In this document: in pieces, positions 1 through 64,000 of the stretch
Position numbering within the stretch: position 1 is the stretch's first letter
How the letters are laid out: each line of letters begins with the position of its first letter
Virus record (IMG/VR): IMGVR_UViG_3300029286_000009
Span: 1 to 64,000 of that record
Length of the DNA stretch: 64,000 nt
Reading direction: 5' to 3' (one strand)
Notes under the pieces: generated by a model
What the model saw: the letters and a program-made list of their open reading frames with translations, nothing else
Told to the model about the DNA's origin: nothing
Database searches by the model: none
Translations under genes and position numbers: made by a program

Positions 1-325
1 CCATCAAGCAGGACCGAACGAATTTAGACCCTTTGAATTCAATAAAAAGTTTCCTATATTTATGAGTATAAAGACGCATGATTTTGCTCCTTCTCGTCTT
101 AATAAATCGTATATGCTTTGGGCGTCCCCCGGTTATACATATGACTTGTGTGTAAATTTGGTTGCAATGCCCCAGGCAACCGAAGATTTGAAAGTAGGAA
201 TATTAGCACAGAGTGCTTATCTGCAGTATAGTGAAGATGTCGAGGTAGAGGTTACATGTAATGATATGGACGGTAACGTGTTAACCTACACATGGATATT
301 TACTACCGAAGATAATCCTGAATAA
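1..325 (+). CDS. Partial hypothetical protein, probably structural (C-terminal Ig-like beta domain)
   Basis: The frame of ORF 62..325 stays open back to position 2, so the gene starts upstream of the window. The C-terminus VEVEVTCNDMDGNVLTYTWIFTT is beta-sandwich-like. Confidence 0.55.
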   Translation, partial: HQAGPNEFRPFEFNKKFPIFMSIKTHDFAPSRLNKSYMLWASPGYTYDLCVNLVAMPQATEDLKVGILAQSAYLQYSEDVEVEVTCNDMDGNVLTYTWIFTTEDNPE

Positions 326-329
326 CTAA

Positions 330-351
330 CCTGCTATTATCCAATAGCAGG
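330..351. promoter_or_regulatory. Perfect intergenic hairpin/palindrome
   Basis: CCTGCTATT-atcc-AATAGCAGG: 9-bp stem, 4-nt loop, no U-tract, upstream of the GGAGG RBS of the next gene. Confidence 0.45.
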
Positions 352-380
352 ATATCATAATAGTTTCGGAGGAAAACATA

Positions 381-1997
381 ATGGCTACTCCAAGATGGGT
401 GCAAATGTATACGGTCAGCAGTGGGATAGGTCTGACCTCTTACTTAAACGCAGGACATGTTTTAGATTATATGTATGGAAGAGGAACACCGCCCTCCTTA
501 CAAGGTACCATACCTAGCCAACTTCCGATTACTATAACCTCAACTGCGTGTAACCTGTTAATCACAATGAATGACGGGTCAGCCTCTACTTCTAAAATCT
601 TTACTCTGGCAAGTGGTGTAAATCGTGATCCACGTGTGCTTGCTAGAGATATTACAGATATGATGCACAGGGAATATCCCACTAATACGCCTATATGGAC
701 TAACGCCAATTGTGGTTGGTGGAGTAACGGATTCAAGGTGAACGCTGGTATCTGCGGGCATAATGCCTCTGTACAGATTGATTACACAGCGAACAGTGCT
801 GCTGAACTATTGGGTTTTACTCATGGTACTGTAGCGTATGGTTCAGACAATTATAGACTTCCAGACGGAGAAATTGCCGCCGGGAATAAATCTACAAATA
901 CTTGGAGTGGTTCTGTTTCGGTAAGTGGAACTTCATTTAAAGGTGCTTGGGATGAGTGGGTTGCGGTCGCGGTAAACTCAGATGGTGGTTCTGGGCAGGG
1001 CACCGCAGCCATAATTACACATGCTAGCGGAACTTATCCGGGCACAGTCACGCTGGGTGGTGTGTATAACTATAGTGATGATACTGTGTACCATGTGCAA
1101 GTTTCTGTAAGTGGTTCGGCATCTTACATGACTGGGGTAAAAGACGCTGTACCTTTGATGACTTGGTATGGTACTGGCGGAGATACTACCATGTCTGGTA
1201 GTGCAATACAACTACTTTACGCAGATCAACCGTATCCTTTAGGGAATAAAGGTTTATGGATTAAGTTTAGTAACTCTCCATTTAGTTATCCCGGTGACGC
1301 ATGGATGATTTCTGCGAGCGGTATATTAGACGGGAGTAACTATCAATGGGGCTCCGCAATGCGAAAAATTATTTGGAGCTCTCATAAAGGTGATACAGAA
1401 TGGACACAGCAATCTACCTCGACCTATGGTAATTACTTTAGAGTGGGTCGGGGTGGTGTGTATATAGCAGCAAATCAGGATTACAATGTGGCCCCTGGCG
1501 ACACACTGAGAGTAAGAGTCCCTGGTCCTGTACCTTATCTTTTTGACACTTCCTCAATAAATTTGGGGAATATAACAGTTACTACCACCTCTTCGATATT
1601 TGCGATTCGGTTTGATTTAATTGCTGGGGCAGTAGAACTCACAAATGTAAAGTACAGTTTACTTAGCAATGGAGGAATGGGATACCATGACGGTACCAAC
1701 ACAGCTTTTAGATATGGTACTGTAGGGCGGGGTAATAAGGCAACAGCTACTCTCTACGATGTTGAATGGTGGAATGGTGTAACTGCAGCAGATATGGTAC
1801 CTCCGCAACCAAGCTATCTCTACGATATAGATGCTAACTTAACGGTTGTTTCAACTGCAGATGACTCTAAGTCGATTGGCATAGATCCGTTCGACGCCCT
1901 ATGTTCTGACTATATATTCGGGGCTATACAATTGGGTGCGGATGAGTCCGGACAGAAGACAGTAGTTTATCGTTGCTATTTTGACTATTCGGAGTAA
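381..1997 (+). CDS. Putative virion structural protein (G/S/T-rich, beta-rich)
   Basis: 538-aa ORF with GGAGG RBS. Composition is typical of tail/baseplate proteins. Shares a ~90-aa domain ending in LGF with ORF 12575..19051. Confidence 0.55.
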   Translation: MATPRWVQMYTVSSGIGLTSYLNAGHVLDYMYGRGTPPSLQGTIPSQLPITITSTACNLLITMNDGSASTSKIFTLASGVNRDPRVLARDITDMMHREYPTNTPIWTNANCGWWSNGFKVNAGICGHNASVQIDYTANSAAELLGFTHGTVAYGSDNYRLPDGEIAAGNKSTNTWSGSVSVSGTSFKGAWDEWVAVAVNSDGGSGQGTAAIITHASGTYPGTVTLGGVYNYSDDTVYHVQVSVSGSASYMTGVKDAVPLMTWYGTGGDTTMSGSAIQLLYADQPYPLGNKGLWIKFSNSPFSYPGDAWMISASGILDGSNYQWGSAMRKIIWSSHKGDTEWTQQSTSTYGNYFRVGRGGVYIAANQDYNVAPGDTLRVRVPGPVPYLFDTSSINLGNITVTTTSSIFAIRFDLIAGAVELTNVKYSLLSNGGMGYHDGTNTAFRYGTVGRGNKATATLYDVEWWNGVTAADMVPPQPSYLYDIDANLTVVSTADDSKSIGIDPFDALCSDYIFGAIQLGADESGQKTVVYRCYFDYSE

Positions 1998-2000
1998 ACC

Positions 2001-2645
2001 ATGGTAAGCAGAACGTATCCTTCTGAGTGTTCTACATACAACTGCGACTATATGATTGTAAGTGCAATACGGGGGCGTATTGGAGATACTGGCGTCTTGA
2101 AAAGATACTACATTCCTACAACAGGAGATTTCTCTAGATACGTCCCGTATGACACCACATCTTTCTATGATGAGGAAACCCGATTTTGGCCTTACTACAT
2201 TAAAGTTGGAGATACTGTATGTTCTGGCACAGCAGACCCCCAAGTTATTGATTATCACTATTTAGTTTTTCAGGAGGAGAATAGGGATTTAACTGCTTCG
2301 GGGATTGATTTTTGGGTAGAATCTTTTCGAATATCTGATTACGAAATATGGACTACTTACTTGAGTGTAGATTTAACTGGATTGGTTATCAACGAAGACT
2401 GCATTTCTGAAGAGATGATTACATTAAAAGCAGCTATAGACTTAATTCCAGTTATGCGTACGTATTTAATTAACACCACATACACAGTGAGAGAGGTCAC
2501 TGATAGAGATACACGGTATCGCATGCAGTTACTATCGGGGTCAGACCCTTACAGAGATTTGTTAAATAATCTTCAAAAAGAACTAGATAAAATGATAGAG
2601 CAGTGCAACAAAACTCCGATTAATGAAGGATGGAGGCTTGAGTAA
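2001..2645 (+). CDS. Hypothetical protein, possibly head-tail connector/neck-like
   Basis: 214-aa ORF in the structural block. Helical pattern (IRGRIGD ... LKAAIDLI ... YRDLLNNLQKELDKMI) loosely resembles connector proteins; function is inference. Confidence 0.4.
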   Translation: MVSRTYPSECSTYNCDYMIVSAIRGRIGDTGVLKRYYIPTTGDFSRYVPYDTTSFYDEETRFWPYYIKVGDTVCSGTADPQVIDYHYLVFQEENRDLTASGIDFWVESFRISDYEIWTTYLSVDLTGLVINEDCISEEMITLKAAIDLIPVMRTYLINTTYTVREVTDRDTRYRMQLLSGSDPYRDLLNNLQKELDKMIEQCNKTPINEGWRLE

Positions 2646-2974
2646 TGAGTGAGTTACGTCGTGGGTGGGTTGTAAGATATAAAAGTGGAAGAGTTATACC
2701 AGAGTGGGAGTTTGGTAAACCATTTAGCCAACTCCCAGTAGATGAGGAAATTGAAGCAGTTGCTTTGGTATTAGATAACAGACACTGGGTTATACCTGGC
2801 AAAAAGCATTATTTTGCCCAGAAGCAAGAATCTATAATGCTTGGTCGTGGTGTGTTGGGCGGACGAAGGGTAGAAAGTCGTACTATAGGTTACTGGGAAG
2901 ATGGAAAAAAAATAAAAATTACAGTAGACGAAAATACGGGAGAGATACGTGGACCCTATGAAGACGGGAGGTAA
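2645..2974 (+). CDS. Hypothetical protein
   Basis: 109-aa ORF coupled to the upstream gene by a TAATG overlap. Confidence 0.6.
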   Translation: MSELRRGWVVRYKSGRVIPEWEFGKPFSQLPVDEEIEAVALVLDNRHWVIPGKKHYFAQKQESIMLGRGVLGGRRVESRTIGYWEDGKKIKITVDENTGEIRGPYEDGR

Positions 2975-2977
2975 CCA

Positions 2978-5900
2978 ATGCCTTCCAACTTCAAATATCG
3001 AATAAAGCACGCATCTGTTTCAGACAATTCTTTATACAACAGAGAGCTAATTCCTGAGGAAGCTTATCAACAGCTTGAAGACTCGGGTTATCTATCTACT
3101 TCTGACACCAATATAAAGCCTCATACTTGTACTTTCATACAAAAGATTGCTTATAACAATAGTTGGTATTACCTGTGTGGTATTAAACCACTTTCCACAC
3201 GAAGTGATTTAATTACTTCTACTACTTCTAAGCTATCTTCCTCTCCTGACACACGAGATGGTTCACTGCAAGGGCGTGTATCAGGTGCTATTGAAACAGG
3301 ATTTGACACAGACACAGAGATCGGTAAGAATTATTTTAAATGCCAATACTGTGACATGTCTACTGGTAAAGCAACGGAACGAACGATAGGTGGGCAAGGA
3401 GAAAACATTGTAGAATTCCCTATGTGTAATTGTTATAGTCCCCGCGGTGGTCTTCAAATCTCTGTTTTCGACGGAGCAGTCAAAGGGGGACTAGCTCCTG
3501 GATTTACCTATCCTTATCCTTCTGCAGAAAACCCCACTATCCTCCCTACCGTGGGTGATGCCTACAGCAAGTATGGTAAGAGCACTGGAATTTCCCCACC
3601 CCCCGATTTTGTAGGGGCTGTCCCACCTTACGTATCAACAGCATTACAAAATAAACACAAGCAACGCCCTACATCGCTGTCTATGTTACACCTCTTGTTA
3701 AATGCTCGGGCAACGGTGGTCCCTTGTTGTTGGTGGAAGCGTGCTTCAATTTTGACTTATGAACCTGGGCACTTTAGAGTAATCGACCTCGCGGTAGCAC
3801 AAAAATATGTCGAAAGTAGGATACCGGATTGGTCAGGTAAGCTTCCTAATATGTCTAACATTTTGGGTGTTAGTGATTTGGCAGACTACACTGCAATAGT
3901 AGGTGATTATTTTGCGGCAGGAGACCAGCTATTTGGGGCGGACGGCAGTCTGTACTCTATTACCGAGGAAGACGCATATATCCTAAACAGCATGTTGGGG
4001 CGTAATTATGATTACACCCTTCCTAATACTTCCAATAATAGGCGTTTTATTTATGTTCTGGACTCAGCTATTACCGGGTTACCCACTAAAAAGATTAGGT
4101 CAAGTGACTCGGGTGAGAGTCCGTCTTGTCCAACAGTGTGGCACTTTGACACCGAGGGGTGGTTTAGTCCTGCTAACTGTGGTTACCCGGATTGTAATGT
4201 AAGATATACTTGGGGACACCTATGTAATGGCGGGGGTTCATTTAGTTTAGATGAGGGTAAAGCTTGCCCATACTATGAAAACCCACTGATGGGTGATAAA
4301 GATTCAAAGCGATTCGCAAAATTGCAGAATATGTATCCCGGTGATTCAATCAATGCTGCTATGGTATTAGAATTGATGTGGTATTGTAAAGGGGGGCTGC
4401 CCTGGTCTAAAGAAGAATGGAATGATACTTGGCTTCACCCCTATATCTGGACTACACTTCCATTTAGTCCAGTAGCTTATCAAACAGATAGATTTACTAC
4501 TGATGCCGGTAATGTTGTTACTGTTCCTATGCATACAGAACATCATCTATACTCTAGGAAAGCAGAGGTCGATCCAGCTACAGGGGAGATAACCTTAAAA
4601 CCCCCTAGAGTATTACCAGGTGGTTCAGTTTCAGCATACGTTAGAAAACAAGATGCGACCTTAGAAGACGGAGTTAAAGTCCCCGATGTGCCCACATTAG
4701 TGAACAAACTTGAGTTGCATACAGCAGCCTCTATTAAGATTTTATGGCCCACTGCGGATATCAATACCTATGAACTTAGTATAACAGCTGCATCCGACTA
4801 TGCAGAGCAAATTAAAGAAGCAAAGAACAAAACGTATAACAAAGTTTTGTGGGGAAAAGACGGACTTAAAACTTTGGTTATGGGAAATGCTTCTAGGTCC
4901 GGTAACCAAGGAGTCTACTGTATCAACACAGCTTTCTTACAGGGAGGTGACTGGCAAGGTAAGCGGGTACAATTAGAAAACAAGCTAAAAAATATAGATT
5001 ATGCTACCACAGAGACTCAAAAGTTACTTAGAGATTTGTGGGAAGATGTAATAAGAGCGGATGTCGGGGGTTCGGTAGCCCTTAAAAATGCTAACATGAT
5101 GAAGACTTATCCAGATGATTATGGTCTATTTGTATTCCAAGATGTTCCGTTAAATTTGCTGGATAATCCTAATTGTATAATAGTATTTTCTTTTTCAGAA
5201 AGTGGCACTATAGATGTAGATTTTGTTTTAGTGAAACCCATTTTCTGGCGGGGCTACACATACCAAAAAGATACCTCTCTTATGACGTCATGGAAAACAG
5301 TTTGGAATGGTCGTCCATCTCTATTTATGCAGGAGAGCCACTTAAATACTATTAGACCAACTTTGGATAAAGGAAGAATACAGAAGTCAGCAGGCACGAT
5401 GTCTCTTTCTACATCTAAAACCACTTCAACAACTGCTACTAGCACAAGTACTGTTCAGACATTATACACACAAATTACTGCTACCGTTTCAGAAGCTCAG
5501 ACCTTGATTAGTAACTTGTCTGCTACGCAAGATGTAACAACTCGAGCATTAATAACACAACAGCTTACAACAAAAACGAATGAAGTAACTAGTGCATTTA
5601 AAGAGGCAGCAACTGAAGAGGAGGCAATATATACAAATAAACTTTCTTTGGTTACTACTGCAACTGAAAAGCAATCTTTGATAACCGAACTCACTAATCG
5701 CATATCTGATGTAAATAGAAATATAGCAACAGCAACCTATTTCGTGTCAATATATTCGCAATCCGGGAAGTCTAGTTCCGCTGTGCTCTATGGTAAGGTA
5801 TTATCTGGTTGGAATAGTATAAAAGCGGTTCTCAATAGTAAATTGTCTTCTACGCAAAGTCTCTCTACAGACACAACCGTAACTGATACAAGTAAGACAG

Positions 5901-8900
5901 ACGAAAAGTTGGTGAGGTATTCTTATAAAGATACATCTAAAGATGCTAAGAAAGGTGACACAGACGTGCAAGAGAATGGGGTAATAGTTACGGTTGACGA
6001 CTACGATCCAGAGGAAGGTACGGATCCGGTATCTCGCTTGTATGTACCCTACCTTTCTAACTACAGACCTAACCACCGTAATATAGACAGCTATAAGAAT
6101 GTGAATAAATTGCCCAACATAGAAACTGAAAACATTACATTAGATATCCCAGAGGACTCTGGGCTCGCAACTTGGGGGCACATAACGGTTGCACAAAATG
6201 AAACCCCAGGGATTTCGTTGCCAGCCTATTCTTTTCCATCCAAAGCAGCCAAAAAAATTGTGATTTACTCTACAAGAGAATTAGATAAACCCTCTTCTAA
6301 AGCAGTGGACGAACCATCTGGAGTAGAACTCACAAGTAAGATTGGTAGTTGGTATAAATTTCCTTCATGTTTATCTACTGTAGTCTTTGTATTGAACCCG
6401 GATATATTTAACAACTTCACCGAAGCGATGATATTTAGTATCACTGCTCTAGTAACATACAAATATAAAGATGCGAATGGTGATGAGCAGCAGTCCACCA
6501 AAACTGTGAAATTTCTGCCGATAGATTATAATCAAGTATCGCGGTCTTATCCAGGCTATACGGAGGGGAAAACCACTAGGAATTTAGGGGTAGAAGAGGT
6601 TGATGGTGTTAATTATACCAAAATAGAGATATCAGAAGATATAGCTATTTTGGAAAAGAGTGAAACGGGACGACATCCGTGGGTATTTTTTGGTATACCT
6701 GTATCAGAGGATACCCAAGTAAAAGAGTGGCGATTTTATAGTGGTTCTTTTTATCCAGAAGCAATAAACCTAAGTACAGTTGTTATACCTACACCTAAAG
6801 AAGAGGGTGATATAAAGTTCTATATAGAATATGCTTACATCGGAGAGATATATGATGAAAACGCTGCAGAGATTTATGAGTGGGAAGATGAGGAATTACA
6901 GACTAGAATATTATTTGGACACCCGCGAACTGGAATACTAAAAACAGTATTCAAGTATGAGAGTGTTACCGATAAAGTAGATGACTTTGAGGCAGTCCCA
7001 ATCGGGTCTCATTCAATGGCAACTATTTGGCCCCATGCACGAATTGCTATGCGAGACTATGAAATCACTTATATTTGGAGAGATAGTTATAAGGGAGAAG
7101 AAATTACCACGGGGAATTTGACAAATCGTACTGCGACTAACTGGGCGGCGTCGCGTGTGGCTAATAAAACCGCTGGTCAAGATAAATACTACTCTCAGAT
7201 GTGCTTGGGAGATCATGATTTAGGAACGGAATTTCAACCAAAGATTTCTTATAACACTAAGACGTCAACTAACACTACAGCGGGGATAAGATTTAAAACA
7301 ACCAGAGCAGAGTGGTCTTCAACCTTTACTGATAAGACTTCTAGTTATTTAACTAATCAAACCCCAACATATGGTTTTCCCTCTACTTATTTGACTTCTT
7401 TCATACCCCCAGATCCGGCTTCCTCGGCGGCCAGTGCTGGTGCACTTTACTACCCATACACACGAAGTGAGCCCTCTTCCGTATTTATTCCCAGGCACAA
7501 AACTTACCTTTGGGAATTTTTAGATAAGTGGAGAAACAAGTTAAATAAAACGTATTCTATGTTCGGGTGTTTTCGCTTACAAGCTACAGATTGGTGTGTT
7601 CGTGGCACTGACACCACAAGAGTACGCACGTGGAAACGACATTGGATGTATGACCCCGACCGGGAGACTCAGTTTATTGGTAGGTCTAAAACACGAGGAC
7701 CAACATTCCAACTGGAATACCGGGAATACTTCGAGATGGCTACCAAAACAGTTTATTTGCGACCATATGTTGCAAGAACCGGCGGGGATGCTGAAAATTG
7801 TTATTGTGCCTCTTGTAACAGATACTTCAAGAAAACAGATGGTATAGAATGCCAGGATTGTACTTGTCCATATAGTGACTGTGCAAAAGATGTAAAACCT
7901 ACAGATGTAACTAACTGGAATGCACATTACACTACAATGCTAGAGAAGATAGAATCTGATACTACTGAAGAGGTTACAGAAACGTTATCTACGACTGAAG
8001 AAGAGACTTTCGTGCCCAAGAACCCTGATCGCACAGATTACAATACCTGGAAAGCTCGTATGACAACACTTTATAATGCTTGGTTATCAAGTGGTAAAAA
8101 CAGTGGGTTATTGTCCATGCAAAGAGAGCAGGCCCGTGGTAGAAGACTCGGTTGGTATGCAAATATATATGGGGATATAGGCATAGAGTTTGTCACAGAT
8201 ACAACTACAACAGAGGAGACGACAACAACCTCTGGATCTGAGGTGGATATAACCACGGGCTGCGATAAGTTTGGTACAACCAAACGAATGGATCTAGGAG
8301 CATTTCAGATATCTGATGGTTATGTACCAGGTAGTGTAGACCCATATTATGGCACCGATTCCTCTTCCTCATCAGAAACAGAGTATTATACTTTGGAAGC
8401 CGAAGCTACAGCTGCCGAATCGGCTGCTGCAACAGCTAAAGCTGACACAGATAGGTATACACAGAAAGAAAAGAGCATGACGGGAAACGACTCTTACACT
8501 GAAAACGGAACTGTCTATACATTGGAGGGGCAGAGCACATACACATCAGGTGGAGCAGCAACTACTAAGCTATCCGATAAAATAGCTGAAGCACAAAAGA
8601 TACAGGATGAGAAAGAAGCCGAAGCTGAAAATAAGCGTGCAAAGGTAAAGGCACTGAATTCTAAAACTGCACGGGGGCAGGCTAGAGAAGACATAGCTGC
8701 AAAAGCTAAAGCAAAGAAGGAAGAAGTCGAAAAAAAGTGTAATCGCTATTACTCTTACTTACAACAATCCTATGGTTATAACTACCCATGGAGTCCGTTT
8801 GATTCCCCGCCCGTATTTGGTAACACTGGAAGAGAAATGTATATTGTAGAGATATGTACAATCGGATCTGTTATATCCTGGTTACCCCGTCCTGTTGATA

Positions 8901-11900
8901 AAGACATGCAAATGCCCGTTGCTAAGACAACCTACACCTCCCCAGCAATTCCGAGTTGGTGGACAGCAAGAATTCCTGAAGGAGCAGCCAAAGAGTTAGT
9001 TACACTTTTGGTACCTCCTGTTGAGTGCACCCGTGCGGTAACTGCTTTACACTCGGAAGCACAGAATCCTATGTATAATTATATTTTTGACTCACCCTTT
9101 TCTGAAACCGCTGCAACCATTGGTGATTCAGCATTCAAGACAGTTAAAGTAAGGGATATCAGGATTGCTACCAGATATAATCCAGATTATTCCGGACAAC
9201 CTTATTATAGGTCTGATGCTGGGCGTTTCGTCTTAATACCCCGTGCAGACACTAAATTGTGCGATATATATGTTACTAAAGATACTCCACTATACAAAGA
9301 TGAAACTCAAGATGAGTTTGGTGAAGTTACATCGTTTGCAGGCACCATAACTACTACTACAACGAATACAGCTACGTCGGATTCTTACATTAACGGAGAT
9401 GAAATAAAGGGGTTTTCTATTAAGGCTAGAGGAACTACATTTGTAGGAGATTATTATCCAGGATTTGAAGGTCCGTACAGTTATGGCAAATCGTTCATAG
9501 GGTTTAGAGGAGTAACAGGTGTAGGTGCTGGTACTAATATACACTGGGCATGGCCCGAACTTACACGAGACTGGTTATATCGTGCAAAAAAACTGGTAAA
9601 ATACTATCCAGACCTACTACCACCCCTCAATGTGGATGGGACAATTGATACAAGTGTTAAGTATTTGATAACCGAAAAAGAGAACGACGGAATTTGGGCA
9701 ATACCAACAGTAGAGTGTGGTCCTTATCTTAAAAAAGCAGATAGTGTTGACGACGGGCGGGAGATATCAGGCGGACCAACATTAACTGAAGGTCCAGTTA
9801 GTGACACTTCCAACAAAGAAAAGACTTTCCTTTCTTCTTATTTCTGTATAGTTGTTGAATCCGAACGTTCTCATGATGGGCGAGTACGCTCACCACTAAT
9901 TTGGGTGGAGAAAATAGACTCCTCAGACCTTACTTCGGTTCAGGAGTTCAAGGTTCCTTCTGATGATGCCCAGCCCCACCGGATAACTTCTGCCGGAGAA
10001 TTAATACCAGTTGCGATTGCGGCAGGAGACGAAGGCATTACTGATTCTTTGGGTAACCCTTCTTACAAAGATGCATTCAGTTCGGGAACGATTACTGACA
10101 TTGATAATATGGAAAATCCGTCGAGGGGTGCAAACTTGTTTACCTCTAAGGACGTTAATGAGTCTGGTTACTGGCCGGGGTTCAAAGTAGGAAATATTAA
10201 CTATAAAACCATAGGTAAAGTTTTTAATGAGAAAAGTGTAGAGCAAACTCTTCTGGATCGTACTCGGGTCATAAAAACAATTTCTGCCAACGGGCAAAAT
10301 AATCATACGTTAGTAGCACAAGTCGTCTATCCTTACTTTAATGCTAATGCAACATTCATTAAGTTGTATCTAAACAGTTTTTTTGATGATTTAAGTAGTT
10401 ACCTCACCGGCACCAATGACTCTGTAGCTCTGAAGGTTGAAGTTTATGGTACGCCCGTTCCAGGTTCTTTTTCTTCTGCCACTAAATACTCAGCTAGTTA
10501 TTTATTAAAATTACCTGTAGAAGATACATCCTCTCCTATTACACTAGATGTTGATTTTGATATAACATCAGATTTATATGTAACTATCACATTTCTAGTG
10601 GTCACTGCTGCAGATAATTTTTATACGGGACCGTGGAAGGGGGTAGAATTCACGTATGAACAACAAGAATTACCATATTATGAAAATGGTACTTACGTAG
10701 GAACCAAATTACAAACTGTACAAGTACAATTATCTGAGAACTATTGCTATCTAAGTACGCTAGTAGCGTCTATGAAATTAGGTGTTTTATCTCCAGGAAA
10801 ATGTGCCGAGGTCGTTAGGGTGGAGGAAGCAGAGTTCTTTGTAACAACGGGTGAATTATCAGAACGAAAGTCTGATACATACAACTTATTTACTGAAGCA
10901 ACTTCTGAAAGTTATAAATGTAATTGGGAAGAATATGATAAGACTTTAGACGAAACATCTGGGTGGTGGGAGGATTCAGGTAGAGTAGAAGCCTCTGACA
11001 GTTCGGGAGTTGATGAGCAGTGGGCAGTTTCAGCAGAAAAAACAATGATAGAGAATTGGCGAAGCATTGAGGGAGAAGGATCCCAAATAGGTAAGGAACA
11101 AAAAGCCTCTGTTTTTCCGAAGGCGTGTGCGGAAATACCAGAACTTCCGGTTTCTCGTTTAAAGATGAACACGTGGACTCGTCTAAATTCTAACCAGATA
11201 CCTACCGTAAAAAATGTACAAACTATGGATTTGTCGGATGCATCTATCAACAGTAGTTGGGTGCTCGGGGGAGTGTGGTCTACCCGTGTCGCTGGACCAG
11301 AATGGGTAACTGGGGATGAATTTCCTTCGAGAGACATTATTTGGTGGCCCGCCCCTGTATTTAACGAGGGTAAACTTATAATGAAAGGGCGTGCTTGGCA
11401 ATATGGTTCCTTATATAAAGATGAAGCAAAGGTTATTAGCAAAAACAAGCGTAGGGAGATAGAAGACGGGGATACTTATAACGAAAATGCATACAAATAT
11501 GAAATAAGAGGATTTGAAGCTCTTCTACAAAAGATCCAAAATGTAGAGCAGACGGGTGCTGAAGAAAGGAAGTCCGCTTCGTATCAGCGTACATATGGTA
11601 AGACTTATGCCAATAACTATAATCAAATACAATCAGTTCTGAATGGGGCCTCTTCTAATACTAACACCTCAGACTCATACATTGGACAAATAAGCAGTGA
11701 TTACTCAACAATAAATGACCAAGCCAACCTATCTTTGCAGGGTCTTGCCAACTCTATTGCTTCAAATCGTAACTACACAATTACAGACAAGCGAACATGG
11801 GTAACGCTTTCTGATTCAACTCTTGATGTGGACGCGGTTACATGGCAAAATATTAAGGAACGTGAAGAGATGCAAGCCCAGCTTTTTGAAGAAGATATAG

Positions 11901-12574
11901 CAAGCTTGAAAACCAAATTAAACCTGCAGAATGGCAGCTTATCTTTTACTGCTATTATCCCATATCATGATTGGCATGACCTATGTGACTTAACTGGGAG
12001 ATCATTAGTCAGTGACTTCGGGTTTGTGTCTCGAGGATTTACACCGTTGCAATTTGATGCTCTAGAGAAAGATACCAGAGACTGTCAGATGCGGTGGAAG
12101 ATGTGGGACTGGGATGAAATACAAAGTTTTACATTTCGTTCCGAATACAATGATCGTTATCCCAATAATGCACCGACCGGGGGGTCTGACTGGTCAAGTA
12201 TCTTGGTACGTAAGTGCGGAACTAGGTGGGTTCATAAAGATACGGAATTAGATGGTGGACAAGTATGGGACAATTACGACGAACATTGGAAGACTGTCGT
12301 AAATAGTTGGAGAGCTGCACGTAGAAAACAGCACCCTATCATAACAATAACTGATTGCAAAAAGATAGAGGGAGAAGAGAAGAATTGTATAAAAGAAACA
12401 CAGGATGTTGCGGACAATACTAAAGCTGGCGTTGAAGATAGTGCTGGATCTCTAACAACCGATCGAAGTCTATCACAAAAGTGGACGGCGAGCAAAGCCA
12501 CTGATTATCCTCCCACGGTCAGTTCTGATAAAGGTAAAACTTTTAATTATGTAGATCCTTGGTGGAGATACTAA
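2978..12574 (+). CDS. Giant (3198 aa) putative virion protein with Cys clusters, S/T-rich tracts and coiled-coil segments
   Basis: Uninterrupted 9.6-kb ORF with GGGAGG RBS in the structural block; no enzyme motif recognised. Confidence 0.65.
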   Translation: MPSNFKYRIKHASVSDNSLYNRELIPEEAYQQLEDSGYLSTSDTNIKPHTCTFIQKIAYNNSWYYLCGIKPLSTRSDLITSTTSKLSSSPDTRDGSLQGRVSGAIETGFDTDTEIGKNYFKCQYCDMSTGKATERTIGGQGENIVEFPMCNCYSPRGGLQISVFDGAVKGGLAPGFTYPYPSAENPTILPTVGDAYSKYGKSTGISPPPDFVGAVPPYVSTALQNKHKQRPTSLSMLHLLLNARATVVPCCWWKRASILTYEPGHFRVIDLAVAQKYVESRIPDWSGKLPNMSNILGVSDLADYTAIVGDYFAAGDQLFGADGSLYSITEEDAYILNSMLGRNYDYTLPNTSNNRRFIYVLDSAITGLPTKKIRSSDSGESPSCPTVWHFDTEGWFSPANCGYPDCNVRYTWGHLCNGGGSFSLDEGKACPYYENPLMGDKDSKRFAKLQNMYPGDSINAAMVLELMWYCKGGLPWSKEEWNDTWLHPYIWTTLPFSPVAYQTDRFTTDAGNVVTVPMHTEHHLYSRKAEVDPATGEITLKPPRVLPGGSVSAYVRKQDATLEDGVKVPDVPTLVNKLELHTAASIKILWPTADINTYELSITAASDYAEQIKEAKNKTYNKVLWGKDGLKTLVMGNASRSGNQGVYCINTAFLQGGDWQGKRVQLENKLKNIDYATTETQKLLRDLWEDVIRADVGGSVALKNANMMKTYPDDYGLFVFQDVPLNLLDNPNCIIVFSFSESGTIDVDFVLVKPIFWRGYTYQKDTSLMTSWKTVWNGRPSLFMQESHLNTIRPTLDKGRIQKSAGTMSLSTSKTTSTTATSTSTVQTLYTQITATVSEAQTLISNLSATQDVTTRALITQQLTTKTNEVTSAFKEAATEEEAIYTNKLSLVTTATEKQSLITELTNRISDVNRNIATATYFVSIYSQSGKSSSAVLYGKVLSGWNSIKAVLNSKLSSTQSLSTDTTVTDTSKTDEKLVRYSYKDTSKDAKKGDTDVQENGVIVTVDDYDPEEGTDPVSRLYVPYLSNYRPNHRNIDSYKNVNKLPNIETENITLDIPEDSGLATWGHITVAQNETPGISLPAYSFPSKAAKKIVIYSTRELDKPSSKAVDEPSGVELTSKIGSWYKFPSCLSTVVFVLNPDIFNNFTEAMIFSITALVTYKYKDANGDEQQSTKTVKFLPIDYNQVSRSYPGYTEGKTTRNLGVEEVDGVNYTKIEISEDIAILEKSETGRHPWVFFGIPVSEDTQVKEWRFYSGSFYPEAINLSTVVIPTPKEEGDIKFYIEYAYIGEIYDENAAEIYEWEDEELQTRILFGHPRTGILKTVFKYESVTDKVDDFEAVPIGSHSMATIWPHARIAMRDYEITYIWRDSYKGEEITTGNLTNRTATNWAASRVANKTAGQDKYYSQMCLGDHDLGTEFQPKISYNTKTSTNTTAGIRFKTTRAEWSSTFTDKTSSYLTNQTPTYGFPSTYLTSFIPPDPASSAASAGALYYPYTRSEPSSVFIPRHKTYLWEFLDKWRNKLNKTYSMFGCFRLQATDWCVRGTDTTRVRTWKRHWMYDPDRETQFIGRSKTRGPTFQLEYREYFEMATKTVYLRPYVARTGGDAENCYCASCNRYFKKTDGIECQDCTCPYSDCAKDVKPTDVTNWNAHYTTMLEKIESDTTEEVTETLSTTEEETFVPKNPDRTDYNTWKARMTTLYNAWLSSGKNSGLLSMQREQARGRRLGWYANIYGDIGIEFVTDTTTTEETTTTSGSEVDITTGCDKFGTTKRMDLGAFQISDGYVPGSVDPYYGTDSSSSSETEYYTLEAEATAAESAAATAKADTDRYTQKEKSMTGNDSYTENGTVYTLEGQSTYTSGGAATTKLSDKIAEAQKIQDEKEAEAENKRAKVKALNSKTARGQAREDIAAKAKAKKEEVEKKCNRYYSYLQQSYGYNYPWSPFDSPPVFGNTGREMYIVEICTIGSVISWLPRPVDKDMQMPVAKTTYTSPAIPSWWTARIPEGAAKELVTLLVPPVECTRAVTALHSEAQNPMYNYIFDSPFSETAATIGDSAFKTVKVRDIRIATRYNPDYSGQPYYRSDAGRFVLIPRADTKLCDIYVTKDTPLYKDETQDEFGEVTSFAGTITTTTTNTATSDSYINGDEIKGFSIKARGTTFVGDYYPGFEGPYSYGKSFIGFRGVTGVGAGTNIHWAWPELTRDWLYRAKKLVKYYPDLLPPLNVDGTIDTSVKYLITEKENDGIWAIPTVECGPYLKKADSVDDGREISGGPTLTEGPVSDTSNKEKTFLSSYFCIVVESERSHDGRVRSPLIWVEKIDSSDLTSVQEFKVPSDDAQPHRITSAGELIPVAIAAGDEGITDSLGNPSYKDAFSSGTITDIDNMENPSRGANLFTSKDVNESGYWPGFKVGNINYKTIGKVFNEKSVEQTLLDRTRVIKTISANGQNNHTLVAQVVYPYFNANATFIKLYLNSFFDDLSSYLTGTNDSVALKVEVYGTPVPGSFSSATKYSASYLLKLPVEDTSSPITLDVDFDITSDLYVTITFLVVTAADNFYTGPWKGVEFTYEQQELPYYENGTYVGTKLQTVQVQLSENYCYLSTLVASMKLGVLSPGKCAEVVRVEEAEFFVTTGELSERKSDTYNLFTEATSESYKCNWEEYDKTLDETSGWWEDSGRVEASDSSGVDEQWAVSAEKTMIENWRSIEGEGSQIGKEQKASVFPKACAEIPELPVSRLKMNTWTRLNSNQIPTVKNVQTMDLSDASINSSWVLGGVWSTRVAGPEWVTGDEFPSRDIIWWPAPVFNEGKLIMKGRAWQYGSLYKDEAKVISKNKRREIEDGDTYNENAYKYEIRGFEALLQKIQNVEQTGAEERKSASYQRTYGKTYANNYNQIQSVLNGASSNTNTSDSYIGQISSDYSTINDQANLSLQGLANSIASNRNYTITDKRTWVTLSDSTLDVDAVTWQNIKEREEMQAQLFEEDIASLKTKLNLQNGSLSFTAIIPYHDWHDLCDLTGRSLVSDFGFVSRGFTPLQFDALEKDTRDCQMRWKMWDWDEIQSFTFRSEYNDRYPNNAPTGGSDWSSILVRKCGTRWVHKDTELDGGQVWDNYDEHWKTVVNSWRAARRKQHPIITITDCKKIEGEEKNCIKETQDVADNTKAGVEDSAGSLTTDRSLSQKWTASKATDYPPTVSSDKGKTFNYVDPWWRY

Positions 12575-15500
12575 ATGGCTATTAACATCCAAGCAGAGTA
12601 TAATCTACTAAATGAATGTAAGTATATAAAGAATAAGGATAGATGCGTTCATGATACTAACCATGGATTTGAGGCTTTGTTTGGTAAAGGTAATTGTGGG
12701 TTCACCAATAACACCAATATGGACTGGTTGTGTCCATCTGGGTTATTTCTATGGGGGATAGCCTCCGCCGAAAGTTGCTACATTTCATTAGCTGACCCAC
12801 TGTCCGCAACTTTTGAAGCAGACTATTTTGGCGATTTTGAAATCGATATGCTGGTTAGGTATGACGAAGATTCTATAATTCTAGCCTCTGAGACACTGGT
12901 TGGGCGACTAGAGTGGCAGACAGAAGTTGATAGCAGCTGGGAAGATGCTGCTTATGTGGAATTAGAAATCACTCCAGATGGAAACTGGCACCGCTATACA
13001 AAAGTAATGTTTGAAAATCCGTATTGGGTAGGTAATATAACTAACTTACGTTTTTACCCGTTTACAAACGGAGTAGCAAGCGTAGAATTTATGATTAAAC
13101 GTCTTGCTTTTAGGTCTGACACCCATTACAAATGTAAATACCCGCCGTGTGCGTTTAATGATAGTTATTCTCACCCTTGTTCAGCTATTGGGAAAGCAGC
13201 TAGAGCATACAGTATAACTCGTGTCAACCAAGCTACTGTGGATGTAGACAATTTTAGGATAGGGGTTAGTCTAGACGATTATAGTATACAATATATTGAT
13301 CTGGACTTAAACCACTGTACTGATAACTACGCGATAGCCCAAGAGTTAACTATTAAAATGAATACACTGTCTTTTGGGGGCTACAAGTTTGCAGAATGCT
13401 ATTATGATGATGTAGCAGAAAACTTCAGTATTTATACTGGTACTAAGGGTAAGAACGGTTCCGTCAATATATATCATGGGGGCGATAAAGACGTTTCAGT
13501 ATCTCTTGGCTTCTTTTCTGATACAGATACACCAACATGGCGTAGTGAATCTGGAATAGATCCAGTTGATGGTTTTATCTCCGCTTATCAAAAAATACCT
13601 GCTACTGTACTTTATCGTTTACCCAATTCAGAATCACCGTTAATAACGTTTGACCCCGCAGAACCCATGGTCTATGCGGGTAGGGCTAACTTGCAGTCGT
13701 TGCCTATGGAGACGACAATCGAAGAAGGCAATGTTCCGGGGAGTCTATTCTTAGATATTTTTGGGCGGGCGAACTACGAAGGTTATATAAATCATGTCCA
13801 GTTCAAAGGAAACATTATTTCTGGACAAAGTAGAATATTCCTACTTCGCCCCATTGCAACCTTGACCTTTTCAATAATGTATATAAGTGATCTGCTCACT
13901 TCTTCTGACCTCGTAAGTGGGCAAGATTCTTTACACCAAATTGATATAAACTGGTACTTACGTCCAGGCGATATTTTTGGTTTGTATATGTGTTTACCTG
14001 CTTTAGACATTGATGACAATTCTAAAGTAAGACCAGATATGCAGTATAAATACTCGTGGATTGACCTGCGTGATACAAGTTTAGCCGTTGGAGATTCACT
14101 TACTTATACTACGGAGAATATTAAGTTCTATGGCTTTCAGGGACTACCGGTGTATGGCTACTCAGATACCTTAATTCCTGGGTATGGTATAGAAGCTGAA
14201 CTACGCTACGAGTATGGCGTTAGTCATGTAGCAATGGTGGGCACAGAGTCTAATTGTAAAGTAGACATGGATTTAATGACTTTGGATATAACAAAGGTAA
14301 GAGTGTCGAGTAATGTTACTACTGGAGACTTGCAGGATGCTCCATCTGCAGATTTATTGACTGTTTTCAGTGAAGAAGATGACCCCGATAATTGGTGGAT
14401 AGAATTTTGGTTTCCCACCTATGTGAAGTCAGTATATAAAATTGTAACTACATTTGAAGACTCAGAAAATATTCGTGGGTTTGATTGGGAGTACTATTTA
14501 AATGAAAATGACCGGGGCACTTTATCCTGGACTGAGGAATTTAAATACCCTACAGAAGCTGTGGGGGTTGGAAGTGCAGTAGGTTGGCTAAGACTCGGTC
14601 TTCCTCTCTACGTGTATTTAGATGGTTCTACTGACATGACCCAACACCCCTACATAGGACAAAATTACGTTACGGATGACCCCTATGATTATTACCCCGG
14701 AGTCACAGATCAACAAAGAATTACGCGCTTTACCAAAGCGTATGGTGTTCGTTGGAACAAACTCGAACAGATTTTTTATCCGGTTGATACCCACGGTCTA
14801 CGCTTGTACGTGTGGCGGTGGGCCAGTGCCCGTATAACCTCGGTGCAAATCTGGGCACAGCTAACATCTACAGAAACTATCCTGCACGCAATAGAAGGTT
14901 GGGGAGCAAGCGGTCCGCTAGTATTTGATACAGAACGATATAATGTTGTAGATAGAACAGGCGAACTATGGCAGTCTAGTCGTATAAGCCGTGCCAAAAC
15001 ATCGGATTATACATATGGGCTAGATTTTGACTTTCAAGACAATGATGATATGACGACTGTGGTGGCAGAAGTTGGTACTACGATGAGTCATCTAGAAATA
15101 GATTTAGTAAGTCTACCTGTGCAGATACAACAGATTAAACTTATACCACAGCACATAGCAGTGCAATTGCGAGAGGCGGATAGTAAAGAACCTATTACTG
15201 AAATATCAAACCTTTCGTGGGGGTCCCCCTCTGACGGCTCAGATTACACTTATGGCCCAGCACAACCCTATACTGTGTATAATGACACAGGATTTAGAGC
15301 TGCACTTATATTAAACATTGCAGACCCCCTAGCTGTTGACCAATCCTGTGTGTTTTATAGCACCTTAGCCTCGAGTGGTTCTTTAAGTGATCCCGCCCGT
15401 GGAACATACGCAGATATAATACGATCTCCTGATACCTACATTACTAACGACAAAGGAATTAATTACCATGCTCGTGTTTATACCCCAATAGAGGTGACTC

Positions 15501-18500
15501 CTACTGCATGGCACAGTTCTACTAATAGTGGGATTACATGGCAGACATTGACTTCGGGTAATCCGTTCACAGAAACAGTTATGTGGAATGAGCCTATCAA
15601 TCCTTACAATACTGATTGGAAGGTATATAATTGGGCTAAATCAGACTCAGTTACGATAAGTGGCGGGCTTCTTAGTATAACAACTATACCCAGGTATTAT
15701 ACAGTAGAATCTGGGGCATGGTTGGCTCCCACATACTTCCAAGATGTGGCACGTAGTGATACATTCTTACTAGAGACTCAAATTTTAGGGGGTATGACTC
15801 AACAGCCCGGTACAGACGTTTCAGCTGGTATTGTTATATTTGATAAGGAAGATAATACAAAGTCTTTCCGCATAGAACGTTATACGGGTAATAATTTGTC
15901 TACTGTATCTGGGGGGTTTAATGAAGACAATGCACACTTAAATTATGCTTTTGGTGACTACGTTCGTTGGGGACCGCAAGTTAATTTTGCAGGAGTAAGT
16001 GGGTGTAGTCCGGATTGCTTGACTACTAGTCGTTATGAATATAGCTTACTACTTAAATTGATACAGAATGGTAACGCAGTAGATGTATTTTACCGCTTAC
16101 CTTATGAAGGTTGGACTACCGTGAGTTCTTATTCTATAGTAGATTGGTCAAAAAACATTCGGATAGGTGTTTATGGGAATACACAGGCAGTATCGAAGGT
16201 AATAAATAATATTAAAGTACCCGCAACTTTTGACTATCTCTCCTATAAAGATAGTACCCCCCGCAGAGTTGAGGACTTTAACCAAGATTGTAATTTTTCG
16301 GAGCTAACTACCACTTGGAGTGGTTGGACGGCTTACAATACCGAACATACGTCTCTGTTTTGTACCTCAGCAGATGCAGAAGGTAGTTTAAAAATTCGTA
16401 AATGGGTCAATGATTCTGATTTCAAGTATTTTGATCACTATCTCCAATCTCCAGCCCTGCTAACTACGTGGGGTTCTATTACAGACTACGATGATGTTTT
16501 ATTTAGGTTGACGGGGTATGATGACCGATTAATGGTATCAGGTAGTTATTCAGCAGGGTTACTTTTGAGAGATTCCAGTGACTACAATAACAGTATAAAA
16601 TATGCTTACTGTGGTGCGAATAGGTTGGAAATCAGGGAAAATGGTGGTAATAAAAACTACTTAACAATTGATCCAGTCACTTCTACATCCGGGCTTTGGC
16701 TTAAACTTGATAAAGCATGCGGGGTAGTTGTATTAGGGTACTCCTACGACGGCTCTAATTTTGAGGTTGCCTCGGGGATTAGTCTGTGGGATTGGTCTGA
16801 GGAAGCTGAAGTTGAACTAGCAGTAGCAACTGATGTAGGAGACATTACATTTGATTACTTTCAATTTGGGCGATCTAGGTTAGACGCCACTAACATGGCT
16901 GCTTCATTTAATCCTAAGCTACCTTTGTTGAACATATATGGAACTGGGTTTGATTGGGGCACTCTCTATTATAGCACTGCATCTGGGCTAGAGAATTTTA
17001 CAACTACTAAACCCCCAGCAGTGTCCCACGTGATGTTTTTAAAAGACCAGGAAAACGATGTAGACTTTGACGCAGTAAAGTTTATTCCTGATGTAAGAGC
17101 AGCAAAGTCAGAGCATTTTTCCTTGAATATGTTCGAAATACCCCAGGCAAACCAGCAACTATTTGATTACACTGGCTCCCTTATGCTTGTTGACCCAGTC
17201 TTGACCGAATCGGGCAGTGGTTGGTCCGAGAATCTTTCCTATAAAGGAATTCCGCTATATGATTCCCCGGTGTTACTACTAGACCTACGAGAGGTGTACA
17301 ACCTTGGACGTTGCCCGTTAGCTACTAACCTCGCAACAGGTAGGTTTTCTGCCACAGATACAAACTATCCAATAGACGCAACATGGGGAGACCAGTCGTA
17401 TGAGCAAGTTGGTTTTGGTGTACAGTGCAAGTATAGCTCTAGTAACCAATGTACCTTAGACCCCTCCGCCGGGAAACCACGCATGATATATGCTGAAGAT
17501 GAGCTTCCTAAATACTATTTTCCCAACACCTGTAATGGGGTTTCAGGTACCGCTGGCGATGTGCGAAAAGTGTGTGAGTATTTTACTCCTGGATCGGCAA
17601 GGTGGGTTATGCTGGAGAGTAAAGACTTCTTATCCACGACAGCATCAGCAACAGCGATGTGGTTTCTAGGACCAACCGAAGTTAATCACATACAGAGACC
17701 AGTAGCACTCACACATGACTACAACTGGTGGTCAACTGCTTATGGTAAGACAGCATGGACTAGTGGCACCAGCGACAACTCAGATGACGCTCTTGTTTAT
17801 TTGTACCCAGGTTCTGGTATTGCGGGCACCTGTGGGTTTAATCCTACTGGAAATCCTTACTGGCGGTTCTCTACTGATCGTAATTGGACATGGGAAGACC
17901 AGTTCAGTATAGACATAAAAATGACTAACCCGGAGAATATTGATAAAATGCAGATAAAGTTGGGACGAGACCCCTACTGCTACTGGTTATTTACAGTCAC
18001 TGGCACATTGTCCACGACTTGGCAAACGCATGTCTTCCATTATAAAGAAGCAGAACGCATAATAGCCAAAGATACCGGTTTATCAGAACCAGTATACACG
18101 ACTGCTGATGCAGAATTTTACGAGGTGGATGACGCCCCATACTCACCTATGCCCTATCTAAACCATGGTTATATAGAAATGACTGTTTCGGGTTCAGATG
18201 GGACGGATGTATACATCCGTGGCTTAAAGAATGTTAGAACTAGGTTTAAAGATGGATGGATGTTTTTAGGTGTAGATGAGTCACTATATATACCTGATAT
18301 TGATTTGGTGAATACCGGGACAATTAGCTTCAACTACAAGCCCTCAGAAGCAGCGGTAAAGTTGGTAGAAGCTGACCACCGTGAATTTATGTTTGATATA
18401 CTAAACATTAGCAACTCAGAAGCAAGTATAAGTCTTGTCTTAAACCCCCAGTATGGGTGGGAGGTATTTTGTTGGGGAATACAGGAGCAACAAATTCTTG

Positions 18501-19051
18501 ATTATATACCAACTGTAAAAGAGTCCGAGTCAATACTCCCTTCGTCTTCAAATCCTGGACCTTTCGAGATAGTCCTCAGCTGGGCACCTGACCATATACC
18601 GGGACTAACTGACTCTATTGTATTATGGGTAAATGGGATTAAAGTTTGTGCTGGAGACTTCGCTTCGTTAGGCAGCTCATTCAAGACAGACGATATTAAA
18701 ATAACTTTGGGGAGGGGAGCCTCAATCATACATGACGAGGATAAAACATTGCATGCCGCCTATGCTTGGTTCTCTGACCTGAAGATATTCAAATACGCAG
18801 TTAATAAGCCTACTACTAACGTAGAGGATGCTTCTCTTATACCAGAAAATATGCTTGAGTTATCAGAGGATGGAATAGCATGGAAGTCTTTTGCTAATGG
18901 AGAACTCCCCATTCGTGTGTCTGGTGTAGAGAATAGGGAAGGTGTAACATTCTACATGCGAAATAAACGTCCCAAGAAGGATGTTAAGTTACTGCAAAAA
19001 AGAGGACAGGCGTCACTAATAGTAATGTGGGAAGTTAGCCAATCATGGTAA
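12575..19051 (+). CDS. Large (2158 aa) putative tail/baseplate protein with carbohydrate-binding and ConA/LamG-like domains
   Basis: CBM-like motif PDGNWHRY...W.GNITNLRFYP; two ConA-like units (SAGIVIFD...LKL...W...ATFDY and SAGLLL...LWLKL...TFDYF); C-terminal LamG-like GTISF...LWVNG...ITLG...FSDLKIF. Confidence 0.6.
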   Translation: MAINIQAEYNLLNECKYIKNKDRCVHDTNHGFEALFGKGNCGFTNNTNMDWLCPSGLFLWGIASAESCYISLADPLSATFEADYFGDFEIDMLVRYDEDSIILASETLVGRLEWQTEVDSSWEDAAYVELEITPDGNWHRYTKVMFENPYWVGNITNLRFYPFTNGVASVEFMIKRLAFRSDTHYKCKYPPCAFNDSYSHPCSAIGKAARAYSITRVNQATVDVDNFRIGVSLDDYSIQYIDLDLNHCTDNYAIAQELTIKMNTLSFGGYKFAECYYDDVAENFSIYTGTKGKNGSVNIYHGGDKDVSVSLGFFSDTDTPTWRSESGIDPVDGFISAYQKIPATVLYRLPNSESPLITFDPAEPMVYAGRANLQSLPMETTIEEGNVPGSLFLDIFGRANYEGYINHVQFKGNIISGQSRIFLLRPIATLTFSIMYISDLLTSSDLVSGQDSLHQIDINWYLRPGDIFGLYMCLPALDIDDNSKVRPDMQYKYSWIDLRDTSLAVGDSLTYTTENIKFYGFQGLPVYGYSDTLIPGYGIEAELRYEYGVSHVAMVGTESNCKVDMDLMTLDITKVRVSSNVTTGDLQDAPSADLLTVFSEEDDPDNWWIEFWFPTYVKSVYKIVTTFEDSENIRGFDWEYYLNENDRGTLSWTEEFKYPTEAVGVGSAVGWLRLGLPLYVYLDGSTDMTQHPYIGQNYVTDDPYDYYPGVTDQQRITRFTKAYGVRWNKLEQIFYPVDTHGLRLYVWRWASARITSVQIWAQLTSTETILHAIEGWGASGPLVFDTERYNVVDRTGELWQSSRISRAKTSDYTYGLDFDFQDNDDMTTVVAEVGTTMSHLEIDLVSLPVQIQQIKLIPQHIAVQLREADSKEPITEISNLSWGSPSDGSDYTYGPAQPYTVYNDTGFRAALILNIADPLAVDQSCVFYSTLASSGSLSDPARGTYADIIRSPDTYITNDKGINYHARVYTPIEVTPTAWHSSTNSGITWQTLTSGNPFTETVMWNEPINPYNTDWKVYNWAKSDSVTISGGLLSITTIPRYYTVESGAWLAPTYFQDVARSDTFLLETQILGGMTQQPGTDVSAGIVIFDKEDNTKSFRIERYTGNNLSTVSGGFNEDNAHLNYAFGDYVRWGPQVNFAGVSGCSPDCLTTSRYEYSLLLKLIQNGNAVDVFYRLPYEGWTTVSSYSIVDWSKNIRIGVYGNTQAVSKVINNIKVPATFDYLSYKDSTPRRVEDFNQDCNFSELTTTWSGWTAYNTEHTSLFCTSADAEGSLKIRKWVNDSDFKYFDHYLQSPALLTTWGSITDYDDVLFRLTGYDDRLMVSGSYSAGLLLRDSSDYNNSIKYAYCGANRLEIRENGGNKNYLTIDPVTSTSGLWLKLDKACGVVVLGYSYDGSNFEVASGISLWDWSEEAEVELAVATDVGDITFDYFQFGRSRLDATNMAASFNPKLPLLNIYGTGFDWGTLYYSTASGLENFTTTKPPAVSHVMFLKDQENDVDFDAVKFIPDVRAAKSEHFSLNMFEIPQANQQLFDYTGSLMLVDPVLTESGSGWSENLSYKGIPLYDSPVLLLDLREVYNLGRCPLATNLATGRFSATDTNYPIDATWGDQSYEQVGFGVQCKYSSSNQCTLDPSAGKPRMIYAEDELPKYYFPNTCNGVSGTAGDVRKVCEYFTPGSARWVMLESKDFLSTTASATAMWFLGPTEVNHIQRPVALTHDYNWWSTAYGKTAWTSGTSDNSDDALVYLYPGSGIAGTCGFNPTGNPYWRFSTDRNWTWEDQFSIDIKMTNPENIDKMQIKLGRDPYCYWLFTVTGTLSTTWQTHVFHYKEAERIIAKDTGLSEPVYTTADAEFYEVDDAPYSPMPYLNHGYIEMTVSGSDGTDVYIRGLKNVRTRFKDGWMFLGVDESLYIPDIDLVNTGTISFNYKPSEAAVKLVEADHREFMFDILNISNSEASISLVLNPQYGWEVFCWGIQEQQILDYIPTVKESESILPSSSNPGPFEIVLSWAPDHIPGLTDSIVLWVNGIKVCAGDFASLGSSFKTDDIKITLGRGASIIHDEDKTLHAAYAWFSDLKIFKYAVNKPTTNVEDASLIPENMLELSEDGIAWKSFANGELPIRVSGVENREGVTFYMRNKRPKKDVKLLQKRGQASLIVMWEVSQSW

Positions 19052-21045
19052 TTATTGTAACTGATGCTGGTTTAGAAGTGGACGGCATCTTACTTAGCAA
19101 TACTGCAGAAATACAGACATTTATTGATGTGCACACACCACAAGACTTGAATATAAATATAAGTCCGATTCCGCCTAGTGACCTAACTGCTCACATAGGG
19201 GCTCATTTACCTTTTGACTTTCCTATCGAGTTAATAGCATCATCGTATCATCCTATGTCAGACCTCTACACCTATATAAGCGTGCACGTGCCTGCTGACT
19301 TCACAACACTGGTAGGGGCACACTTACCACACAATCTGAATATTCCTATTGGTGCCCATAGTCCTCGTGATATAACGTTCGGGATGGTGGCAGTACCTTA
19401 CGTAGAGCTGGATATTATTATAGATTGGATTGTTCACCAATCCGATATTAACACCGTAGTTGGTTCTCACATACCCTATGATTTGGGGGCGTATTTTAAT
19501 GTATGGAACATATCCAATATACAGGTAAGGATAGGTACGTCTATACCAAAAGATTTGTGCTTTATTCTCAGAGCTTTCGGGCAGGGTAACAGCGATCTTA
19601 CTGTTAGAACCGCTGCAACACACACTAGTTGCCTGGATTTTAGTTATATCATGTACGTGTGGGGGGCTAAAGATTTTCAAATCACTATTGGAACAAGTAT
19701 AAAACACGATTTGTCATTGCTCATGCAAACTTGGCATATTAGAGATGTTAACGTTTGTATTGATACTGTGTTTCCTAAAACCTTAGAGATGAGTATTACC
19801 CCGATCCCAGAAGAAGGATATGACCTAAATGTGATACATCGCATACATCAAAAGGTGGCTCTTTTTGCCGAGTTTAATATTTGGGAAGGTATCTCTACTC
19901 TGAGTGCTACTTTATTGGGATTGTACCCTTACGACCTTAGTGTTGGGTTTACAATGGGTAGTTACTCACCACTGTATATTACACTGCCCATGACCACTGG
20001 GTATAAAGACTTGGTTGTTACTCTTAAATCTGCTACCCGCATTATGTCTACTATTATAACTGTATACACGATGGAGATTAAAGACTTATATGTTTCTATA
20101 AATCAAGGTTGGCCTTGTGGGTTTGGCTCGTCGTATATGCTGCTTGAGGTTGTATTAAACCCAAAATTCTTCTTGAATTTCACTGCTCTTATACGGGCTA
20201 TTGATGGTAGTGGCAGTGCAGTTATAGCAAATTATGTCAACAAACCTTATTTTGATACATTTATAGCGATACAAAAAATACAGATTAGTTTGCCGGAAGA
20301 CCAGAGCACACCAGAAGCAATTATTGTAGACAAGACTGACCTTACATACGAAAATCAATTCTATCAAACTGCACAAGATGTTGTCAGAGTAAGATTTCCC
20401 TGGCCACGTTTCCGTCGTATACCTTCTTATATAGAGTTTTCTGTCATTCTGACTCCATTTCATGGGAATACCTATGCTGATATTATGGTGTACATTCATG
20501 CTGTACGACCAGAGTCGCCTAGGATGCCTACATCACGACCTTTAATTTTGAGAGAGGGCATGGGAGCATCTGATCCAATATGGCCTGATATATTCCAGGT
20601 TAAAGAAATCGAATTGTGGTCAGACGATATGAAAGACTTGGTTAGAAAAATAGATATTACTTTTGGTGAACAAATACGAGAGTATTACTGGGTTTCAAGT
20701 GAGCAACGTGCCTATAGTAAAAATATGTGGGAAACTAAATGGACCATTTTAGGCAGAGGTTATTTACCTCATACAGAGTATAGTGGACAAATAGATTATG
20801 TTACTATGAGAGAAATAAGTGATATGAAAAAATACAACACAATAGACGAAGCTATACGGGCTCTCATTAGTAACTTTTTATATTCCGGTAAGTCTGACAT
20901 ACAAATTCTTATTGGCACCATGGGTTATTATTCTGAGCTATCTGTAATGGTAGATATTCGGGGGCGTGATCGCTTTACCAACCTTCGTGTGTATATTGAA
21001 CCAATGCGAGCATGCGACCTAACAATAACATTGCAATGCCAGTAA
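19045..21045 (+). CDS. Putative fibre-like structural protein with ~12-residue beta repeats
   Basis: N-terminal half is built of D-L-x-x-x-I-x-x-H-x-P-x repeats, e.g. DLTAHIGAHLPF, DFTTLVGAHLPH, NLNIPIGAHSPR, DINTVVGSHIPY. Confidence 0.55.
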   Translation: MVIIVTDAGLEVDGILLSNTAEIQTFIDVHTPQDLNINISPIPPSDLTAHIGAHLPFDFPIELIASSYHPMSDLYTYISVHVPADFTTLVGAHLPHNLNIPIGAHSPRDITFGMVAVPYVELDIIIDWIVHQSDINTVVGSHIPYDLGAYFNVWNISNIQVRIGTSIPKDLCFILRAFGQGNSDLTVRTAATHTSCLDFSYIMYVWGAKDFQITIGTSIKHDLSLLMQTWHIRDVNVCIDTVFPKTLEMSITPIPEEGYDLNVIHRIHQKVALFAEFNIWEGISTLSATLLGLYPYDLSVGFTMGSYSPLYITLPMTTGYKDLVVTLKSATRIMSTIITVYTMEIKDLYVSINQGWPCGFGSSYMLLEVVLNPKFFLNFTALIRAIDGSGSAVIANYVNKPYFDTFIAIQKIQISLPEDQSTPEAIIVDKTDLTYENQFYQTAQDVVRVRFPWPRFRRIPSYIEFSVILTPFHGNTYADIMVYIHAVRPESPRMPTSRPLILREGMGASDPIWPDIFQVKEIELWSDDMKDLVRKIDITFGEQIREYYWVSSEQRAYSKNMWETKWTILGRGYLPHTEYSGQIDYVTMREISDMKKYNTIDEAIRALISNFLYSGKSDIQILIGTMGYYSELSVMVDIRGRDRFTNLRVYIEPMRACDLTITLQCQ

Positions 21046-21046
21046 A

Positions 21047-21125
21047 ACTATTATTTTCGGGGGTACAATTTTCTCCGGTACACTATTATTCTCGCGGATT
21101 ACACTCCACTGAGTGTACACTATTA
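21047..21125 (+). repeat. Degenerate ~36-bp tandem repeats (iteron-like) with an internal hairpin
   Basis: Units start with ACTATTA at 21047, 21082 and 21119 (actattattttcgggggtacaattttctccggtac / actattattctcgcggattacactccactgagtgtac). Hairpin TACACTC-cact-GAGTGTA at 21100-21117. Confidence 0.55.
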
Positions 21126-21161
21126 ATATATCTCTTTTCCTTTTTCAACAAAACTAATATT

Positions 21162-21173
21162 ATTATAGTACCC
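21162..21173 (-). promoter_or_regulatory. Leftward copy of the GGGTAC-TATAAT motif with no downstream minus-strand gene
   Basis: attatagtaccc on + reads GGGTACTATAAT on -. Confidence 0.5.
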
Positions 21174-21276
21174 AAAAGTGCCTCAGAGTAGAAAAATTTT
21201 GTCTAGAACAGGCTCTAAACATAATAAGATATTATTTTTACTATAAATAAAAACTTTATGACTCTCGAGCATTTCG

Positions 21277-21288
21277 GGGTACTATAAT
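21277..21288 (+). promoter_or_regulatory. Putative phage promoter GGGTAC-TATAAT for the replication operon
   Basis: Consensus -10 box TATAAT preceded by GGGTAC, 37 nt before the dnaN ATG. The motif recurs in other intergenic gaps. Confidence 0.6.
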
Positions 21289-21325
21289 TATTATGTAAGG
21301 GAACAGAGAACTAAATGGAGGAATA

Positions 21326-22498
21326 ATGCGTGTAAAGGTTCCTACAAGTGACTTCCTACGAATGCTCACCAAATTGAAGCCGATGCGGGCTGTGTCGACC
21401 ACCGGATTTACTTTTGCAGTTTACACATTTGATGCCTATGAGGACAAATTTAGGGTTGTAGTTAGTGATAACGCTGGTGTAACAGCAACGACCGAGATAT
21501 TTGCAAAGGTAGTGACCCCTGGACGAGTTAGTGTGAATGGTACAGATTTTTTTCAGTTACTCGCGAAGATAACTCCAGCCACTTCGCAGGGTTCGGGGTC
21601 TGAGGTAATTGAATTGTACGTCGATGGTACCAAGCTTATATTGTTAACGGACAGTAAATATGGAGCTAATAAAAAGAATGTTCATCAAAGGCGCAATTTT
21701 TCGTTAGTAAAGACTGATCTTTATTTCAATCCTGACTTTCCTGTATCGCCCAATGGATTAGATGTAGTTCTGCCGGGCAGTTATCTATCAGATATATTTA
21801 GAATTTTATCTAGGTTAATTTCTAACTATACATCGGATATCGCAGGACTCTCTGGTATTTTGTTGCGGTGCGAGGACCAAAGAATTCATTTTGTTGTATC
21901 GGACGGTTTTAGGATTGTAGAAATAAATTATCCAGGGCGACTTCAAGTGAACAATTTTGACTTAATTATTCCTAAGATGAGCTGTAATATGTTGCAGTCC
22001 CTGATAGATGATGGAGACGAGGTTAGTCTTAGGGCAGATAACTATAAAGCGTTGTTCACAATAGAGAACAATGGATTAACTACAACATTAACTACCCCGT
22101 TAATTAAAGCCAATTTTCCGCCATATCATATGATATTTGATACACCTGGATTAAGCTATATCTTAGATACAAAAATCCTCTTAGACAACGTGTCGAATGT
22201 TAGACGGGCAATAGATGATGATACTTACAGATTAAGATTGTCATTTGAAAATACTGGTTTATCAGTGTCTAATTACCAGGCGGGTCACGCTGACTTTGTC
22301 AATCAAGGAATACCCTTGACTCAGTTTGAAGCACCGGCAACCCTTTTGATTAATGGTTTTCTTCTGGAAAACTCTCTCTCGTTGTTGGGTGCTGAAATGA
22401 TAAAGTTGGTAGTTCCACCCGAAGACAGACCAATCATAATTGATAATCTGGATAGTAAACTTCACGTGAGAATAGCTGTTGCACTATCCAACGAATAA
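21326..22498 (+). CDS. dnaN: DNA polymerase III beta subunit (sliding clamp)
   Basis: 390 aa. VVSDGFRI resembles VATDGHRL, LIKANFPPY resembles LIDGRFPDY, LSGILL resembles LNGVLL; GGAGG RBS. Confidence 0.8.
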   Translation: MRVKVPTSDFLRMLTKLKPMRAVSTTGFTFAVYTFDAYEDKFRVVVSDNAGVTATTEIFAKVVTPGRVSVNGTDFFQLLAKITPATSQGSGSEVIELYVDGTKLILLTDSKYGANKKNVHQRRNFSLVKTDLYFNPDFPVSPNGLDVVLPGSYLSDIFRILSRLISNYTSDIAGLSGILLRCEDQRIHFVVSDGFRIVEINYPGRLQVNNFDLIIPKMSCNMLQSLIDDGDEVSLRADNYKALFTIENNGLTTTLTTPLIKANFPPYHMIFDTPGLSYILDTKILLDNVSNVRRAIDDDTYRLRLSFENTGLSVSNYQAGHADFVNQGIPLTQFEAPATLLINGFLLENSLSLLGAEMIKLVVPPEDRPIIIDNLDSKLHVRIAVALSNE

Positions 22499-22501
22499 GG
22501 A

Positions 22502-23200
22502 ATGATTATGGGAGTTAGAAAACCTCGGAATAATAAAGGCATATTAACCGATAAGCAACAAATTAAAAGTTGTGTTGAATTTTTGAGCAGCCAAGGCTAT
22601 GCAGTTTTTAAACTGGGGGAGAATGAAACCACAGAAGAACGAGCGGGCATAGAGAAATTAAAGGCGGCTGGTTATAAGGTTGAGCATGTTCGTGATTTGA
22701 CTGTCAAAGTGGAACCCCAACGTATAAGTTCGGCAGATGATATTGCTTTGTATTTTTATGAACGTTTAAGAAGATATAATGAGAAGTGTTTAGACCCTGA
22801 CAAGCTCAAGGATGCGAAGTATCGGTTAGTAGATTGTAGTGTGATAAATTCTCTTGTTAAGTGGAGAATGGGGGAAGGGATATTAGCACTGACAGAAGCT
22901 ATTGAAGATGTGTTTATCATGATTGACGTATTATTCGAAAAAGCAAAAGAGTGGAACATCAATATTTATGGGGTAGGAATTCTGAGTGTAACGCATAATA
23001 AGCCTTTGGTGCTGACTCTCCTGAGAGAGGCTAACATCAAGCGGGATACTACACTCAGTTACGAAATAGAGTATGAGATATTTACGGATGATTCATATAA
23101 TTATATTAACTTGCTAGACGAAGCCAAAGCCAAAGTGAAGGCAGCAGAAGCGGGCAAAGCGAAACCGAGCCGCAGAAAAATAAATCTAAAGGAGAACTAA
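22502..23200 (+). CDS. Hypothetical protein in the replication module
   Basis: 232-aa ORF between dnaN and recA; no motif recognised. Confidence 0.6.
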   Translation: MIMGVRKPRNNKGILTDKQQIKSCVEFLSSQGYAVFKLGENETTEERAGIEKLKAAGYKVEHVRDLTVKVEPQRISSADDIALYFYERLRRYNEKCLDPDKLKDAKYRLVDCSVINSLVKWRMGEGILALTEAIEDVFIMIDVLFEKAKEWNINIYGVGILSVTHNKPLVLTLLREANIKRDTTLSYEIEYEIFTDDSYNYINLLDEAKAKVKAAEAGKAKPSRRKINLKEN

Positions 23201-23201
23201 T

Positions 23202-24416
23202 TTGGCAGCCAGAAAGGATAAAAAAAATGAAGAGGAAGCTAAGCTTACTAAAGGTACGAAAGGGACTGAATTTAAAAAAGAAAAAAAGGAGATAGATCCG
23301 CTAAAGGCATTTCAGATGACGTCGGCGGCGGTAGAGACCAAGTTCGCTGAGACTGCTTATCATGCGTGGCTACATGACGCTGAGAAGATGAAACAGTACC
23401 GTTTCAGTAGTGGGTCAATTAGTGTAGATACAGCCTTAGGGGGCGAGGGTTTACCGTACGGGAGAATAATCGAAGTTTGGGGACCTTCTCAAAGTGGCAA
23501 AACAAGTTGGGCGTTGGAGACCGCATGGCACTTACAACGGCGTAGACGAGAAGAAGGAAAGGGCTACGGTGTTGTATTTATGGATATCGAACATAAATTT
23601 GACCGCAGGCTACTCTACCAGTGGCGGGGTGGTTTTCTTCCAGAAGCAACCAAGTTTGAGGAACCATTTACAGGTGACGCCGCCTTTGGTATGTTACTAC
23701 ACTATGTAGAAAGTATGGGTACGTGTATGGTAATTGTGGATAGTGTGAGTGCTATACGTTCTTCTGAAATGCTAGACAAAGATGACCAGAAGACCAATTT
23801 CGGGGCACCTGCAAAACTTATTGGGGATTGGTTGCCAAAGATTTCTACTGCAGCAACGATGACTGGGGTTCCTATTATGTTTGTTAACCAGGTCAGAGCA
23901 AAATTAGACGCGGGCCCCAAAGCGATGGGGCGAGCCAAACTGCGTAAATATGGGGGCATGGCTTATGACCACTGGGTTTGTGTTAGCTTATACTTGGGTA
24001 AATCCACTGTGATAAATGACGGTCTGCGGGACTTGGGGCATATGGCGAAGATGGTAATATACAAAAATCATAGTGGACCCACTATGTTCAAGGAATTTAA
24101 GTTGAAATTAGACTATGGGAGACAGTTTGATACAACATATGAGTTAGTAGACCGTGCTACTCAGTTAAGTATAATTTCTGGTGGGGCAGGCGGGCACTAC
24201 AAAATAGGGGATGTTGCTATTCACGGTAAGGACAATTTGTATGCTGAGGTTCGTGGTAACCTTGGGCTTCAGTCTTACTTATGGGATGAAATAATGAAGA
24301 TGCAAGTGCACCAACCACTCCCAGAAACAGACCTTTCTACTACATCGTGGGCAATTGAAGATGAAGGAGTAGAAATTACTTTGGACGACCACGAAGAAGG
24401 TTTATTGGAAGAATAA
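23202..24416 (+). CDS. recA: RecA/UvsX-family recombinase
   Basis: SSGSISVDTALGGEGLPYGRIIEVWGPSQSGKT (Walker A), FMDIEH, VIVDSVSA (Walker B), FVNQVR; TTG start. Confidence 0.93.
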   Translation: MAARKDKKNEEEAKLTKGTKGTEFKKEKKEIDPLKAFQMTSAAVETKFAETAYHAWLHDAEKMKQYRFSSGSISVDTALGGEGLPYGRIIEVWGPSQSGKTSWALETAWHLQRRRREEGKGYGVVFMDIEHKFDRRLLYQWRGGFLPEATKFEEPFTGDAAFGMLLHYVESMGTCMVIVDSVSAIRSSEMLDKDDQKTNFGAPAKLIGDWLPKISTAATMTGVPIMFVNQVRAKLDAGPKAMGRAKLRKYGGMAYDHWVCVSLYLGKSTVINDGLRDLGHMAKMVIYKNHSGPTMFKEFKLKLDYGRQFDTTYELVDRATQLSIISGGAGGHYKIGDVAIHGKDNLYAEVRGNLGLQSYLWDEIMKMQVHQPLPETDLSTTSWAIEDEGVEITLDDHEEGLLEE

Positions 24417-24430
24417 TTAAGGAGAATTTA

Positions 24431-25000
24431 GTGGAAAAGGAATTAGTTGAATACAAAGAATTTGACTTTATGGGAGATAACTTAATCGCGGTTGAATACC
24501 AAGGACAATGGTATGTTTCTCCGCGACGTATATGCGATAATATAGGGATATCTTGGAGTTCTCAACTACAGAAACTACAGGCACATCCAGACAAATTCGG
24601 TTGTGCAAGGGTTAAGATGCCCGGAAAAGATGGTAAAAAGCATAGTATGTTAGGTATCCCAGAAAAGAACATTGAACAATTTGTGAAAACAGTCAACCCG
24701 AACAGGGTAGGTAATAAAAAAAATGTAGTATATTTCATTCAGATAAAAAATGGCCCAATAAAGATTGGATTGACAGGTAATGTAAAAAATAGACTTAAAT
24801 CATTATCGTGTTCTTTGCCTTATGATTTAGAATTGTTACACGTAATGCCTGGGGATGAGAAATTAGAAAAGAAACTCCATAAGAAATTTTGTAAATATCA
24901 TATACGAGGAGAATGGTTCGAATGCCACGATGGTATATTGAATTACCTAAAAAAATTACAGTCCAAGAACTCTCAAGTGGCAAAGAACATAGAGCTATGA
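24431..25000 (+). CDS. P22 antirepressor-N-like domain fused to a T5orf172/GIY-YIG-like domain
   Basis: N-terminal YVSPRRICDNIGISWSSQLQKL; C-terminal VYFIQ...IKIG.T...RL..L...E..LH..F...IRGEWF. Confidence 0.75.
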   Translation: MEKELVEYKEFDFMGDNLIAVEYQGQWYVSPRRICDNIGISWSSQLQKLQAHPDKFGCARVKMPGKDGKKHSMLGIPEKNIEQFVKTVNPNRVGNKKNVVYFIQIKNGPIKIGLTGNVKNRLKSLSCSLPYDLELLHVMPGDEKLEKKLHKKFCKYHIRGEWFECHDGILNYLKKLQSKNSQVAKNIEL

Positions 25001-25341
25001 GCGATTTTGAAGAAAGAACATATTTGTTATTGCGTGAGGCATTTCCTAAGGCTACTATAAAAACACAACACGCTATTAAATTTAAGGATGAGCTTCTAAT
25101 CTTTGACTTTTACCTACCTATGCTAAATATAGTGGTTGAGTGCCAAGGAAAACAACACTACCAATTTGTTAAGCACTTTCACGGGACGCAAAATGGGTTT
25201 AAGCATTATCAGTATCACGATAATTTAAAGATAGAATGGGCAAAGAAGAATAAAGTGAATTTGATTACTATCAGTTATAAGGAAGAACCAAAAGAAGCTT
25301 GGGAAATATTTGAATTACTTTACGAGTCAATGGAGATATAA
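24997..25341 (+). CDS. PD-(D/E)XK / Vsr-like (DUF559-type) endonuclease
   Basis: FDFYLP.LNIVVECQGKQHY...F......D..K..WA. The ATGA overlap at 24997 is the likely start (track start 24913). Confidence 0.75.
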   Translation: MSDFEERTYLLLREAFPKATIKTQHAIKFKDELLIFDFYLPMLNIVVECQGKQHYQFVKHFHGTQNGFKHYQYHDNLKIEWAKKNKVNLITISYKEEPKEAWEIFELLYESMEI

Positions 25342-25800
25342 TTGTCTAAAGAAAAAACAAAATGGTTTGTGGAGGAGTTATTAAAAGGTTATCCAGACCC
25401 GGAAGATTTAGTTGCCCGTGGATTTAGTGATGAATTTATACTGGGCATTTCCTTTATACAAGATGAATTATTGAGTATGACAATGCTGGCTTTGTCTCGC
25501 TTTCTCTGCCATATTCAGTTCTTTGGGAACCAGACGAAAGCGGGAGTAATAAATTTACGTCGAAAATTGGAAGGCACAAAATACCAAACAATTTCTTCAC
25601 TTAAAGATATAACCGATCGAAGTACTAGTGCACAAATGACTGCTAAGGCTTACGCGTCTAATCCTGATTTATACACGATGGAAAAAGAATTAGCATTGCT
25701 TGAAGAGCGTGCAGAATATTATAATTACATGCCAGAAAGAATCCAAGAGTATATACAGGTGCTTAAATACGAGATGAGGCGTAGAGAAGCGAGAAAATAA
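25342..25800 (+). CDS. Hypothetical helical protein (possible UvsY-like recombination mediator)
   Basis: 152-aa alpha-helical ORF between recA and dnaB; the UvsY idea rests on size and position only. Confidence 0.45.
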   Translation: MSKEKTKWFVEELLKGYPDPEDLVARGFSDEFILGISFIQDELLSMTMLALSRFLCHIQFFGNQTKAGVINLRRKLEGTKYQTISSLKDITDRSTSAQMTAKAYASNPDLYTMEKELALLEERAEYYNYMPERIQEYIQVLKYEMRRREARK

Positions 25801-27266
25801 TGACAGAAATAGAAAAGACTTTTGAGCATTTACATACTGAGCGGGCGATATTGGCGTGCATATTTAAGAAACCAGATCTTTTAATTGATCTGGATGGCGT
25901 AGTAGCAGTTGATGCGTTTAAGTCACCTGTAAACCGATCGGTTATGCAAGCAACTTTGGACTTATACGAACTCGGTTATTCAAAGTTAGATGCAGAGATG
26001 GTTTACAACAAGTTGTTGCTGAGCCCAGTCGCGGGGCTAGACACAGAGCAGCTTAGAATGTATCTGAACTCTCTTTACAGCGCAGAAGTATATATTGATA
26101 ACTTTAAAACCTTAGTATCGGACCTAGCTGATGTGGATGTAAAAGAACGTGTAAGGCAACTCCTGCATAGTAGTTTAGATGATCTTTATAGGACTAAGGA
26201 GCGGATATCGGCGGGGGAATTTATTGTAGATTTACAGAATAATTTGTTTACTCTTGAGGGAAAATTTAACGCAAAGAATGATGAGCCGCGTGATGTGTGT
26301 TCGGGCATCAGAGACCGGATGGTTGACCGTGTAAATCATCCCAATGACTACAGTGGCATCCCTAGTGGTATGCAGATACTTGATGACATCACAATGGGGT
26401 GGCTTAAAACCAAGTTCTATTTTGTGGCGGCACGTCCCAAAACTGGTAAGTCCTCGTTACTATCCCAGTGGGCATATCATGCTGCTTTTTTTGCCCCTCT
26501 CAGGCATTATCGGGTACTATATTTAGATACAGAGATAAAGCCCGACGAGTTTGAGTGCAGGATGGTGGGACACATTAGTGCAGTAGACCATATGCGTTTA
26601 ATGCAGGGGGATTGGTATCAAAACCAGCAAGCTTCCGAGAATATCATAACTACACTTAATTTTCTAGAGAAAAATCAGGGTATTTTATACCATAAATATA
26701 TACCCAATTTTAAGATTGCCAGTATAGTTAGTCTAATAAAAAAATATGTTTATAACCATGGTATAGATATAGTTTTTTTTGATTATATAAAGGAACCAGA
26801 TGAAGCAGGTGATAGAGCACGTTGGCAGAAAATTGGAGACCTAGCACGGGCATTAAAAAATATGGGTGGCGAACTTGATATACCTGTTTTGAGTGCTCTT
26901 CAGCAAAACCGAAAAGGAGAAGGACAAAGTAGAACTGGTGGAGAAGCATATGGGGAATCTGATGATGTATTAAAAGAATGTGACGCCGCATTTATGCTTA
27001 ACTGGAAGAGCCACAAGGAAATGCGAGATGAGACACTACGGGCTGGTACGCATCGATTTCAAATTGAGCGGGCCCGTTATGTAAAGAGCTTTTATAACGG
27101 AATAAACTTCCGGTTCTACGGGTATTGTTTGCGGTTTGTTCCGTCACCAATCCAGAATTTAGTTGACGCAATGACTATGCCAGCAGATCATAGAGAGGAA
27201 AATGTCTATTCAGCTATACCACAACTCACGGAGGAAAAAGTCGAAACCCTTGTCCTCCCAAATTGA
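25800..27266 (+). CDS. dnaB: DnaB-like replicative helicase
   Basis: ERAILAC N-terminal domain, GIPSGMQILD, VAARPKTGKS (Walker A), VLYLDTE, IVFFDYI, ELDIPVLSALQQNR. Confidence 0.92.
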   Translation: MTEIEKTFEHLHTERAILACIFKKPDLLIDLDGVVAVDAFKSPVNRSVMQATLDLYELGYSKLDAEMVYNKLLLSPVAGLDTEQLRMYLNSLYSAEVYIDNFKTLVSDLADVDVKERVRQLLHSSLDDLYRTKERISAGEFIVDLQNNLFTLEGKFNAKNDEPRDVCSGIRDRMVDRVNHPNDYSGIPSGMQILDDITMGWLKTKFYFVAARPKTGKSSLLSQWAYHAAFFAPLRHYRVLYLDTEIKPDEFECRMVGHISAVDHMRLMQGDWYQNQQASENIITTLNFLEKNQGILYHKYIPNFKIASIVSLIKKYVYNHGIDIVFFDYIKEPDEAGDRARWQKIGDLARALKNMGGELDIPVLSALQQNRKGEGQSRTGGEAYGESDDVLKECDAAFMLNWKSHKEMRDETLRAGTHRFQIERARYVKSFYNGINFRFYGYCLRFVPSPIQNLVDAMTMPADHREENVYSAIPQLTEEKVETLVLPN

Positions 27267-28275
27267 CCGTTCAAAGGTAGAGTATGTTAAGGAGATCGCA
27301 GACCCCGAGCTAGTGGCTTCTAGCTTGGGTGTTCATTTTTATGGGCACAGAGGAAGGTATTTGCGTGCAGCATGCCCGGTACATAACGGGGATAATAAAA
27401 CAGCTTTTAGTCTAGATATACAGACTGGGGCGTGGGCTTGTTTCACAGAAGGTTGTCATCATGGCTATAGTGATATAATTGGGCTAGTAGAATTGGTACG
27501 TCGGTGCAATTTTATTGAAGCAATTAAGTATATCGCCGCGTTGTCAGGTATTAATCTGGATAATTCTACATCAGACGATGTGGCGGGGGCTTTGTATCGT
27601 AAGGATGTGCGTGATTTTGTTAATAGAACAAATAAAGTTCATTCTGGGACCGATTTGGGTACTATAATTAATATAGAGGAACAAATTCATGGATGGGTTA
27701 CTTGCCGGTCCGACTATTTTACAAGGAGGGGTTACACACCAAGCATACTAGACTATTTTGAGATTGGATCATCCTATGATGCAAGAAGAACACCGCGTGA
27801 GATCATACCCATACGTGATATGAATGGTCGGGTGGTAGCTTTAGATGGTAGGCGTACGGACTCCGATGAAAATCCCCGCTATTTAATAAATCCACCGGGA
27901 TTTGCAAAGGGGGGAGTTCTATATCATTACCATAAGGCTAAAGATTACATAGCCGTTTTCCAAGGGAAGATTTTTGTGGTGGAAGGGTACAAGGCTTGTT
28001 GGTCAATGGTGCAAGCAGGTTACTTGAACACAGTAGCATGTATGGGAGCTGGATTTCATGGGCAGCAAGCAGGAGTTCTGTTACAGAACATGTCCTTACA
28101 GAAAGTGATAGTAGTTTTGGACGGAGATATTGCAGGTAGAAATGGAGCTAGAAGAACTAAAAGTGAACTTAATCATCTTTGTGAAATATCAATGGTAGAT
28201 ATGCCAGAGGGGGAAGACCCCAGTACACTACCACCAAATGTTTTACATTCACTACTATATCCGCATATTAACTAA
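27202..28275 (+). CDS. dnaG: DnaG-type DNA primase (CHC2 zinc finger plus Toprim)
   Basis: CPVH...CF..GC zinc finger, IIPIRD..GRVV...GR, VVEGY, LDGDIAG, EDP. The exact start is uncertain because of the overlap with dnaB. Confidence 0.9.
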   Translation: MSIQLYHNSRRKKSKPLSSQIDRSKVEYVKEIADPELVASSLGVHFYGHRGRYLRAACPVHNGDNKTAFSLDIQTGAWACFTEGCHHGYSDIIGLVELVRRCNFIEAIKYIAALSGINLDNSTSDDVAGALYRKDVRDFVNRTNKVHSGTDLGTIINIEEQIHGWVTCRSDYFTRRGYTPSILDYFEIGSSYDARRTPREIIPIRDMNGRVVALDGRRTDSDENPRYLINPPGFAKGGVLYHYHKAKDYIAVFQGKIFVVEGYKACWSMVQAGYLNTVACMGAGFHGQQAGVLLQNMSLQKVIVVLDGDIAGRNGARRTKSELNHLCEISMVDMPEGEDPSTLPPNVLHSLLYPHIN

Positions 28276-28295
28276 TAGGAGAAAATGCTAAAAAC

Positions 28296-28967
28296 ATGGA
28301 AGAAGTTTACAATCCTTACACACAACAGCAGACGCCAGCACAACCACAACAACAAGTAGTTTATAATCCGCAACCGAATAGCTATACTGCGGCAGGGCAA
28401 CAGCTTCCGCCACAGCAACAACAGGTGTACGTGCAGCCCCCACAGCCAGTACCGCAGCAGGTTCAACCACCTGTGTATCCGCAGAACGGGCAACTGGGGC
28501 AACAACCACAGCAAGCTAATGTTTACAATCCTTATGCTCAGGGCGGGGGGCAGCAAGCCCCAGTTCAAGCCCCACCAGCTCAGGCCCCGAGGACAGTGTT
28601 TCCGAAGTTGCCTACACAATCGGGGCAACCCATGGGTAACCGGCATCTTGTTGTAATTGATGGGTATCTTAACTCTCCTAAATATACACCTCTTGCTAAT
28701 GGTGCTCGTTTGGGTTTCTTTATTTTATGGGAGAGACAAATATGGGAAAATGGTCAGCCTAAAAGAGATCAGAACGGTATGATTGAGATACGTGATGAGC
28801 GATTCTTGTGTCAGGCATGGGGTGATTTAGCCAATGGTCTTGCTCAACTACCAGAGGGTACCCCGATCACTATCTACGGAATGGTGAACAGGTGGAATGC
28901 GGCACGACAAGGACAGCCCGATAATTGGCTCACTGATATTAGGGTAAATAAGGTTGAACTACTGTAA
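28296..28967 (+). CDS. ssb: Single-stranded DNA-binding protein with a long N-terminal Q/P-rich disordered region
   Basis: C-terminal OB fold (VVIDGYL...P.YT...FLCQAWGDLA...GTPITIYG...TDIRVNKVELL). The first ~110 aa are Q/P-rich. Confidence 0.72.
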   Translation: MEEVYNPYTQQQTPAQPQQQVVYNPQPNSYTAAGQQLPPQQQQVYVQPPQPVPQQVQPPVYPQNGQLGQQPQQANVYNPYAQGGGQQAPVQAPPAQAPRTVFPKLPTQSGQPMGNRHLVVIDGYLNSPKYTPLANGARLGFFILWERQIWENGQPKRDQNGMIEIRDERFLCQAWGDLANGLAQLPEGTPITIYGMVNRWNAARQGQPDNWLTDIRVNKVELL

Positions 28968-28973
28968 GACGAA

Positions 28974-29777
28974 ATGAATCAAGATTATTATCAGACATTA
29001 GGGGTGTCCAAGGGTGCGTCGGACGAAGAGATAAAGAAGGCATACCGCCAATTAGCGATGGAGACACACCCAGATCGAAATCCTGATGACCCCAAAGCAG
29101 AAGAGAGGTTTAAACAGATTGGGGAAGCGTATGAAGTGCTTTCTGACCCACAAAAGAGAGCACAATACGATCACCCCAATACGTTTGGGAGTTTTCCGTT
29201 TAATCATGTTTTCTCGGCGTTCGGGGGCGGATTTAATCCATTTTCCGTGGAACGCCCACCCCCTTCTCCGATCCCCCGTGGAACTATACGAGGGAGGAAT
29301 TTAGAAATAAATATTAAGGTATCTCCTTTTGATCTATTGTTGGAAAAAGAGATATTAATTAACCTACCACGGATGACGCATTGCAAGAGTTGTGGCAGTC
29401 GCGGAGCAGATTTAAAGCACTGTGAAGCATGCGGGGGTTATGGAGTTAAACGTGATGTAAAAGTTGGTGGACACCAGAGAATCGTAAGAGAAACCCCTTG
29501 TAGTGATTGTCAGGCGACTGGGATTATAAAGGAGAATATGTGTAATGATTGTGGTGGGACTGGGCTTGTGACCTCCTCTGAAATGGTTAAGATAAAATTA
29601 CAAGCTGCAGTGGGTAACACGTTAGTTCTACCTGACATGGGGCATTTTGGTCCGTATGGGGGTCCCCCTGGACAGTTAATAACTTATATTGATATTATAT
29701 TTCCAGAATCTATCCCAGATGAAGCAAAAAAGAAAATAGAGGAGGCAGTCAATTTAATTAATCAACAAGGAAATTGA
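28974..29777 (+). CDS. dnaJ: DnaJ-like co-chaperone
   Basis: J-domain DYYQTLGV...HPDRNP...AYEVLSD, G/F region, four CxxC(x)G-type zinc motifs; shortened C-terminus. Confidence 0.92.
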
Positions 29778-29778
29778 T

Positions 29779-30342
29779 ATGCGTATAGTAGCAATTGATG
29801 GGGCATTGAACCATAGTGGGTGGGTAGTATTGGATGTTGATGCTGAGAAACTAGAAAGTATTAAATCAGTAAAAAATGGGAAAATAGTGCCAAAGACAAA
29901 TATGTCTTTGGCTTCTAAACTTTTGTATATTAGACAAGAGCTCATAAAACTGTTTAGGACTTACGAGCCAGATATGATTGTGTTTGAGGACACATATGCA
30001 GGTAAAAATCCCAAGACAACTTCTCGGCTAAATAATGCAAAGGGTGTCATCCTTATGACTGCTTATGAGTGGCTGAACAAGGAACCCGCATGTGTTAAAG
30101 CGATAGAGGCGCGTGCTTGTCTGGGTTTCAAAAACGGTAAAGAGCCCAAGAGGGAACCTTGGGAGTATTTTAGGGCTAAATATAAATTAAAAATGGGTTT
30201 TAAGGCAGGGAATGATATTACAGATGCTTACACGTTAGGGTGGTGGTACGTAAAGTCAACAGGAGAAGGTTGTGTGGAACGAAAAAAGCAAAGTTTACGA
30301 CTAAAGAAGGTGGCTACCCGTGATAACAAAAGATATGGATAA
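29779..30342 (+). CDS. ruvC: RuvC-like Holliday junction resolvase
   Basis: MRIVAIDG...SGW, PDMIVFED, L..AKGVI, NDITDA. Confidence 0.82.
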   Translation: MRIVAIDGALNHSGWVVLDVDAEKLESIKSVKNGKIVPKTNMSLASKLLYIRQELIKLFRTYEPDMIVFEDTYAGKNPKTTSRLNNAKGVILMTAYEWLNKEPACVKAIEARACLGFKNGKEPKREPWEYFRAKYKLKMGFKAGNDITDAYTLGWWYVKSTGEGCVERKKQSLRLKKVATRDNKRYG

Positions 30343-30580
30343 TAAAATAACAACATTTACCAAGCCCCGCCGGATCGAAAAGACCGGTAGAACTATTTAT
30401 ATACAACAGCTGGATGGGAATAAGCTATCTGGTCGTTTAGTTGGGCATCGTTCTAATATATTTATAGTTGAGGATTCTAAAGACGGTATATTAAAAGAAA
30501 TACATAGAGCTACAATTGTAAGATTTATGTTGGTTATAGATGGTGGTAAATCGAAGATAAAAGGAGGGGAGGATGAGTGA
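30320..30580 (+). CDS. Sm/LSm/Hfq-like small protein
   Basis: TIYIQQLDGNKLSGRLVG resembles Sm1; KEIHRATI resembles the Hfq Sm2 motif YKHAI. Confidence 0.55.
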   Translation: MITKDMDNKITTFTKPRRIEKTGRTIYIQQLDGNKLSGRLVGHRSNIFIVEDSKDGILKEIHRATIVRFMLVIDGGKSKIKGGEDE

Positions 30581-31943
30581 TGATTTAACTTTAGACCAGC
30601 ATATTGTTGCATTAGAAGCAGCTGGTTATGTTATTAAGAATCCTGAGGAACCCAGGAAGAAAATAAGGCTTATATACTATGGAGACTCTCCTAGTGTAGC
30701 GACTGGTTTTGGTAAAGTTGCAAGTAATATTCTTCCCCGTTTATGGGAAACAGGTGACTATGAAATTATGTGTTTTGGTGTGAATTACTGGGGTGTTCCT
30801 CATCCTTATCCCTTCCAAATCTATCCGATGTTACCTAATCACCAAGGCGACCCTTATGGGCGAGAGAAGGTGATGCAAGTCATACCCAATATTGATTTTG
30901 ATATTGCTTTTTTCCTCCAAGACTCTTTTATCATGACCTTTATACCCCAGCTAATCGAGGAATGCAAAAAAAAGGGCAAAAATTTCAGAACCCTTTCTTA
31001 TTTTCCTATAGACGGGACCCCATGGCCTGAGTGGATTGAAGCGATGTCTGCAACGGACATCTCCGTTACATATACGGAGTGGGGTAGGAAAGAGTGTGTA
31101 AAAGCTTATCCACCTATTGGTGATAAGCTACAGGTAATACCACACGGCATTAGCTTGAAGGAGTTTTACCCAAAATCTCCTGAAGAGAGATTACAAATAA
31201 GGAAGATGCTCTTCGGGCAGTATGCAGATAAGTTTATAGTAATCAATGTGAATAGGAATCAGCAACGTAAAGATTTGCCCAGGTCAGTAATGGCGTTTAG
31301 AGAATTCAAAAAAGATTGCCCAGATAGCGTAATGTATTTTCATTGTGCAGAACAAGATGTGGGATGGAATATGCCCAGGATAGTACAACATTTAGGACTG
31401 AAGCCTGGAGAAGATGTGTTATTTCCACGGGACTTTAATGTCAATCAGGGGTTTCCTGTAGCGTGGATGAACGATTTATATAACGCCGCAGATGTGAATA
31501 TCAGTACAACCCTTGGCGGCGGGTGGGAACTTTCTAGCGTAGAAGCCCTAAGTTGCCGAATTCCTTGCATTTTTCCCAATAACTCGGCCCTGACTGAGAT
31601 TTTTGCGGATGGGCGTGGGTTCTTATGTAGGAGTGGAGATACCCCAAATATGCGCGGAGCCTTTCCCATGGATAACGACATCATACGACCTTTTACTAAT
31701 ATAGAAGACATGGTTAAATATCTTAAGCGACTTTATGAGGACAAAAAATCAGGCGGGCGGATTGCTAAGCAGATGACCGATAAAGCTTATAAATGGGTAG
31801 TGGAGAACTTACAGTGGGAGAAGCACATCGTACCAAGATTTGATGCAATGTTTAGGGCACTCTATGCTGACTTGCAGACTCCGCAGGAGAACAAGTTGAT
31901 ACAGGAAGTCGGGAAGGGCTGGAGAAAGGGAGAGGTTATCTAA
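30573..31943 (+). CDS. Glycosyltransferase, GT4-like (GT-B)
   Basis: GDSPSVATGFG, IPHG, NVNRNQQRKD, LYNAADV..STTLGGGWELSSVEALSC..P. Confidence 0.85.
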   Translation: MSDDLTLDQHIVALEAAGYVIKNPEEPRKKIRLIYYGDSPSVATGFGKVASNILPRLWETGDYEIMCFGVNYWGVPHPYPFQIYPMLPNHQGDPYGREKVMQVIPNIDFDIAFFLQDSFIMTFIPQLIEECKKKGKNFRTLSYFPIDGTPWPEWIEAMSATDISVTYTEWGRKECVKAYPPIGDKLQVIPHGISLKEFYPKSPEERLQIRKMLFGQYADKFIVINVNRNQQRKDLPRSVMAFREFKKDCPDSVMYFHCAEQDVGWNMPRIVQHLGLKPGEDVLFPRDFNVNQGFPVAWMNDLYNAADVNISTTLGGGWELSSVEALSCRIPCIFPNNSALTEIFADGRGFLCRSGDTPNMRGAFPMDNDIIRPFTNIEDMVKYLKRLYEDKKSGGRIAKQMTDKAYKWVVENLQWEKHIVPRFDAMFRALYADLQTPQENKLIQEVGKGWRKGEVI

Positions 31944-31944
31944 A

Positions 31945-33921
31945 GTGTCAAGGAAGTATACTCTAGAGGATATTAGAAGAATATTATCAGAAAAGGGATA
32001 TGAACTACTTTCTGATACTTATACTTCAGCTATGTCCCCGATTTCTATACAATGTTCGTGTGGGCACATTATTAAAATATCCCTGTCCAATTGGAAGAAG
32101 AGGGGTTGTACACGTTGTAATCAACTAGAGATTGAAAAACTTAAGCAAGAGGAGATTCAACGAGCAACTTTAGACTTAGTAAGCCACGGGTTCGATGTGG
32201 TTGTTTGTCCAGACCAAATATCTTTACCATTTACATTGCGGTGTCAACAAGGACATCAATTTTCAAAGAAGTATTGGTATGTAGTCAATGATACCTATAA
32301 ATGTATGGAGTGTGAGAAAGAAAAGAGATGGGACGAATCCAAGATCAGGTGCGTAATAGAACAAGAAGGCTATACTATAGAGTCTATTAGGGTTAGAGGT
32401 GTAAATACTTCTATTTCGGTAGTGTGTCCAGAGGGACATCATTTTACCATTAAGTTCAAATCCTGGTTGGAAGGAAAACGTTGTAGACGGTGTAAGGGTG
32501 TCCTAGTTAATTTAACAATAGGCGAGGTAAGAAAGTATATAGAGTCCGAAGGCTACCGACTGCTTTCTAACAATTTTAATGGTATACAGTCAATGCTTGA
32601 GGTCGAATGTCCAGAGGGGCATCGTTATAAAGTTAGTTGGTCAAACTGGTGGCATAACAAAAGGCGATGCAGAAAATGCTTTGGTACAGTTAAACCAGAA
32701 ATTGAATACATTAGTAAGACCTTGGAGAAGGAAGGGTATAAACTACTGTCTACAGAATATGTAAACGCCAAATCTAACTTAGAGATGATATGTCCTGATG
32801 GACACATATTTACACAGCAATGGAATACGTGGAGGAATGGTTCTCGTTGTCCTACGTGCTTCGGAACACCAAAAATTGATTTTGGTTGGTTAAAAGATAG
32901 GTTTATGGAAAAGGGTATTACAGTGATGTCCTCGCACTATGAAGTGAGCCAGTCTAAACTTGATGTTGTATGTGAGAAGGGGCATAAATTCAAATATTCA
33001 TGGGCAGACTTTAGACGTAATGGGGCTTGCCCATTTTGTAATTTTGGTTCCTCAAAAATGGAGAGAGATATTAAAGAGTATGTTGAGTCCTTGGGATTTG
33101 AAGCCGAGGCCAACAACCGGCGTGTAATTCACCCACTTGAAATTGATGTATTTATTCCAGAAATTATGGTGGGCATTGAGACATGCGGTCTTTATTGGCA
33201 TTCACAGCTGGCTGGAGAAAAAGATTACAAATATCATTTCAATAAGTTGGAAAAATGTGAGGCGGTGGGAATAAGGTTAATTACAATATTTGAGGACGAA
33301 TACTGTAATAACAAACCTTTGGTGTATAAAAGAATTGCACATATTTTAAATAAAAATTATGGCGAAAAAATATATGCCCGAAAATGCCTAGTTTCTCGTA
33401 TAGATGCAGATACGGCTAATAAGTTTGTGGAAGAGAATCACTTACAGGGTGTGGGACAAGCCAATATCCATTTAGGGGCGTTCTACAACGGAACCTTGGT
33501 TGCTGTCATGACCTTCTCCAGCAATCTTACTGTCAGGAATATACAAAATCGTCCAGGACTGTGGGAGCTAAACAGATTTTGTGGAAGCCAGGATAAGGTG
33601 GTTGTAGGAATAGCTTCAAAGATGCTAGCATACTTTGAACGGTGCTATGTTTGGAACACCATTTTATCATTTGCTGATCGTAGGTGGTCTGAAGGTCGTG
33701 TCTACAGTAGTTTAGGGTTTGAACTTCTGAAAAAAACTAAACCTGATTACTGGTATTTAATAAAATATCGTAAAAGATTACATCGTTCTAATTTGCAAAA
33801 GGATGAGAATGACGACCCTTCTCTAAGTGAATGGGAAAATAGGCAGTTACAAGGGTATGATAGGATTTGGGATTGCGGTAGTATAAAGTTCGTAAAATAT
33901 AATACCAAAGAGGTAATATAA
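31945..33921 (+). CDS. Putative homing endonuclease: six CxxGH...CxxC zinc-ribbon repeats, PD-(D/E)XK nuclease and C-terminal GNAT-like domain
   Basis: Repeats CSCGH, CQQGH, CPEGH (twice), CPDGH, CEKGH; LEIDVFIPE...GIE.CGLYWHS; IYARKC...NHLQG...WELNRFC...SFADRRWSEG...RIWDCG. Confidence 0.72.
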   Translation: MSRKYTLEDIRRILSEKGYELLSDTYTSAMSPISIQCSCGHIIKISLSNWKKRGCTRCNQLEIEKLKQEEIQRATLDLVSHGFDVVVCPDQISLPFTLRCQQGHQFSKKYWYVVNDTYKCMECEKEKRWDESKIRCVIEQEGYTIESIRVRGVNTSISVVCPEGHHFTIKFKSWLEGKRCRRCKGVLVNLTIGEVRKYIESEGYRLLSNNFNGIQSMLEVECPEGHRYKVSWSNWWHNKRRCRKCFGTVKPEIEYISKTLEKEGYKLLSTEYVNAKSNLEMICPDGHIFTQQWNTWRNGSRCPTCFGTPKIDFGWLKDRFMEKGITVMSSHYEVSQSKLDVVCEKGHKFKYSWADFRRNGACPFCNFGSSKMERDIKEYVESLGFEAEANNRRVIHPLEIDVFIPEIMVGIETCGLYWHSQLAGEKDYKYHFNKLEKCEAVGIRLITIFEDEYCNNKPLVYKRIAHILNKNYGEKIYARKCLVSRIDADTANKFVEENHLQGVGQANIHLGAFYNGTLVAVMTFSSNLTVRNIQNRPGLWELNRFCGSQDKVVVGIASKMLAYFERCYVWNTILSFADRRWSEGRVYSSLGFELLKKTKPDYWYLIKYRKRLHRSNLQKDENDDPSLSEWENRQLQGYDRIWDCGSIKFVKYNTKEVI

Positions 33922-35060
33922 TGCCGATAGAAATAAAGATAAAGGGTATAAAAATAACAGGAAATCCCTTCGATGCAAGTGGTTACGGCAGGGGCACACT
34001 TAACTGGATTAAATGCTTGCATAAATTAGGTGTTCCTATGTGGCTCAATCCTGTTACTTTTGAAAAGAGTCGCCCTGAACTTAAAGATGACTTTGAACTA
34101 TTAGATGCACTAGCTCGCTCACCTCGTCCTTACGACATTAACTTTGTGCGGTTGAGCCCAGAGGTAGGCGTCAAAGCCTTTGAAGATGGTAAGATAAACA
34201 TCCTTAGTACAGCTTGGGAAACTAGCAAGTTAGACCCCCTTTGGGTTGAATGTTGTAACCGCTTCAATGCTGTATTCGTAGAAACTGAATGGTCTAAGGG
34301 GGTATTTGTAGACTCGGGTGTTACTGTACCAGTGTTGGTAGTTCCGAATTGTATAGATGTTAATTACTATAAACCTAAAAGTGAGGTTAATACTGGACAG
34401 TATACATTCTATTCTATTCAGCAATGGATAGAACGTAAAAACGGTATAGGGCTACTCAAGGCTTATTTTAATGCGTTCTCCCCTGACGATAATGTTTTGT
34501 TGATTTTGAAAACATACATAACTAGAATGGATGATCTACAAAATCAACAAGGTATAATAAAGGGACATATCGATAATTTAAAGAAGTCTTTGAATCTGAA
34601 ACAGGGGTATCCACCGGTTTATTTAGTTACTGATAATCTAAGTGATACAGAACTAAAGGAAATGCATGAGCAATGTGATTGTTATGTGCTCCTAGACCGT
34701 GGAGAAAGTCTAGGGTTACCTTTTATGGAGGCAGCTGCAGCGGGTAACCCAGTTATAGCAACGGATTGGGGCGGTTCTAGGCAGTTTCTGCATTCAGGTA
34801 ACTCTTATTGCGTGCCGTATCAACTTACTTTCGTTGAGAATATGATGTGGAATCCATTCTATAACGGAACGCAATGCTGGGCAGACCCAAACTTACCTGA
34901 AGCGGCTAAAATAATGCGACATGTGTATGATAATAGAAATGACGCGTTTAGTATGGGTATGCGGGCACGAGAAGATATGCGTTCTAAGTTTAACGAAGAA
35001 ATAATTGCAAAGGCTTTATTGGGGGCCATTGCCGAGGTAGTTTCTGGGGTCAAAATATGA
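33921..35060 (+). CDS. Glycosyltransferase, GT4-like (GT-B)
   Basis: SGYG, AWETS, VVPN, ERKN...LLKAY, CDCYV...RGESLGLPFMEAAAAG.PVIAT.WGG. Confidence 0.87.
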   Translation: MPIEIKIKGIKITGNPFDASGYGRGTLNWIKCLHKLGVPMWLNPVTFEKSRPELKDDFELLDALARSPRPYDINFVRLSPEVGVKAFEDGKINILSTAWETSKLDPLWVECCNRFNAVFVETEWSKGVFVDSGVTVPVLVVPNCIDVNYYKPKSEVNTGQYTFYSIQQWIERKNGIGLLKAYFNAFSPDDNVLLILKTYITRMDDLQNQQGIIKGHIDNLKKSLNLKQGYPPVYLVTDNLSDTELKEMHEQCDCYVLLDRGESLGLPFMEAAAAGNPVIATDWGGSRQFLHSGNSYCVPYQLTFVENMMWNPFYNGTQCWADPNLPEAAKIMRHVYDNRNDAFSMGMRAREDMRSKFNEEIIAKALLGAIAEVVSGVKI

Positions 35061-35932
35061 TTTCTGTTATAGTTAGTATCATGGACCGCACTCATCTACT
35101 CAAGCATAGCATGGAAGCGGTGTTAGAAAACAGGAGAGCAACCCCTTGCAATGATATACTAGAAGTGAATGTATGTGATAGCGGTTCCACCGATGGACTA
35201 GAAGATTATTTAGAGGAGCTAAGCAACAAGGAATACATTGGTAGAGTAAACAAATGGTATTTGGATGAAACAAAGAGTCCTTATAAAAAGCGGTTTAATT
35301 GCCCTGCTTTGATTTACAACTGTATGGTTAATGCTTCCTCGGGTGAGTACATATTAAAAATTGACCCTGAGTTTACGTTCATAACTGATACGTTTATGGA
35401 CAAAGCTTTATTTATTTTGCGGGATGAGAACAGACCAGCAATAGTTATGCCCTTACCACATCACGTATATGATTTTGAATTTAGTAGTGTGCAGGATATA
35501 AGAGATAAATATAAAGGATATGAATACGCAACACACATCACACGAGAAACTGCTCCACGTTGCAATGTCTACTACGGGTGTATTTTCAGACGCGTCGACT
35601 ACATAAATTTAGGTGGAATAGATGTTCGCTTCTTAAATTCAGTCGGGAGTGAAGATGACCATATGATGGATAGGTGGCGGGCTGTGTATGGGGAGAATAA
35701 TGTAGTAACGTTATTAGAGGAAGAAGGAGTTCACTTGTGGCACGGTGAGTGGGGTAAGGGTGTTCCAGCCCATTTATATACTTGGGTGGATGTAGGTGTA
35801 AATCTACGAAATTCCCTTAAGCATATAAATCCCAATGATGGGAAGTTTAATTCTATAAAGTGGCCTGAATTGGTATTGGACTCGTGGCGTCAAGGCAAAC
35901 AAATCATTTCAAAAAGGGTGGTACAAGATTGA
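35057..35932 (+). CDS. Glycosyltransferase, GT2-like (GT-A)
   Basis: MISVIVS, VCDSGSTDG, YILKIDPE, LGGID.RF...GSEDD, HLWH. Confidence 0.82.
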   Translation: MISVIVSIMDRTHLLKHSMEAVLENRRATPCNDILEVNVCDSGSTDGLEDYLEELSNKEYIGRVNKWYLDETKSPYKKRFNCPALIYNCMVNASSGEYILKIDPEFTFITDTFMDKALFILRDENRPAIVMPLPHHVYDFEFSSVQDIRDKYKGYEYATHITRETAPRCNVYYGCIFRRVDYINLGGIDVRFLNSVGSEDDHMMDRWRAVYGENNVVTLLEEEGVHLWHGEWGKGVPAHLYTWVDVGVNLRNSLKHINPNDGKFNSIKWPELVLDSWRQGKQIISKRVVQD

Positions 35933-36873
35933 GAATACTAATGCATACCCCCAACTATGTCGACAGCTCGGCGTGCTCAATCGTTGACGGCTTGCTGTCG
36001 TTAGGACACGTTGTTTATAATACTCGTGGACAATTAAACTATGGGGAGGCTTATGATGGTCGGTCTCTCTATGATTTGTATCTCATGGCAGATACAGACG
36101 ATGTAATAATGGCACGTGAACTCTCCGGTAAAAAACGCCCCCGTGTAGTTATACACGCACACGATAGATGGACTGATTATTTGTATGCACCAGATAGTCC
36201 GATAAAGCCTGTCCCGAATATTGAATGTGACCTCATGTTTGTAAGGGATTTAGATGAAACAGTGTGGGGAAAGCGTTCATATCCTGTAATCTCATTAGAT
36301 TATGCCATTGAAAGACGCTACATGGAAGCTTGTGATAAATTTCGTGACCTACCACGAGAGAATAAAATGGTTTTTTATGGCACTCTTACTACCGCTCGTC
36401 GCAATTTTTACTTAGATAAAGTACGTAATGCAGGACTAAGTGTTCAGTATGGTAAGTATAAGTTTAATCAGCCAGATGATAAATGGTCACAATGGATACA
36501 CGGGCGGTATACACATGACGAGAATTACTATAAGGCTCTGTGCCAATCTATGTTCGCCTTTGCCCCGCTTGGTGCGGGGTCGAGCTGTTTTCGCCACATG
36601 GAAGCTTATGCGGCGGGGTGCATTCCTGTTATTCAGCAGTACCCAGAGGATATTGTAGGATTGTGGAAATTTGAGGACGAATTTAATTGCATTATGTGGA
36701 AGAACGAGTATGAACTTATTAGTAAGTTGGTGCATTATATGAACCACCCCGAAGAAGCAGAACAGTTAAGACAACAATGCTTTGATTACGGGCAAGAACA
36801 TTTATTATCCAAACATCTTGCTGAATATATGCTGGAGAATATCGAGGAGGTTAAGTTTTGGAATTATCGATAG
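35884..36873 (+). CDS. Glycosyltransferase-like (CgeB/exostosin-like GT-B C-terminal domain)
   Basis: Y..ALCQSMFAFAPLGAG..CFRHMEAYAAGCIP. Start is probably the TTG at 35929. Confidence 0.72.
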   Translation: MASRQTNHFKKGGTRLRILMHTPNYVDSSACSIVDGLLSLGHVVYNTRGQLNYGEAYDGRSLYDLYLMADTDDVIMARELSGKKRPRVVIHAHDRWTDYLYAPDSPIKPVPNIECDLMFVRDLDETVWGKRSYPVISLDYAIERRYMEACDKFRDLPRENKMVFYGTLTTARRNFYLDKVRNAGLSVQYGKYKFNQPDDKWSQWIHGRYTHDENYYKALCQSMFAFAPLGAGSSCFRHMEAYAAGCIPVIQQYPEDIVGLWKFEDEFNCIMWKNEYELISKLVHYMNHPEEAEQLRQQCFDYGQEHLLSKHLAEYMLENIEEVKFWNYR

Positions 36874-37661
36874 TTGTTTGTGGCTCGAATGACAATTATG
36901 GTGGAGAGATATATCGAGAAGTAGAAACTACTCCTACTTCCCCGTTTAAGGAACGTTGCCGAAGGTGTCTTTTTACAATTGACTACGCTTTTTCCTCTAT
37001 TGATTATGAAGTAATATTTGTGGTATGGAATGAAGATCCCACTAGAGAGTCTTTACTGGAATGGGATTTTCTAAGGCATCCCCGTGTGAGGGTAGTTGTT
37101 GTGCCACCTGAACTTGCTAAAAGTGTAGAATCAGATAGGCAATTCCATGAAACATGGGCTAAGAATGTGGGCATCCGGCGGGCGAAGTCGGATGTTATTC
37201 TATGTACAAACCCTGACGTTCTATGGCTGCACCCCTTTGACAGGAAAGCACTAAGTAGTTCTTCGGCAACAATAGCACACAGATGGACAGTTAACATAGG
37301 TATCTTAGATGTGGGTCTGGATATTAAAGCAATGCAGTTATATGTAAATAACCCTGCAGTAAGGCGTAATCCGGATTGGAATTCTAATGGTGATTTCACT
37401 ATGATGCCTAAGGAACTATGGTATAAGTTAGAGGGATTATCTACCCCTAAACAAGAATCAATAGCAGGCGTTGACATGTGGCAGATAGAGCGGGCGAAGC
37501 AGTTGATGGGAAACTACTTTGGGTATAAACACAGTATATGGCATGTTGAACACCCAGGAAAACCGCTTCAGAGCGGGTATGGTCAAACAATTATACATCC
37601 TAAGTGGGGCTTTCCGGATGTTAAACTAGAAGAATGGTGCGATGGAGTAAGTAATGGCTAA
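36858..37661 (+). CDS. Glycosyltransferase, GT-A-like
   Basis: LSIVVCGSNDNYGG, YEVIFV.WN, AKNVGIRRAKSD.ILCTNPD, GDFTMM, WHVEH. Confidence 0.72.
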   Translation: MELSIVVCGSNDNYGGEIYREVETTPTSPFKERCRRCLFTIDYAFSSIDYEVIFVVWNEDPTRESLLEWDFLRHPRVRVVVVPPELAKSVESDRQFHETWAKNVGIRRAKSDVILCTNPDVLWLHPFDRKALSSSSATIAHRWTVNIGILDVGLDIKAMQLYVNNPAVRRNPDWNSNGDFTMMPKELWYKLEGLSTPKQESIAGVDMWQIERAKQLMGNYFGYKHSIWHVEHPGKPLQSGYGQTIIHPKWGFPDVKLEEWCDGVSNG

Positions 37662-37944
37662 AATAGCACTAGTATTTGAAAGAATTTATGTAGATAAACT
37701 AGGAGATATATTTACACCGCATGAATTAACAATGTTATCAGGGTATTTAGAAGCTGTAAAAAAGATTGGGGATGACTATTGGTACATTATGAAAGAACCC
37801 AATAGCATTACCAATATGTTTCTTTTTATTAACGAAATGCCTAGTAGTGCTAGAGAAAATATACGAAAGATGCACATTATTAGGTATACTGACCACGCAA
37901 CTATGGCATTGAACTCGGGCGAGGTAATTACAGGAGGTTGTTGA
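37654..37944 (+). CDS. Hypothetical protein
   Basis: 96-aa ORF overlapping both neighbours. Confidence 0.55.
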   Translation: MAKIALVFERIYVDKLGDIFTPHELTMLSGYLEAVKKIGDDYWYIMKEPNSITNMFLFINEMPSSARENIRKMHIIRYTDHATMALNSGEVITGGC

Positions 37945-38753
37945 TGCTAGGAGCAATTATTGGTGATATTATAGGTAGTCCTTACGAGTGGAACTATATT
38001 AAGACAACAGAATTTCCTTTATTTTCTGACGAGTCTTACGTAACAGACGACAGTATACTAACAGTAGCCACAGCCGATGCTATACTGTCGGGTAATTCTT
38101 TTGAGAGCAAATACCGGGAGTATGTAACTAAATATCCGTACGCGGGATATGGTAGTAATTTTTATAAGTGGGCAGTTACACCTAATTCGCCTCCCGGAGA
38201 ATCTTATGGTAACGGCTCAGCGATGCGTGTTAGTCCAGTAGGGTGGGCGTGCAATTGTTACAATAAGATGCTTAGCATGGCGATTGAGAGTGCCTCTTGT
38301 TCTCACGGACATGTAGAGGGCATTAAAGGTGCGTGTTTTGTTGCACGGGCCATAATGGCAAGTGGGCATTCCGAATTATCAAAGGATGTTCTTAAAGAGT
38401 ATTTGTGTAAGCATTACCCTTCTTATGATTTGGATATATCCTTGGACGAAATTCGCCCCACATATACCATGGACGAAAGGTGTCAGGGGACTGTGCCCCA
38501 GGCTTTCCGTTGTTTCTACGAAGCCAATTCATTTGAAGAAACTGTAAGATTGGCTGTATCATTAGGTGGTGACAGTGACACACTCGCTTGCATTGCAGGG
38601 TCTATTGCTGAAACTCTTTATGAGATACCCGATGAAATTGCAACAAAGGCATATGTTATTTTTTATAAAAGGTGCCCAGAACTTAATCCGATTGTGGTCG
38701 AATTTATGAATAAATATGTTAGACCAATTAACGAGGATTGGTCTCGGAGGTAA
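37938..38753 (+). CDS. ADP-ribosylglycohydrolase (DraG/ARH family)
   Basis: MLGAIIGDIIGSPYE, TDDS, SYGNGSAMRVSP, SH.H.EG, AVSLGGDSDTLACIAG. Confidence 0.92.
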   Translation: MLMLGAIIGDIIGSPYEWNYIKTTEFPLFSDESYVTDDSILTVATADAILSGNSFESKYREYVTKYPYAGYGSNFYKWAVTPNSPPGESYGNGSAMRVSPVGWACNCYNKMLSMAIESASCSHGHVEGIKGACFVARAIMASGHSELSKDVLKEYLCKHYPSYDLDISLDEIRPTYTMDERCQGTVPQAFRCFYEANSFEETVRLAVSLGGDSDTLACIAGSIAETLYEIPDEIATKAYVIFYKRCPELNPIVVEFMNKYVRPINEDWSRR

Positions 38754-39097
38754 GAATGAAAAGAATGCAGAGAATTTATCGTTATGAATGCCCGGATTGT
38801 GGGTGGGTAGCTTTTAGGGCTGAGCTTGTAAACGGGCTGATGTGCTCAAGTTGTGGGTGTCTGGATAAACCCCTTGTGTCCACAGAAGAGCGCGCGTATG
38901 AAATACCGGATGAACAGTATCAAGAGTTTGAGAAAGCGAAAGAACTTGCCAGCAGATTGGTGGCGGGGGAGAGTATGGACGATATCACGAAAGAAATAGA
39001 TATATTAAGTGGGCTGCAAGATTTCCCCATGCCGATAAGGTGTATTAGCTCTTGTGCGGCGGCATATGTGACAGAAGCAACGAGAAAGATATACTAA
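38738..39097 (+). CDS. Zinc-ribbon hypothetical protein
   Basis: YECPDCG...CSSCG. Confidence 0.6.
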   Translation: MVSEVRMKRMQRIYRYECPDCGWVAFRAELVNGLMCSSCGCLDKPLVSTEERAYEIPDEQYQEFEKAKELASRLVAGESMDDITKEIDILSGLQDFPMPIRCISSCAAAYVTEATRKIY

Positions 39098-39204
39098 TGT
39101 TAGAAACTTTGACAAATATCTACAGATTCTTTTTTGGTGCATGTGTAACAGTCGCGGTGGTTTATCTGCTGTGGTGTATTCACCATTATTATAAGGGGCA
39201 GTGA
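39097..39204 (+). CDS. Small single-pass membrane protein (35 aa, not in ORF track)
   Basis: TAATG-coupled ORF MLETLTNIYRFFFGACVTVAVVYLLWCIHHYYKGQ fills the gap exactly. Confidence 0.5.
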   Translation: MLETLTNIYRFFFGACVTVAVVYLLWCIHHYYKGQ

Positions 39205-39205
39205 T

Positions 39206-39907
39206 ATGGATTTGGTTGAACGCGTAGATAGTTTAGTTGGAAAAGATTCTGCTATATTAGTGCACGGGATAGGTTGTCAAGAATTTATTGATTATTTGTA
39301 CGATGACCAGAATGATGTTCCTACTGATATGGTAGAGTTCGGCACAGAACTATTTAATCGCTATGCAAGAATTATTTATAGGATTACGAACTACATTAAA
39401 CCTAAAACAATCGTGGAAATAGGCACACGCGAAGGCAGGTCTACCGACGCTTTTACTAGAGTAGTAGCAACCACAGACGGGCACGTGTATAGTTTTGACC
39501 CCGTTAGACAAAAAACCTTCGTATCTGATGCTGGCAAAGCACACTGGACATTCCATGAGATGAAAGGTGAGGAAGGTTACCAGGAGCACGCCGATGGTAT
39601 AGGATTGATAGACTTGCTTTATATCGATTGTGATCCGCATTCTTTAGAGAACACTAGAATTTGGCTGAACAATTACTGGATAAAGCAGTTGCGACGCGGA
39701 GGCTATTTATTGATGGACGATGCTTGTCCTCAACATGATACGGTAGTCGCAGATAAGAATTATGACGGAGTATGGAGAATACTTAAAGATTACGGTGTTC
39801 TTAGTGGCTTATTAGAGTTCCTTGCTGGTAATAATAATATTGAATATGCGTTTACCGTTTTTAATAACCATAGAAACGGGTTTGCGGTTGTAAAAATAAA
39901 GGAGTAG
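39206..39907 (+). CDS. Class I SAM methyltransferase (Methyltransf_24-like)
   Basis: IVEIGTREGRST, IDLLYIDCDPH, LRRGGYLLMDD. Confidence 0.82.
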   Translation: MDLVERVDSLVGKDSAILVHGIGCQEFIDYLYDDQNDVPTDMVEFGTELFNRYARIIYRITNYIKPKTIVEIGTREGRSTDAFTRVVATTDGHVYSFDPVRQKTFVSDAGKAHWTFHEMKGEEGYQEHADGIGLIDLLYIDCDPHSLENTRIWLNNYWIKQLRRGGYLLMDDACPQHDTVVADKNYDGVWRILKDYGVLSGLLEFLAGNNNIEYAFTVFNNHRNGFAVVKIKE

Positions 39908-39909
39908 GA

Positions 39910-40779
39910 ATGGATAAATTTACAGTAAGAGAGGTTAGTAATAGCTATACTTTTTTTAATCCAAACCCTAAGGCAAAATATGGTTTGGCTTTTACATTTT
40001 GGTATTCAAATATTGCAGACATGATTTTTGCTTGTGAGCTAATACGGCGGGAATGGATAAATCAAGAGTTAATTGACGTATCAGTAGGTTCTTTTGCTAC
40101 TTTATCTCCGGAAGATATTGCTAGATTGAGCAAGGTGGTTAACTATATTGTCAAAGTGGATGAGGATAGGGGGCATTTTGATGGCACGTCTTCTAACTGC
40201 AACGGGGCTATGTACCCCTTGATGACTAATAACGAACTGCAGACAGTAGCTCACACTGACGCTGACGTTCCTTGGCTCAACCAGTCTTATTTTTTTGGGC
40301 TCGCGAAAATGTTAGAGGACTCAGGTAAACTGATATTAACTTCTCAGGATACATATCTTTATGATATGGAAACCTTGAAGACCTCTATCTATACAGGGCA
40401 CGACATAGACCAGCGTCGGCAGTTTGGGTCTATGTTTTTTCTTAATAGAATTAAAGCTATAGAGTCAGGATACTTTCCTTTTGTTCTGGAGGGGCATTTC
40501 GAAAGAGATAGATTTACACACTTTGAAAGGCTCGGATTCACAGTGGATAATGATGCTATCATCCTCAAGAGAGCACCAATAGATAATGACCTACCAAACA
40601 ATTTTTTATATAGTTTTGACATAAATCTAGGGGTGGTACATCAAACAAATTGCGTGGAATCGCCTGAAGAAAACGATAGAAAAATTAGACTGTTACAGCT
40701 TATGTATACAGATGCGTGGGAAGATATGACGGTGGGGTATAAACATCACTTCAATCCTAAATCACCTAGGAAGAGATAA
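39910..40779 (+). CDS. Putative glycosyltransferase (GT-A-like)
   Basis: HTDADV DxD motif after a strand-helix-strand pattern, plus cluster context. Confidence 0.5.
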   Translation: MDKFTVREVSNSYTFFNPNPKAKYGLAFTFWYSNIADMIFACELIRREWINQELIDVSVGSFATLSPEDIARLSKVVNYIVKVDEDRGHFDGTSSNCNGAMYPLMTNNELQTVAHTDADVPWLNQSYFFGLAKMLEDSGKLILTSQDTYLYDMETLKTSIYTGHDIDQRRQFGSMFFLNRIKAIESGYFPFVLEGHFERDRFTHFERLGFTVDNDAIILKRAPIDNDLPNNFLYSFDINLGVVHQTNCVESPEENDRKIRLLQLMYTDAWEDMTVGYKHHFNPKSPRKR

Positions 40780-40822
40780 TGCGTTATCCACAATTTGTTT
40801 CTAGACCAGAGATAATTACTTA

Positions 40823-41025
40823 CGGAATTATTCACTTGACAAAAGCAATCCCTCCGTAGTATATTATAGTAGAGAATGACGACGAGAGGAAATGAAAATG
40901 CTGGCTCCTTTCGTTGGAACTATCGTAAAGTTTGCGATGGTGAACGGATGATCGCTGTGATAAAAGGAGTGGCAGGAAAGAGATTGAGCTATAAACCTTT
41001 GGCTGGAGGCGGACTGAATAACTAG
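40823..41025 (+). mobile_element. IS1595-family relic: left-end-like sequence plus the C-terminal tip of the transposase
   Basis: ORF 40876..41025 encodes SFRWNYRKVCDGERMIAVIKGVAGKRLSYK, the typical IS1595 transposase C-terminus (F.FR.N.R...D.ER......GKRL.Y). Upstream CGGAATTATTCACTTGACA resembles an IS1595 left end. The DDE core and a right inverted repeat were not found. Confidence 0.65.
40836..40865 (+). promoter_or_regulatory. Sigma70-type promoter within the IS end
   Basis: TTGACA (40836-41), 18-nt spacer, TATATT (40860-65). Confidence 0.55.
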
Positions 41026-41108
41026 CTTTCTGACAGAATCAAGAACATCGCTTATTCAGAGTGTGCATAAATATCTTGACGTATCACATGAAGAGGAGGA
41101 ACTCTTAC

Positions 41109-41570
41109 ATGATTACTGCAAACGAGGTCGCTGATTATATCCTTTGTCAATTTCGAGAAAAAGGTGTGCCAATATATCATCTAAAACTTCAGAAACTCGT
41201 CTATTATGTACAGGCATGGTTCTTAGCAATATATGATGAGGCCCTGTTTGGAGAGCCCCTTCAGGCGTGGATTCATGGAGCGGTGCAACCCGATCTTTAT
41301 AAGAGGTTTAGACGCTATCAGTGGGACCCCATAGATTACACACCCGTAATCTGTCCGAATTTTGAAGACGAAGACATTCCGAAGCACATAGATAAGGTTT
41401 TAGGCGTGTATGGAGGTTACGCGGCAAGGCAACTGGAGTTGATGATGCACGATGAAGAACCGTGGAAGAATGCTAGACAGGGACTTGCTGAACTTGAAGC
41501 TGGAACCCAAGAAATATCTCATGACGACATGAAAACATATTACCGAAGAATCGGGAGAAAGCAGGGGTGA
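41109..41570 (+). CDS. Panacea-domain (DUF4065/SocA/GepA-like) antitoxin
   Basis: TANEVADYIL, LKLQKLVYYVQAW.L....LF....AW.HG.V...Y, L..M.H.EEPW. GAGGAGG RBS precedes ATG 41109 (track start 41061). Confidence 0.88.
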   Translation: MITANEVADYILCQFREKGVPIYHLKLQKLVYYVQAWFLAIYDEALFGEPLQAWIHGAVQPDLYKRFRRYQWDPIDYTPVICPNFEDEDIPKHIDKVLGVYGGYAARQLELMMHDEEPWKNARQGLAELEAGTQEISHDDMKTYYRRIGRKQG

Positions 41571-41796
41571 AATGGCGAGGAAACTTTTGAGCAGCTCCCT
41601 TTAATTCTTCGGGATGACTTACGAACTTCTGACTTCTTTTGCGGAATACAAGATGAGCTTAGAGTGCTCGCAGATGAAGTCCATAATACTATTCAAAACA
41701 ATATACCGTGAGGATACGATGAATAAGAAACAGACCAAAGCCAAGAATCGTCCATCAGCAGTCGCTTCAGCCGCGACTAGGAAGTAGAGAGGCAGT

Positions 41797-42570
41797 ATGA
41801 ATCTTGATAAATTTAGGCGTAGTTTCCACTCTAAGGTATTGTCTAAGGCTAATGAATTACAGCCCCTAACGCACATATGGGGGACGAACAGCCCGCTGAT
41901 ACAACATACTATCAACCTAGCCGTTTCGTGTCTTGAGGACGGCGAGGCTTATTTTGAAGTAGGCTGTCTTTATGGGTCGTCTTTGGCGGCGGCATGCGTA
42001 AATAATGAAGATAAATATAAGTATGCCTGGGATATAAAATACGAAAAGAATGCGTTCGAAGTAATTAATAATCAGGCTAATAGAATAAAGGCACATGAAG
42101 GAGATTTCTTTGAAGAAAACCCCCGCTTACCTTTGGAGGAGTTTATAAAGAGACCAGTAGGGGTGTATTACTACGATGCAGACCACTCACATGAGGCAAC
42201 ACTAAAGGCACTTTGCAAGATTATACCACATCTTTCAGACAATGCTCTGATTATAATGGATGATTTGGAATACGGCTCAGTCTATAATTCTTGGCGTAAA
42301 TTTGCTAGAGAGCATAGTGGTAACTTCACCGTAGTTCACGAATTTTGGACACCCGACAAGTTTATAGCTTGCACAAAGGGTTACAAAGATGAATGGTGGG
42401 ACGCATGCGGTATCATGGAGTATGAGAAAGAGTTTAAAGAGGAAGATGAGGATGTTGCTAACCGGTCGGTGCAGATATGGCACGGCATGGGTGAGTATAA
42501 AGATCGGCACGGTACTTTGCACCCGAGAGAGTTTAAATATATCCATGGAAAAGAAGAACAGAGGGCATAG
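41797..42570 (+). CDS. Class I SAM methyltransferase (Methyltransf_24-like)
   Basis: YFEVGCLYGSS, VYYYDADHS, ALIIMDD. Confidence 0.8.
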   Translation: MNLDKFRRSFHSKVLSKANELQPLTHIWGTNSPLIQHTINLAVSCLEDGEAYFEVGCLYGSSLAAACVNNEDKYKYAWDIKYEKNAFEVINNQANRIKAHEGDFFEENPRLPLEEFIKRPVGVYYYDADHSHEATLKALCKIIPHLSDNALIIMDDLEYGSVYNSWRKFAREHSGNFTVVHEFWTPDKFIACTKGYKDEWWDACGIMEYEKEFKEEDEDVANRSVQIWHGMGEYKDRHGTLHPREFKYIHGKEEQRA

Positions 42571-43104
42571 ATGACACTATTAGTGCAACCAGAAATGGGA
42601 AGGTATTCCTACGGTGCTCCCATTGTTAGAAAATGGGGCGGAGAAACAACACGATGTATAATAGGGGCTTTTTGCTCTATAGCAGAAAATGTACAGGTTG
42701 CTTTAGGTGGGAATCACACAGTAGATTGGATTTCAACATTTCCTTTTCCAGCATTTTTTGAAGGATTCGGGGGTATTTTCTACCCTGGATTAGGTACCAA
42801 AGGAGATGTGATAATTGGGAATGATGTTTGGATAGGAATCAATGTTTCTATATTATCTGGGTCGGTTGTTGGGGATGGGTGTGCCGTTGGTGCCGACGCA
42901 GTGATTGCGGGGCATATTCCTGCTTATAGTGTTGTGGTTGGTAACCCTGCCAGGGTTATTAGAAAGCGATTCACTGATGAGCAAATAGCACAGCTACTAA
43001 AAATTAAATGGTGGGACTGGGAGATAGAAAAGATTTTAGAGAATGTGCCCTTACTGTTGAGTCCAAATATAGATGAATTTATAACGAAACATCAGCTTAT
43101 GTAG
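42571..43104 (+). CDS. CatB/Vat-related hexapeptide-repeat O-acetyltransferase
   Basis: GRYSYG, IGAFCSIA, GNH..DWISTFPF, IGNDVWIG, VVGNPARVIRKRF, WWDW. Confidence 0.9.
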   Translation: MTLLVQPEMGRYSYGAPIVRKWGGETTRCIIGAFCSIAENVQVALGGNHTVDWISTFPFPAFFEGFGGIFYPGLGTKGDVIIGNDVWIGINVSILSGSVVGDGCAVGADAVIAGHIPAYSVVVGNPARVIRKRFTDEQIAQLLKIKWWDWEIEKILENVPLLLSPNIDEFITKHQLM

Positions 43105-43112
43105 AGGCAGTA

Positions 43113-44045
43113 ATGAAACCTATGATTATCGATTCTTTTTGTTTCTTTGAGCCATACCAAATTGATATGCTACTAATTAAATTCCATGTAGAAGACGCTG
43201 GTGTGGCTGAGTGGGTAATAACGGAGAATACATATTCCTTTAGGGGTGAATATAAGGGACCGCATATCCTTAATCAAATATTACAGAATGATAAACGCTT
43301 CGCCAGGTTTCTGCCTAAAATAAAGGTAATAGAAGTCGAGATTGAACGAAAGTGTACACCAGGAGTTGAGGACTGGGAGATTATATTTCTTCAACGTGAA
43401 ACACAGAAAGAATATTTATACGATAATTACCCGTCTGACAGCTGGTTACTAGTGTCAGACGCAGATGAAATTGTAGATTTTGCTAATCCAGAAAAAGCCA
43501 CGTTAATATATGACGCGATTGAACAGCATTACGGAGAGATAATTCACCCGAACCCATTCTTTTTTGTATATGATTTTGATAATACTTTCCCCACCAGTGA
43601 GTGGTTACTTCTAGTTTTGGTAGAGTTATCTTACTTTAAGAAAAAGGATGTGCGTTTGGAACAGCCGAGAATGGAACGGTTAGTCGGTTATTGCATGCCT
43701 TACGGCTCAACAGCTTACCACTACCATTCATGTATGCGTCCACGACATATATTTAGAAAGCTTTGTACTTATGGACACACAAATTTTGTTAAGGATGATG
43801 TTAACCAATGGCTTTATTATAACCATGGTATGTTTAGGTCTAAACTAGGGGAGAAGATCGAAGCCAAAGGATTTACACTGGATACTGTGAAATTAACAGA
43901 GAAAAATTCACCTTTGTATGTGCGAGAAAGTATAGAGCAGCTCAAGACTAGAAGTGTTGATACAAATTATGTTAAAAATAGGCAAGATTGGTTCGCGGGA
44001 ATTCATACGTTTCCTGACATAGTAGGAGAAGATAGTAATGTATAA
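43113..44045 (+). CDS. Glycosyltransferase, GT17-like (GnT-III type)
   Basis: IIDSFCFF...ML.I.......V..WVITE..YSF.GE.K, QRE, LLVSDADEI, K...YGH. Confidence 0.7.
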   Translation: MKPMIIDSFCFFEPYQIDMLLIKFHVEDAGVAEWVITENTYSFRGEYKGPHILNQILQNDKRFARFLPKIKVIEVEIERKCTPGVEDWEIIFLQRETQKEYLYDNYPSDSWLLVSDADEIVDFANPEKATLIYDAIEQHYGEIIHPNPFFFVYDFDNTFPTSEWLLLVLVELSYFKKKDVRLEQPRMERLVGYCMPYGSTAYHYHSCMRPRHIFRKLCTYGHTNFVKDDVNQWLYYNHGMFRSKLGEKIEAKGFTLDTVKLTEKNSPLYVRESIEQLKTRSVDTNYVKNRQDWFAGIHTFPDIVGEDSNV

Positions 44046-44673
44046 TTTTTTTGACGTGTGCAAGGAGATACAGGGTTATACCTTGATTACTCCTGACCGC
44101 CTATGGGCTTTGTGGTCATGGGTGAACGATACAGTAATGTCTCTGGAGGGAAGCATTGCTGAACTCGGTAGTTACAAGGGCGGATCTGCTAAACTTTTGG
44201 CACGGGCGATAGGTCAAAGCAGGTCACTGCATGTGTTTGATACATTTGAGGGTGTGCCTGCTTCTATGATAGATACAAAAAAAGACTATGTGATGGGGGA
44301 CCATCCCCATCTAAATATTTCATGGGCAGACGGAAAATACGAGGGTGGAGAGTGGGTAGCCGACTATGAGCATGTCAAGTCTTTTCTACAAGATTGTCGC
44401 TGTATTACTCCCCACAAAGGAATAGTGCCAGAGATATTAAAAGAAGTTGAGAACGATAAGTTTTGTTTTGTACATTTAGATATGGATATATATGAGCCTA
44501 CTGTTGCTGCATTAGAATTCTTCTGGACACGCTTGATTTCTAATGGGGTGATTATATGTGACGATTATAGGCATTTACTCGGTGTCACTAATGCTGTGGA
44601 GGAATTTGCAACGAAACAAGGTGTAAAGGTGTTGCCTACTGCTTATATGCAATGTGCCATAAGGAAACCTTAG
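44038..44673 (+). CDS. TylF/MycF/NovP-family sugar O-methyltransferase
   Basis: R...L, G.IAELGSYKGGS, FDTFEG.P, FVHLDMDIYEPT...LE, GVIICDDY, AV.EF. Confidence 0.88.
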   Translation: MYNFFDVCKEIQGYTLITPDRLWALWSWVNDTVMSLEGSIAELGSYKGGSAKLLARAIGQSRSLHVFDTFEGVPASMIDTKKDYVMGDHPHLNISWADGKYEGGEWVADYEHVKSFLQDCRCITPHKGIVPEILKEVENDKFCFVHLDMDIYEPTVAALEFFWTRLISNGVIICDDYRHLLGVTNAVEEFATKQGVKVLPTAYMQCAIRKP

Positions 44674-44674
44674 T

Positions 44675-45370
44675 ATGTCTAATTTTTTAAACTATCCAGA
44701 TAAGGATAAACCTATATTATTTTTGCACATACCTAGGACCGGCGGAACCTCATTTAGGTGGATGATGGCGGCACAATACGGCAATGAAAAGATGGGACTT
44801 ATACGTTATGACTATCTTATAGAAGCAGAAGTAATAAGTAGGCAAGAAGATTTTAAGGTTATTACCGGTCATCTTTATATAGATGACGAAGTTGTCCAAA
44901 ACCTCAATGGTACTTACAATAGTATCACTATATTACGCCACCCCCTGTATAGGGCATTGTCTTTTTATCATTATGCTACCAACTGGAAAGGAAATAATGA
45001 ACATGAAGCCATCAAAAGTTACTCTTTAGAAGAGTTTCTAATACACCCCCAATTTAGTAACATGTTGTGCAACCATATTGGCGGTAATAATTCTAATAGC
45101 GTTTATGTAGACGCGTGTAGTAATCTTTCTAGATTAACACTTTTTGGGTTTTATGAACGGTATGCAGAAATGATCGCGATTGCACAGCGGAGGTTTGACT
45201 GGGGTGGTGTGGTCATACGACGAGAAGAACACATAGATGGGGTGTCTACCCCTGAACAACTCTCTAAAGGGTTACTAGACAAGTGGGCGGAATTAAATAA
45301 AATGGATATAGATTTTTATGGATATGCCGTGACTCTCTATGAAGAACGGCGATTGAAGTGGCTGGAATAG
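44675..45370 (+). CDS. Sulfotransferase family 2 protein
   Basis: 5'-PSB motif FLHIPRTGGTS, 3'-PB motif TILRHPLYRALSFY, C-terminal N..DI.FY. Confidence 0.85.
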   Translation: MSNFLNYPDKDKPILFLHIPRTGGTSFRWMMAAQYGNEKMGLIRYDYLIEAEVISRQEDFKVITGHLYIDDEVVQNLNGTYNSITILRHPLYRALSFYHYATNWKGNNEHEAIKSYSLEEFLIHPQFSNMLCNHIGGNNSNSVYVDACSNLSRLTLFGFYERYAEMIAIAQRRFDWGGVVIRREEHIDGVSTPEQLSKGLLDKWAELNKMDIDFYGYAVTLYEERRLKWLE

Positions 45371-45383
45371 AATGGAGGAATAA

Positions 45384-46409
45384 ATGAATGTAATTGTTAC
45401 AGGAGGAGCAGGATTCGTTGGTAGCACGTTAGTAGGTAAACTATTAGATTGGATTGACTATAATAAGTATGGTATAGAGGAGTGTTTCCCAATTACAGAT
45501 GGGGTTGTGACTCACCTAGATTTACGAGATTACAGAGTAGTGGATAAACTTGTAGTGGTAGACTCGTTAGTCTTTAATCAAAATAGTTTAGGCCAATACA
45601 TGGCTGATGACAGATTTGAGTTCATTCATGGGGATGTGACAGACTTTAGTTTGATGAAACCCTTGTATGAGGAAGCAGATGTTATTATTCCTCTTTCTGC
45701 GATAGTGGGCTTTCCGGCGTGTGCAAAACACCCCGAGTTAGCGTGGAAGATAAATTATAAATCCGTAGTGGAGATGTTAAATTACGTTGGCAACAACAAA
45801 CTTATCGTTTTTCCTTGCACGAACTCTGGCTATGGTGTTTATCCAGATGGTAGATACGTGACAGAAGAAGACCCACTCAATCCCATATCAGTGTATGGCA
45901 AATCAAAGGTTGCTGCAGAAAAGGAGGTGTTACAGAATTTAGGGGTTTCGTTAAGATTAGCTACAGTTATGGGCTGGAGCTATTTTATGCGGGTGGGGCT
46001 CCTGGTAAATACGTTTTGTTGGCAAGCGGCACGACACAGAAATATTGTGCTTTATCAGAAGCAGAACAAAAGAAATTATATCCACGTGGAAGATGCGTGC
46101 CAGGCATTTTTGCTAGCTATAGAAAAGTATGACCAAATGAAGGGACAGGCTTATAACGTGGGGTTATCAACAGCCAATATAAATAAGGAGCAACTTGCTC
46201 AGAAGATTGCTAAGTATACCGAATTACATATTTTAGAAGCACCACTAATGGAAGATCCCGACCGGCGTGACTACCTTGTTTCTAATGCAAAGATAGAGGC
46301 ACTGGGTTTTAAACCTACGTGGACGTTAGACGCAACAATTAAACAACTATTGAAATTTTACGGCAGCATTTCTGAGCATTCGGCAAATGTTTATTTTGGA
46401 ACAACATAA
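45384..46409 (+). CDS. NAD-dependent SDR; GDP-D-glycero-D-manno-heptose 4-dehydrogenase-like (C. jejuni Cj1427/WcaG type)
   Basis: TGGAGFVG, IIPL.A.VG.P.C...P.LA..INY, P.TNSGYG, PIS.YG..K, RLATV, RNYIHV.D, Y..MKGQAYN.GLS.AN, EDPD.RDYLVSN.K. These match my recollection of Cj1427. Confidence 0.8.
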   Translation: MNVIVTGGAGFVGSTLVGKLLDWIDYNKYGIEECFPITDGVVTHLDLRDYRVVDKLVVVDSLVFNQNSLGQYMADDRFEFIHGDVTDFSLMKPLYEEADVIIPLSAIVGFPACAKHPELAWKINYKSVVEMLNYVGNNKLIVFPCTNSGYGVYPDGRYVTEEDPLNPISVYGKSKVAAEKEVLQNLGVSLRLATVMGWSYFMRVGLLVNTFCWQAARHRNIVLYQKQNKRNYIHVEDACQAFLLAIEKYDQMKGQAYNVGLSTANINKEQLAQKIAKYTELHILEAPLMEDPDRRDYLVSNAKIEALGFKPTWTLDATIKQLLKFYGSISEHSANVYFGTT

Positions 46410-46420
46410 GGAGATCTAAA

Positions 46421-46669
46421 ATGCAAGTTCCTTGCGATTTCAAAGAAAATAGGTGGATTAACTACCGTGGTTTAGTTAATTTACTCGACCTTGACAATAT
46501 AATTTGTTGCTACGGGGATCGGCTGCGTACAGTTAGCACTGATGCTTGTTTAACCTGCGAAAATTTACAATGGTCTTCCACGTCTTTCACTGATTACCTG
46601 CCCACTGCATCATCAGAGGGTTGCAGTGGTGGTTGCCATAGTTGCGGGGAGGATACATGCGACAGGTAG
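46421..46669 (+). CDS. Small Cys-rich protein
   Basis: 82 aa with GGAG RBS; CLTC and GCSGGCHSCGEDTC. Confidence 0.55.
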   Translation: MQVPCDFKENRWINYRGLVNLLDLDNIICCYGDRLRTVSTDACLTCENLQWSSTSFTDYLPTASSEGCSGGCHSCGEDTCDR

Positions 46670-46902
46670 ATCAGAATGTTAGCATTAGAATCATAGAAAA
46701 TACAAAGCTTACTTGTCTAACTTGTTTAGGCGGGGTGCTATTAGAGAATGAGTTGATTGGTCAGGTAGTAATTTGTCACCAGAACACAGAGGATGTGACA
46801 AAAAATATAAATGCATTTTGTTTACAGGGTATGTGGCTTGTAGAAGGGAAAGCCCGTGAGTTTAAGGAGGCGTTCAATACGCTTTACAAGGAGGAGAAGT
46901 AA
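46642..46902 (+). CDS. Hypothetical protein
   Basis: ORF coupled to the next gene by TAATG; has a CLTC motif like the upstream ORF. Confidence 0.5.
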   Translation: MRGGYMRQVDQNVSIRIIENTKLTCLTCLGGVLLENELIGQVVICHQNTEDVTKNINAFCLQGMWLVEGKAREFKEAFNTLYKEEK

Positions 46903-47903
46903 TGCAGTTAGGTGAGAAAAGAGGTATAGGCTATTTCCCCAGGATATTGATATTAGGCGACACCGGCTTCCTTGGAAGCCATCTACTCCCTGCACTACGG
47001 GAGCACTATAAGAATGCGGATATAGTATGCTCCCAGGGTACCAAATTTTTTGATTTGACACAACAAAATCACACAAAGACACTGTTTGCATCTATCGTAA
47101 ATAATCATGGTCCAATACATATTGTAATAAATTTGGCGGCATTAAGTGGTGGCATGTTTTCCAATATGGAGAAGCAAGCTACTTATTGGTATGTGAATAA
47201 TACTATTATTACTAATGTCATAGACCAGTGTGCTCTGCATAAGGTGCAGAAGTTAATCACACCAATTGGTGGGTGTAGTTATCCAAATGTAGCTTCTGGC
47301 GGGATTTTTAGGGAGCAAGACATTTGGTCGGGGTTTCCTAACAAGAACTCCTTTGGTTATTCTATGGCTAAGAAGCAGGCTATCGTGGCGGGCATGGCTT
47401 ACGAGGAGCAATTCGGGCTCAAATCTCATGTGCTCATTCCTACTAATCCGATTGGTCCGTGGGATAATTGTACGGATGAAGATGCACACGTGCCTATGGC
47501 TTTGATTAAACGATTTGTAGAGGCTAAGAATGAGGGATATTCTTCAGTTACTGTGCTAGGAAATGGAAAACCTGAACGAGATTTTCTGTACATCGGAGAC
47601 ATAGTTAAAGTGTTTCCAGCATTTATAAGCTATGGCGAGGGTGTTGGCCCAACTAATATTTCTAGTGGTGAGGCTACTACTATTGCTGAGCTAGCAGAAA
47701 CTATTGCACATGTAGTTGGGTTTACTGGAAAGATTCTCTATGATGCTAGTAAGCCTAATGGTCAGCAGAGGAAGATTTTGGACAACACAAGGCTGAGGTC
47801 ATTCTTGCAGGAGTGTGATATTGCGTGGGAACCTACACCACTAGAAGAATCAATAGGACTCACGGTGGATTGGTATGAGCAAAGAGTCGCGAAAAAGAAA
47901 TAA
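46902..47903 (+). CDS. fcl: GDP-L-fucose-synthase-like 4-keto-sugar epimerase/reductase
   Basis: G.TGFLG, LAA..GG...N, GCSYP, GY..AK, PTN..GP.DN, HV..ALI..F, G.G...RDFLY..D, D.SKP.GQ.RK. Confidence 0.82.
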   Translation: MQLGEKRGIGYFPRILILGDTGFLGSHLLPALREHYKNADIVCSQGTKFFDLTQQNHTKTLFASIVNNHGPIHIVINLAALSGGMFSNMEKQATYWYVNNTIITNVIDQCALHKVQKLITPIGGCSYPNVASGGIFREQDIWSGFPNKNSFGYSMAKKQAIVAGMAYEEQFGLKSHVLIPTNPIGPWDNCTDEDAHVPMALIKRFVEAKNEGYSSVTVLGNGKPERDFLYIGDIVKVFPAFISYGEGVGPTNISSGEATTIAELAETIAHVVGFTGKILYDASKPNGQQRKILDNTRLRSFLQECDIAWEPTPLEESIGLTVDWYEQRVAKKK

Positions 47904-50265
47904 GGTAACAACACCAGAGTTACCTAACTTTAAAGAAGCTTTCGCAGATAGTGCACAAAAACAGTTTGATGCATTTGTAAAGAGCGGGGAGTGTCTGGTT
48001 TTTCCAGTTACTCCCTGCCCTGTAGTTAGTATAGTGATTGTAACTTACAAACGCACAGCATTGGAATTTTTATGTTTACTTTCCATATTACGTTGGGCTT
48101 CTGGTGTTTGTTATGAGGTTATACTTTCCAACAATGGCAATACAGAAGATAACAAATATTTGATGGAGCATCTTAAGAACATTACGGTTCTAAGCCACGA
48201 AGAGAACTTGGGATTTGTGGAGGGAGTGAATAAGGGGGCAGCGGTGGCCAGAGGAGACTACCTTCTTTTACTTAATGATGATGCTCTGTTGTCATATCAA
48301 ACTCTTGAGAGTCTCCTAGAAGTTCTCCAAGGACAGCAGCAAGTTGGAGTCGTTGGGGCACAAATTCGGACGTTAGATAATCATATACAGGATGCGGGTG
48401 GAATTCTCTGGAACAATGGGGTGGCAGCTGAATACAGTAAAGGTAGGAATCCTGATATAGGTGATGTGAATTACCAAAGAGAAGTTGATTATGTATCGGG
48501 TGCATGTTTGATGACACGTACCAAGCTCTTCAAGGGCATGGGTGGGTTTGATGAAGTTTTTTCCCCTGGTTATTGCGAGGAGTCTGACTACTGTTGCAGG
48601 TTACGTAAAGCAGGATTTAAGATTATCTATCAGCCTAAAGCACACCTAATTCATTATGAATATGGGAGTAGTGATCCGGAATACGTGAATCGTTTAGTAG
48701 AGGTGCATACAGCTATGTTGGTGAATAAACACAAGGATTTGTTTGCAACACAAAGTTTTCATCCCACGACACCAGTGGCTTACGCCCGAACCACTACACG
48801 CTGCTGCGGGCGGGTATTAATAGTAGAAGACTTTGTTCCGCATTCTTACTATCGCTCCGAGATAGCTACTTTCATCAATAATTTACGAAGAAGAGGTTTC
48901 TTTGTTACTTATTACCCAAGATTTTCTGGGGTAGATGATTGGCAATCCGTATATGAACTTCTTGATGAAGATGTAGAAGTAATGTTGTTTGAATCTATTG
49001 ATGAGTTGCCACGGATGTTATCCGAACGCCCTCGCTTTTATGATTATTTTATATCATCCTCTTTCTCTTTTGATAGTTTACGAAGTAAGCATGCCGATCC
49101 CCTAATAGGGAAGAGGGTTATTGAGGGGAGACCATTAGATAACGAGCTCCTTAGCTATATGACTAATAAGAGGTTGTTGTGGATAGATTGGCACATACCT
49201 GAGCCGGATACCAATGCTGGTGATTATGCAGTTTACTCATATTGTAATGCTTTTAAGGATTTAGGATATAATATTTGTTATGTACCGAATGACCCGGCTT
49301 TTAGGAAACAGGACTCTTCTTACATAGAAAGATTTAGACAAGAGGAGTGGGAGATTTGGGATTTCCCATGGTCTTTTGAACAGACCATTGCGGATTTGGG
49401 GCATACGATAGACTTAGTTGTGGTTGCTCGTCCTCTAGCTATTAACTATATCGATAAAATAAGAGCATGGTCTCACGCACCGATCATTTATTATTGCCAT
49501 GACCTACACTATTTGCGGGAACAGCGTCGTGCACAACAAAATTTTGGTAAGATAGACATAGAGCAAATTGAGCAGTTACGGTTGCTAGAATATTCTATTA
49601 TTCAGAAGTGCGACTTAACTGTTACGGTAAGCCAGTTTGAAAAAGAAGAGCTATCGCGAGAATTACCACAGGCAGAAGTATCTGTATGGCCTTGGTTTGC
49701 TCCTCCTAAGGTTACAATGCGAAGCTATCCAACTTCACCTAAGTATATAGATTTTATCGGGGGCATGCAGCACACTCCCAACCAAGATGCTATTAAATGG
49801 TTTGTCTACGATATATTACCTAGGATAAGGAAAGTGTTACCTGATGTGCAGTTTAATATCATTGGGAGTGGGGTGCCAGAAGACATTCAGAAGCTACATC
49901 ATAAGGACAATATAAATGTACTTGGACATGTGAAAGAGCCCTCTCCTTTTTTCTTAGCTGATACAGTTCTAGTTGCCCCCATGCGCTTTGGGGCGGGACT
50001 TAAAGGTAAGATTGCCATGGCTATGCAACATGGGTTACCAGTAATTACAACTACGATTGGTGCAGAGGGCATGGGTCTGACAAACTTTAAGAACGTTAGG
50101 GTTGTTGACGACCCCCAACAGTTTGCTGAGGCTGTAATAGAGGTTATGCAGGAGCCGATGATTTGGGAAGAGTTATCTCGTAACTCTCTAGAGTATGCAA
50201 GGAAACATTGGTCTTTAGAATCGGTGCAAAATCAATTGGGGGTTGACATAAAATGTATAAGTTAA
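47875..50265 (+). CDS. Bifunctional glycosyltransferase (GT2 plus GT4-like domains)
   Basis: VSIVIVTY...ENLGF...N.GA...LLLLNDD...VSGACL...GGFDE.F.PGY.EESD; C-terminal FIGG..H.PN.DA..WF...APMRFGAGLKGKI..AM..GLPV.TT.IGAEG. Confidence 0.88.
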   Translation: MSKESRKRNKVTTPELPNFKEAFADSAQKQFDAFVKSGECLVFPVTPCPVVSIVIVTYKRTALEFLCLLSILRWASGVCYEVILSNNGNTEDNKYLMEHLKNITVLSHEENLGFVEGVNKGAAVARGDYLLLLNDDALLSYQTLESLLEVLQGQQQVGVVGAQIRTLDNHIQDAGGILWNNGVAAEYSKGRNPDIGDVNYQREVDYVSGACLMTRTKLFKGMGGFDEVFSPGYCEESDYCCRLRKAGFKIIYQPKAHLIHYEYGSSDPEYVNRLVEVHTAMLVNKHKDLFATQSFHPTTPVAYARTTTRCCGRVLIVEDFVPHSYYRSEIATFINNLRRRGFFVTYYPRFSGVDDWQSVYELLDEDVEVMLFESIDELPRMLSERPRFYDYFISSSFSFDSLRSKHADPLIGKRVIEGRPLDNELLSYMTNKRLLWIDWHIPEPDTNAGDYAVYSYCNAFKDLGYNICYVPNDPAFRKQDSSYIERFRQEEWEIWDFPWSFEQTIADLGHTIDLVVVARPLAINYIDKIRAWSHAPIIYYCHDLHYLREQRRAQQNFGKIDIEQIEQLRLLEYSIIQKCDLTVTVSQFEKEELSRELPQAEVSVWPWFAPPKVTMRSYPTSPKYIDFIGGMQHTPNQDAIKWFVYDILPRIRKVLPDVQFNIIGSGVPEDIQKLHHKDNINVLGHVKEPSPFFLADTVLVAPMRFGAGLKGKIAMAMQHGLPVITTTIGAEGMGLTNFKNVRVVDDPQQFAEAVIEVMQEPMIWEELSRNSLEYARKHWSLESVQNQLGVDIKCIS

Positions 50266-50837
50266 ACTGGAAAACAATTTTGAGGGCCTTGTCACCTGGG
50301 CAGCGTTCCGAAGACGTACCTTTTGATGAGCATGAGGCTTTGGAAGAGTGGGCAAAGCAGGCAGCAGATACATTTGGGGAAGGATCATTGGCACTGGAGA
50401 TAGGTGCTTATAAGGGGGCATCCACCGCGATTTTGGCACAGTTCTTTAAAGTTATTACTATAGATTTGTGGTATCCTTTAGAGAATTATGCGTATGAAAC
50501 AATGGGCGACAATTTCTCCGATTTTATGGATACCTACAAGAAGTTTGATCTCAGAGGCAGGGTGTTTCCATTGTTGGGTACCAGTGAAACTTTAACAGGT
50601 ATACTTCCTAAATTGTTTACTAAATTTTGTTTTGTTGACGGCGACCACAGTTACGAGGGCGCGAAGTCTGACTTGTATTTTTGTGATTATCATCTGGCAG
50701 ACCGGGGTTATTTAGTAGTGCATGATTATCCACGTGCGGGGACTGTTGAGCGTGCAGTAGACGAATTTGTGCAAGATAAGTCGTATGATAAGTGGGGCTG
50801 TGTGTCGGATGGTATAGTAGCTCTCAGAAAAAAATAA
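50253..50837 (+). CDS. Class I SAM methyltransferase (Methyltransf_24-like)
   Basis: LEIGAYKGAST, FVDGDHSYE....D, GYLVVHDY, V.RAVDEF. Confidence 0.85.
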   Translation: MYKLNWKTILRALSPGQRSEDVPFDEHEALEEWAKQAADTFGEGSLALEIGAYKGASTAILAQFFKVITIDLWYPLENYAYETMGDNFSDFMDTYKKFDLRGRVFPLLGTSETLTGILPKLFTKFCFVDGDHSYEGAKSDLYFCDYHLADRGYLVVHDYPRAGTVERAVDEFVQDKSYDKWGCVSDGIVALRKK

Positions 50838-50854
50838 TAACCTGGCGAACATTT

Positions 50855-50866
50855 GGGTACTATATT
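50855..50866 (+). promoter_or_regulatory. Putative phage promoter GGGTAC-TATATT
   Basis: Lies in the gap after the 50837 stop and before the GGAGGG RBS/ATG 50883. Upstream CGAACATTT resembles CGAGCATTT at the 21.27-kb copy. Confidence 0.55.
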
Positions 50867-50882
50867 TACAGTAGGAGGGTAT

Positions 50883-51077
50883 ATGCAACGCGAAAGTAAT
50901 GCACAAGTTAAACAGATGCAGGCGATGTTGGGGAAGTGTCTCAATGAAATATCTGAACTCAAACGCCGAGTTGGCACATTGGAGGACAAGGTATCTAAAA
51001 TGCCCAATACTGCATCAATCACTGCCAATCCAGTTGAAGGTATTTATGGTTCCATGGTGATAGGAGAACAAGGGTGA
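50883..51077 (+). CDS. Small coiled-coil protein
   Basis: GGAGGG RBS; heptads LNEISELKRRVGTLEDKV (track start 50853). Confidence 0.55.
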   Translation: MQRESNAQVKQMQAMLGKCLNEISELKRRVGTLEDKVSKMPNTASITANPVEGIYGSMVIGEQG

Positions 51078-51919
51078 TTGCTATTGTAGGTTATAAAGGC
51101 TTCATAGGCTCAACTTTATATCGTTATGCTCAAGAGCACATCACAGAAGAGGTGATAGGTGTTGATGTAGACAATTACAAACAGTGGGCAAAGGACTATC
51201 TTGGCTGGAGCACGCTAGTATGGGCGGCGGGGATGTCTTCAAAACCAAAGTGTAATGAGAACAAGGGCGAATGTTGGAAAGCGAACGTAGATGATTTAAG
51301 AGATGCTCTTAATGATTTTAATCCTCACAAAGTTGTGTATATCAGTTCCTATGATGTGTATGCTCCAGACTTGGAGCACCCCTCAGAGGAAGATACCGAC
51401 CCTTTTTCTGACGAGTATGTATCCAAACTTTCTTGGTATGGACGAACTAAGTTGGCGGGTGAACAGGTTGTAAAATTATGGGCAGAAGATTACCGTAAGA
51501 AATATCTCATAACTAGATGCAATGGGTTTACAGGAGCCGGTCTTAAAAAGAATGTAGTGTATGATTTGAAACAGCTTCCCCCCAAATTGTATGTAGCTTG
51601 GGATTCTAGATTTCAGTATCTACACACAGATCGATTTGCTCAAATTCTTCTAAATCTGTCTTCTACCTATAGTAATGAAGTGTTTAACGTGACAGCTATA
51701 GATTGTGTTACCCCCCTAGAAATACGTGATATGCTAGATGTGTTTGTTCCGGTGTGTACACCCCCTATCACTGAACTACCGAGGATAAACGCTGTCATGG
51801 ACACCATGAAGATGGGAATAGCACTAACCAAAATGGGTATGCAATTACCGTTATGCAAGGAGGCAATAAAAAATTGGAACCAATCTATTTTTCTAGAGGA
51901 TTTAGGTACCGTTGTGTAA
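51074..51919 (+). CDS. NAD-dependent epimerase/dehydratase/reductase (extended SDR)
   Basis: G.KGFIGS, YISS.DVY, YGRTK (YxxxK). Confidence 0.82.
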   Translation: MIAIVGYKGFIGSTLYRYAQEHITEEVIGVDVDNYKQWAKDYLGWSTLVWAAGMSSKPKCNENKGECWKANVDDLRDALNDFNPHKVVYISSYDVYAPDLEHPSEEDTDPFSDEYVSKLSWYGRTKLAGEQVVKLWAEDYRKKYLITRCNGFTGAGLKKNVVYDLKQLPPKLYVAWDSRFQYLHTDRFAQILLNLSSTYSNEVFNVTAIDCVTPLEIRDMLDVFVPVCTPPITELPRINAVMDTMKMGIALTKMGMQLPLCKEAIKNWNQSIFLEDLGTVV

Positions 51920-52182
51920 ATTGCGGAGTTGTGTGGGGTAATTCAGATTATCCGGAGGGGGATTATAGTGACGGATTGTGTAAGATTTGTTTTAGAGATA
52001 AAATCAGACCGCTTATTCATCGACGACAATTAAAGGAGGGTTTTACCCCGTGTTATGGTGACGGGCGCCAAGATTGTGACGAAGATAAATGTGAGTTTTA
52101 TATGAATTGTGTTGAAAAAAATATAAATGAATGGAAGCGATTGATAATTAGTGAGGATAACGGAAAAGAAATAGATGGATGA
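51853..52182 (+). CDS. Cys-rich metal-binding protein
   Basis: CVNC...GLCKIC plus RQLKEGFTPCYG...CDEDKC.F...C. Confidence 0.55.
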   Translation: MQGGNKKLEPIYFSRGFRYRCVNCGVVWGNSDYPEGDYSDGLCKICFRDKIRPLIHRRQLKEGFTPCYGDGRQDCDEDKCEFYMNCVEKNINEWKRLIISEDNGKEIDG

Positions 52183-52895
52183 TAATCGTCCCAGTGACCG
52201 GGGATAAATTGAGGAATGGAAAGGAAAAGGTATTCATGTTGGTTCTAAAATCAAAGAAGAGTAAGCCTGATTATAAATGGGAAACCTACTATGCAACGGC
52301 AGGTTTTATACGCATTGCCGGGTTGGATGAAGTTGGTATGTCTTCTATAGCAGGACCGTGCGTTGCGTCTGCTGTTATTCTTAGCCCAGATATGACTATA
52401 AAAGGGTTAGACGACTCCAAACGCCTCAGTCCTGAGCAACGAGAATACTTGTATGATATAATATTAAAAAACTGTGTGGACTATGGGGTTGGGATAGCGT
52501 CTGTTCAGACTATAGAGCAAAAAAATATTTATTGGGCCAGCCGGGATGCAATGATATCTGCAATTGAACAATTAGCCTCACCCCCGGATTTTTTGCTTAT
52601 TGATGGTGGGCAACCGCTAAAGTATAATATAACTCAAACGAGCATAATTAAAGGTGACACCAAGTGTGCCTCTATTGCAGCGGCTAGCATCGTGGCTAAA
52701 GTGACTAGAGACCGATTGATGTGCAGGCTACATGAACTGTATCCTAACTATGGTTGGTGCCAGAACAAAGGTTATCCGACTGATTTTCACAGAGAAGCTA
52801 TCACTAAATATGGTATTACCGAACACCACCGTAAAGGGTTTGCTGGTGTAATTAAGAAGGGAAAGTGGAAGACGCACCAAGGGTTAGGGGAGTAA
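52179..52895 (+). CDS. rnhB: Ribonuclease HII
   Basis: IAGLDEVG...AGP, LDDSK.L, LLIDG, IIKGD....SIAAASIVAKVTRD, NKGYPT..H, HR. Start may be the ATG at 52236. Confidence 0.92.
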   Translation: MIIVPVTGDKLRNGKEKVFMLVLKSKKSKPDYKWETYYATAGFIRIAGLDEVGMSSIAGPCVASAVILSPDMTIKGLDDSKRLSPEQREYLYDIILKNCVDYGVGIASVQTIEQKNIYWASRDAMISAIEQLASPPDFLLIDGGQPLKYNITQTSIIKGDTKCASIAAASIVAKVTRDRLMCRLHELYPNYGWCQNKGYPTDFHREAITKYGITEHHRKGFAGVIKKGKWKTHQGLGE

Positions 52896-52946
52896 CTATG
52901 GTAGAAGAAATACCACAAAACATTTTGGACCAAGGAGGTAGAAAGA

Positions 52947-53156
52947 ATGAACAACCGGCAGTACGAGCAAGAAAAGAAGAATAGAAAAGAGATGATTCTG
53001 GCTCTAAGCCTTATTTTTGGTGTTTGGTGGGGTATTCCTATTTTGCTTACTTTAATTGGTTATTTCTTTTATCCACCTCTTTTTGAGGTAGGTCCTATTT
53101 TATGGGGAGTTCTTACTGTGATTGGTGTGGGTATTGCGGCAAGCGGGGGTAGATAA
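52947..53156 (+). CDS. Small membrane protein (two TM helices)
   Basis: GGAGG RBS; two hydrophobic segments. Confidence 0.6.
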   Translation: MNNRQYEQEKKNRKEMILALSLIFGVWWGIPILLTLIGYFFYPPLFEVGPILWGVLTVIGVGIAASGGR

Positions 53157-53590
53157 TGGGAGAGTGGGTGGAGGCGTATATTGAGAGTAAAGATGCAGAG
53201 TGGGATCAAGGATTTCGCAGTGGAGATACGTCACCTTATTTTTCAAGCACAGACGATTACGAACGTCGAGACTGGCAAGATGATGATCTGCCAGATGATT
53301 TTATAACTCCGCGTAAAAATTCTTGCTGGGGTTGTAAAAACAATTGGTTCTTGTCAGGATATTGTAGACGAGATTTTTCGATAGCTTTGTTTGATTGGAG
53401 CTATACATGCAAGCATTTCGAAAAGGACGGTAGCTATGAATGGAGGATAGTTTGGAGTATGTTATACATGGCTTGGAGACACCACTTTAGTGGTAATGAT
53501 CTTGGGTTTAAGAGATGGATGAAAACTGAAGAGGGTAAGAAATATTATGCGGCTGGAAAGACTTTCCTAAAAGAAAAAGGGATACTGTAA
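53156..53590 (+). CDS. Hypothetical protein
   Basis: TAATG-coupled ORF; CWGC...C...C.HF motif. Confidence 0.55.
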   Translation: MGEWVEAYIESKDAEWDQGFRSGDTSPYFSSTDDYERRDWQDDDLPDDFITPRKNSCWGCKNNWFLSGYCRRDFSIALFDWSYTCKHFEKDGSYEWRIVWSMLYMAWRHHFSGNDLGFKRWMKTEEGKKYYAAGKTFLKEKGIL

Positions 53591-53943
53591 TGGAAGCGTA
53601 TATTAAGGGTAAAGACCGAAGAAGGACGGCAATATTGGAACTCAGCAAAAGAGTACAGAGAATCAAAAGGAGTAACAAAATGAAAATAATTGGAAAGACT
53701 AATTTAGGTAATATTACGGCAGGTACAGAGACCACTTACAAATTTATGGTTGTCAGTGACGATGGTAAACCCGTAGGTTCCCAAGTCAAGATTATACCCG
53801 TGGTAACAAAAGGAAAACTCAGTATCAATCCGCTCAAGATTGAAACAGACGAGCACAGTATAGGTGAATGTAAATTGTATCTTCCTATCGATGCCAGTGG
53901 TGTTTGTAGATTTGAGATGATTCCTGTTGGCATGGGGCTCTGA
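53590..53943 (+). CDS. Hypothetical protein (Ig-like beta sandwich)
   Basis: AG....KFMVV.DDGKPV...TDE..IG.C pattern resembles Big-1/Ig-like domains. Confidence 0.45.
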   Translation: MEAYIKGKDRRRTAILELSKRVQRIKRSNKMKIIGKTNLGNITAGTETTYKFMVVSDDGKPVGSQVKIIPVVTKGKLSINPLKIETDEHSIGECKLYLPIDASGVCRFEMIPVGMGL

Positions 53944-54037
53944 TAGGCGACGATAGACTTATGGGGGATAGAACAAGATATAGCTGTTGGAAAGGTATAG
54001 ATTATGAGGTTCCAGAGAGTTGGTGGGGAGGATGTTA

Positions 54038-54781
54038 ATGGATGCAATAATCATTGCAGGAGGAACTGGGAGTCGTGTTAGAAGCATCACAAAAGATGAA
54101 TATCCAAAAATACTAATTCCTGTTAATGGCAAAGCTTTTATTGAGTATCTTTTGGAAACGTTGTATTCTATGGGTGTAAGACACATAACTTTTGCGGCGG
54201 GGTTTAAATGGGATGTGCTCGCAGGCTATATGAAACGAAGGGATGACATTAACACCAGATACTTAGATTGGACACTTTGTTACGAGTGGGAGCCCAAAGA
54301 CACTGGAGGAGCTATCTTAAATGTGCTTTCATCCAGAAGTGCTCGTCCACATAGTGATCCATTTTTGGTGTTGAACGGAGACACTCTAATATTTCCTGAG
54401 AAGGGCGTTGATTGTTACGAAGAGTTATATTATACAGAACCACAATGGGGCAAACCCGCGTGTGCTATGTTTACATGCCATACCCACCACAATGGGCAGT
54501 ATGATACGCTACTGATTGATTACGAAGATTGGGTAACAAAGATAGAACCAGGTAGAAGAGAGACACTTACTAGTTCTTTTGTAAGTTGCGGTTGGTATTT
54601 TCTCCGCCAGGAATTTTTTAAGAACTACCCCAAAGTAGAAAAACTATCCTTTGAGAAAGATATGCTTCCTGCTTATTTGGAAGAGGCACAAGTAATTAAG
54701 CCTATAATTATAGACGAAAAACAATTCATAGAAATTGGGACACCAGAAGCACTTGTTGCTGCCCAGAAAAGATTATCTTAG
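54038..54781 (+). CDS. hddC: Heptose-1-phosphate guanylyltransferase-like nucleotidyltransferase
   Basis: AIIIAGG.GSR......PK.L.PVNGK.F.EY, E....TGGAI, VLNGDT, SFEKD, FIEIGTPE; adjacent to hddA and gmhA (track start 54020). Confidence 0.78.
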   Translation: MDAIIIAGGTGSRVRSITKDEYPKILIPVNGKAFIEYLLETLYSMGVRHITFAAGFKWDVLAGYMKRRDDINTRYLDWTLCYEWEPKDTGGAILNVLSSRSARPHSDPFLVLNGDTLIFPEKGVDCYEELYYTEPQWGKPACAMFTCHTHHNGQYDTLLIDYEDWVTKIEPGRRETLTSSFVSCGWYFLRQEFFKNYPKVEKLSFEKDMLPAYLEEAQVIKPIIIDEKQFIEIGTPEALVAAQKRLS

Positions 54782-54811
54782 AAATTTAAAGTATATTGAT
54801 AGGAGTCCGAT

Positions 54812-55804
54812 ATGATTATAGTTTCTTCCCCTACACGTGTGAGTCTTGGCTCCTCAGATCATAGTCCTTTTTCTGAGCGGTTTAATGGGGTTGCATTATC
54901 TATCTGCATAAACAAACGTGTTTATGTTATTCTGCGGAACCGTAGTGGTCTGGAAGAAACTAAATTTAGAGTTTCCTATTCTAAGACGGAGTTGTGCAAC
55001 ACTATTGATGAGATACAGTTGAGTATAGCACGGGCGGCATTAAGTAAAACGGATTTCACGGATCCCCTGGAAATCATTTACGCATCGGACGTACCTGCCC
55101 AAACTGGCTTAGGCACTAGTAGTGCTTTTGCCTTAGCTTTGCTTAAAGGGTTACTCATTTATAAAAATGTAGGTATATCTAACGAGATATTGTCTGAGTG
55201 GGCTTACACGTTAGAGCGAATAGATTTAAATGAAAAGGGCGGGTGGCAAGACCAATATAGTTTAGCTTTAGGGGGGATCAACTACCTGACGGGTAAACCA
55301 TTTAATGTGAAACGAGAGCCAGTTATGCTTAGTCCTGATAAGGCTAAGCTACTTGAAGATCACTTGTTGTTAATATATACTGGTAAACAAGGTAGTTCGC
55401 ATAAAATGATTGCAGACCAATTAGCGAGGTTAGAAGTAAATAAGACGCTTGAGGAGACACTTCAAATAAAGAAAATAGTTGAAGAGATGCACAAATTGCT
55501 TATTAGTCCTGACTTCCACCCCACCCATTTAGTCTATCCTATGCGAGAAACGTGGGACTTGAAGAAACGGTTATCCAGTGGAATGACAAACGAAGCGGTG
55601 GACGACTTAGAGCGAAGAGTGATGGATGTAAATTCCAAGGCGGCAGTGCGATTAGTCGGTGGTGGTGGGGGGCGAGGAACGTTGTTAGTATTGACCGCCC
55701 CGGAATGTAAGGAAGAGATATGCAGAGCGGTTAAGCCGCTACAGTGTGTAGATGTTCGTATAGACTGGGAAGGTGTAAGGGCAAGGAGGATTTTTAGTGA
55801 TTAA
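54812..55804 (+). CDS. hddA: D-glycero-alpha-D-manno-heptose-7-phosphate kinase (GHMP family)
   Basis: P.RVSLG..D, SYSKTE, DVPA.TGLGTSSAF, ER......GG.QDQY..A.GG.N, YTG, W.LK. Confidence 0.82.
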   Translation: MIIVSSPTRVSLGSSDHSPFSERFNGVALSICINKRVYVILRNRSGLEETKFRVSYSKTELCNTIDEIQLSIARAALSKTDFTDPLEIIYASDVPAQTGLGTSSAFALALLKGLLIYKNVGISNEILSEWAYTLERIDLNEKGGWQDQYSLALGGINYLTGKPFNVKREPVMLSPDKAKLLEDHLLLIYTGKQGSSHKMIADQLARLEVNKTLEETLQIKKIVEEMHKLLISPDFHPTHLVYPMRETWDLKKRLSSGMTNEAVDDLERRVMDVNSKAAVRLVGGGGGRGTLLVLTAPECKEEICRAVKPLQCVDVRIDWEGVRARRIFSD

Positions 55805-56366
55805 GGAATCGTTACGTTATACCATAGATGCACTGAGGTTAGTTATTCAAGACGAAGTTCTACTTAGAAAGATTAAATTACTTACAGACAAAATCGTGTC
55901 TACTTATAAAAATGGTGGGACAGTTTTTACTTGTGGTGTAGGGGGGAGCTTATCAGATCATCTCAACGCTGAACTCATGAACCGCTTCTCTTTACACAGA
56001 GAATTCCCTATGAATGCCATAGAGTTATCAGGCAACACCGCTTTGATAACAGCTATTAGTAATGACTACGGGTTTGAATATATATTTTCTAAACAGATAG
56101 GAGCTCTAGGACGACCAGGAGATTTGCTCATTGGTATCTCCACATCGGGTAGAACGGAAGCAGTTTTGCGGGCGGTAGTTAAAGGGAATATACTGGGTAT
56201 GAATACAGTTTTGGTTACTGGGGCAGCTGGACCTCTGGTTGAATCTACCATTCATCTGCAGCTACCTGCTTGGGAAACTGGGCGTATTCAAGAACTGTGG
56301 CTCAGTATCTTACATGCAATTTGTAGGGAGATCGATCAGTATAACTTGAAGGAAAATGTTTTGTGA
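55797..56366 (+). CDS. gmhA: Sedoheptulose-7-phosphate isomerase
   Basis: CG.GGS..DH..AEL..RF, TAISNDYGFE.IFS.Q..ALG..GD.LIGISTSG, T.RIQE...ILH.IC. Confidence 0.88.
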   Translation: MIKESLRYTIDALRLVIQDEVLLRKIKLLTDKIVSTYKNGGTVFTCGVGGSLSDHLNAELMNRFSLHREFPMNAIELSGNTALITAISNDYGFEYIFSKQIGALGRPGDLLIGISTSGRTEAVLRAVVKGNILGMNTVLVTGAAGPLVESTIHLQLPAWETGRIQELWLSILHAICREIDQYNLKENVL

Positions 56367-56719
56367 AAGTGTACAGTTATCAAAATAATGTGGTAAGAAC
56401 AGCACTCGGGGATGTAGAGTTTATCATCAAAGACATAAAAGGATATGATGAAAAATTATTGTGTGTGGGTATATGGTTGGTATATCCTGATTGCAAGTGC
56501 AGAAAAGATGCAGTAGTTTATGTAAACCGCGAGTGGTTCACACCAGAATTTATCTTTAGGCGTATTGGTTACGAAACTGCGGTCTTGCTAGCTCAGGGGT
56601 TTATAATAGACTGTGAAACGTGTCCTAAGTGCAAAAAGCTGAACAGAATAGCTAGAGACACAAAGTTACTGGGTATAAACCTAATTCGGTATTCAGATAT
56701 AAATCATTGGAGAAATTAA
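56363..56719 (+). CDS. Hypothetical protein
   Basis: 118-aa ORF overlapping both neighbours; Cys motifs. Confidence 0.5.
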   Translation: MKVYSYQNNVVRTALGDVEFIIKDIKGYDEKLLCVGIWLVYPDCKCRKDAVVYVNREWFTPEFIFRRIGYETAVLLAQGFIIDCETCPKCKKLNRIARDTKLLGINLIRYSDINHWRN

Positions 56720-57627
56720 TGCAAAATGTTTCTATTTGTCTGACGTTACGGAATAGAGCAAATTTATTAAAGTGGTGCTTAGAAAGTATTACACGACAGG
56801 ATTGTGACCTTTCTAAGGTGGAAGTGTGTATTACAGATGGTGGGTCAACCGATAATCTTTTGACTACGATTGACCAATTCTCAGAGAAACTTACTTTTCG
56901 TTTTTGTGTAGCTGATAGAAGGAAGGCTTACATCCCTGTGGCTTCTAATTGTCCTGCGAATGAGATTAACTTGGCAACGAAATTCGTAGCTACGTCTGAC
57001 TACATAATCAAGACAGACCCAGAGATAGTGTTTAGAGACCCATGGGTAATTTCTGAGATAGTATCGTGTTTAGAACGAGATGACTCCTGTATGTATAATG
57101 CCCGCACACACTTTACTAGAGAAGATGGGTGGTTCTCTTCTTACGATGATATTATAAGAGATTATGAGAAGCATTATGTTGTAGCTGAGAACTCGTTATT
57201 TCACAGATCAAAATTTTACTTCTGTTCTGGGTTTTCTCGTCAGCGATTTGTAGAAATGGGTGGGGTAGAAGAGTTAATGGGGCTGGGTGTTGGATATGAT
57301 GATACACTATATCGTGAAGTATTTCGGAACAGATATGGTTCCTATGAGAAAGAAATCACGGGACAAGCTATCCATTTGTGGCATGGGGCTAACCAATCAC
57401 GCTCTACGTGGGAAGTAGCCAATAGCCGTATATTTGATTATCTAAAGTATGATGTAATCTCTAATGTGGTTAGGTTAGATGGGCAGGGGCATCTCATACG
57501 TCTGCCTGAGCCGCAGTGGGCTAATCCAGAAATGCTAAGTAAAATTTATACGATTAAGAACGGGCAGATTACAAAGGTGGATGATGTTAATGATGGAAGC
57601 TCTAGAGAACTTGAGTTACCTTTTTAG
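56707..57627 (+). CDS. Glycosyltransferase, GT2-like (paralogue of 35057..35932)
   Basis: NR..LL...LESI..Q, EVCITDGGSTD, NCPA..N, YIIKTDPE, MGG..E....GYDD, HLWHG. Confidence 0.82.
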   Translation: MEKLMQNVSICLTLRNRANLLKWCLESITRQDCDLSKVEVCITDGGSTDNLLTTIDQFSEKLTFRFCVADRRKAYIPVASNCPANEINLATKFVATSDYIIKTDPEIVFRDPWVISEIVSCLERDDSCMYNARTHFTREDGWFSSYDDIIRDYEKHYVVAENSLFHRSKFYFCSGFSRQRFVEMGGVEELMGLGVGYDDTLYREVFRNRYGSYEKEITGQAIHLWHGANQSRSTWEVANSRIFDYLKYDVISNVVRLDGQGHLIRLPEPQWANPEMLSKIYTIKNGQITKVDDVNDGSSRELELPF

Positions 57628-57641
57628 GAGTAGGAGGGGAT

Positions 57642-58664
57642 GTGTATAACCATATAATTCAAATGTTAGAGCCGCATGCCGATAAGGTATCTTATTTGTC
57701 TCGCATGCGTCAAACCCAAGCGTTCTTTGAAGAGGCGGGGATAATTGATATTATAAATAAACCTCACGTAGAGGAACCATTGTCAATAGTATGGGCATTG
57801 AGCACCCAGGCTGGAGAGGTTTTTGATGCCCAGTTAAGATGTTTATTGCAACAGTCTAGCATCTTACAAGATCATGATCAAATTGTGTTGGTCGCTGAGA
57901 AAGAACGCAGGCAGGAGGTTACTAGTGTGGTTAGTAACCTGGCTGAATTCGTTGATATCAAAGTTATTTATATAGACAGACATTGTGTAGGAGACCGTCC
58001 TACATTGAATTGGGATATCGGGTTAAACTACGCAAAATATAACAGAGTTTTGTTTCTTAGGGACTTATGTCTCTTTTTTAATCCATGGAACCTGATTAAA
58101 GAGGCTAGGGAAGTTTCTATTACCAATCGTATTACTAACATGAGTGTGATTTTAGGTCCTACTCTAAGTAGATATACAGACCAGTGGGCTTACTTAGTTC
58201 ACCCCTTTTATTCGCCCACGCCATTTTTGTTTGCTTTTGTAGCAAGCCGCGACGATGTAAAGCGAATAGGGGGGTTTGACCCTGTATTTGCTCGTGGATT
58301 TGATCATGCAGGTGAGTTAGACTTTATGATACGATGGGCGATGAAGAACAATACTTACGATATCAATGGTGACATAACTGTATTGCATCCTGGAATTCCG
58401 ACAACAAGAGCGTCTCTCGAAGAAATGCAATTTCATTCTACAGTGAACCGCCGCTATTTCTACGATCGTTACGGGGAAGAATTCATAAACAAATTGAAGC
58501 CGCCACTGAAGCTGGATCTGCCTTTGATAGAGGTTAACCACGCACTCACACTGTCTCCATTTATGGTTAAACCGTTGGACGACCAGTTCGTAGATTTACA
58601 ACCAAAAGCATTTGATTTTATGAAACGACCACTAGATTATTATGTGGTAGAGGAAACCCAATGA
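57642..58664 (+). CDS. Divergent GT2-like glycosyltransferase
   Basis: RIGGFD..F..G....E.DF..RW. The expected DxD position reads LRDL. Confidence 0.62.
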   Translation: MYNHIIQMLEPHADKVSYLSRMRQTQAFFEEAGIIDIINKPHVEEPLSIVWALSTQAGEVFDAQLRCLLQQSSILQDHDQIVLVAEKERRQEVTSVVSNLAEFVDIKVIYIDRHCVGDRPTLNWDIGLNYAKYNRVLFLRDLCLFFNPWNLIKEAREVSITNRITNMSVILGPTLSRYTDQWAYLVHPFYSPTPFLFAFVASRDDVKRIGGFDPVFARGFDHAGELDFMIRWAMKNNTYDINGDITVLHPGIPTTRASLEEMQFHSTVNRRYFYDRYGEEFINKLKPPLKLDLPLIEVNHALTLSPFMVKPLDDQFVDLQPKAFDFMKRPLDYYVVEETQ

Positions 58665-58894
58665 TACAATATAATATTGAGACGGGTTGTGGTGGTGGTA
58701 TACGTAGGGTATATGTAACCCCTGATAATTATTTACCTACAGTAGCGACAGGTATACATACCTATATAGTAGAAGCTGAAGACCCGGAAGATGCAGTAAG
58801 TGTGCTAAGAGACTATTATAATCCAAATTTAATTTGTAGTGTATACGAATGGCATAATTATCCCCAACCATTGCGGAGAAAGTATAATGGGTGA
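58661..58894 (+). CDS. Hypothetical protein
   Basis: 77-aa ATGA-coupled ORF. Confidence 0.5.
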   Translation: MIQYNIETGCGGGIRRVYVTPDNYLPTVATGIHTYIVEAEDPEDAVSVLRDYYNPNLICSVYEWHNYPQPLRRKYNG

Positions 58895-59276
58895 CCTTAT
58901 TATCCAGCGGTTAATTGACGACACTCTGGGGGGACTAGCTAAATGGGAGTTTGTATGGGGCTTCTTTACTCCTGCCAAATATTTCTTCCCCATGTTTATT
59001 GGTAAAGATGGAAATGGGCAAAGCTTAAAAATAGTGCCTGAGTTTATAGTCGCTCCTGATCAACCGATGTTTGCAGTGATGCTTTATGTAGGAGACGATG
59101 CTTACTGGAGTGACACAGAGGAATTTCTTATAGAACAAGGGATGGATTTATGGGTATCGGTAGAAAATAAGTGCACTAACAATGAATTTTTTATGAGTGA
59201 GATGCAAAAGAGGGTAGCAGAAGCACAACAAGGCAGGAAGTACCCAACGGTAGACACAGAGGGGGCACAAACGTGA
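58839..59276 (+). CDS. Hypothetical protein
   Basis: ORF in the operon; start is probably the internal ATG (MGDLII) after GGAG. Confidence 0.55.
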   Translation: MYTNGIIIPNHCGESIMGDLIIQRLIDDTLGGLAKWEFVWGFFTPAKYFFPMFIGKDGNGQSLKIVPEFIVAPDQPMFAVMLYVGDDAYWSDTEEFLIEQGMDLWVSVENKCTNNEFFMSEMQKRVAEAQQGRKYPTVDTEGAQT

Positions 59277-59440
59277 CAGACTGGTTTGTCTACGATAAGT
59301 ATGACTCGAGACCGATTTATGGATATCATTGTGAAGTTTGTGGGTGTCCTTTTGGAGATAATCCTGCCTTTTGCGAACTTTGTGGGGTACCGCTATTTGA
59401 TCCGGAAGAAACTTTACCAGACGAAGACTTATTTATATAG
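59273..59440 (+). CDS. Small zinc-ribbon protein (55 aa, not in ORF track)
   Basis: GTGA-coupled ORF containing HCEVCG...FCELCG; fills the gap before 59448. Confidence 0.6.
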   Translation: MTDWFVYDKYDSRPIYGYHCEVCGCPFGDNPAFCELCGVPLFDPEETLPDEDLFI

Positions 59441-59447
59441 GTGAAAA

Positions 59448-59750
59448 ATGGAAAAAGATTTAGAAGACAAAATTGCAAATTACATATACGAGAGTTATCT
59501 AGCAGGAAATGTAGTTGACATATTAAAACCAAACGTCGCTTCAGATATTCTTACTGCGAGGATAAGAACAAACAATTTACTTATTCAGATCAATCGGAGT
59601 CCCACGGCGTCATTTGGGGTGAATGGTATATGGATTACAAGTCCTTATGCTGCACAGATTTATAACGGATGGATGGAAGAACAGCGATACATTGAGACTA
59701 CACGTAGACAGCAACTTTTGAAGGAAGTCGCTGTGATTTGTGGGTTATAA
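59448..59750 (+). CDS. Hypothetical protein
   Basis: 100-aa ORF in the operon. Confidence 0.55.
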   Translation: MEKDLEDKIANYIYESYLAGNVVDILKPNVASDILTARIRTNNLLIQINRSPTASFGVNGIWITSPYAAQIYNGWMEEQRYIETTRRQQLLKEVAVICGL

Positions 59751-60615
59751 AATGGAATGGTATGTAGCATCTGGAGCGTTAGGTTGGGATGGGCGGGGCT
59801 GGTTTTGGGAAAAACCTTTAGTATGGTCAGGTATTATAGACCCTGCCCTGTTTACAGTCACAACCAAGACATTAACATTAAACCCCAATAAAGGAAATTG
59901 GTTTGCCGTCTGTCCTGTTCGTGGCGGCGTTTGGAATAATATGGGGTTACCGAATAAAGGATTGCGGTGGTGGTTGGATAATTACTATTTGAAGAACAAA
60001 GCTGTGTATAAGAGCCCGTGTCATAATATACACCGAGGAACTTTACCCTACAAGACACTACTTTCTCTTGCTCCTTCTACACCTGAAGAAGCAGTAGCAA
60101 TGATGAATCTTTTGGATGACTATGATGTAATATGGGATTGGAATTTTAAAGGGCTTGAATTAAATGTCTCATGCCCAAACGTCCACAACATTGAATTTGA
60201 ACAAATAAGTGAAATAATTGATGCTTGCAATGAAACTGTAGCAAGTAATACAAAAGGAAATGGAGTGGTGCGGTTACGAATGACTATCAAGCTGAATCGT
60301 TCTCAAATAAGATTTGGGTATAGAAAATTACAAGAACTCGTTCCTAAGTGTAAAGCAGTGTCATTAAATTCTGTACCAGATACTTATGGTAATGGGGCAT
60401 GGTCAGGTAAGAGAGCACAGCTGGGAAACTGGTCTGCTGCGGCGTTACTTCAGCATATGGGTTTCAAAGTAATTTGGCCTTCTATTTGGGAGTATGGGGA
60501 TATACAGAGAGCGATTGATGGGGGAGCCCAAGCCATATCTTTTGGTGCGGTGCATCTGTTACGTTCCTGGGCACCCTCAATGTGGGTGCGCCGGTATATG
60601 AAGGAGAGAGTATGA
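59740..60615 (+). CDS. pyrD: Dihydroorotate dehydrogenase-like FMN enzyme
   Basis: ASG, TTKTLT..P.KGN, N.MGLPNKG, ELNVSCPN (class 1 catalytic Cys), IKL, SG, GA.A. Confidence 0.7.
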   Translation: MGYKMEWYVASGALGWDGRGWFWEKPLVWSGIIDPALFTVTTKTLTLNPNKGNWFAVCPVRGGVWNNMGLPNKGLRWWLDNYYLKNKAVYKSPCHNIHRGTLPYKTLLSLAPSTPEEAVAMMNLLDDYDVIWDWNFKGLELNVSCPNVHNIEFEQISEIIDACNETVASNTKGNGVVRLRMTIKLNRSQIRFGYRKLQELVPKCKAVSLNSVPDTYGNGAWSGKRAQLGNWSAAALLQHMGFKVIWPSIWEYGDIQRAIDGGAQAISFGAVHLLRSWAPSMWVRRYMKERV

Positions 60616-61502
60616 GTGAATTTATTTGTGCATATGGGGTCGTCATCGAACCTCTTGTGGGGCGACTTCCAGTTCATGAGAGCATTCAGAGTATATATGA
60701 TGCGGTGGATCGGATAATTATCTTAGACCAATCCAAGTATGACAGAATTGACTTATCAATGTACGGAAAAGTAGAACACATTAAAGGTGTATTTAATACG
60801 TTTGATAACCCGATTGGATCTGCTTATAATAGTGCTTTAAAACGAGCATCTATATATGCAGACCTACTTTTATTTTTAGATCTTGACGAAATTTTTGAAT
60901 TCAAAAATGAAAGTCTAAAAGACATAGCTAAGCATTATCCTTTAGAGTCGGGGGCTGGTATTGCTTTTAGTTTGGTAAATTACTACTGTAGTAGAAATTT
61001 TGTAATAGATGGATGTAGTAGTAAAGGTTCCCATTTATTTCGTAACTCAGACAATTTATTCCATGACTTGTTACAAGGGCACTGGACACCGCACAGCCAG
61101 ATTAGAAGAACTAACGTAGAACCAGATTTAAACGACGGAGTACGTCTGGGTGACCAGGTGGGTAGACCTATGGCACACTACCCCCCTATTCCTGCAGAGG
61201 ACGTTACGGTGCATCACACAAGCCATCTTGATCCAATCGGAAAGATGGTTAGAAGTGCTGTGCAGTTTAATCATGTAGCTACGATTGACCTACCACTCTT
61301 TTCTCCTTATGATATGCGGTTGACACCAGAAGCAGCAGCACGCATTTATGAATTAGGGGAGAAGAAGATAAAGGATAAGAACTTAGTTCTATGGGGTAAC
61401 CCGGTCCCGTTTGAGTACGTTCCGAATAAGCTATTAGAACAGTATATTCAGCGATGTAATATCACAGAATTTGATCCCACAGATTTTTTCGTTCAGACGT
61501 AA
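60612..61502 (+). CDS. GT2-like glycosyltransferase
   Basis: ESIQSI.D.VDRIIILD, N.AL..A...LLFLDLDE, LFRN, HH (track start 60582). Confidence 0.7.
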   Translation: MSEFICAYGVVIEPLVGRLPVHESIQSIYDAVDRIIILDQSKYDRIDLSMYGKVEHIKGVFNTFDNPIGSAYNSALKRASIYADLLLFLDLDEIFEFKNESLKDIAKHYPLESGAGIAFSLVNYYCSRNFVIDGCSSKGSHLFRNSDNLFHDLLQGHWTPHSQIRRTNVEPDLNDGVRLGDQVGRPMAHYPPIPAEDVTVHHTSHLDPIGKMVRSAVQFNHVATIDLPLFSPYDMRLTPEAAARIYELGEKKIKDKNLVLWGNPVPFEYVPNKLLEQYIQRCNITEFDPTDFFVQT

Positions 61503-61506
61503 ATGT

Positions 61507-61518
61507 GGGTACTATACT
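61507..61518 (+). promoter_or_regulatory. Putative phage promoter GGGTAC-TATACT
   Basis: In the 45-nt gap before the nuclease gene, upstream of a GGAGAGG RBS. Confidence 0.55.
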
Positions 61519-61547
61519 TATAGTAGAGCGAAAACATAGGAGAGGTA

Positions 61548-62717
61548 ATGGCAACTAAGACAGAGAAGAATTTGCGACCAAGGAGTTTAAGTCCAACTTG
61601 TATTGAAGCCTTTTTACAATGTACTTTGAAATTCTGGTACCGGTATCATACTAAAGAACCAGAAGTAGGGGACACTACAGCACTAAGGTTTGGGAGTGCA
61701 GTCCACTCTGCCTTAGAAGCATTTGCTAAAAAATTGCAGGCAGGTGCCGTGTTGGACACTGATTTATGTGAGAGTATCGCACAGAATGAGTTTATGTCTG
61801 CCGCCGCCGAAAACCGTATAATTGACCCTGCCCTTATTAAGGAGGGGCAGGATATGATGCGGGCGCGATACAACAGACATAACCCAACATATCCAATTGT
61901 AGCAGTAGAATTAAACTTCAGCAAAATGAAAATGACCACAGACAAAGGTGTGCCTATAAATGGTATTATAGACTTAGTTCAAGAAATGACGCCGGACATG
62001 GCACTGATTGTGGACTACAAGACTTCTCGGCGGGCTAAGACCCCGTCAGAAGCTCAGAGTGATGTGCAGTTGTCCATGTATGACTTGTTAATCTCTAAGA
62101 AGTACCCCAAATACAGCAAAGTATGGTTGGCTTTGGAGTTTCTTAGAAGTGAAGCTGTCATTTCTGACCGGGTAGTTGCTGATAGGGTTTCTTTTGAGCG
62201 TTGGTTGAATGAACTCTGGGTAAATATGGGGGACCAGCACGAGAAAGATGTTAAGCCGACAATAAACCAGTATTGTCCTTGGTGCGGTTATAAGCATCTT
62301 TGTCACGCATTTAAACATGTGTTGGATGCTGATATCCAGTTAATCCCAACAGCGTCATTAGACTCAACGACAGTATTTACTGAAGAGTGGAAGAAAGCCA
62401 AGGCATTAGAAAAAATTGCTTCCGAAAGGATACTAGAGCTGAAAGCGTGGGCGAATAATGCGGTGGAACTGGAGGGGCTATTTAAATTTGAGGATGATAC
62501 CTCAGTGTTATCCTGGAACCAGAGCAGCCGTACATTTTATGATGCAAAAACTTTACTACCCCATATCCCCCTGGATGACTTGGCAAGGATAGTTTCCATT
62601 AAGAATGAAGCATTGCTAACTTATGTAAATAATGAACGCCCCGACCTCAAACCAGTAGTAGACGCAGCTACACGGTCAACAGTAATGGGAGCAAGAATAA
62701 CCACAAGGAAGAAGTGA
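61548..62717 (+). CDS. PD-(D/E)XK Cas4/RecB-like exonuclease
   Basis: LSPT....F.QC, FGSAVH.ALE, E, G.ID, IVDYKT, QL.MY, CPWC.Y...C (four Cys of the Fe-S staple). Confidence 0.85.
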   Translation: MATKTEKNLRPRSLSPTCIEAFLQCTLKFWYRYHTKEPEVGDTTALRFGSAVHSALEAFAKKLQAGAVLDTDLCESIAQNEFMSAAAENRIIDPALIKEGQDMMRARYNRHNPTYPIVAVELNFSKMKMTTDKGVPINGIIDLVQEMTPDMALIVDYKTSRRAKTPSEAQSDVQLSMYDLLISKKYPKYSKVWLALEFLRSEAVISDRVVADRVSFERWLNELWVNMGDQHEKDVKPTINQYCPWCGYKHLCHAFKHVLDADIQLIPTASLDSTTVFTEEWKKAKALEKIASERILELKAWANNAVELEGLFKFEDDTSVLSWNQSSRTFYDAKTLLPHIPLDDLARIVSIKNEALLTYVNNERPDLKPVVDAATRSTVMGARITTRKK

Positions 62718-62733
62718 TCCTGAGGAGAAGATA

Positions 62734-63654
62734 ATGAGGTGGCTACTTATTGGCGGAGGTGGTTTTATAGGAAGTCACCTCACTTCTTTCTTGCTTAAAA
62801 ATAAACAGGAAGTAATAGTATATGATAATAACTCATTTTGCTTACCAGGAGATTTAATTGCAACAAACTTCCACCGGTATTTAGGTGACGTATCTAATAC
62901 GACCACTTTAGCTACTGTGGTAAACGTGCATAACCCAGAAGTAGTATGCTGGTTAGTGGCGTTTCATGCCTATGATGCGGGTGAAAATCCATTTATCAAG
63001 GTGTCTTGGCTGAACTACACATTGAATAATGTTTTACCAGTGGTTGCTACAGCCCCCCGCAAATTTGTTTTATTTTCTTCAGAAGCAGTTTACGTTCCAC
63101 AACAAGAACTTATAGTAGAAGAGAGCCCTTTAAGGTGGGGGCACCCTAGAACGGAAATTCAAGGGCACATAATCACTGAATGGTACACCAGGAGTTTATG
63201 TGGACACCTAAAAATACCCTATATGATTTTAAGACTTTCAAATACAATAGGTAAACGACAATTTTATCACCCAGTAGTAGACCGGCTTTCTTTTATGATA
63301 GACCATATTTTACTGAAGAGTCCTACTCTAATAATTACAAACCCTAACCAAGCCCGAGACTACTTATACATAAATGACGCAATTCCAATGATATATAAAA
63401 TCATTCGTAACGGGCAAGGAGGACAAGTATACAACATTGCGAGTGGGATAGGTGTTACGAATGATGAGCTATTACAGGAACTTATAGAGCTTACCGATCC
63501 GAGTCATTTACCTAAGGTGGTAGACAGTAAAGAGGCGAATATTGTATTGTCAACTGCCAAATCCGCCCCAATTGCTAAGGGTAAGATTACCCCCATCAAT
63601 CGGATATTACCTGGATTAGTAAACTATCGCAAAGAAATACTAGGAGGCTTTTAG
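62734..63654 (+). CDS. NDP-sugar epimerase-like SDR lacking the catalytic YxxxK
   Basis: GGGGFIGSHL, VYDN, SS.AVY, LR.SN..G, Q.RDYLY..D, YNIASG. The YxxxK position reads TEIQGH. Confidence 0.75.
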   Translation: MRWLLIGGGGFIGSHLTSFLLKNKQEVIVYDNNSFCLPGDLIATNFHRYLGDVSNTTTLATVVNVHNPEVVCWLVAFHAYDAGENPFIKVSWLNYTLNNVLPVVATAPRKFVLFSSEAVYVPQQELIVEESPLRWGHPRTEIQGHIITEWYTRSLCGHLKIPYMILRLSNTIGKRQFYHPVVDRLSFMIDHILLKSPTLIITNPNQARDYLYINDAIPMIYKIIRNGQGGQVYNIASGIGVTNDELLQELIELTDPSHLPKVVDSKEANIVLSTAKSAPIAKGKITPINRILPGLVNYRKEILGGF

Positions 63655-63656
63655 AT

Positions 63657-64000
63657 TTGAACACTTTGTATGACTTCTTACAAACGGATGCACAAATAAG
63701 TGTAGCACTAGAATATTTCATTAATGCACCAATAATTACCATAGATACAGAAACAAACGGACTAGATCCGCATACTAATCGGGTGTTATTAATACAGATG
63801 TCTATAGGAAATTATACCGTCATCATAGACATGACTACATCTAATAGCTTGGCTCAACGGGATATGGATTCTAAAGTTTGGAGAATGATGGTCGCCATAC
63901 TGACCAGCTCCGCATTAAAAATCGGGCACAACATAGGGTTTGATTTCAAAATGTTGCGGGCGTGGTTTGGTTGTGACATGACCAATATGTATTGTACGAT
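63657..64000 (+). CDS. polA: Partial DNA polymerase I-type protein (3'-5' exonuclease domain), runs off the window
   Basis: TTG start after GGAGG; translation contains IDTETNGLDP..NRVLLIQ (ExoI) and KIGHNIGFDFKML (ExoII). The polymerase domain is not visible. Confidence 0.75.
   Translation, partial: MNTLYDFLQTDAQISVALEYFINAPIITIDTETNGLDPHTNRVLLIQMSIGNYTVIIDMTTSNSLAQRDMDSKVWRMMVAILTSSALKIGHNIGFDFKMLRAWFGCDMTNMYCT

What the first reader, a model, noticed from the sequence alone, without database searches (positions are those of the whole stretch)
21046..21325. Structured intergenic region: iteron-like repeats plus back-to-back promoters, a candidate transcription-primed origin
Seen: the 280-bp gap between structural genes and dnaN holds ~36-bp degenerate tandem repeats (ACTATTA at 21047/21082/21119, GTACACTATTA twice), a 7-bp hairpin, and a 31-bp inverted repeat (24/31) whose core is GGGTACTATAAT on each strand around an AT-rich spacer. 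The leftward copy has no gene to transcribe and points into the repeats and the 3' end of the structural operon. Known: T4-type origins are primed by promoter-driven R-loops. Inference: the leftward promoter makes an origin primer RNA or an antisense RNA against late genes.
Basis: partly seen in the sequence, partly recalled or inferred. Interest (0 to 1): 0.65.

Follow-up and report, generated by a model that had tools for sequence, protein, structure and literature searches.

The report
Back-to-back phage promoters with duplicated leader
The gap before the sliding-clamp gene of this uncultivated 260-kb freshwater phage holds two outward-facing copies of a phage-specific promoter, and the leftward, gene-less one is a second copy of a promoter-plus-leader cassette that heads another operon 190 kb away; an origin of replication is possible but not supported here.

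Summary
The gap is 280 bp, with short degenerate repeats, a 7-bp hairpin and an inverted repeat built on GGGTACTATAAT.

The inverted repeat is two members of a 13-site promoter-like class in the 259.7-kb genome. Twelve sites point the same way as their genes. Ten have a ribosome-binding site and start codon 16-44 nt downstream.

The rightward site (P2) serves dnaN. The leftward site (P1) has no ORF. P1 plus the "iterons" (21043-21196) is a paralogue of a cassette at genome position 211662-211853, 100% identical over 115 nt and inverted. That copy is the promoter and 192-nt leader of an operon encoding a 157-aa protein, GroES and HU.

A relative with 62% dnaN identity has the same two-locus layout. 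More distant relatives (44-46%) carry the dnaN-side cassette turned round, followed by dnaN's own promoter. One 545-kb relative has three copies.

All leaders share a purine tract and a hairpin, with some compensatory changes.

GC skew shows no inflection at 21 kb. The paralogous copies sit at strand-switch skew minima. No RNA data exist.

Best reading: a bidirectional promoter region with a duplicated regulatory promoter-leader cassette that makes a non-coding RNA. A transcription-primed origin remains a minority possibility.

The parts
19045..21045 (+). 666-aa ORF of unknown function, last gene before the gap. It converges with the leftward promoter P1.
   Evidence: ORF list. No Pfam or PHROG hit. 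Relatives keep the order 2155-aa ORF, ~650-aa ORF, gap, dnaN.
21043..21196 (-). Promoter-leader cassette, copy 1: P1 plus about 110 nt of non-coding leader. Paralogue of genome 211662-211853 (L001:6662-6853).
   Evidence: BLAST against the whole genome: 21068-21182 is 100% identical, 21043-21089 matches 46 of 47, in inverted orientation. Copy 2 is about 36-38 nt longer (one extra unit). The repeat unitig has twice the flanking depth in metagenome contigs.
21162..21173 (-). P1 core GGGTACTATAAT (leftward). The expected transcript start is near 21155.
   Evidence: Exact match. PWM score 41.2. No ORF of 40 aa or more with a ribosome-binding site within 400 nt downstream. A leftward GTACTATAC core sits at the same place in L002.
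21179..21186 (-). Upstream box CTGAGGCA of P1.
   Evidence: Alignment of the 13 sites gives the consensus ctgaggca-N5-GGGTACTATA.
21131..21146 (-). Purine tract of the leader (GAAAAAGGAAAAGAGA in the RNA sense), about +10 to +25 from the predicted start.
   Evidence: A comparable A/G-rich tract lies at the same distance in L002, L261, the three G001 copies, L004 and L008.
21100..21117 (.). 7-bp hairpin TACACTC-cact-GAGTGTA.
   Evidence: Sequence and folds. Relatives carry other, stronger hairpins at this place in the leader (z = -3.7).
21047..21125 (.). In the leader sense they read as AATAATAGTGTAC... units with GGAGAA-type boxes.
   Evidence: No TRF array. The units do not score as promoters. 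The number of units differs between the two copies.
21197..21263 (.). A+T-rich spacer between the two promoters.
   Evidence: 21214-21253 is 90% A+T. The spacer of the copy-2 divergent pair is the most A+T-rich 100-bp window of the genome. The distance between -10 elements is 108 bp here and 103 bp at copy 2.
21264..21288 (+). P2, the dnaN promoter: upstream box CTCGAGCA plus GGGTACTATAAT (21277-21288).
   Evidence: PWM score 40.0. A ribosome-binding site and ATG lie 37 nt after the -10. A promoter of the same class directly precedes dnaN in L002, L003, L004 and L008.
21326..22498 (+). dnaN (sliding clamp), first gene of the replication block: RecA/UvsX 23202-24416, DnaB 25800-27266, DnaG 27202-28275.
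   Evidence: PHROG 947 at 2e-21 and Pfam PF02767.

Best explanation
The gap is a bidirectional promoter region.

Both GGGTACTATAAT copies are members of a phage-specific promoter class: an upstream CTGAGGCA box, five bases, GGGTAC fused to a TATAAT-like -10. The class has 13 members in the genome, mostly ahead of replication and accessory genes. P2 (rightward) drives dnaN and the replication genes.

P1 (leftward) and the "iteron" stretch together form one unit, a promoter-plus-leader cassette. Its other copy is the promoter and 192-nt 5' leader of an operon encoding a 157-aa protein, GroES and HU, 190 kb away.

The leader carries a purine tract, a hairpin and repeated GGAGAA-type boxes. I read it as a cis-regulatory module on which a phage or host factor acts, on the RNA or on the DNA, to control this subclass of promoter. 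At the dnaN locus the cassette has no ORF. It therefore gives a non-coding RNA that runs toward, and possibly antisense into, the 3' end of the 666-aa gene.

Shown: the motif class, the duplication, the missing ORF, and conservation of the two-locus layout.

Inferred: promoter activity, the existence and length of the transcript, and factor binding.
For: - Motif class: 13 sites score 33-54 and the next best scores 8. Twelve are co-oriented with their genes, and ten have a ribosome-binding site and start 16-44 nt downstream.
- Only the sites at 21171(-) and 211689(+) depart from that pattern, and they share one leader, 100% identical over 115 nt.
- At copy 2 the leader runs straight into a 157-aa ORF with a ribosome-binding site, followed by GroES and HU.
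- The 62% relative has a leftward promoter plus a homologous leader at the dnaN locus (L002). A contig from the same sample (L261) carries a second copy, about 75% alike by my own reading of the two sequences (no tool computed it), just before the 159-aa homologue. Both fold with z = -3.7, more stably in the leader sense, and a C-G pair is swapped for G-C.
- The 545-kb relative G001 has three copies, one before the homologue of the 157-aa ORF.
- The G001-type leaders share a hairpin with 2 compensatory pairs among 10, in 5 sequences.
- In G001-type phages the dnaN-side cassette points toward dnaN, yet is still followed by dnaN's own promoter.
- The leader has no plausible small ORF and no Rfam family match.
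Against: - No RNA data exist for this phage, only DNA metagenomes. Neither promoter is shown to fire.
- The leader RNA of this genome is no more stable than shuffled sequence (z = -0.5 and +0.5).
- No regulator has been identified.
- GGAGAA-type boxes occur as direct repeats here and as inverted repeats in L002 and L261. That suits DNA-binding sites, including origin iterons, as well as it suits RNA.
- Only about eight leaders were available, so the covariation evidence is thin.
- No phage RNA polymerase or sigma factor was found that would explain the unusual promoter.
Confidence: 0.55

Rival explanations
1. Transcription-activated or R-loop-primed origin of replication, the reader's idea extended: each cassette copy is an origin. 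Divergent transcription unwinds the A+T-rich spacer, or the purine-rich start of the P1 transcript stays hybridised to its pyrimidine template and primes DNA synthesis.
For: - The cassette works independently of a downstream gene and of its orientation.
- dnaN keeps its own promoter even where P1 points at it.
- A purine tract close to the predicted transcript start is the most conserved leader feature. By general knowledge, purine-rich RNA on a pyrimidine template gives stable hybrids.
- Both copies in this genome adjoin extreme A+T-rich spacers, one of them the richest 100 bp of the genome.
- Copy 2 and its G001 equivalent sit at strand-switch points that are cumulative GC-skew minima. In G001 it is the global minimum, at about 385 kb.
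- The locus abuts the dnaN, recA, dnaB and dnaG genes.
- T4 also has several origins built on promoters (general knowledge).
Against: - Skew shows no inflection at 21 kb here or at 220 kb in G001, only a change of slope.
- At four-fold degenerate sites the 666-aa gene (+0.13 +/- 0.11) resembles dnaN (+0.17). The low values belong to the two giant genes.
- Skew minima at copy 2 and copy C are also where genes diverge, which alone produces a minimum.
- The repeats are not regular iterons.
- No DnaA-box cluster was found in the gap, and no initiator gene was recognised.
- One clade of relatives has only about 10 bp between the two genes (L006).
- A+T-rich DNA upstream is common at other promoters of the class.
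Confidence: 0.2
2. Neutral by-product of recombination between regulatory cassettes. An inversion or gene conversion left a promoter-leader copy facing the end of the late operon. It may fire, but its transcript has no function.
For: - The two copies are 100% identical over 115 nt while the flanks are unrelated, as after recent conversion.
- The phage encodes a RecA/UvsX recombinase.
- Cassette orientation differs between clades.
- One clade lacks the gap altogether.
- Promoter-stem-loop cassettes are known recombination points in T4-type phages (PMC2839356, PMC4122927).
Against: - The leftward orientation, the exact promoter core and a homologous leader persist in a phage whose DnaN is only 62% identical.
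- In that phage the two copies have diverged (by eye, about a quarter of positions differ) yet keep a strong hairpin with a compensatory pair. That argues for selection on both copies.
Confidence: 0.12
3. 3'-end element of the late operon, with a trans-antisense side effect. The hairpins and T-rich run after the stop codon terminate or stabilise the late mRNA. Any read-through RNA is complementary over about 150 nt to the leader of the operon encoding the 157-aa protein, GroES and HU, and would silence that operon late in infection.
For: - On the plus strand two hairpins follow the stop. One of them (21057-21078) uses three G-U pairs, so it cannot form on the other strand. A T-rich run follows.
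- In L002 a 9-bp hairpin directly follows the stop codon.
- Complementarity to the copy-2 leader follows from the inverted duplication.
Against: - The scan finds no canonical intrinsic terminator. The T-run begins 13 nt after the hairpin.
- The plus-strand fold is not significant (z = -1.3).
- In L002 and L261 the hairpin is more stable in the leader sense.
- In G001-type phages the cassette is co-oriented with the late genes, so no antisense RNA would arise there.
Confidence: 0.08

Closest known systems
PeSL cassettes (promoter-early stem-loop) of T4-type phages (Arbiol et al. 2010, PMC2839356; Comeau et al. 2014, PMC4122927)
   Same: Both are small composite regulatory cassettes, a promoter plus a stem-loop, repeated within one large phage genome. 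Both are nearly identical between copies while the flanks differ, and both are associated with rearrangements between related phages.
   Different: PeSLs have the stem-loop, a working terminator, before a sigma-70-like promoter, and they are abundant in hyperplastic regions. Here the hairpin and repeats lie after the promoter in a 110-190-nt leader. There are only 2-3 copies, at conserved core loci. The promoter has no recognisable -35.
T4 origins oriF (uvsY) and oriG: a middle-mode promoter with a downstream unwinding element and an R-loop primer (general knowledge, not read here)
   Same: Both have a phage-class promoter whose transcript need not encode anything, A+T-rich DNA beside it, several copies per genome, and a phage with a UvsX/RecA-type recombinase. 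At copy 2 the same transcript would also be an mRNA, as at uvsY.
   Different: There is no evidence of initiation here and no skew inflection at this locus. No homology exists to T4 sequences or to MotA boxes. The most A+T-rich DNA lies upstream, between the promoters, not downstream.
Lambda oop RNA (general knowledge)
   Same: Both involve a short promoter-driven non-coding transcript lying next to the replication genes and converging on the 3' end of the preceding gene. oop was first proposed as a primer and later shown to be antisense.
   Different: oop has a defined terminator and is a single copy. Here no terminator was found, and the RNA is a paralogue of an mRNA leader.
Promoter-proximal leader elements that act on the transcribing polymerase (lambda nutL/nutR, HK022 putL/putR; general knowledge)
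   Same: Both comprise two or three related elements per genome, each just downstream of a promoter at the head of an operon, made of a linear box plus a hairpin.
   Different: There is no sequence or Rfam similarity. The dnaN-side copy in this genome heads no operon, and no N-like factor is known.

Membership tests
T4-type R-loop origin | A phage-specific (middle-mode) promoter at the site | tested here: met
   P1 belongs to a 13-member promoter-like class. This is a motif match only; activity was not tested.
T4-type R-loop origin | A DNA-unwinding element just downstream of the promoter, where the transcript stays hybridised | tested here: inconclusive
   The first ~45 transcribed nt are A+T-rich, with a purine-rich RNA strand. 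The most A+T-rich DNA is upstream, between the promoters.
T4-type R-loop origin | Replication starts there (marker frequency, skew or coverage) | tested here: not met
   No skew inflection at 21 kb, or at 220 kb in G001. Read-depth profiles could not be made because only contigs are available.
Iteron-type origin (lambda ori, plasmid oriV) | Three or more regular direct repeats of about 17-22 bp | tested here: not met
   The repeat cores are 7-11 nt, spaced 35 and 37 nt apart. TRF finds nothing.
Iteron-type origin (lambda ori, plasmid oriV) | An adjacent A+T-rich region | tested here: met
   21214-21253 is 90% A+T.
Iteron-type origin (lambda ori, plasmid oriV) | A cognate initiator gene at or beside the repeats | tested here: inconclusive
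   The neighbours are dnaN, an unknown 232-aa ORF, RecA, DnaB and DnaG. No initiator family matched.
PeSL cassette | A stem-loop terminator immediately upstream of a sigma-70-like early promoter | tested here: not met
   The hairpin and repeats lie downstream of P1, in the transcribed leader. There is no -35-like hexamer.
PeSL cassette | Repeated copies that mark rearrangement points between relatives | tested here: met
   Two copies here and three in G001. The orientation of the dnaN-side copy differs between clades.
Type III toxin-antitoxin (ToxIN-like) | Near-identical tandem repeats of about 36 nt, followed by a ToxN-family toxin | tested here: not met
   The units share only about 13 nt. 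The 157-aa ORF has no Pfam, PHROG or PADLOC hit. The G001 homologue has no tandem repeats ahead of it.
Known RNA families (Rfam 15) | A covariance-model match | tested here: not met
   No hit at gathering score in the window, and only chance-level hits at copy 2.
oop-like antisense RNA | A short transcript with its own terminator overlapping the 3' end of the convergent gene | tested here: inconclusive
   The promoter is present and convergent. No terminator-like site was found on the minus strand between 20500 and 21160. The transcript length is unknown.

The most novel reading that the evidence does not exclude
The promoter-leader cassette is a free-standing genetic unit that works in either orientation and is kept in 2-3 copies per genome across a clade of uncultivated 260-545-kb freshwater phages. 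It is either a set of promoter-primed (R-loop) replication origins or a multi-copy small-RNA gene. On this reading the dnaN-side copy is not an orphan but the unit in its pure form.
Probability: 0.25. Interest if true: 0.7.

Novelty: new variant of a known kind. Interest (0 to 1): 0.4.

Why it matters
Nothing is known about how this clade of huge, uncultivated freshwater phages controls transcription or starts replication. This locus gives three usable handles:

- A clean 13-site promoter consensus with no ordinary -35. No phage polymerase or sigma factor was detected to explain it.
- A conserved two- or three-copy leader cassette, which marks where to look for a regulator or an origin.
- A concrete test, 5'-end mapping and R-loop mapping at two defined sites.

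If the cassette proved to be an origin, it would be a second, unrelated example of T4-style promoter-primed initiation. If it is a regulatory leader, it is an ordinary but useful piece of annotation.

Tried and rejected
- **Close relatives by DNA or protein in the GenBank phage collection:** none.
- **Relatives in IMG/VR and JGI metagenomes:** very few. Several contigs carrying dnaN homologues had no retrievable DNA.
- **Pattern scans for the leader boxes in IMG/VR:** only chance-level hits besides G001. A scan for the promoter with its upstream box found nothing.
- **Genomes behind L004 and L008:** not held, so their other copies could not be sought.
- **Rfam:** no family.
- **Type III toxin-antitoxin reading (36-nt repeats plus a small ORF):** rejected.
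- **Small ORFs in the gap or leader:** none credible. The 29-aa ORF begins upstream of the predicted transcript start.
- **"Iterons are decoy promoters":** rejected. The units score below 5 with the promoter PWM.
- **Phage RNA polymerase or sigma factor:** none detected for PF00940, PF04542, PF00562 or PF00623. The PF00940 control also matched nothing, so that search is uninformative.
- **RNA-seq:** no RNA run holds this phage. Contigs only confirm the two-copy repeat and show no variants.
- **Inversion isomers between the two inverted copies:** untestable, because the contigs break at the repeat.
- **Host from the CRISPR repeat:** the repeat occurs in many phyla, so the host stays unresolved.
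- **GTAC clustering:** the gap is one of five GTAC clusters in a genome moderately depleted of GTAC. No conclusion was drawn.

Full report
**Setting.** The window is the first 64 kb of a single 259,732-bp virus record (42% G+C). It comes from a lake-water metagenome and CheckV rates it 96% complete.
- All long ORFs in the window lie on the plus strand.
- Left of the gap are ORFs of 3198, 2158 and 666 aa with no Pfam or PHROG match. They continue a block that holds a major-head-protein gene at 244.6-245.7 kb. "Structural" is therefore plausible but not shown.
- Right of the gap are dnaN, an unknown 232-aa ORF, a RecA/UvsX-type recombinase, an endonuclease-like ORF, DnaB, DnaG and DnaJ.

The gap is 21046-21325.
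- ACTATTA occurs at 21047, 21082 and 21119. GTACACTATTA occurs at 21078 and 21115.
- The hairpin is at 21100-21117.
- The inverted repeat has 42-nt arms, 74% complementary, with GGGTACTATAAT at the core of each.
- The direct repeats are modestly beyond chance: 10 of 1000 shuffles reach the 11-mer. They are not a regular array.

**What the inverted repeat is.** GGGTACTATAAT is the core of a promoter-like motif that recurs across the genome.
- A weight matrix built from the sites separates 13 places (scores 33-54) from everything else (8 or less).
- The consensus is ctgaggca, five bases, GGGTACTATA(a/t/c)T, usually followed by a TAtaGTAGAGG-like stretch.
- Twelve sites point the same way as the local genes.
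- Ten have a ribosome-binding site and start codon 16-44 nt after the -10.
- The class sits ahead of replication and accessory genes at 21-77 kb, 206-214 kb and 246 kb.
- The "31-bp inverted repeat" is therefore two promoters of one class placed back to back, upstream boxes included.
- P2 (21277-21288) is the dnaN promoter.
- There is no ordinary -35. Searches for a T7-type polymerase, multisubunit polymerase domains or a sigma-70 region 2 in this genome found nothing. The T7-type control failed, so that result carries no weight.

**What the leftward half is.** BLAST of the gap against the whole genome shows that 21043-21196 is repeated in inverted orientation at 211662-211853. This stretch covers P1 and the whole "iteron" region, up to and including the stop codon of the 666-aa ORF.
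- Identity is 100% over 115 nt. Copy 2 carries one extra unit of about 36 nt.
- Metagenome contigs from three studies break at this repeat and show it at double depth, with no sequence variants.
- At the second locus the same promoter points rightward. After a 192-nt leader it reaches a 157-aa ORF with a good ribosome-binding site, then a 290-aa ORF, GroES and an HU-like protein.
- A divergent promoter of the same class, 103 bp away, drives a DNA methylase.
- Among the 13 sites, only these two depart from the "promoter, short spacer, gene" pattern, and they share one leader.
- The leftward promoter in the window is thus a copy of a promoter-leader cassette that here lacks an ORF.

**Relatives.** DnaN homologues of 42-62% identity come from contigs of up to 545 kb. 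These keep the order 2155-aa ORF, ~650-aa ORF, a 207-250-bp gap, then dnaN. One clade has only about 10 bp there.
- *Closest relative with DNA (L002, 62%).* It has a leftward GTACTATAC core about 97 bp from a rightward GTACTATAT core before dnaN. Its leader is homologous in its first part and ends in a strong hairpin next to the stop codon.
- *Second contig from the same sample (L261).* It begins inside a leader that I judge about three-quarters identical to L002's, from reading the two sequences; no tool computed this. It runs into the homologue of the 157-aa ORF. Both leaders fold well (z = -3.7), better in the leader sense than in the antisense. The closing pair is C-G in one and G-C in the other. 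I assume, but cannot prove, that L002 and L261 are from one genome. If so, the two-locus layout with a gene-less leftward copy is old and maintained.
- *More distant phages (L003/G001, L004, L008; 44-46%).* The dnaN-side cassette points toward dnaN and is still followed, about 125-145 bp on, by a second promoter directly before dnaN.
- *G001 (545 kb, rated complete).* It also has 13 promoters of its version of the class. Three carry the leader: before dnaN, before a 57-aa ORF, and before the 141-aa homologue of the 157-aa ORF (33% identity).
- *Shared leader features.* All leaders have an A/G-rich tract some 10-35 nt into the transcript, and a hairpin further on. For the G001-type hairpin, RNAalifold finds 10 pairs, 2 with compensatory changes, around a conserved tandem G-A.
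- *This genome's own leader.* It is not unusually stable (z = -0.5 and +0.5).

**The origin question.**
- Cumulative GC skew rises steadily through 21 kb. Only the slope changes.
- At four-fold degenerate sites the two giant genes have skew near zero. The 666-aa gene (+0.13 +/- 0.11) does not differ from dnaN (+0.17). The step is therefore a property of the giant genes, not of the gap.
- G001 shows the same pattern at its dnaN locus.
- Some origin-like features are real: an extreme A+T-rich spacer between divergent promoters at both copies, a conserved purine tract early in the transcript, independence from gene and orientation, and a position beside the replication genes.
- The paralogous copy lies at a strand switch that is a skew minimum here, and the global minimum in G001. 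Diverging genes produce such minima by themselves.
- I put the origin reading at about 0.2.

**Other readings.**
- A neutral recombination scar is unlikely, given conservation in the 62% relative.
- A 3'-end element for the late operon, with read-through RNA antisense to the other operon's leader, is possible in this lineage but cannot be general.
- A type III toxin-antitoxin was considered because of the roughly 36-nt period and the small ORF. It was rejected.

**Comparison with known systems.**
- The nearest described thing is the PeSL cassette of T4-type phages (PMC2839356, PMC4122927). It is a repeated promoter plus stem-loop module tied to rearrangements. Its order of parts, copy number and promoter type all differ from this case.
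- Functionally the locus also recalls T4 promoter-primed origins, lambda oop RNA and nut/put leaders. None of these passes a membership test here.

**Verdict.**
- "Back-to-back promoters, the left one without a gene" is supported.
- "Iteron origin" is not supported at this locus, though not excluded.
- The main new fact is that the left half is a conserved, duplicated promoter-leader cassette.
- Without RNA or replication data, its mechanism remains inferred.

Noticed in passing
window 22311-22343 (inside dnaN): In contigs of two freshwater runs (X4, X5), this 33-nt piece is flanked on both sides by the same 28-nt sequence. That sequence occurs as 61-nt-period CRISPR arrays in many bacterial MAGs. 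It is therefore a CRISPR spacer against this phage. The repeat is found in Planctomycetota, Chloroflexota, Desulfobacterota and others, so the host stays unresolved.
   Followed up: partly
window 26512-26523 and 27657-27668: Two full-scoring members of the promoter class lie inside the DnaB and DnaG coding regions, co-oriented with them. They may be internal promoters for downstream genes or shorter products.
   Followed up: no
window 2978-12574 and 12575-19051: Giant ORFs of 3198 and 2158 aa have no Pfam or PHROG match but are conserved in size and order in all relatives. Their four-fold-site GC skew is near zero, while most other plus-strand genes show +0.1 to +0.26.
   Followed up: partly
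window 24431-25000: A 189-aa ORF with a P22_AR_N domain plus a T5orf172/MUG113 nuclease-like domain sits between recA and the small ORFs before dnaB. Relatives have no gene of this size there, so it looks like an inserted mobile endonuclease gene.
   Followed up: no
whole genome (G000): Short palindromes are depleted: GCGC at 0.20, GGCC at 0.36 and GTAC at 0.56 of expectation. This suggests restriction avoidance. The phage also encodes an N6/N4 DNA methylase next to cassette copy 2.
   Followed up: no
L001:4413-5270 (genome 209.4-210.3 kb), L001:8275-8604 and L001:8941-9258: A caspase-family peptidase (Peptidase_C14), a GroES co-chaperonin and an HU-like protein are encoded around cassette copy 2. 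The caspase-like gene and GroES are also present at this locus in a relative.
   Followed up: no
L260:6084-7849 (genome 246.1-247.8 kb): One promoter of the class (246039) precedes an endonuclease-like ORF, followed by a transposase (PHROG 506, E = 3e-116). Both are inserted just after the major-head-protein gene.
   Followed up: no
protein P0014: A 99%-identical copy of the 157-aa protein is recorded on a 320-kb contig. The 259.7-kb record may therefore be incomplete, or a larger near-identical phage may exist.
   Followed up: no
L004:1-30: The 381-kb contig of a relative begins exactly at its dnaN-side P1 promoter. That is what an assembly break at a repeated cassette would look like.
   Followed up: no

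What the first reader, a model, noticed from the sequence alone, without database searches (positions are those of the whole stretch)
28296..28967. Inverted SSB: prion-like Q/P/Y domain at the N-terminus and no acidic C-terminal tip
Seen: about 110 N-terminal residues are almost uncharged and Q/P-rich with spaced tyrosine motifs (VYNPY, VYNPQ, VYVQP, VYPQ, VYNPY), followed by an OB fold that ends at the stop (KVELL). Known: bacterial SSBs have the OB fold first, then a G/Q/P-rich linker and a DDDIPF tip, and that tail supports condensate formation. Inference: a permuted architecture with sticker-spacer composition that could nucleate phage replication condensates, or use VYNPY as a docking motif for phage partners instead of host ones.
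Basis: partly seen in the sequence, partly recalled or inferred. Interest (0 to 1): 0.6.

Follow-up and report, generated by a model that had tools for sequence, protein, structure and literature searches.

The report
Phage SSB with its tail in front
A small lineage of uncultured giant phages encodes a single-stranded-DNA-binding protein whose flexible tail and conserved end-motif sit before the DNA-binding domain instead of after it, giving a natural test of whether the tail's position matters.

Summary
Window 28296-28967 (+) encodes a 223-aa protein. Residues 1-102 are Q/P-rich (28% Q, 21% P, 8% Y) and nearly uncharged. A conserved junction (103-112) follows, then an OB domain that runs to the stop.

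The domain is a bacterial-type SSB fold: AF2 pLDDT 94, Foldseek and VIA top hits all SSBs (Z 13.7), and family profile against PDB SSBs E 3e-5 after removing the one classical member. A four-copy model supports self-assembly (0.73 against a best control of 0.01).

The tail is made:
- All loci with DNA have an AAGGAG Shine-Dalgarno before the first ATG.
- The tip M-E-x-V-Y-[NDQ]-P is conserved in relatives down to 34% identity.
- 6 of 12 relatives lack an internal Met.

Tail aromatics are evenly spaced (0 of 3000 shuffles as extreme) and Y-x-P motifs are 2.4-fold enriched. The family is tiny (17 hits among 1.84 billion representatives) and always lies between DnaG and DnaJ-RuvC.

Whether the tail recruits partners or drives condensation is inference. 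I found no published precedent, so I call it a new variant of a known kind.

The parts
28277..28281 (+). Shine-Dalgarno-like AGGAG, 14 nt before the first ATG
   Evidence: Equivalent AAGGAG/TAAGGAG sits 6-10 nt before the first ATG in L002, L004, L006 and L007. No internal Met has one at a usable distance.
28296..28967 (+). Full coding sequence of the permuted SSB (223 aa plus stop)
   Evidence: The single copy in the 259,732-bp virus record.
28296..28319 (+). Conserved N-terminal tip, residues 1-8 (MEEVYNPY)
   Evidence: Identical in P0002 and P0014. M-E-x-V-Y-[ND]-P in P0005, the L004 ORF and P0006. Looser forms occur in P0008-P0013 and P0020. P7 is invariant in alignment A3.
28296..28601 (+). 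Low-complexity, nearly uncharged Q/P/Y tail, residues 1-102, with Y-N-P at 5-7, 23-25 and 77-79
   Evidence: Composition and motif statistics. The Atlas model aligns to known structures only from residue 110-115 onward. In relatives the sequence diverges but composition, tyrosine spacing and open frame are kept.
28602..28631 (+). Conserved junction, residues 103-112 (P-K-L-P-T-Q-S-G-Q-P)
   Evidence: T107 is invariant and K-L-P-T-Q-S-G-Q-P is the family consensus. Domain residues 1-6, 9 and 11 are in the modelled subunit interface.
28632..28964 (+). SSB-type OB domain, residues 113-223, ending at the stop
   Evidence: AF2 pLDDT 94.2. Foldseek PDB top hits are all SSBs, e.g. 3a5u at E 1.3e-7, TM 0.70. 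VIA gives Z 13.7. Family profile against PDB SSBs: E 1.3e-8, or 3.3e-5 without the classical member. hhalign to E. coli SSB 1-116: 92.6% probability.
25800..27266 (+). DnaB-type replicative helicase (neighbour)
   Evidence: Pfam DnaB_C at 4e-26.
27202..28275 (+). DnaG-type primase, directly upstream in every relative with context
   Evidence: Pfam Toprim_2, DNAG_N and Zn_ribbon_DnaG. Synteny.
28974..29777 (+). Truncated DnaJ (J-domain with HPD, four CxxCxGxG motifs), directly downstream in every relative with context
   Evidence: Pfam DnaJ at 9e-31. Synteny.
29779..30342 (+). RuvC-type resolvase (neighbour)
   Evidence: Pfam RuvC at 1.1e-9.

Best explanation
This is the SSB of the phage's replication module: a bacterial-type SSB in which the disordered linker and the conserved terminal motif have moved from the C-terminus to the N-terminus.

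Shown:
- The C-terminal 111 residues form an SSB-type OB fold with the family-invariant Trp at the E. coli F60 position.
- The domain is modelled to self-assemble through the classical beta1-beta1' contact.
- The C-terminal residues and the conserved junction lie in that modelled interface.
- The full-length protein is the translated product.
- The tail keeps three features through deep divergence: an N-terminal tip, repeated Y-x-P motifs and evenly spaced aromatics.

Inferred:
- An oligomeric OB core coats ssDNA and displays up to four N-terminal tails.
- The tails do what the linker and tip of classical SSBs do. They give weak tail-tail or tail-OB contacts (cooperativity, possibly condensates), and the tip with its Y-x-P array recruits phage replisome or chaperone partners.
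- With no acidic ...D-D-D-I-P-F end, the protein should not dock host proteins through the SSB-Ct pocket.
For: Fold and homology:
- AF2 pLDDT 94.2.
- Foldseek PDB and BFVD top lists are all SSBs.
- VIA gives Z 13.7, rmsd 3.0, 102 residues aligned.
- Profile against PDB SSBs gives E 1.3e-8, and 3.3e-5 in the control without P0019.
- hhalign to E. coli SSB gives 92.6% probability with W175 on F60.
- The Atlas structure match covers residues 115-223.

Self-assembly:
- ESMFold2 with four copies scored 0.73 against a best control of 0.01.
- In calibration the mark was reached by 20 of 30 proteins solved as pairs of one chain and by 1 of 23 solved as single chains.
- The runs agree in at least 81% of contacts and the partner pLDDT is at least 81.

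Tail is made:
- The tip and junction are conserved in frame across variable-length tails.
- A Shine-Dalgarno precedes the first ATG in 5 of 5 loci with DNA.
- An internal Met is absent in 6 of 12 members.
- The short database entries are truncated calls of longer open frames.

Tail features: Y-x-P motifs number 46 against 19.5 expected, and aromatics are evenly spaced.

Role: the gene lies between DnaG and DnaJ-RuvC, downstream of a clamp-like gene, RecA and DnaB, in every context seen.

Literature: in E. coli SSB the linker drives phase separation and the tip-OB contact enhances it (PMC7584906).
Against: - The query alone scores only 13.4 bits against Pfam SSB, where the cutoff is 26.
- W54 and W88 equivalents are offset or replaced in this member.
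- The OB domain has net charge about 0.
- The genome holds a second weak SSB-like ORF at G000:C1:121820-122095 that could be the main SSB.
- The self-assembly pass may reflect the model's memory of solved SSB tetramers, and four copies plus my own alignment differ from the calibration.
- No ssDNA binding, partner binding, condensation or expression was tested.
- The relatives share ancestry, so the shuffle statistics overstate independence.
- Synteny within one phage lineage does not prove functional linkage.
Confidence: 0.7

Rival explanations
1. The OB protein is an ordinary SSB and the tail is a tolerated low-complexity expansion (a spacer or solubility tag) with no role of its own.
For: Tail sequence and length vary widely, from 77 to 128 aa with one variant of about 40 aa, and one member has a charged rather than Q/P-rich tail. 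Linker sequence is also poorly conserved in classical SSBs (PMC7584906).
Against: The tip M-E-x-V-Y-[NDQ]-P and an invariant Pro persist to 34% domain identity. Aromatic spacing and Y-x-P enrichment are kept even in the charged-tail member. Every member keeps a tail.
Confidence: 0.12
2. Translation starts at the internal Met113, so only the 111-aa OB domain is made. This is how existing gene calls record it.
For: The public collection holds the 111-aa version (P0003) and several other short calls. The tail's codon usage evidently defeats gene callers.
Against: There is no Shine-Dalgarno before Met113, whereas the first ATG has one in all five loci with DNA. An internal Met is absent in 6 of 12 members. 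The tip and junction upstream of Met113 are conserved in frame. Junction residues upstream of Met113 are part of the modelled interface.
Confidence: 0.04
3. It is not the replicative SSB but a PriB-like or loader-type accessory OB protein of the primosome. The second SSB-like ORF elsewhere in the genome coats ssDNA.
For: PriB structures score nearly as high by fold, Z 12.0-12.8. The gene is adjacent to DnaB and DnaG. A second SSB-like ORF exists. The OB domain has net charge near 0.
Against: Sequence profiles prefer SSBs (E 3.3e-5) over PriB (E 0.5). Some members reach Pfam SSB hits on record. The second ORF scores below the Pfam cutoff too and lies outside the replication module.
Confidence: 0.1
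4. The tail is a true prion or amyloid-forming domain, like the C. hominis SSB prion domain.
For: The composition is Q/N-rich and almost uncharged. A segment of an SSB linker can form a prion in E. coli (PMC10523482; cited in PMC7584906). A DnaJ gene is always adjacent.
Against: Proline is 11-30% of the tails, which is unfavourable for a cross-beta structure. Evenly dispersed aromatics are the pattern linked in the literature to liquid rather than solid assemblies (background knowledge; see PMC8638251 on aromatic clustering).
Confidence: 0.04

Closest known systems
E. coli-type bacterial SSB (Pfam PF00436; OB, disordered linker, acidic C-terminal tip)
   Same: The OB fold matches (Z 12-14, TM about 0.7). 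The invariant Trp sits at the F60 position. The modelled beta1-beta1' self-assembly is the classical one. There is a Q/P/G-rich disordered segment plus a short conserved terminal motif. The gene sits in a replication module.
   Different: The order is reversed: tip, linker, then OB. There is no C-terminal extension, and the C-terminus lies in the modelled interface. The tip is E-E-V-Y-N-P-Y rather than D-D-D-I-P-F and cannot present a free carboxylate. The tail has 8% Tyr and 10% Val, against no Tyr and 29% Gly in the E. coli linker.
Campylobacter hominis SSB prion-forming linker, and E. coli SSB phase separation (PMC10523482, PMC7584906)
   Same: An SSB carrying a prion-like or phase-separation-prone low-complexity region. 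In that work the oligomeric OB core supplies multivalency.
   Different: Those regions are C-terminal. Behaviour of the phage tail is untested, and it is much richer in proline and tyrosine.
T4 gp32 (from background knowledge: an N-terminal peptide mediates cooperative binding and a C-terminal acidic domain recruits partners)
   Same: A phage SSB that uses an N-terminal peptide for protein-protein contacts.
   Different: gp32's N-terminal segment is short and basic and the core fold is different. Here the segment is about 100 residues, neutral and aromatic. No gp32-type structure appeared in the fold hits.
Adenovirus DBP (PMC8473285)
   Same: A viral ssDNA-binding protein with an N-terminal disordered, proline-rich region of about 173 aa before the DNA-binding core. 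It is implicated in liquid-like replication compartments.
   Different: It is not an OB-fold SSB, comes from a eukaryotic virus, and is regulated by phosphorylation and SUMOylation. This is an analogy only.
Staphylococcus phage Phi11 Gp13 (PMC13333961)
   Same: A phage SSB-like protein described as having its OB fold at the C-terminal end.
   Different: It is a homodimer whose N-terminal residues take part in DNA binding. No long low-complexity tail or conserved N-terminal tip is described.

Membership tests
Bacterial-type SSB (PF00436) | SSB-type OB fold | tested here: met
   AF2 pLDDT 94.2. Foldseek PDB top hits are all SSBs at E about 1e-7, TM 0.65-0.70. VIA gives Z 13.7. BFVD hits are phage Ssb proteins.
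Bacterial-type SSB (PF00436) | Sequence match to the family model above the curated threshold | tested here: inconclusive
   The query alone scores 13.4 bits against a cutoff of 26. However, 9 of 16 family members match PF00436 at E up to 1. The family profile hits solved SSBs at E 3.3e-5 without the classical member. hhalign to E. coli SSB gives 92.6% probability.
Bacterial-type SSB (PF00436) | Aromatic ssDNA-stacking residues (E. coli W40, W54, F60, W88) | tested here: inconclusive
   From: F60 aligns with the invariant W175. A conserved aromatic at 200 lies two residues from W88. W54-H55-R56 is kept as W-H-R in P0014, P0010 and P0016, but reads R-F-L in this protein. The W40 region carries a longer loop with W145 and W150. 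No structural superposition at residue level was available.
Bacterial-type SSB (PF00436) | Homo-oligomer (dimer or tetramer) through beta1 pairing | tested here: met
   This is a prediction only. The score was 0.73 against a best control of 0.01. The mark was reached by 20 of 30 solved one-chain pairs and by 1 of 23 single chains. Contacts agree at 81% or more and pLDDT is at least 81. There is a symmetric 17:17 contact. The pass may reflect memory of solved SSB tetramers.
Bacterial-type SSB (PF00436) | C-terminal disordered linker ending in an acidic D-D-D-I-P-F-type tip | tested here: not met
   The protein ends ...KVELL at the last strand. All family members end within the domain. Only the distant classical relative P0019 ends ...N-D-E-L-P-F.
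Bacterial-type SSB (PF00436) | High-affinity ssDNA binding | not testable with these tools
   This needs EMSA or fluorescence titration.
Prion-like / sticker-and-spacer low-complexity domain | Polar, Q/N-rich, charge-poor composition with evenly dispersed aromatic stickers | tested here: met
   In this protein: Q 28%, N 6%, Y 8%, and 4 charged residues in 106. Across 12 tails, spacing of 6-10 residues is 41 against 22.0 expected and adjacent aromatics are 2 against 15.1, with 0 of 3000 shuffles as extreme.
Prion-like / sticker-and-spacer low-complexity domain | Phase separation or self-propagating aggregation | not testable with these tools
   There is no PLAAC, PScore or experiment here. High proline (21%) argues against amyloid.
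PriB | Sequence membership in the PriB family | tested here: not met
   The profile gives E 0.5-0.9 to PriB chains against 3.3e-5 to SSBs. The fold similarity (Z 12-12.8) is that of the shared SSB-type OB.

The most novel reading that the evidence does not exclude
The N-terminal tail, an array of Y-x-P motifs that are often heptad-spaced and headed by a conserved tip, is a phage-specific assembly platform. Displayed four-fold on the SSB core, it builds a liquid-like replication compartment on phage ssDNA and recruits phage replisome proteins. The DnaJ encoded immediately downstream hands this tail to host DnaK to keep the assembly fluid or to dissolve it. That would make it a phage-encoded condensate scaffold with its own dedicated co-chaperone, working independently of the host SSB-Ct interaction network.
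Probability: 0.15. Interest if true: 0.85.

Novelty: new variant of a known kind. Interest (0 to 1): 0.62.

Why it matters
The order OB fold, disordered linker, conserved C-terminal tip is treated as the general plan of bacterial-type SSBs. The free C-terminal carboxylate of the tip is central to how SSB recruits its many partners. A natural family that puts the linker and a conserved tip in front of the OB fold, and buries the C-terminus in the oligomer, shows the plan is not obligatory.

It also provides matched material for direct questions:
- Do cooperativity and condensation depend on which end the linker is attached to?
- What does a non-acidic, N-terminal tip bind?
- Does a phage gain by uncoupling its SSB from the host's SSB-Ct network?

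There is a practical lesson too. Gene callers truncate these genes to the OB domain, or call an antisense ORF across the tail. The architecture is therefore invisible in current annotations, and similar cases may be hidden elsewhere.

Tried and rejected
- Megablast and tblastn against 50,697 phage records found no relative of the gene or its domain.
- Two IMG/VR scans found none.
- A scan of about 185,000 prokaryotic species genomes found none, so this is not a prophage or host gene.
- The metagenome scan re-found only this phage, as Ga0247841_10000060 and Ga0247840_10173361.
- The search for related loci with the 14-sequence alignment failed for lack of a conserved stretch.
- PHROGs gave nothing.
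- A single-sequence search of the PDB gave only chance antibody hits.
- AF2 of the full protein with a two-row alignment was unusable at pLDDT 39. It says nothing about disorder, so I replaced it with the domain model.
- The 2025 paper on DnaJ-encoding large aquatic phages (PMC12619734) lists T4-like core genes. I could not show it describes this lineage, so I cite it only for phage DnaJ.
- The one complex job went to self-assembly. Tip-to-partner pairs (DnaB, DnaG, DnaJ, polymerase, OB domain) were therefore not modelled.
- The internal-start reading and PriB membership were considered and rejected; see the rival explanations.
- I dropped a possible PPxY reading of P-P-V-Y at 58-61 as irrelevant to bacteria.

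Full report
**1. The observation**

Window 28296..28967 (+) is an open frame of 223 codons. Residues 1-106 are 28% Q, 21% P, 10% V, 8% Y and 8% A, with four charged residues. The protein ends ...KVELL with no extension.

The window is the first 64 kb of a 259,732-bp virus record estimated 96% complete, and the gene is single-copy there. The metagenome scan shows the record is Ga0247841_10000060.

**2. What the C-terminal half is**

The single sequence is only weakly SSB-like in Pfam: 13.4 bits against a cutoff of 26, although it spans profile positions 14-103 of 104. PHROGs gives nothing.

An exhaustive phmmer search of 1.84 billion representatives found only 17 proteins at E up to 1e-3. Using 16 domain sequences as the alignment, AlphaFold2 gives a confident five-stranded barrel with one helix, mean pLDDT 94.2.

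- Foldseek against the PDB returns only bacterial SSBs at the top, for example 3a5u at E 1.3e-7 and TM 0.70, and E. coli 1eyg at TM 0.69 and rmsd 2.4.
- Foldseek against BFVD returns phage Ssb proteins.
- An independent aligner over 48,161 chains gives Z 13.7 (rmsd 3.0, 102 residues aligned) to H. pylori SSB and Z 13.7 to Coxiella SSB. PriB proteins, which share the fold, score 12.0-12.8.
- The family profile hits solved SSBs at E 1.3e-8.
- One member of that profile (P0019) is itself a classical SSB, so I repeated the search without it. The top twelve were still all SSBs (best E 3.3e-5), and PriB scored 0.5.
- hhalign to E. coli SSB residues 1-116 gives 92.6% probability. It places the family-invariant W175 on F60. 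A conserved aromatic at 200 falls two residues from W88. F170 falls on H55, and three relatives keep the exact W-H-R triplet.
- The ESM Atlas model of this same protein matches SSB clusters over residues 115-223 only.

**3. Self-assembly**

A four-copy ESMFold2 job on the domain scored 0.73 against a best control of 0.01. The mark was reached in calibration by 20 of 30 proteins solved as pairs of one chain and by 1 of 23 solved as single chains. The three runs agree in at least 81% of contacts, and the partner pLDDT is at least 81.

There are caveats. My own alignment and four copies differ from the calibration. Solved SSB tetramers may also be remembered by the model, so the pass shows likeness rather than binding.

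The interface holds a symmetric beta1 contact (domain residue 17 with 17, which is protein residue 119). It also holds the segment around F170, the conserved junction (domain residues 1-6) and the last two residues of the protein. This would explain two things: why the junction P-K-L-P-T-Q-S-G-Q-P is conserved, and why no tail hangs from the C-terminus.

**4. Is the tail made?**

The evidence is against it.

- All five loci with DNA carry AGGAG, AAGGAG or TAAGGAG 6-14 nt before the first ATG. No internal Met has one at a workable distance.
- Six of 12 long members have no Met in the 14 residues before the domain.
- The first eight residues are identical in relatives that are 67% and 38% identical in the domain. 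They remain recognisable as M-E-x-V-Y-[NDQ]-P, with an invariant Pro, at 34-45% identity.
- Between tip and junction every member keeps an uninterrupted frame of 77-128 codons, although the sequence there is barely alignable.
- The short database versions are calling artefacts. L004 has the full M-E-T-V-Y-D-P-Y... extension in frame above the 113-aa call. L011 has a Q/P/Y extension in frame to the contig edge. In one relative's contig the caller placed a 132-aa antisense gene over the tail. That mirrors the 124-aa antisense ORF at window 28272..28646. Our own gene is on record as a 111-aa product, P0003.

**5. What is conserved in the tail**

Composition is kept in 11 of 12 members: Q 14-48%, P 11-30%, aromatics 4-10%, and at most 9 charged residues. 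The twelfth, P0009, has 61 charged residues in 128 but keeps its tyrosines and Y-x-P motifs.

Aromatic-x-Pro motifs number 46 against 19.5 expected from shuffles and cluster in the first 50 residues. Consecutive aromatics avoid each other and favour gaps of 6-10 residues:

| Gap between aromatics | Observed | Expected |
|---|---|---|
| 6-10 residues | 41 | 22.0 |
| Exactly 7 residues | 14 | 4.8 |
| 2 residues or fewer | 2 | 15.1 |

None of 3000 shuffles was as extreme on any of the three measures. The sequences are related and partly repetitive, so these are descriptive statistics and not independent tests. Compared with the E. coli linker (G 29%, Q 20%, P 16%, no Tyr), the phage tail is Tyr- and Val-rich and Gly-poor.

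**6. Context**

The gene lies in a replication and recombination block:

| Window coordinates | Gene |
|---|---|
| 21326-22498 | clamp-like |
| 23202-24416 | RecA |
| 25800-27266 | DnaB |
| 27202-28275 | DnaG |
| 28296-28967 | this gene |
| 28974-29777 | DnaJ |
| 29779-30342 | RuvC |
| from 30573 | glycosyltransferases |

DnaG upstream and DnaJ downstream recur in every relative with context. These contigs clearly belong to one phage lineage, so the synteny marks the gene as part of the replication module. It does not prove a specific link to DnaJ.

The lineage has no close cultured relative: DnaB is at most 27.5% identical to any phage record. No copy exists in about 185,000 prokaryotic species genomes. 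The classical-orientation relative P0019 sits in an unrelated phage, next to Rad52 and near DnaB.

**7. Mechanism**

*Shown:* an SSB-type OB domain at the C-terminus, predicted self-assembly, a translated and conserved N-terminal tail with a tip, no C-terminal tip, and a position in a replication module.

*Inferred:* the oligomer coats ssDNA and presents several tails. In E. coli SSB the linker drives phase separation and cooperativity, and the tip-OB contact enhances it (PMC7584906). A segment of the C. hominis SSB linker can even propagate as a prion (PMC10523482). The phage tail has the dispersed-aromatic pattern expected of a liquid-type sticker-and-spacer region, and too much proline for a likely amyloid.

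The tip carries two acidic residues followed by V-Y-N-P-Y. That loosely echoes acidic-hydrophobic-Pro-aromatic in D-D-D-I-P-F. An N-terminal motif cannot offer the free carboxylate used by SSB-Ct pockets, however, so its partners are probably phage proteins.

The adjacent DnaJ has an HPD J-domain, four CxxCxGxG motifs and a client-binding domain, but lacks the C-terminal half. It could deliver the Tyr-rich tail to host DnaK. It could equally serve helicase loading, as host DnaJ and DnaK do for lambda (background knowledge). None of these partner ideas was tested.

**8. Comparison and novelty**

The domain belongs with bacterial-type SSBs by fold and by profile. The defining C-terminal linker and tip were tested and are absent, so I file it as a variant and not a standard member.

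Analogies:
- T4 gp32 has an N-terminal cooperativity peptide (background knowledge).
- Adenovirus DBP has a 173-aa N-terminal disordered, Pro-rich region and liquid-like replication compartments (PMC8473285).
- Phi11 Gp13 has its OB fold at the C-terminal end (PMC13333961).

A full-text search for SSB, 'N-terminal intrinsically disordered' and OB-fold together found no paper. That is a limited library and not proof of absence.

**9. Limits**

A second weak SSB-like ORF elsewhere in the genome leaves open which protein is the main SSB.

Noticed in passing
window 28272-28646 (-): A 124-aa antisense ORF lies open across the low-complexity tail. In a relative's contig a 132-aa antisense gene was actually called there and the SSB was cut to 109 aa. 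Our own gene is on record as a 111-aa product. Gene callers systematically mis-annotate this family.
   Followed up: partly
window 28974-29777 (+): A phage DnaJ of 267 aa with an HPD J-domain, a G/F-like stretch and four CxxCxGxG motifs, but no C-terminal dimerisation half. It starts 7 nt after the SSB stop and is always the next gene in relatives. Its client is unknown: it could be the SSB tail, or helicase loading as in lambda.
   Followed up: partly
G000:C1:121820-122095 (-), outside the window (L003 1327-1809): A second SSB-like ORF of 160 aa scores 21.9-22.4 bits against PF00436, below the cutoff. It has a basic C-terminus and no acidic tip, so the phage has two OB candidates and neither carries an SSB-Ct.
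   Followed up: partly
window 12575-21045 (+): Two very large ORFs (2158 aa and 666 aa) just upstream of the replication block have no Pfam match at E up to 0.01.
   Followed up: no
window 24431-25000 (+): A 189-aa gene with P22_AR_N plus T5orf172/MUG113 domains sits between RecA and DnaB. Two related contigs have only two small genes there where this phage has three. It may be an inserted mobile, nuclease-like gene.
   Followed up: partly
L010 1-540: A family member (P0012) has only about 40 in-frame residues upstream of the domain. They hold the junction and an N-N-P motif, but there is no ATG, GTG or TTG in that stretch. It could be a short-tail variant, an unusual start or an assembly error.
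   Followed up: partly
window 27202-27266: The DnaB and DnaG genes overlap by 65 nt. Gene calls in related contigs show overlaps of about 20-59 nt, which suggests coupled expression.
   Followed up: no
window 28285-28295: An out-of-frame ATG lies 3 nt after the Shine-Dalgarno core and 11 nt before the real start. This leaves an unusually long 14-nt spacer to the true ATG, where relatives have 6-10 nt and no such extra ATG.
   Followed up: no

What the first reader, a model, noticed from the sequence alone, without database searches (positions are those of the whole stretch)
30573..63654. Phage-encoded ~33-kb glycan-building locus with no export machinery: candidate virion (or DNA) glycosylation system
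Seen: about 11 glycosyltransferase-like genes (GT4, GT2, GT17-like, a GT2-GT4 fusion), 4 methyltransferases, an O-acetyltransferase, a sulfotransferase, 4 NDP-sugar SDRs and three heptose genes. They are co-oriented and coupled between phage replication genes. In this window I see no initiating phosphoglycosyltransferase, Wzx/Wzy, ABC exporter or GtrABC-like membrane set, and the GTs look soluble. Known: cellular O-antigen/capsule loci and serotype-converting prophages need such membrane components, whereas chloroviruses, mimiviruses and some mycobacteriophages glycosylate their own particles with soluble GTs. Inference: this phage builds a complex methylated, acetylated and sulfated heptose-containing glycan in the cytoplasm and attaches it to virion proteins or DNA, on a giant-virus scale.
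Basis: partly seen in the sequence, partly recalled or inferred. Interest (0 to 1): 0.88.

Follow-up and report, generated by a model that had tools for sequence, protein, structure and literature searches.

The report
Megaphage-encoded heptose glycan assembly locus
A 33-kb block of an uncultured 260-320 kb phage really does encode a sugar-building factory with no export genes nearby. It has a GDP-heptose pathway, about ten soluble glycosyltransferases, and methyl-, acetyl- and sulfo-transferases. The block is conserved across a whole clade of huge phages, but what the glycan is attached to remains unproven.

Summary
Window 30573-63654 carries 9 supported glycosyltransferase genes (10 domains) and 2 possible ones. 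It also carries 4 methyltransferases, a hexapeptide acetyltransferase, a sulfotransferase, 4 NDP-sugar SDRs and GmhA/HddA/HddC-like heptose genes. All are co-oriented and tightly packed between DnaJ-RuvC and DNA polymerase A.

The window is the first 64 kb of IMG/VR contig IMGVR_UViG_3300029286_000009 (260 kb; a 320-kb ENA version exists). Tail-protein homologues and giant proteins lie upstream.

I found no initiating phosphoglycosyltransferase, flippase, polymerase, ABC exporter or multi-pass membrane protein in about 109 kb of this phage or in the relatives' loci.

New here: the locus is syntenic in at least six related huge-phage contigs (83 to 647 kb; 40-82% aa identity). Several of its glycosyltransferases are lineage-restricted families. 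Relatives add an APS kinase.

The "Mom" protein is a Hef-like homing endonuclease, not a DNA-modification enzyme. Two phage restriction-modification pairs, ThyX and UDG argue against bulk DNA hypermodification.

Best reading (about 0.4): cytoplasmic glycosylation of the phage's own proteins. Main rival (about 0.3): remodelling of the host envelope glycan through host carriers and exporters, which is the literature's usual reading of jumbo-phage sugar clusters. I class it as a new variant of a known kind.

The parts
30573..31943 (+). GT-B (GT4-like) glycosyltransferase; first gene after DnaJ-RuvC
   Evidence: PF00534/PF13692 at about the cut-off. Best PDB hit is chlorovirus NY-2A GT B736L, 1.4e-7. 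A 458-aa orthologue with PF13692 sits at the same position in the 171-kb relative.
31945..33921 (+). Hef-like homing endonuclease with a Mom-like C-terminal domain; a selfish insert, not a pathway gene
   Evidence: phrog_559 at 6e-127 and phrog_3339 at 1e-90. tblastn finds multi-copy homing endonucleases in Campylobacter and T4-like phages. Pfam Mom matches only residues 482-634.
33921..35060 (+). GT4 glycosyltransferase
   Evidence: PF00534 at 1.9e-11. 58-62% identical orthologues in L019 and L031.
35057..35932 (+). GT2 glycosyltransferase
   Evidence: PF00535 at 22.5 bits, just below the cut-off. The 44%-identical orthologue in L019 carries PF00535.
35884..36873 (+). GT-B glycosyltransferase of the CgeB / Glyco_trans_1_2 type, also GT47-like
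   Evidence: PF13524 at 3.4e-8; PF03016 at 8e-7. Orthologues in four relatives.
36858..37661 (+). Conserved 267-aa protein; possible GT-A glycosyltransferase
   Evidence: No Pfam, PHROG or PDB hit. 43% identical orthologue in L019. Only a local, non-significant hhalign match over the GT2 'DxD' region.
37938..38753 (+). ADP-ribosylglycohydrolase; conserved at this position but its role in the glycan pathway is unknown
   Evidence: PF03747 at 4e-30. Orthologues at 45-48% identity in L019 and L031.
39206..39907 (+). SAM methyltransferase (Methyltransf_24)
   Evidence: PF13578 at 1e-10.
39910..40779 (+). Lineage-restricted GT-A fold glycosyltransferase; the most conserved gene of the locus
   Evidence: AF2 pLDDT 81, pTM 0.82. 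Foldseek hits GT-A glycosyltransferases. H115-x-D117-x-D119 is invariant. Homologues are 55-82% identical. Only 14 representative clusters in 1.84 billion proteins. None in GTDB genomes.
41061..41570 (+). SocA/Panacea antitoxin-like gene behind the only large intergenic gap; an insert, not a pathway gene
   Evidence: PF13274 at 5e-18. Best promoter-like site at 40836-40865. Absent at this position in L019. The likely true start is the ATG at 41110, which follows a GAGGAGG motif.
41797..42570 (+). SAM methyltransferase (Methyltransf_24)
   Evidence: PF13578 at 4e-11. 52-54% identity in relatives.
42571..43104 (+). Hexapeptide-repeat O-acetyltransferase (XAT class)
   Evidence: PF00132. NCBIfam Vat/CatB-type models at 3e-41, but far below their cut-offs.
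43113..44045 (+). GT17-like glycosyltransferase, lineage-restricted
   Evidence: PF04724 at 5e-5, below the cut-off. 13 homologues at 50-72% identity, one fused to Methyltransf_11, and one remote hit annotated GT17.
44038..44673 (+). TylF-type sugar O-methyltransferase
   Evidence: PF05711 at 1.7e-18. 71% identity in the 545-kb relative.
44675..45370 (+). Sulfotransferase (Sulfotransfer_2)
   Evidence: PF03567 at 33 bits against a cut-off of 22. Relatives keep it and add an APS kinase.
45384..46409 (+). Extended SDR; probable GDP-heptose C4 dehydrogenase/dehydratase
   Evidence: PF01370 at 3e-26. Top PDB hit 6vo6 at 1e-76.
46902..47903 (+). GDP-L-fucose-synthase-like SDR (3,5-epimerase / 4-reductase type)
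   Evidence: NCBIfam NF047922 at 1e-51. PDB GDP-L-fucose synthases at 4e-41.
47875..50265 (+). GT2 + GT4 two-domain glycosyltransferase (796 aa)
   Evidence: PF00535 and PF13641 at residues 50-309; PF13439 and PF13692 at residues 453-759. 787-830 aa orthologues in four relatives.
50253..50837 (+). SAM methyltransferase (Methyltransf_24)
   Evidence: PF13578 at 4e-12.
51074..51919 (+). Short SDR (epimerase/reductase type)
   Evidence: PF01370 at 3e-16.
52179..52895 (+). RNase HII; a replication gene that keeps its place inside the locus in relatives
   Evidence: PF01351 at 7e-35. Same position in four relatives.
54020..54781 (+). Sugar-1-phosphate guanylyltransferase (HddC/ManC-like)
   Evidence: PF00483. 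NCBIfam HddC at 1.6e-23 and ManC at 3.5e-24, both below cut-offs.
54812..55804 (+). GHMP kinase (HddA-like heptose-7-phosphate kinase)
   Evidence: PF00288. NCBIfam HddA at 4e-23, below the cut-off.
55797..56366 (+). Sedoheptulose-7-phosphate isomerase (GmhA)
   Evidence: PF13580. NCBIfam GmhA models at 3e-40 and 4e-37. At most 42% identity to any GTDB genome hit.
56707..57627 (+). GT2 glycosyltransferase
   Evidence: PF00535 at 4e-9.
57642..58664 (+). Lineage-restricted GT-A/GT2-fold glycosyltransferase (340 aa)
   Evidence: 12 homologues at 41-66% identity, none with a Pfam hit. AF2 pLDDT 68. Foldseek hits K4CP, ppGalNAc-T2, PcManGT and GlfT2.
60582..61502 (+). Possible glycosyltransferase (weak evidence)
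   Evidence: phrog_13126 'beta-1,4-glycosyltransferase' at 1.4e-4 only. No Pfam or PDB hit.
62734..63654 (+). Extended SDR (4,6-dehydratase/epimerase type), wedged between the PD-(D/E)XK nuclease and DNA polymerase A
   Evidence: PF01370 at 2e-27 and PF16363 at 9e-18. The same PDDEXK-SDR-PolA order holds in relatives.

Best explanation
The locus is a phage-owned, cytoplasmic glycan factory.

Shown by sequence:
- The phage can turn sedoheptulose-7-phosphate into a GDP-heptose, using GmhA, an HddA-like kinase and an HddC-like guanylyltransferase. The 7-phosphatase step is missing and is presumably supplied by the host.
- It can remodel that nucleotide sugar with up to four SDR enzymes. One is very close to PDB 6vo6. 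Another resembles GDP-L-fucose synthase.
- It has 9-11 glycosyltransferases without membrane spans, four O-methyltransferase-type enzymes, one acetyltransferase and one sulfotransferase.
- The whole set is inherited as a syntenic module by a clade of huge phages.

Inferred:
- These enzymes build one or a few multi-sugar glycans that contain heptose and are methylated, acetylated and sulfated.
- The glycan is most likely attached in the cytoplasm to the phage's own proteins. These would be virion surface proteins such as the capsid, the tail or the giant fibre-like proteins encoded just upstream.
- Particles would therefore leave the cell already coated. Mycobacteriophages, chloroviruses and mimiviruses do this with their own particles, and Bacillus mother cells do it with the spore crust.
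For: - Enzyme content.
- No export or initiation genes and no multi-pass membrane protein in about 109 kb of this phage, nor in the relatives' loci.
- The same gene order, from DnaJ-RuvC to PD-(D/E)XK-SDR-PolA, is kept in contigs of 545, 647/381/199, 171, 147, 114 and 83 kb. Identity is 40-82%.
- Three glycosyltransferases belong to small families found essentially only in this lineage. One of them has no relative in 185,579 GTDB genomes.
- GC content of the locus equals that of the rest of the window.
- Together these points argue for a conserved, phage-side acceptor and against a recently captured host-serotype cassette.
- One glycosyltransferase is of the CgeB type. The first one is nearest to a chlorovirus enzyme among solved structures.
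- A homologue of the GT17-like gene is fused to a methyltransferase.
- Giant proteins and tail-protein homologues are encoded directly upstream. One has a Ser/Thr-rich tract.
Against: - There is no direct evidence for any acceptor.
- The locus sits in the replication block, not among head or tail genes.
- Soluble glycosyltransferases are also normal in cellular O-antigen and capsule loci.
- Heptose, methyl, acetyl and sulfate decorations are typical of bacterial surface polysaccharides.
- About 210 kb of the 320-kb genome was not inspected, so membrane components could lie elsewhere.
- Capsid and terminase genes were not reached.
- Sulfated glycans on phage particles have no precedent that I know of.
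- Several family assignments are below curated cut-offs.
- The model for 57642 is only moderately confident.
Confidence: 0.4

Rival explanations
1. Host-envelope remodelling. The phage glycosyltransferases work at the inner face of the membrane on host undecaprenyl-phosphate-linked intermediates. The host's own initiating enzyme, flippase or ABC exporter, and ligase then put a new or altered O-antigen, capsule, teichoic-acid or S-layer glycan on the infected cell. This could block superinfection or stop progeny from adsorbing to debris.
For: - This is the published reading of comparable clusters in jumbo cyanophages. Those clusters have SDR paralogues, sugar kinases, nucleotidyltransferases and several glycosyltransferase families (PMC7824862).
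- Huge-phage surveys file glycosyltransferases under host manipulation or envelope glycan synthesis.
- The closest characterised chemistry is the GDP-heptose modification pathway of the Campylobacter jejuni capsule (PMC10680097).
- The locus lies among early/replication genes, as expected for a host-takeover function.
Against: - The module is syntenic and conserved across deeply diverged phages. The cyanophage clusters are described as sporadic and polymorphic.
- Key glycosyltransferases have no close cellular relatives.
- GmhA is at most 42% identical to any genome hit, with no consistent donor taxon.
- A glycan made by 9 or more foreign glycosyltransferases would have to be accepted by the exporters and ligases of many different hosts.
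Confidence: 0.3
2. DNA hypermodification. The glycosyltransferases decorate a modified base in phage DNA with a heptose-containing oligosaccharide to escape host nucleases.
For: - The locus is interleaved with replication genes (RNase HII, PD-(D/E)XK, PolA).
- Phage glycosyltransferases are known to put mono- to tri-saccharides, including heptose, on 5hmC (bioRxiv 10.1101/2023.12.21.572611; PMC13326640).
- A C5 DNA methyltransferase lies about 6.9 kb downstream of the locus end.
Against: - No dCMP/dUMP hydroxymethylase or TET/5mYOX enzyme was seen in about 109 kb.
- That C5 methyltransferase is paired with an R.HinP1I-like nuclease. A second pair (N6/N4 methyltransferase plus a BglII-like nuclease), several Dam-like methyltransferases, ThyX and UDG are also present. 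This fits ordinary, methylatable bases.
- The 'Mom' hit belongs to a homing endonuclease.
- Known DNA glycans use one to three glycosyltransferases. They do not use about ten plus methyl-, acetyl- and sulfo-transferases.
Confidence: 0.08
3. Another cytoplasmic acceptor. The enzymes make a free or lipid- or protein-bound glycoconjugate that is neither on the virion nor on the envelope. Examples are a glycosylated small molecule, modification of host proteins, or modification of injected giant proteins. Alternatively, the block is several unrelated sub-pathways that only look like one.
For: - TylF-type and XAT-type enzymes also occur in natural-product pathways.
- The block has at least three sub-clusters separated by non-glycan genes.
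- An ADP-ribosylglycohydrolase is conserved inside it, and relatives add a Macro-domain gene. This hints at other chemistry.
Against: - No polyketide, non-ribosomal peptide or aglycone-forming genes were seen.
- The sub-clusters stay together in the same order in all relatives examined.
Confidence: 0.15
4. The contig is cellular (a chromosome or plasmid) and the locus is an ordinary surface-polysaccharide cluster.
For: The gene classes are those of cellular O-antigen and capsule loci.
Against: - It is an IMG/VR viral contig.
- Upstream proteins hit a PHROG tail family.
- Giant ORFs of 2046-4849 aa have no Pfam domains beyond discoidin (F5/F8 type C) and weak Big_1 hits.
- Genes are dense and run in one direction, with homing endonucleases, restriction-modification pairs and phage-type replication genes.
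- No tRNA or Rfam hit, and no cellular housekeeping gene in the stretch examined.
- No relative of the 39910 family in GTDB genomes.
Confidence: 0.01

Closest known systems
Sugar-production and glycosyltransferase clusters of jumbo cyanophages (e.g. the 15-gene cluster of P-SSM2; Iyer et al. 2021, PMC7824862)
   Same: A phage-encoded block with several SDR epimerase/dehydratase paralogues, a sugar kinase, a nucleotidyltransferase and glycosyltransferases of several families. No exporter is encoded alongside.
   Different: - This locus is about twice as large (about 24 glycan genes).
- It has a GHMP (HddA-like) kinase, not a PfkB kinase.
- It adds a GmhA-based heptose route, sulfation, four methyltransferases and a GT2-GT4 fusion.
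- It is syntenic across a clade, whereas the cyanophage clusters are sporadic and polymorphic.
- There is no sequence relationship to GenBank phages.
Virion glycosylation of mycobacteriophages (Freeman et al. 2023, as summarised in PMC12619734)
   Same: Phage-encoded soluble glycosyltransferases, with no exporter, proposed to act on phage structural proteins in the cytoplasm.
   Different: Those systems have only a few glycosyltransferase genes and rely on host nucleotide sugars. Here there is a full sugar-activation and decoration pathway, and the acceptor is untested.
Giant-virus glycan machinery (chlorovirus and mimivirus; own knowledge)
   Same: The scale is similar, with many virus-encoded glycosyltransferases, NDP-sugar enzymes and methyltransferases. 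Synthesis is cytoplasmic and independent of the cell's secretory or export route. The best solved-structure match of the first glycosyltransferase is chlorovirus B736L.
   Different: This is a bacterial virus. Similarity is at family level only, and heptose and sulfation are not features I know from those viruses.
Campylobacter jejuni capsular GDP-heptose modification pathway (PMC10680097)
   Same: [quoted passage not shown] A C4 dehydrogenase or dehydratase and C4 reductases of the SDR family then remodel it. The window's 45384 matches PDB 6vo6 at 1e-76.
   Different: The cellular pathway feeds a capsule that is exported across the envelope. The phage lacks a recognisable GmhB and a cupin-type C3/C5 epimerase. 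Its reductase-like SDR is closer to true GDP-L-fucose synthases.
Phage DNA glycan hypermodification gene clusters (Pyle et al., bioRxiv 10.1101/2023.12.21.572611; PMC13326640)
   Same: Phage glycosyltransferases, sometimes with sugar-activation genes, next to DNA-metabolism genes. Heptose is a known DNA-linked sugar.
   Different: No base-activating enzyme was found. There are far more glycosyltransferases and decorating enzymes than in any known DNA system. The genome also carries restriction-modification pairs that imply ordinary bases.

Membership tests
Cellular Wzx/Wzy- or ABC-transporter-dependent O-antigen/capsule locus | Initiating phosphoglycosyltransferase (WecA/WbaP type, multi-pass membrane protein) | tested here: not met
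   No such Pfam family and no multi-TM ORF in the window, in 25 kb upstream, in 20 kb downstream, or in relatives' loci. The rest of the genome was not examined.
Cellular Wzx/Wzy- or ABC-transporter-dependent O-antigen/capsule locus | Flippase/polymerase (Wzx, Wzy) or ABC exporter (Wzm/Wzt, KpsMT) | tested here: not met
   Same scans as above. The only membrane-like ORF is a 69-aa two-helix protein at 52947-53156.
Cellular Wzx/Wzy- or ABC-transporter-dependent O-antigen/capsule locus | NDP-sugar synthesis genes plus several glycosyltransferases in one co-oriented block | tested here: met
Serotype-converting prophage modules (GtrABC / O-acetylase type) | GtrA flippase, GtrB bactoprenol glucosyltransferase and a membrane Gtr(type) enzyme | tested here: not met
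   No GtrA or membrane glycosyltransferase families, and no multi-TM proteins.
Serotype-converting prophage modules (GtrABC / O-acetylase type) | Temperate phage carrying the module next to the integrase/attachment site | tested here: inconclusive
   No integrase in the about 109 kb seen. The locus lies between replication genes. The whole genome was not seen.
[quoted passage not shown] | GmhA sedoheptulose-7-phosphate isomerase | tested here: met
   55797: NCBIfam GmhA models at 3e-40 and 4e-37, below their curated cut-offs.
[quoted passage not shown] | HddA kinase and HddC guanylyltransferase | tested here: inconclusive
   54812 has HddA as its best NCBIfam hit (4e-23). 54020 scores about equally for HddC (1.6e-23) and ManC (3.5e-24). 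All are well below curated cut-offs. Gene order and adjacency to GmhA favour the heptose reading.
[quoted passage not shown] | GmhB heptose-1,7-bisphosphate phosphatase | tested here: not met
   No HAD phosphatase in the window. The JGI label 'PHP hydrolase' for 39910 is not supported by its GT-A fold.
Phage DNA glycan hypermodification cluster | Base-activating enzyme (dCMP/dUMP hydroxymethylase, or C5 methyltransferase plus a TET/5mYOX dioxygenase) with the glycosyltransferases | tested here: not met
   None in about 109 kb. The one C5 methyltransferase is paired with an R.HinP1I-like nuclease.
Phage DNA glycan hypermodification cluster | Glycosylated bases in virion DNA | not testable with these tools
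   This needs nucleoside LC-MS or raw long-read signal.
Phage virion glycosylation system (mycobacteriophage type) | Phage-encoded soluble glycosyltransferases without an exporter | tested here: met
Phage virion glycosylation system (mycobacteriophage type) | Glycan covalently attached to capsid or tail proteins | not testable with these tools
   The phage is uncultured and its capsid gene was not reached.
Jumbo-cyanophage surface-polysaccharide modification clusters (PMC7824862) | 1-4 SDR paralogues, a sugar kinase, a nucleotidyltransferase and several glycosyltransferase families | tested here: met
   4 SDRs, a GHMP kinase, an NTP_transferase, and GT2, GT4, GT17-like and CgeB-like glycosyltransferases.
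Jumbo-cyanophage surface-polysaccharide modification clusters (PMC7824862) | Sporadic, polymorphic distribution among related phages | tested here: not met
   The core is syntenic in every relative examined, although accessory genes vary.

The most novel reading that the evidence does not exclude
A previously undescribed clade of wetland/sediment megaphages (83-kb fragments up to 647-kb contigs) makes its own glycan entirely in the cytoplasm. The glycan contains heptose and is methylated, acetylated and sulfated. It coats the virions or the giant tail/fibre proteins. That would be giant-virus-style self-glycosylation in a bacterial virus, the first sulfated phage glycan, and it would use glycosyltransferase families found nowhere else.
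Probability: 0.35. Interest if true: 0.85.

Novelty: new variant of a known kind. Interest (0 to 1): 0.6.

Why it matters
Phage-encoded sugar clusters are usually filed as host-manipulation genes and left untested.

Here about 10% of a 320-kb genome is a glycan factory inherited as a unit by a whole clade. It includes orphan glycosyltransferase families and a sulfation branch. This is strong circumstantial evidence for a function tied to the phage itself.

If the acceptor is the virion, particle glycosylation would extend from a few actinophages to megaphages at giant-virus scale. That would bear on adsorption, stability, escape from grazers or immunity, and phage engineering.

If the acceptor is the host envelope, this would be the most elaborate surface-conversion cassette known in a lytic-type phage.

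Either way the enzymes are new, soluble tools for making GDP-heptose derivatives and sulfated or methylated glycans.

Tried and rejected
- Mom-type DNA modification. The Pfam Mom hit on 31945 is the C-terminal domain of a Hef-like homing endonuclease. Rejected.
- The JGI label 'PHP family hydrolase' for 39910, which could have been the missing heptose phosphatase. There is no Pfam or PDB sequence support, and the predicted fold is a GT-A glycosyltransferase. Rejected.
- Kinship with known phages. Megablast and tblastn against 50,697 GenBank phage records gave nothing close for the DNA, the giant protein, the GT2-GT4 fusion or the sulfotransferase. The helicase is at most 27.5% identical.
- Lak phages share only the homing-endonuclease domain.
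- The 642-kb phage LR756502.1 shares only SDRs and has 31% GC. It is not the same clade.
- Host or donor inference. GmhA hits in GTDB are at most 42% identical and taxonomically scattered. Shine-Dalgarno motifs precede 57% of genes against 10% background. This argues against a Bacteroidota host but names none.
- More relatives from IMG/VR and JGI contigs by peptide patterns. Only this contig and the 545-kb contig were found. Relatives came instead from the protein database.
- Reaching capsid or terminase genes. A 14.5-kb gene (4849 aa) upstream exceeds the 10-kb flank limit, so the head module was not reached.
- Sequence-only annotation of 36858, 57642 and 60582 against PDB found nothing.
- hhalign of the 36858 pair against other glycosyltransferases gave only a local, non-significant match. 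The 39910 and 57642 families are not detectably related to each other.
- Promoter and terminator scans were at background, apart from one strong site before the SocA gene.
- No Rfam family, tRNA or tandem repeat in the window.
- I could not verify with the tools that PDB 6vo6 is C. jejuni Cj1427. That identity rests on my memory.

Full report
WHERE THE WINDOW COMES FROM

The window is positions 1-64000 of IMGVR_UViG_3300029286_000009, which is JGI Ga0247841_10000060 (259,732 bp). The same phage was assembled as a 320,389-bp ENA contig that extends 56.7 kb further upstream.

All genes lie on the + strand. GC content is 0.37-0.44 throughout, GC skew is strongly positive, and there is no tRNA, Rfam family or tandem repeat.

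Upstream of the finding the window encodes proteins of 538, 214, 109, 3198, 2158 and 666 aa with no Pfam or PHROG hit. A replication block follows: a beta-clamp-like protein, RecA, DnaB, primase, DnaJ and RuvC.

Further upstream in the ENA contig are proteins of 4849 aa (discoidin domains), 854, 1001, 458, 507 (Big_1), 650, 390 and 2046 aa. The 1001-aa and 2046-aa proteins hit the PHROG tail-protein family 17517, at 2e-16 and 6e-27.

Downstream to position 83.9 kb come:
- DNA polymerase A, NrdD/NrdG and a split thyX;
- a C5 methyltransferase with an R.HinP1I-like nuclease, and several Dam-like methyltransferases;
- NAD-dependent ligase, an N6/N4 methyltransferase with a BglII-like nuclease, UDG and a second RNase HII.

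This is a huge phage, not a chromosome. It has no close relative among 50,697 GenBank phage records.

THE OBSERVATION

In 30573-63654 there are 45 ORFs. 36 of 44 junctions overlap or are within 15 nt. The only sizeable gap (40779-41061) holds the one strong promoter-like site, in front of a SocA/Panacea gene.

Glycosyltransferases:
- GT4-type: 30573, 33921.
- GT2-type: 35057, 56707.
- CgeB/GT47-like: 35884.
- GT17-like: 43113.
- GT2+GT4 fusion: 47875.

Decorating and sugar-activating enzymes:
- Methyltransferases: 39206, 41797, 44038, 50253.
- Hexapeptide acetyltransferase: 42571.
- Sulfotransferase: 44675.
- SDRs: 45384, 46902, 51074, 62734.
- Heptose genes: HddC/ManC-like 54020, HddA-like 54812, GmhA 55797.

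Two conserved 'hypothetical' proteins turned out to be glycosyltransferases by fold:
- 39910: AF2 pLDDT 81, pTM 0.82, with Foldseek hits to GT-A enzymes and an invariant H-x-D-x-D motif.
- 57642: pLDDT 68, with hits to K4CP, ppGalNAc-T2, PcManGT and GlfT2.

36858 and 60582 are only possible glycosyltransferases. The count is therefore 9 supported genes (10 domains) plus 2 possible, which agrees with 'about 11'.

A hydropathy scan finds no multi-pass membrane protein in the window, the flanks or the relatives' loci. No Pfam family of initiating transferases, flippases, polymerases, ABC exporters, ligases or oligosaccharyltransferases appears anywhere in about 109 kb.

CORRECTIONS

The block is interrupted by genes that are not glycan enzymes.
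- 31945 carries the 'Mom' domain but is a Hef-like homing endonuclease. It matches phrog_559 at 6e-127, and Campylobacter phages carry 14-16 copies. Relatives carry LAGLIDADG or HNH endonucleases at other positions in the locus.
- The other non-glycan genes are an ADP-ribosylglycohydrolase (37938), SocA/Panacea (41061), RNase HII (52179), a weak DHO_dh-like protein (59740) and a PD-(D/E)XK nuclease (61548).
- No GmhB-type phosphatase is present. That step must come from the host or from an unrecognised protein.

SUGAR CHEMISTRY

[quoted passage not shown] Their best family hits are at 1e-23 to 3e-40, all below curated cut-offs, so they are divergent.

SDR 45384 matches PDB 6vo6 at 1e-76. From memory, not verified with the tools, 6vo6 is Cj1427. 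Cj1427 is the GDP-heptose C4 dehydrogenase of the Campylobacter jejuni capsule pathway described in PMC10680097.

SDR 46902 resembles GDP-L-fucose synthases at 4e-41.

A remodelled GDP-heptose is therefore the most likely special donor, and GDP-fucose-type products are not excluded. The other glycosyltransferases presumably use host nucleotide sugars.

Relatives encode an APS kinase next to the sulfotransferase. This supports real PAPS-dependent sulfation.

CONSERVATION (NEW EVIDENCE)

Homologues of 57642, 39910 and 43113 exist on contigs of 545, 647/381/199, 171, 147, 114, 83 and 79 kb. Several of these contigs come from a wetland surface-sediment co-assembly.

Gene lists or DNA for six of these contigs show the same core order:
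- DnaJ-RuvC;
- GT4, GT4, GT2, CgeB-like glycosyltransferase;
- methyltransferase, then the 39910-type GT-A;
- methyltransferases, then SDRs;
- GT2-GT4 fusion, methyltransferase, GT17-like glycosyltransferase, TylF methyltransferase, sulfotransferase, SDR;
- RNase HII;
- NTP-transferase, GHMP kinase, SIS isomerase;
- GT2, then the 57642-type GT-A;
- PD-(D/E)XK nuclease, SDR, PolA.

Identities are 40-82%.

The 39910 family has only 14 representative clusters among 1.84 billion proteins and no relative in 185,579 GTDB genomes. The 57642 and 43113 families are similarly confined. One 43113 homologue is fused to a methyltransferase.

The composition of the locus equals that of the rest of the window.

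The module is thus an old, vertically inherited core of a clade of huge phages. It is not a recent host-derived cassette.

WHAT IT MOST LIKELY DOES

Shown: the coding capacity for a GDP-heptose pathway and for a multi-step, decorated glycan made by soluble enzymes.

Inferred: the acceptor. I favour the phage's own proteins, at about 0.4, for these reasons:
- Conservation in phages that have diverged to 40-60% identity, and that probably infect different hosts, points to an acceptor that travels with the phage.
- Orphan glycosyltransferase families point the same way.
- No export machinery was found.
- There are precedents: mycobacteriophage capsid and tail glycans (as cited in PMC12619734), chlorovirus and mimivirus glycans, and the CgeB-dependent Bacillus spore crust glycan (the last three from my own knowledge).
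- A large set of giant, probably surface-exposed proteins is encoded next door, and one has a Ser/Thr-rich tract.

RIVALS

Host-envelope remodelling through host carrier lipids and exporters (about 0.3) is how comparable jumbo-cyanophage clusters and huge-phage glycosyltransferases are read in the literature. It fits the capsule-like chemistry and the early-gene neighbourhood. Soluble glycosyltransferases do not argue against it. The clade-wide synteny and the lack of cellular relatives do.

DNA hypermodification (about 0.08) has precedent, including heptose on 5hmC. Here, however, no base-activating enzyme was found. The 'Mom' clue is void. The phage's own two restriction-modification pairs, Dam-like methyltransferases, ThyX and UDG imply ordinary bases.

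Other cytoplasmic acceptors, or several unrelated sub-pathways, remain possible (about 0.15).

LIMITS

- About two thirds of the genome, including the capsid and terminase genes, was not reached. A 14.5-kb gene blocks the upstream walk.
- Several assignments are sub-threshold or rest on fold only.
- The host is unknown. Shine-Dalgarno use in 57% of genes argues against Bacteroidota.
- Nothing here tests the glycan or its attachment directly.

VERDICT

I class the finding as a new variant of a known kind: a phage-encoded glycan biosynthesis cluster that is unusual in size, in its sulfation and heptose chemistry, and in its clade-wide conservation.

Noticed in passing
window 31945-33921; relatives' loci: A 658-aa Hef-like homing endonuclease with a Mom-like C-terminal domain sits between two GT4 genes. 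Relatives carry LAGLIDADG or HNH endonuclease ORFs at different places in the same locus. The module is therefore a hotspot for selfish inserts.
   Followed up: yes
window 40779-41787: The only large intergenic gap holds a near-consensus promoter-like site (40836-40865), a 19-codon hydrophobic ORF (40893-40952) and a SocA/Panacea antitoxin-like gene. The likely true start of that gene is 41110, after a GAGGAGG motif. A 57-aa ORF follows at 41614-41787. This may be a small toxin-antitoxin style moron. It is absent at this spot in a relative.
   Followed up: partly
window 37938-38753; relatives: An ADP-ribosylglycohydrolase is conserved at a fixed position inside the glycan locus (45-48% identity in two relatives). 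Relatives also place a Macro-domain gene in the locus. It is unknown whether these serve counter-defence or the glycan chemistry.
   Followed up: partly
window 2978-19051; L013, L015: There is a run of giant ORFs: 3198 and 2158 aa in the window, and 4849, 2046 and 1001 aa upstream in the longer contig. They have no Pfam or PHROG hits, apart from discoidin domains on the 4849-aa protein, a weak Big_1 hit on a neighbouring 507-aa protein, and one tail-protein PHROG domain on the 1001- and 2046-aa proteins. The 2158-aa protein, the only one searched, found nothing in GenBank phages. The 3198-aa protein has a Ser/Thr-rich tract near residues 810-850.
   Followed up: partly
L004 / L033 (contig 64-84 kb, just outside the window): The phage carries two restriction-modification-like pairs: a C5 methyltransferase with an R.HinP1I-like nuclease, and an N6/N4 methyltransferase with a BglII-like nuclease. 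It also has at least three Dam-like methyltransferase ORFs, UDG, NAD-dependent ligase and a second RNase HII. thyX appears split: a 262-aa ORF with a weak HTH hit precedes a 66-aa ThyX C-terminal piece.
   Followed up: partly
window 24431-25000: This protein combines a P22 antirepressor N-terminal domain with a T5orf172/MUG113 (GIY-YIG-like) domain. It sits between RecA and DnaB and is probably another mobile or regulatory element.
   Followed up: no
window 52947-53156: A 69-aa protein with two hydrophobic helices is the only membrane-type ORF in the window. It lies between RNase HII and the heptose genes and is missing at that spot in at least one relative.
   Followed up: no
window 28974-29777: The phage encodes a full-length DnaJ (J domain plus Cys-rich zinc-finger domain) directly before RuvC and the glycan locus. 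The same DnaJ-RuvC-GT4 order occurs in the 171-kb relative.
   Followed up: no
window 59740-60615: A weak dihydroorotate-dehydrogenase-like (TIM-barrel flavoenzyme) ORF lies between small unknown genes and the possible glycosyltransferase 60582. No gene with a DHO_dh hit is listed at this position in the two relatives whose gene lists cover it. Its function is unknown.
   Followed up: no
window, all genes: Shine-Dalgarno motifs (GGAGG, AGGAG, GAGG) precede 57% of starts against 10% at random positions. This points to a host that uses Shine-Dalgarno sites (not Bacteroidota). The standard genetic code gives dense long ORFs.
   Followed up: partly
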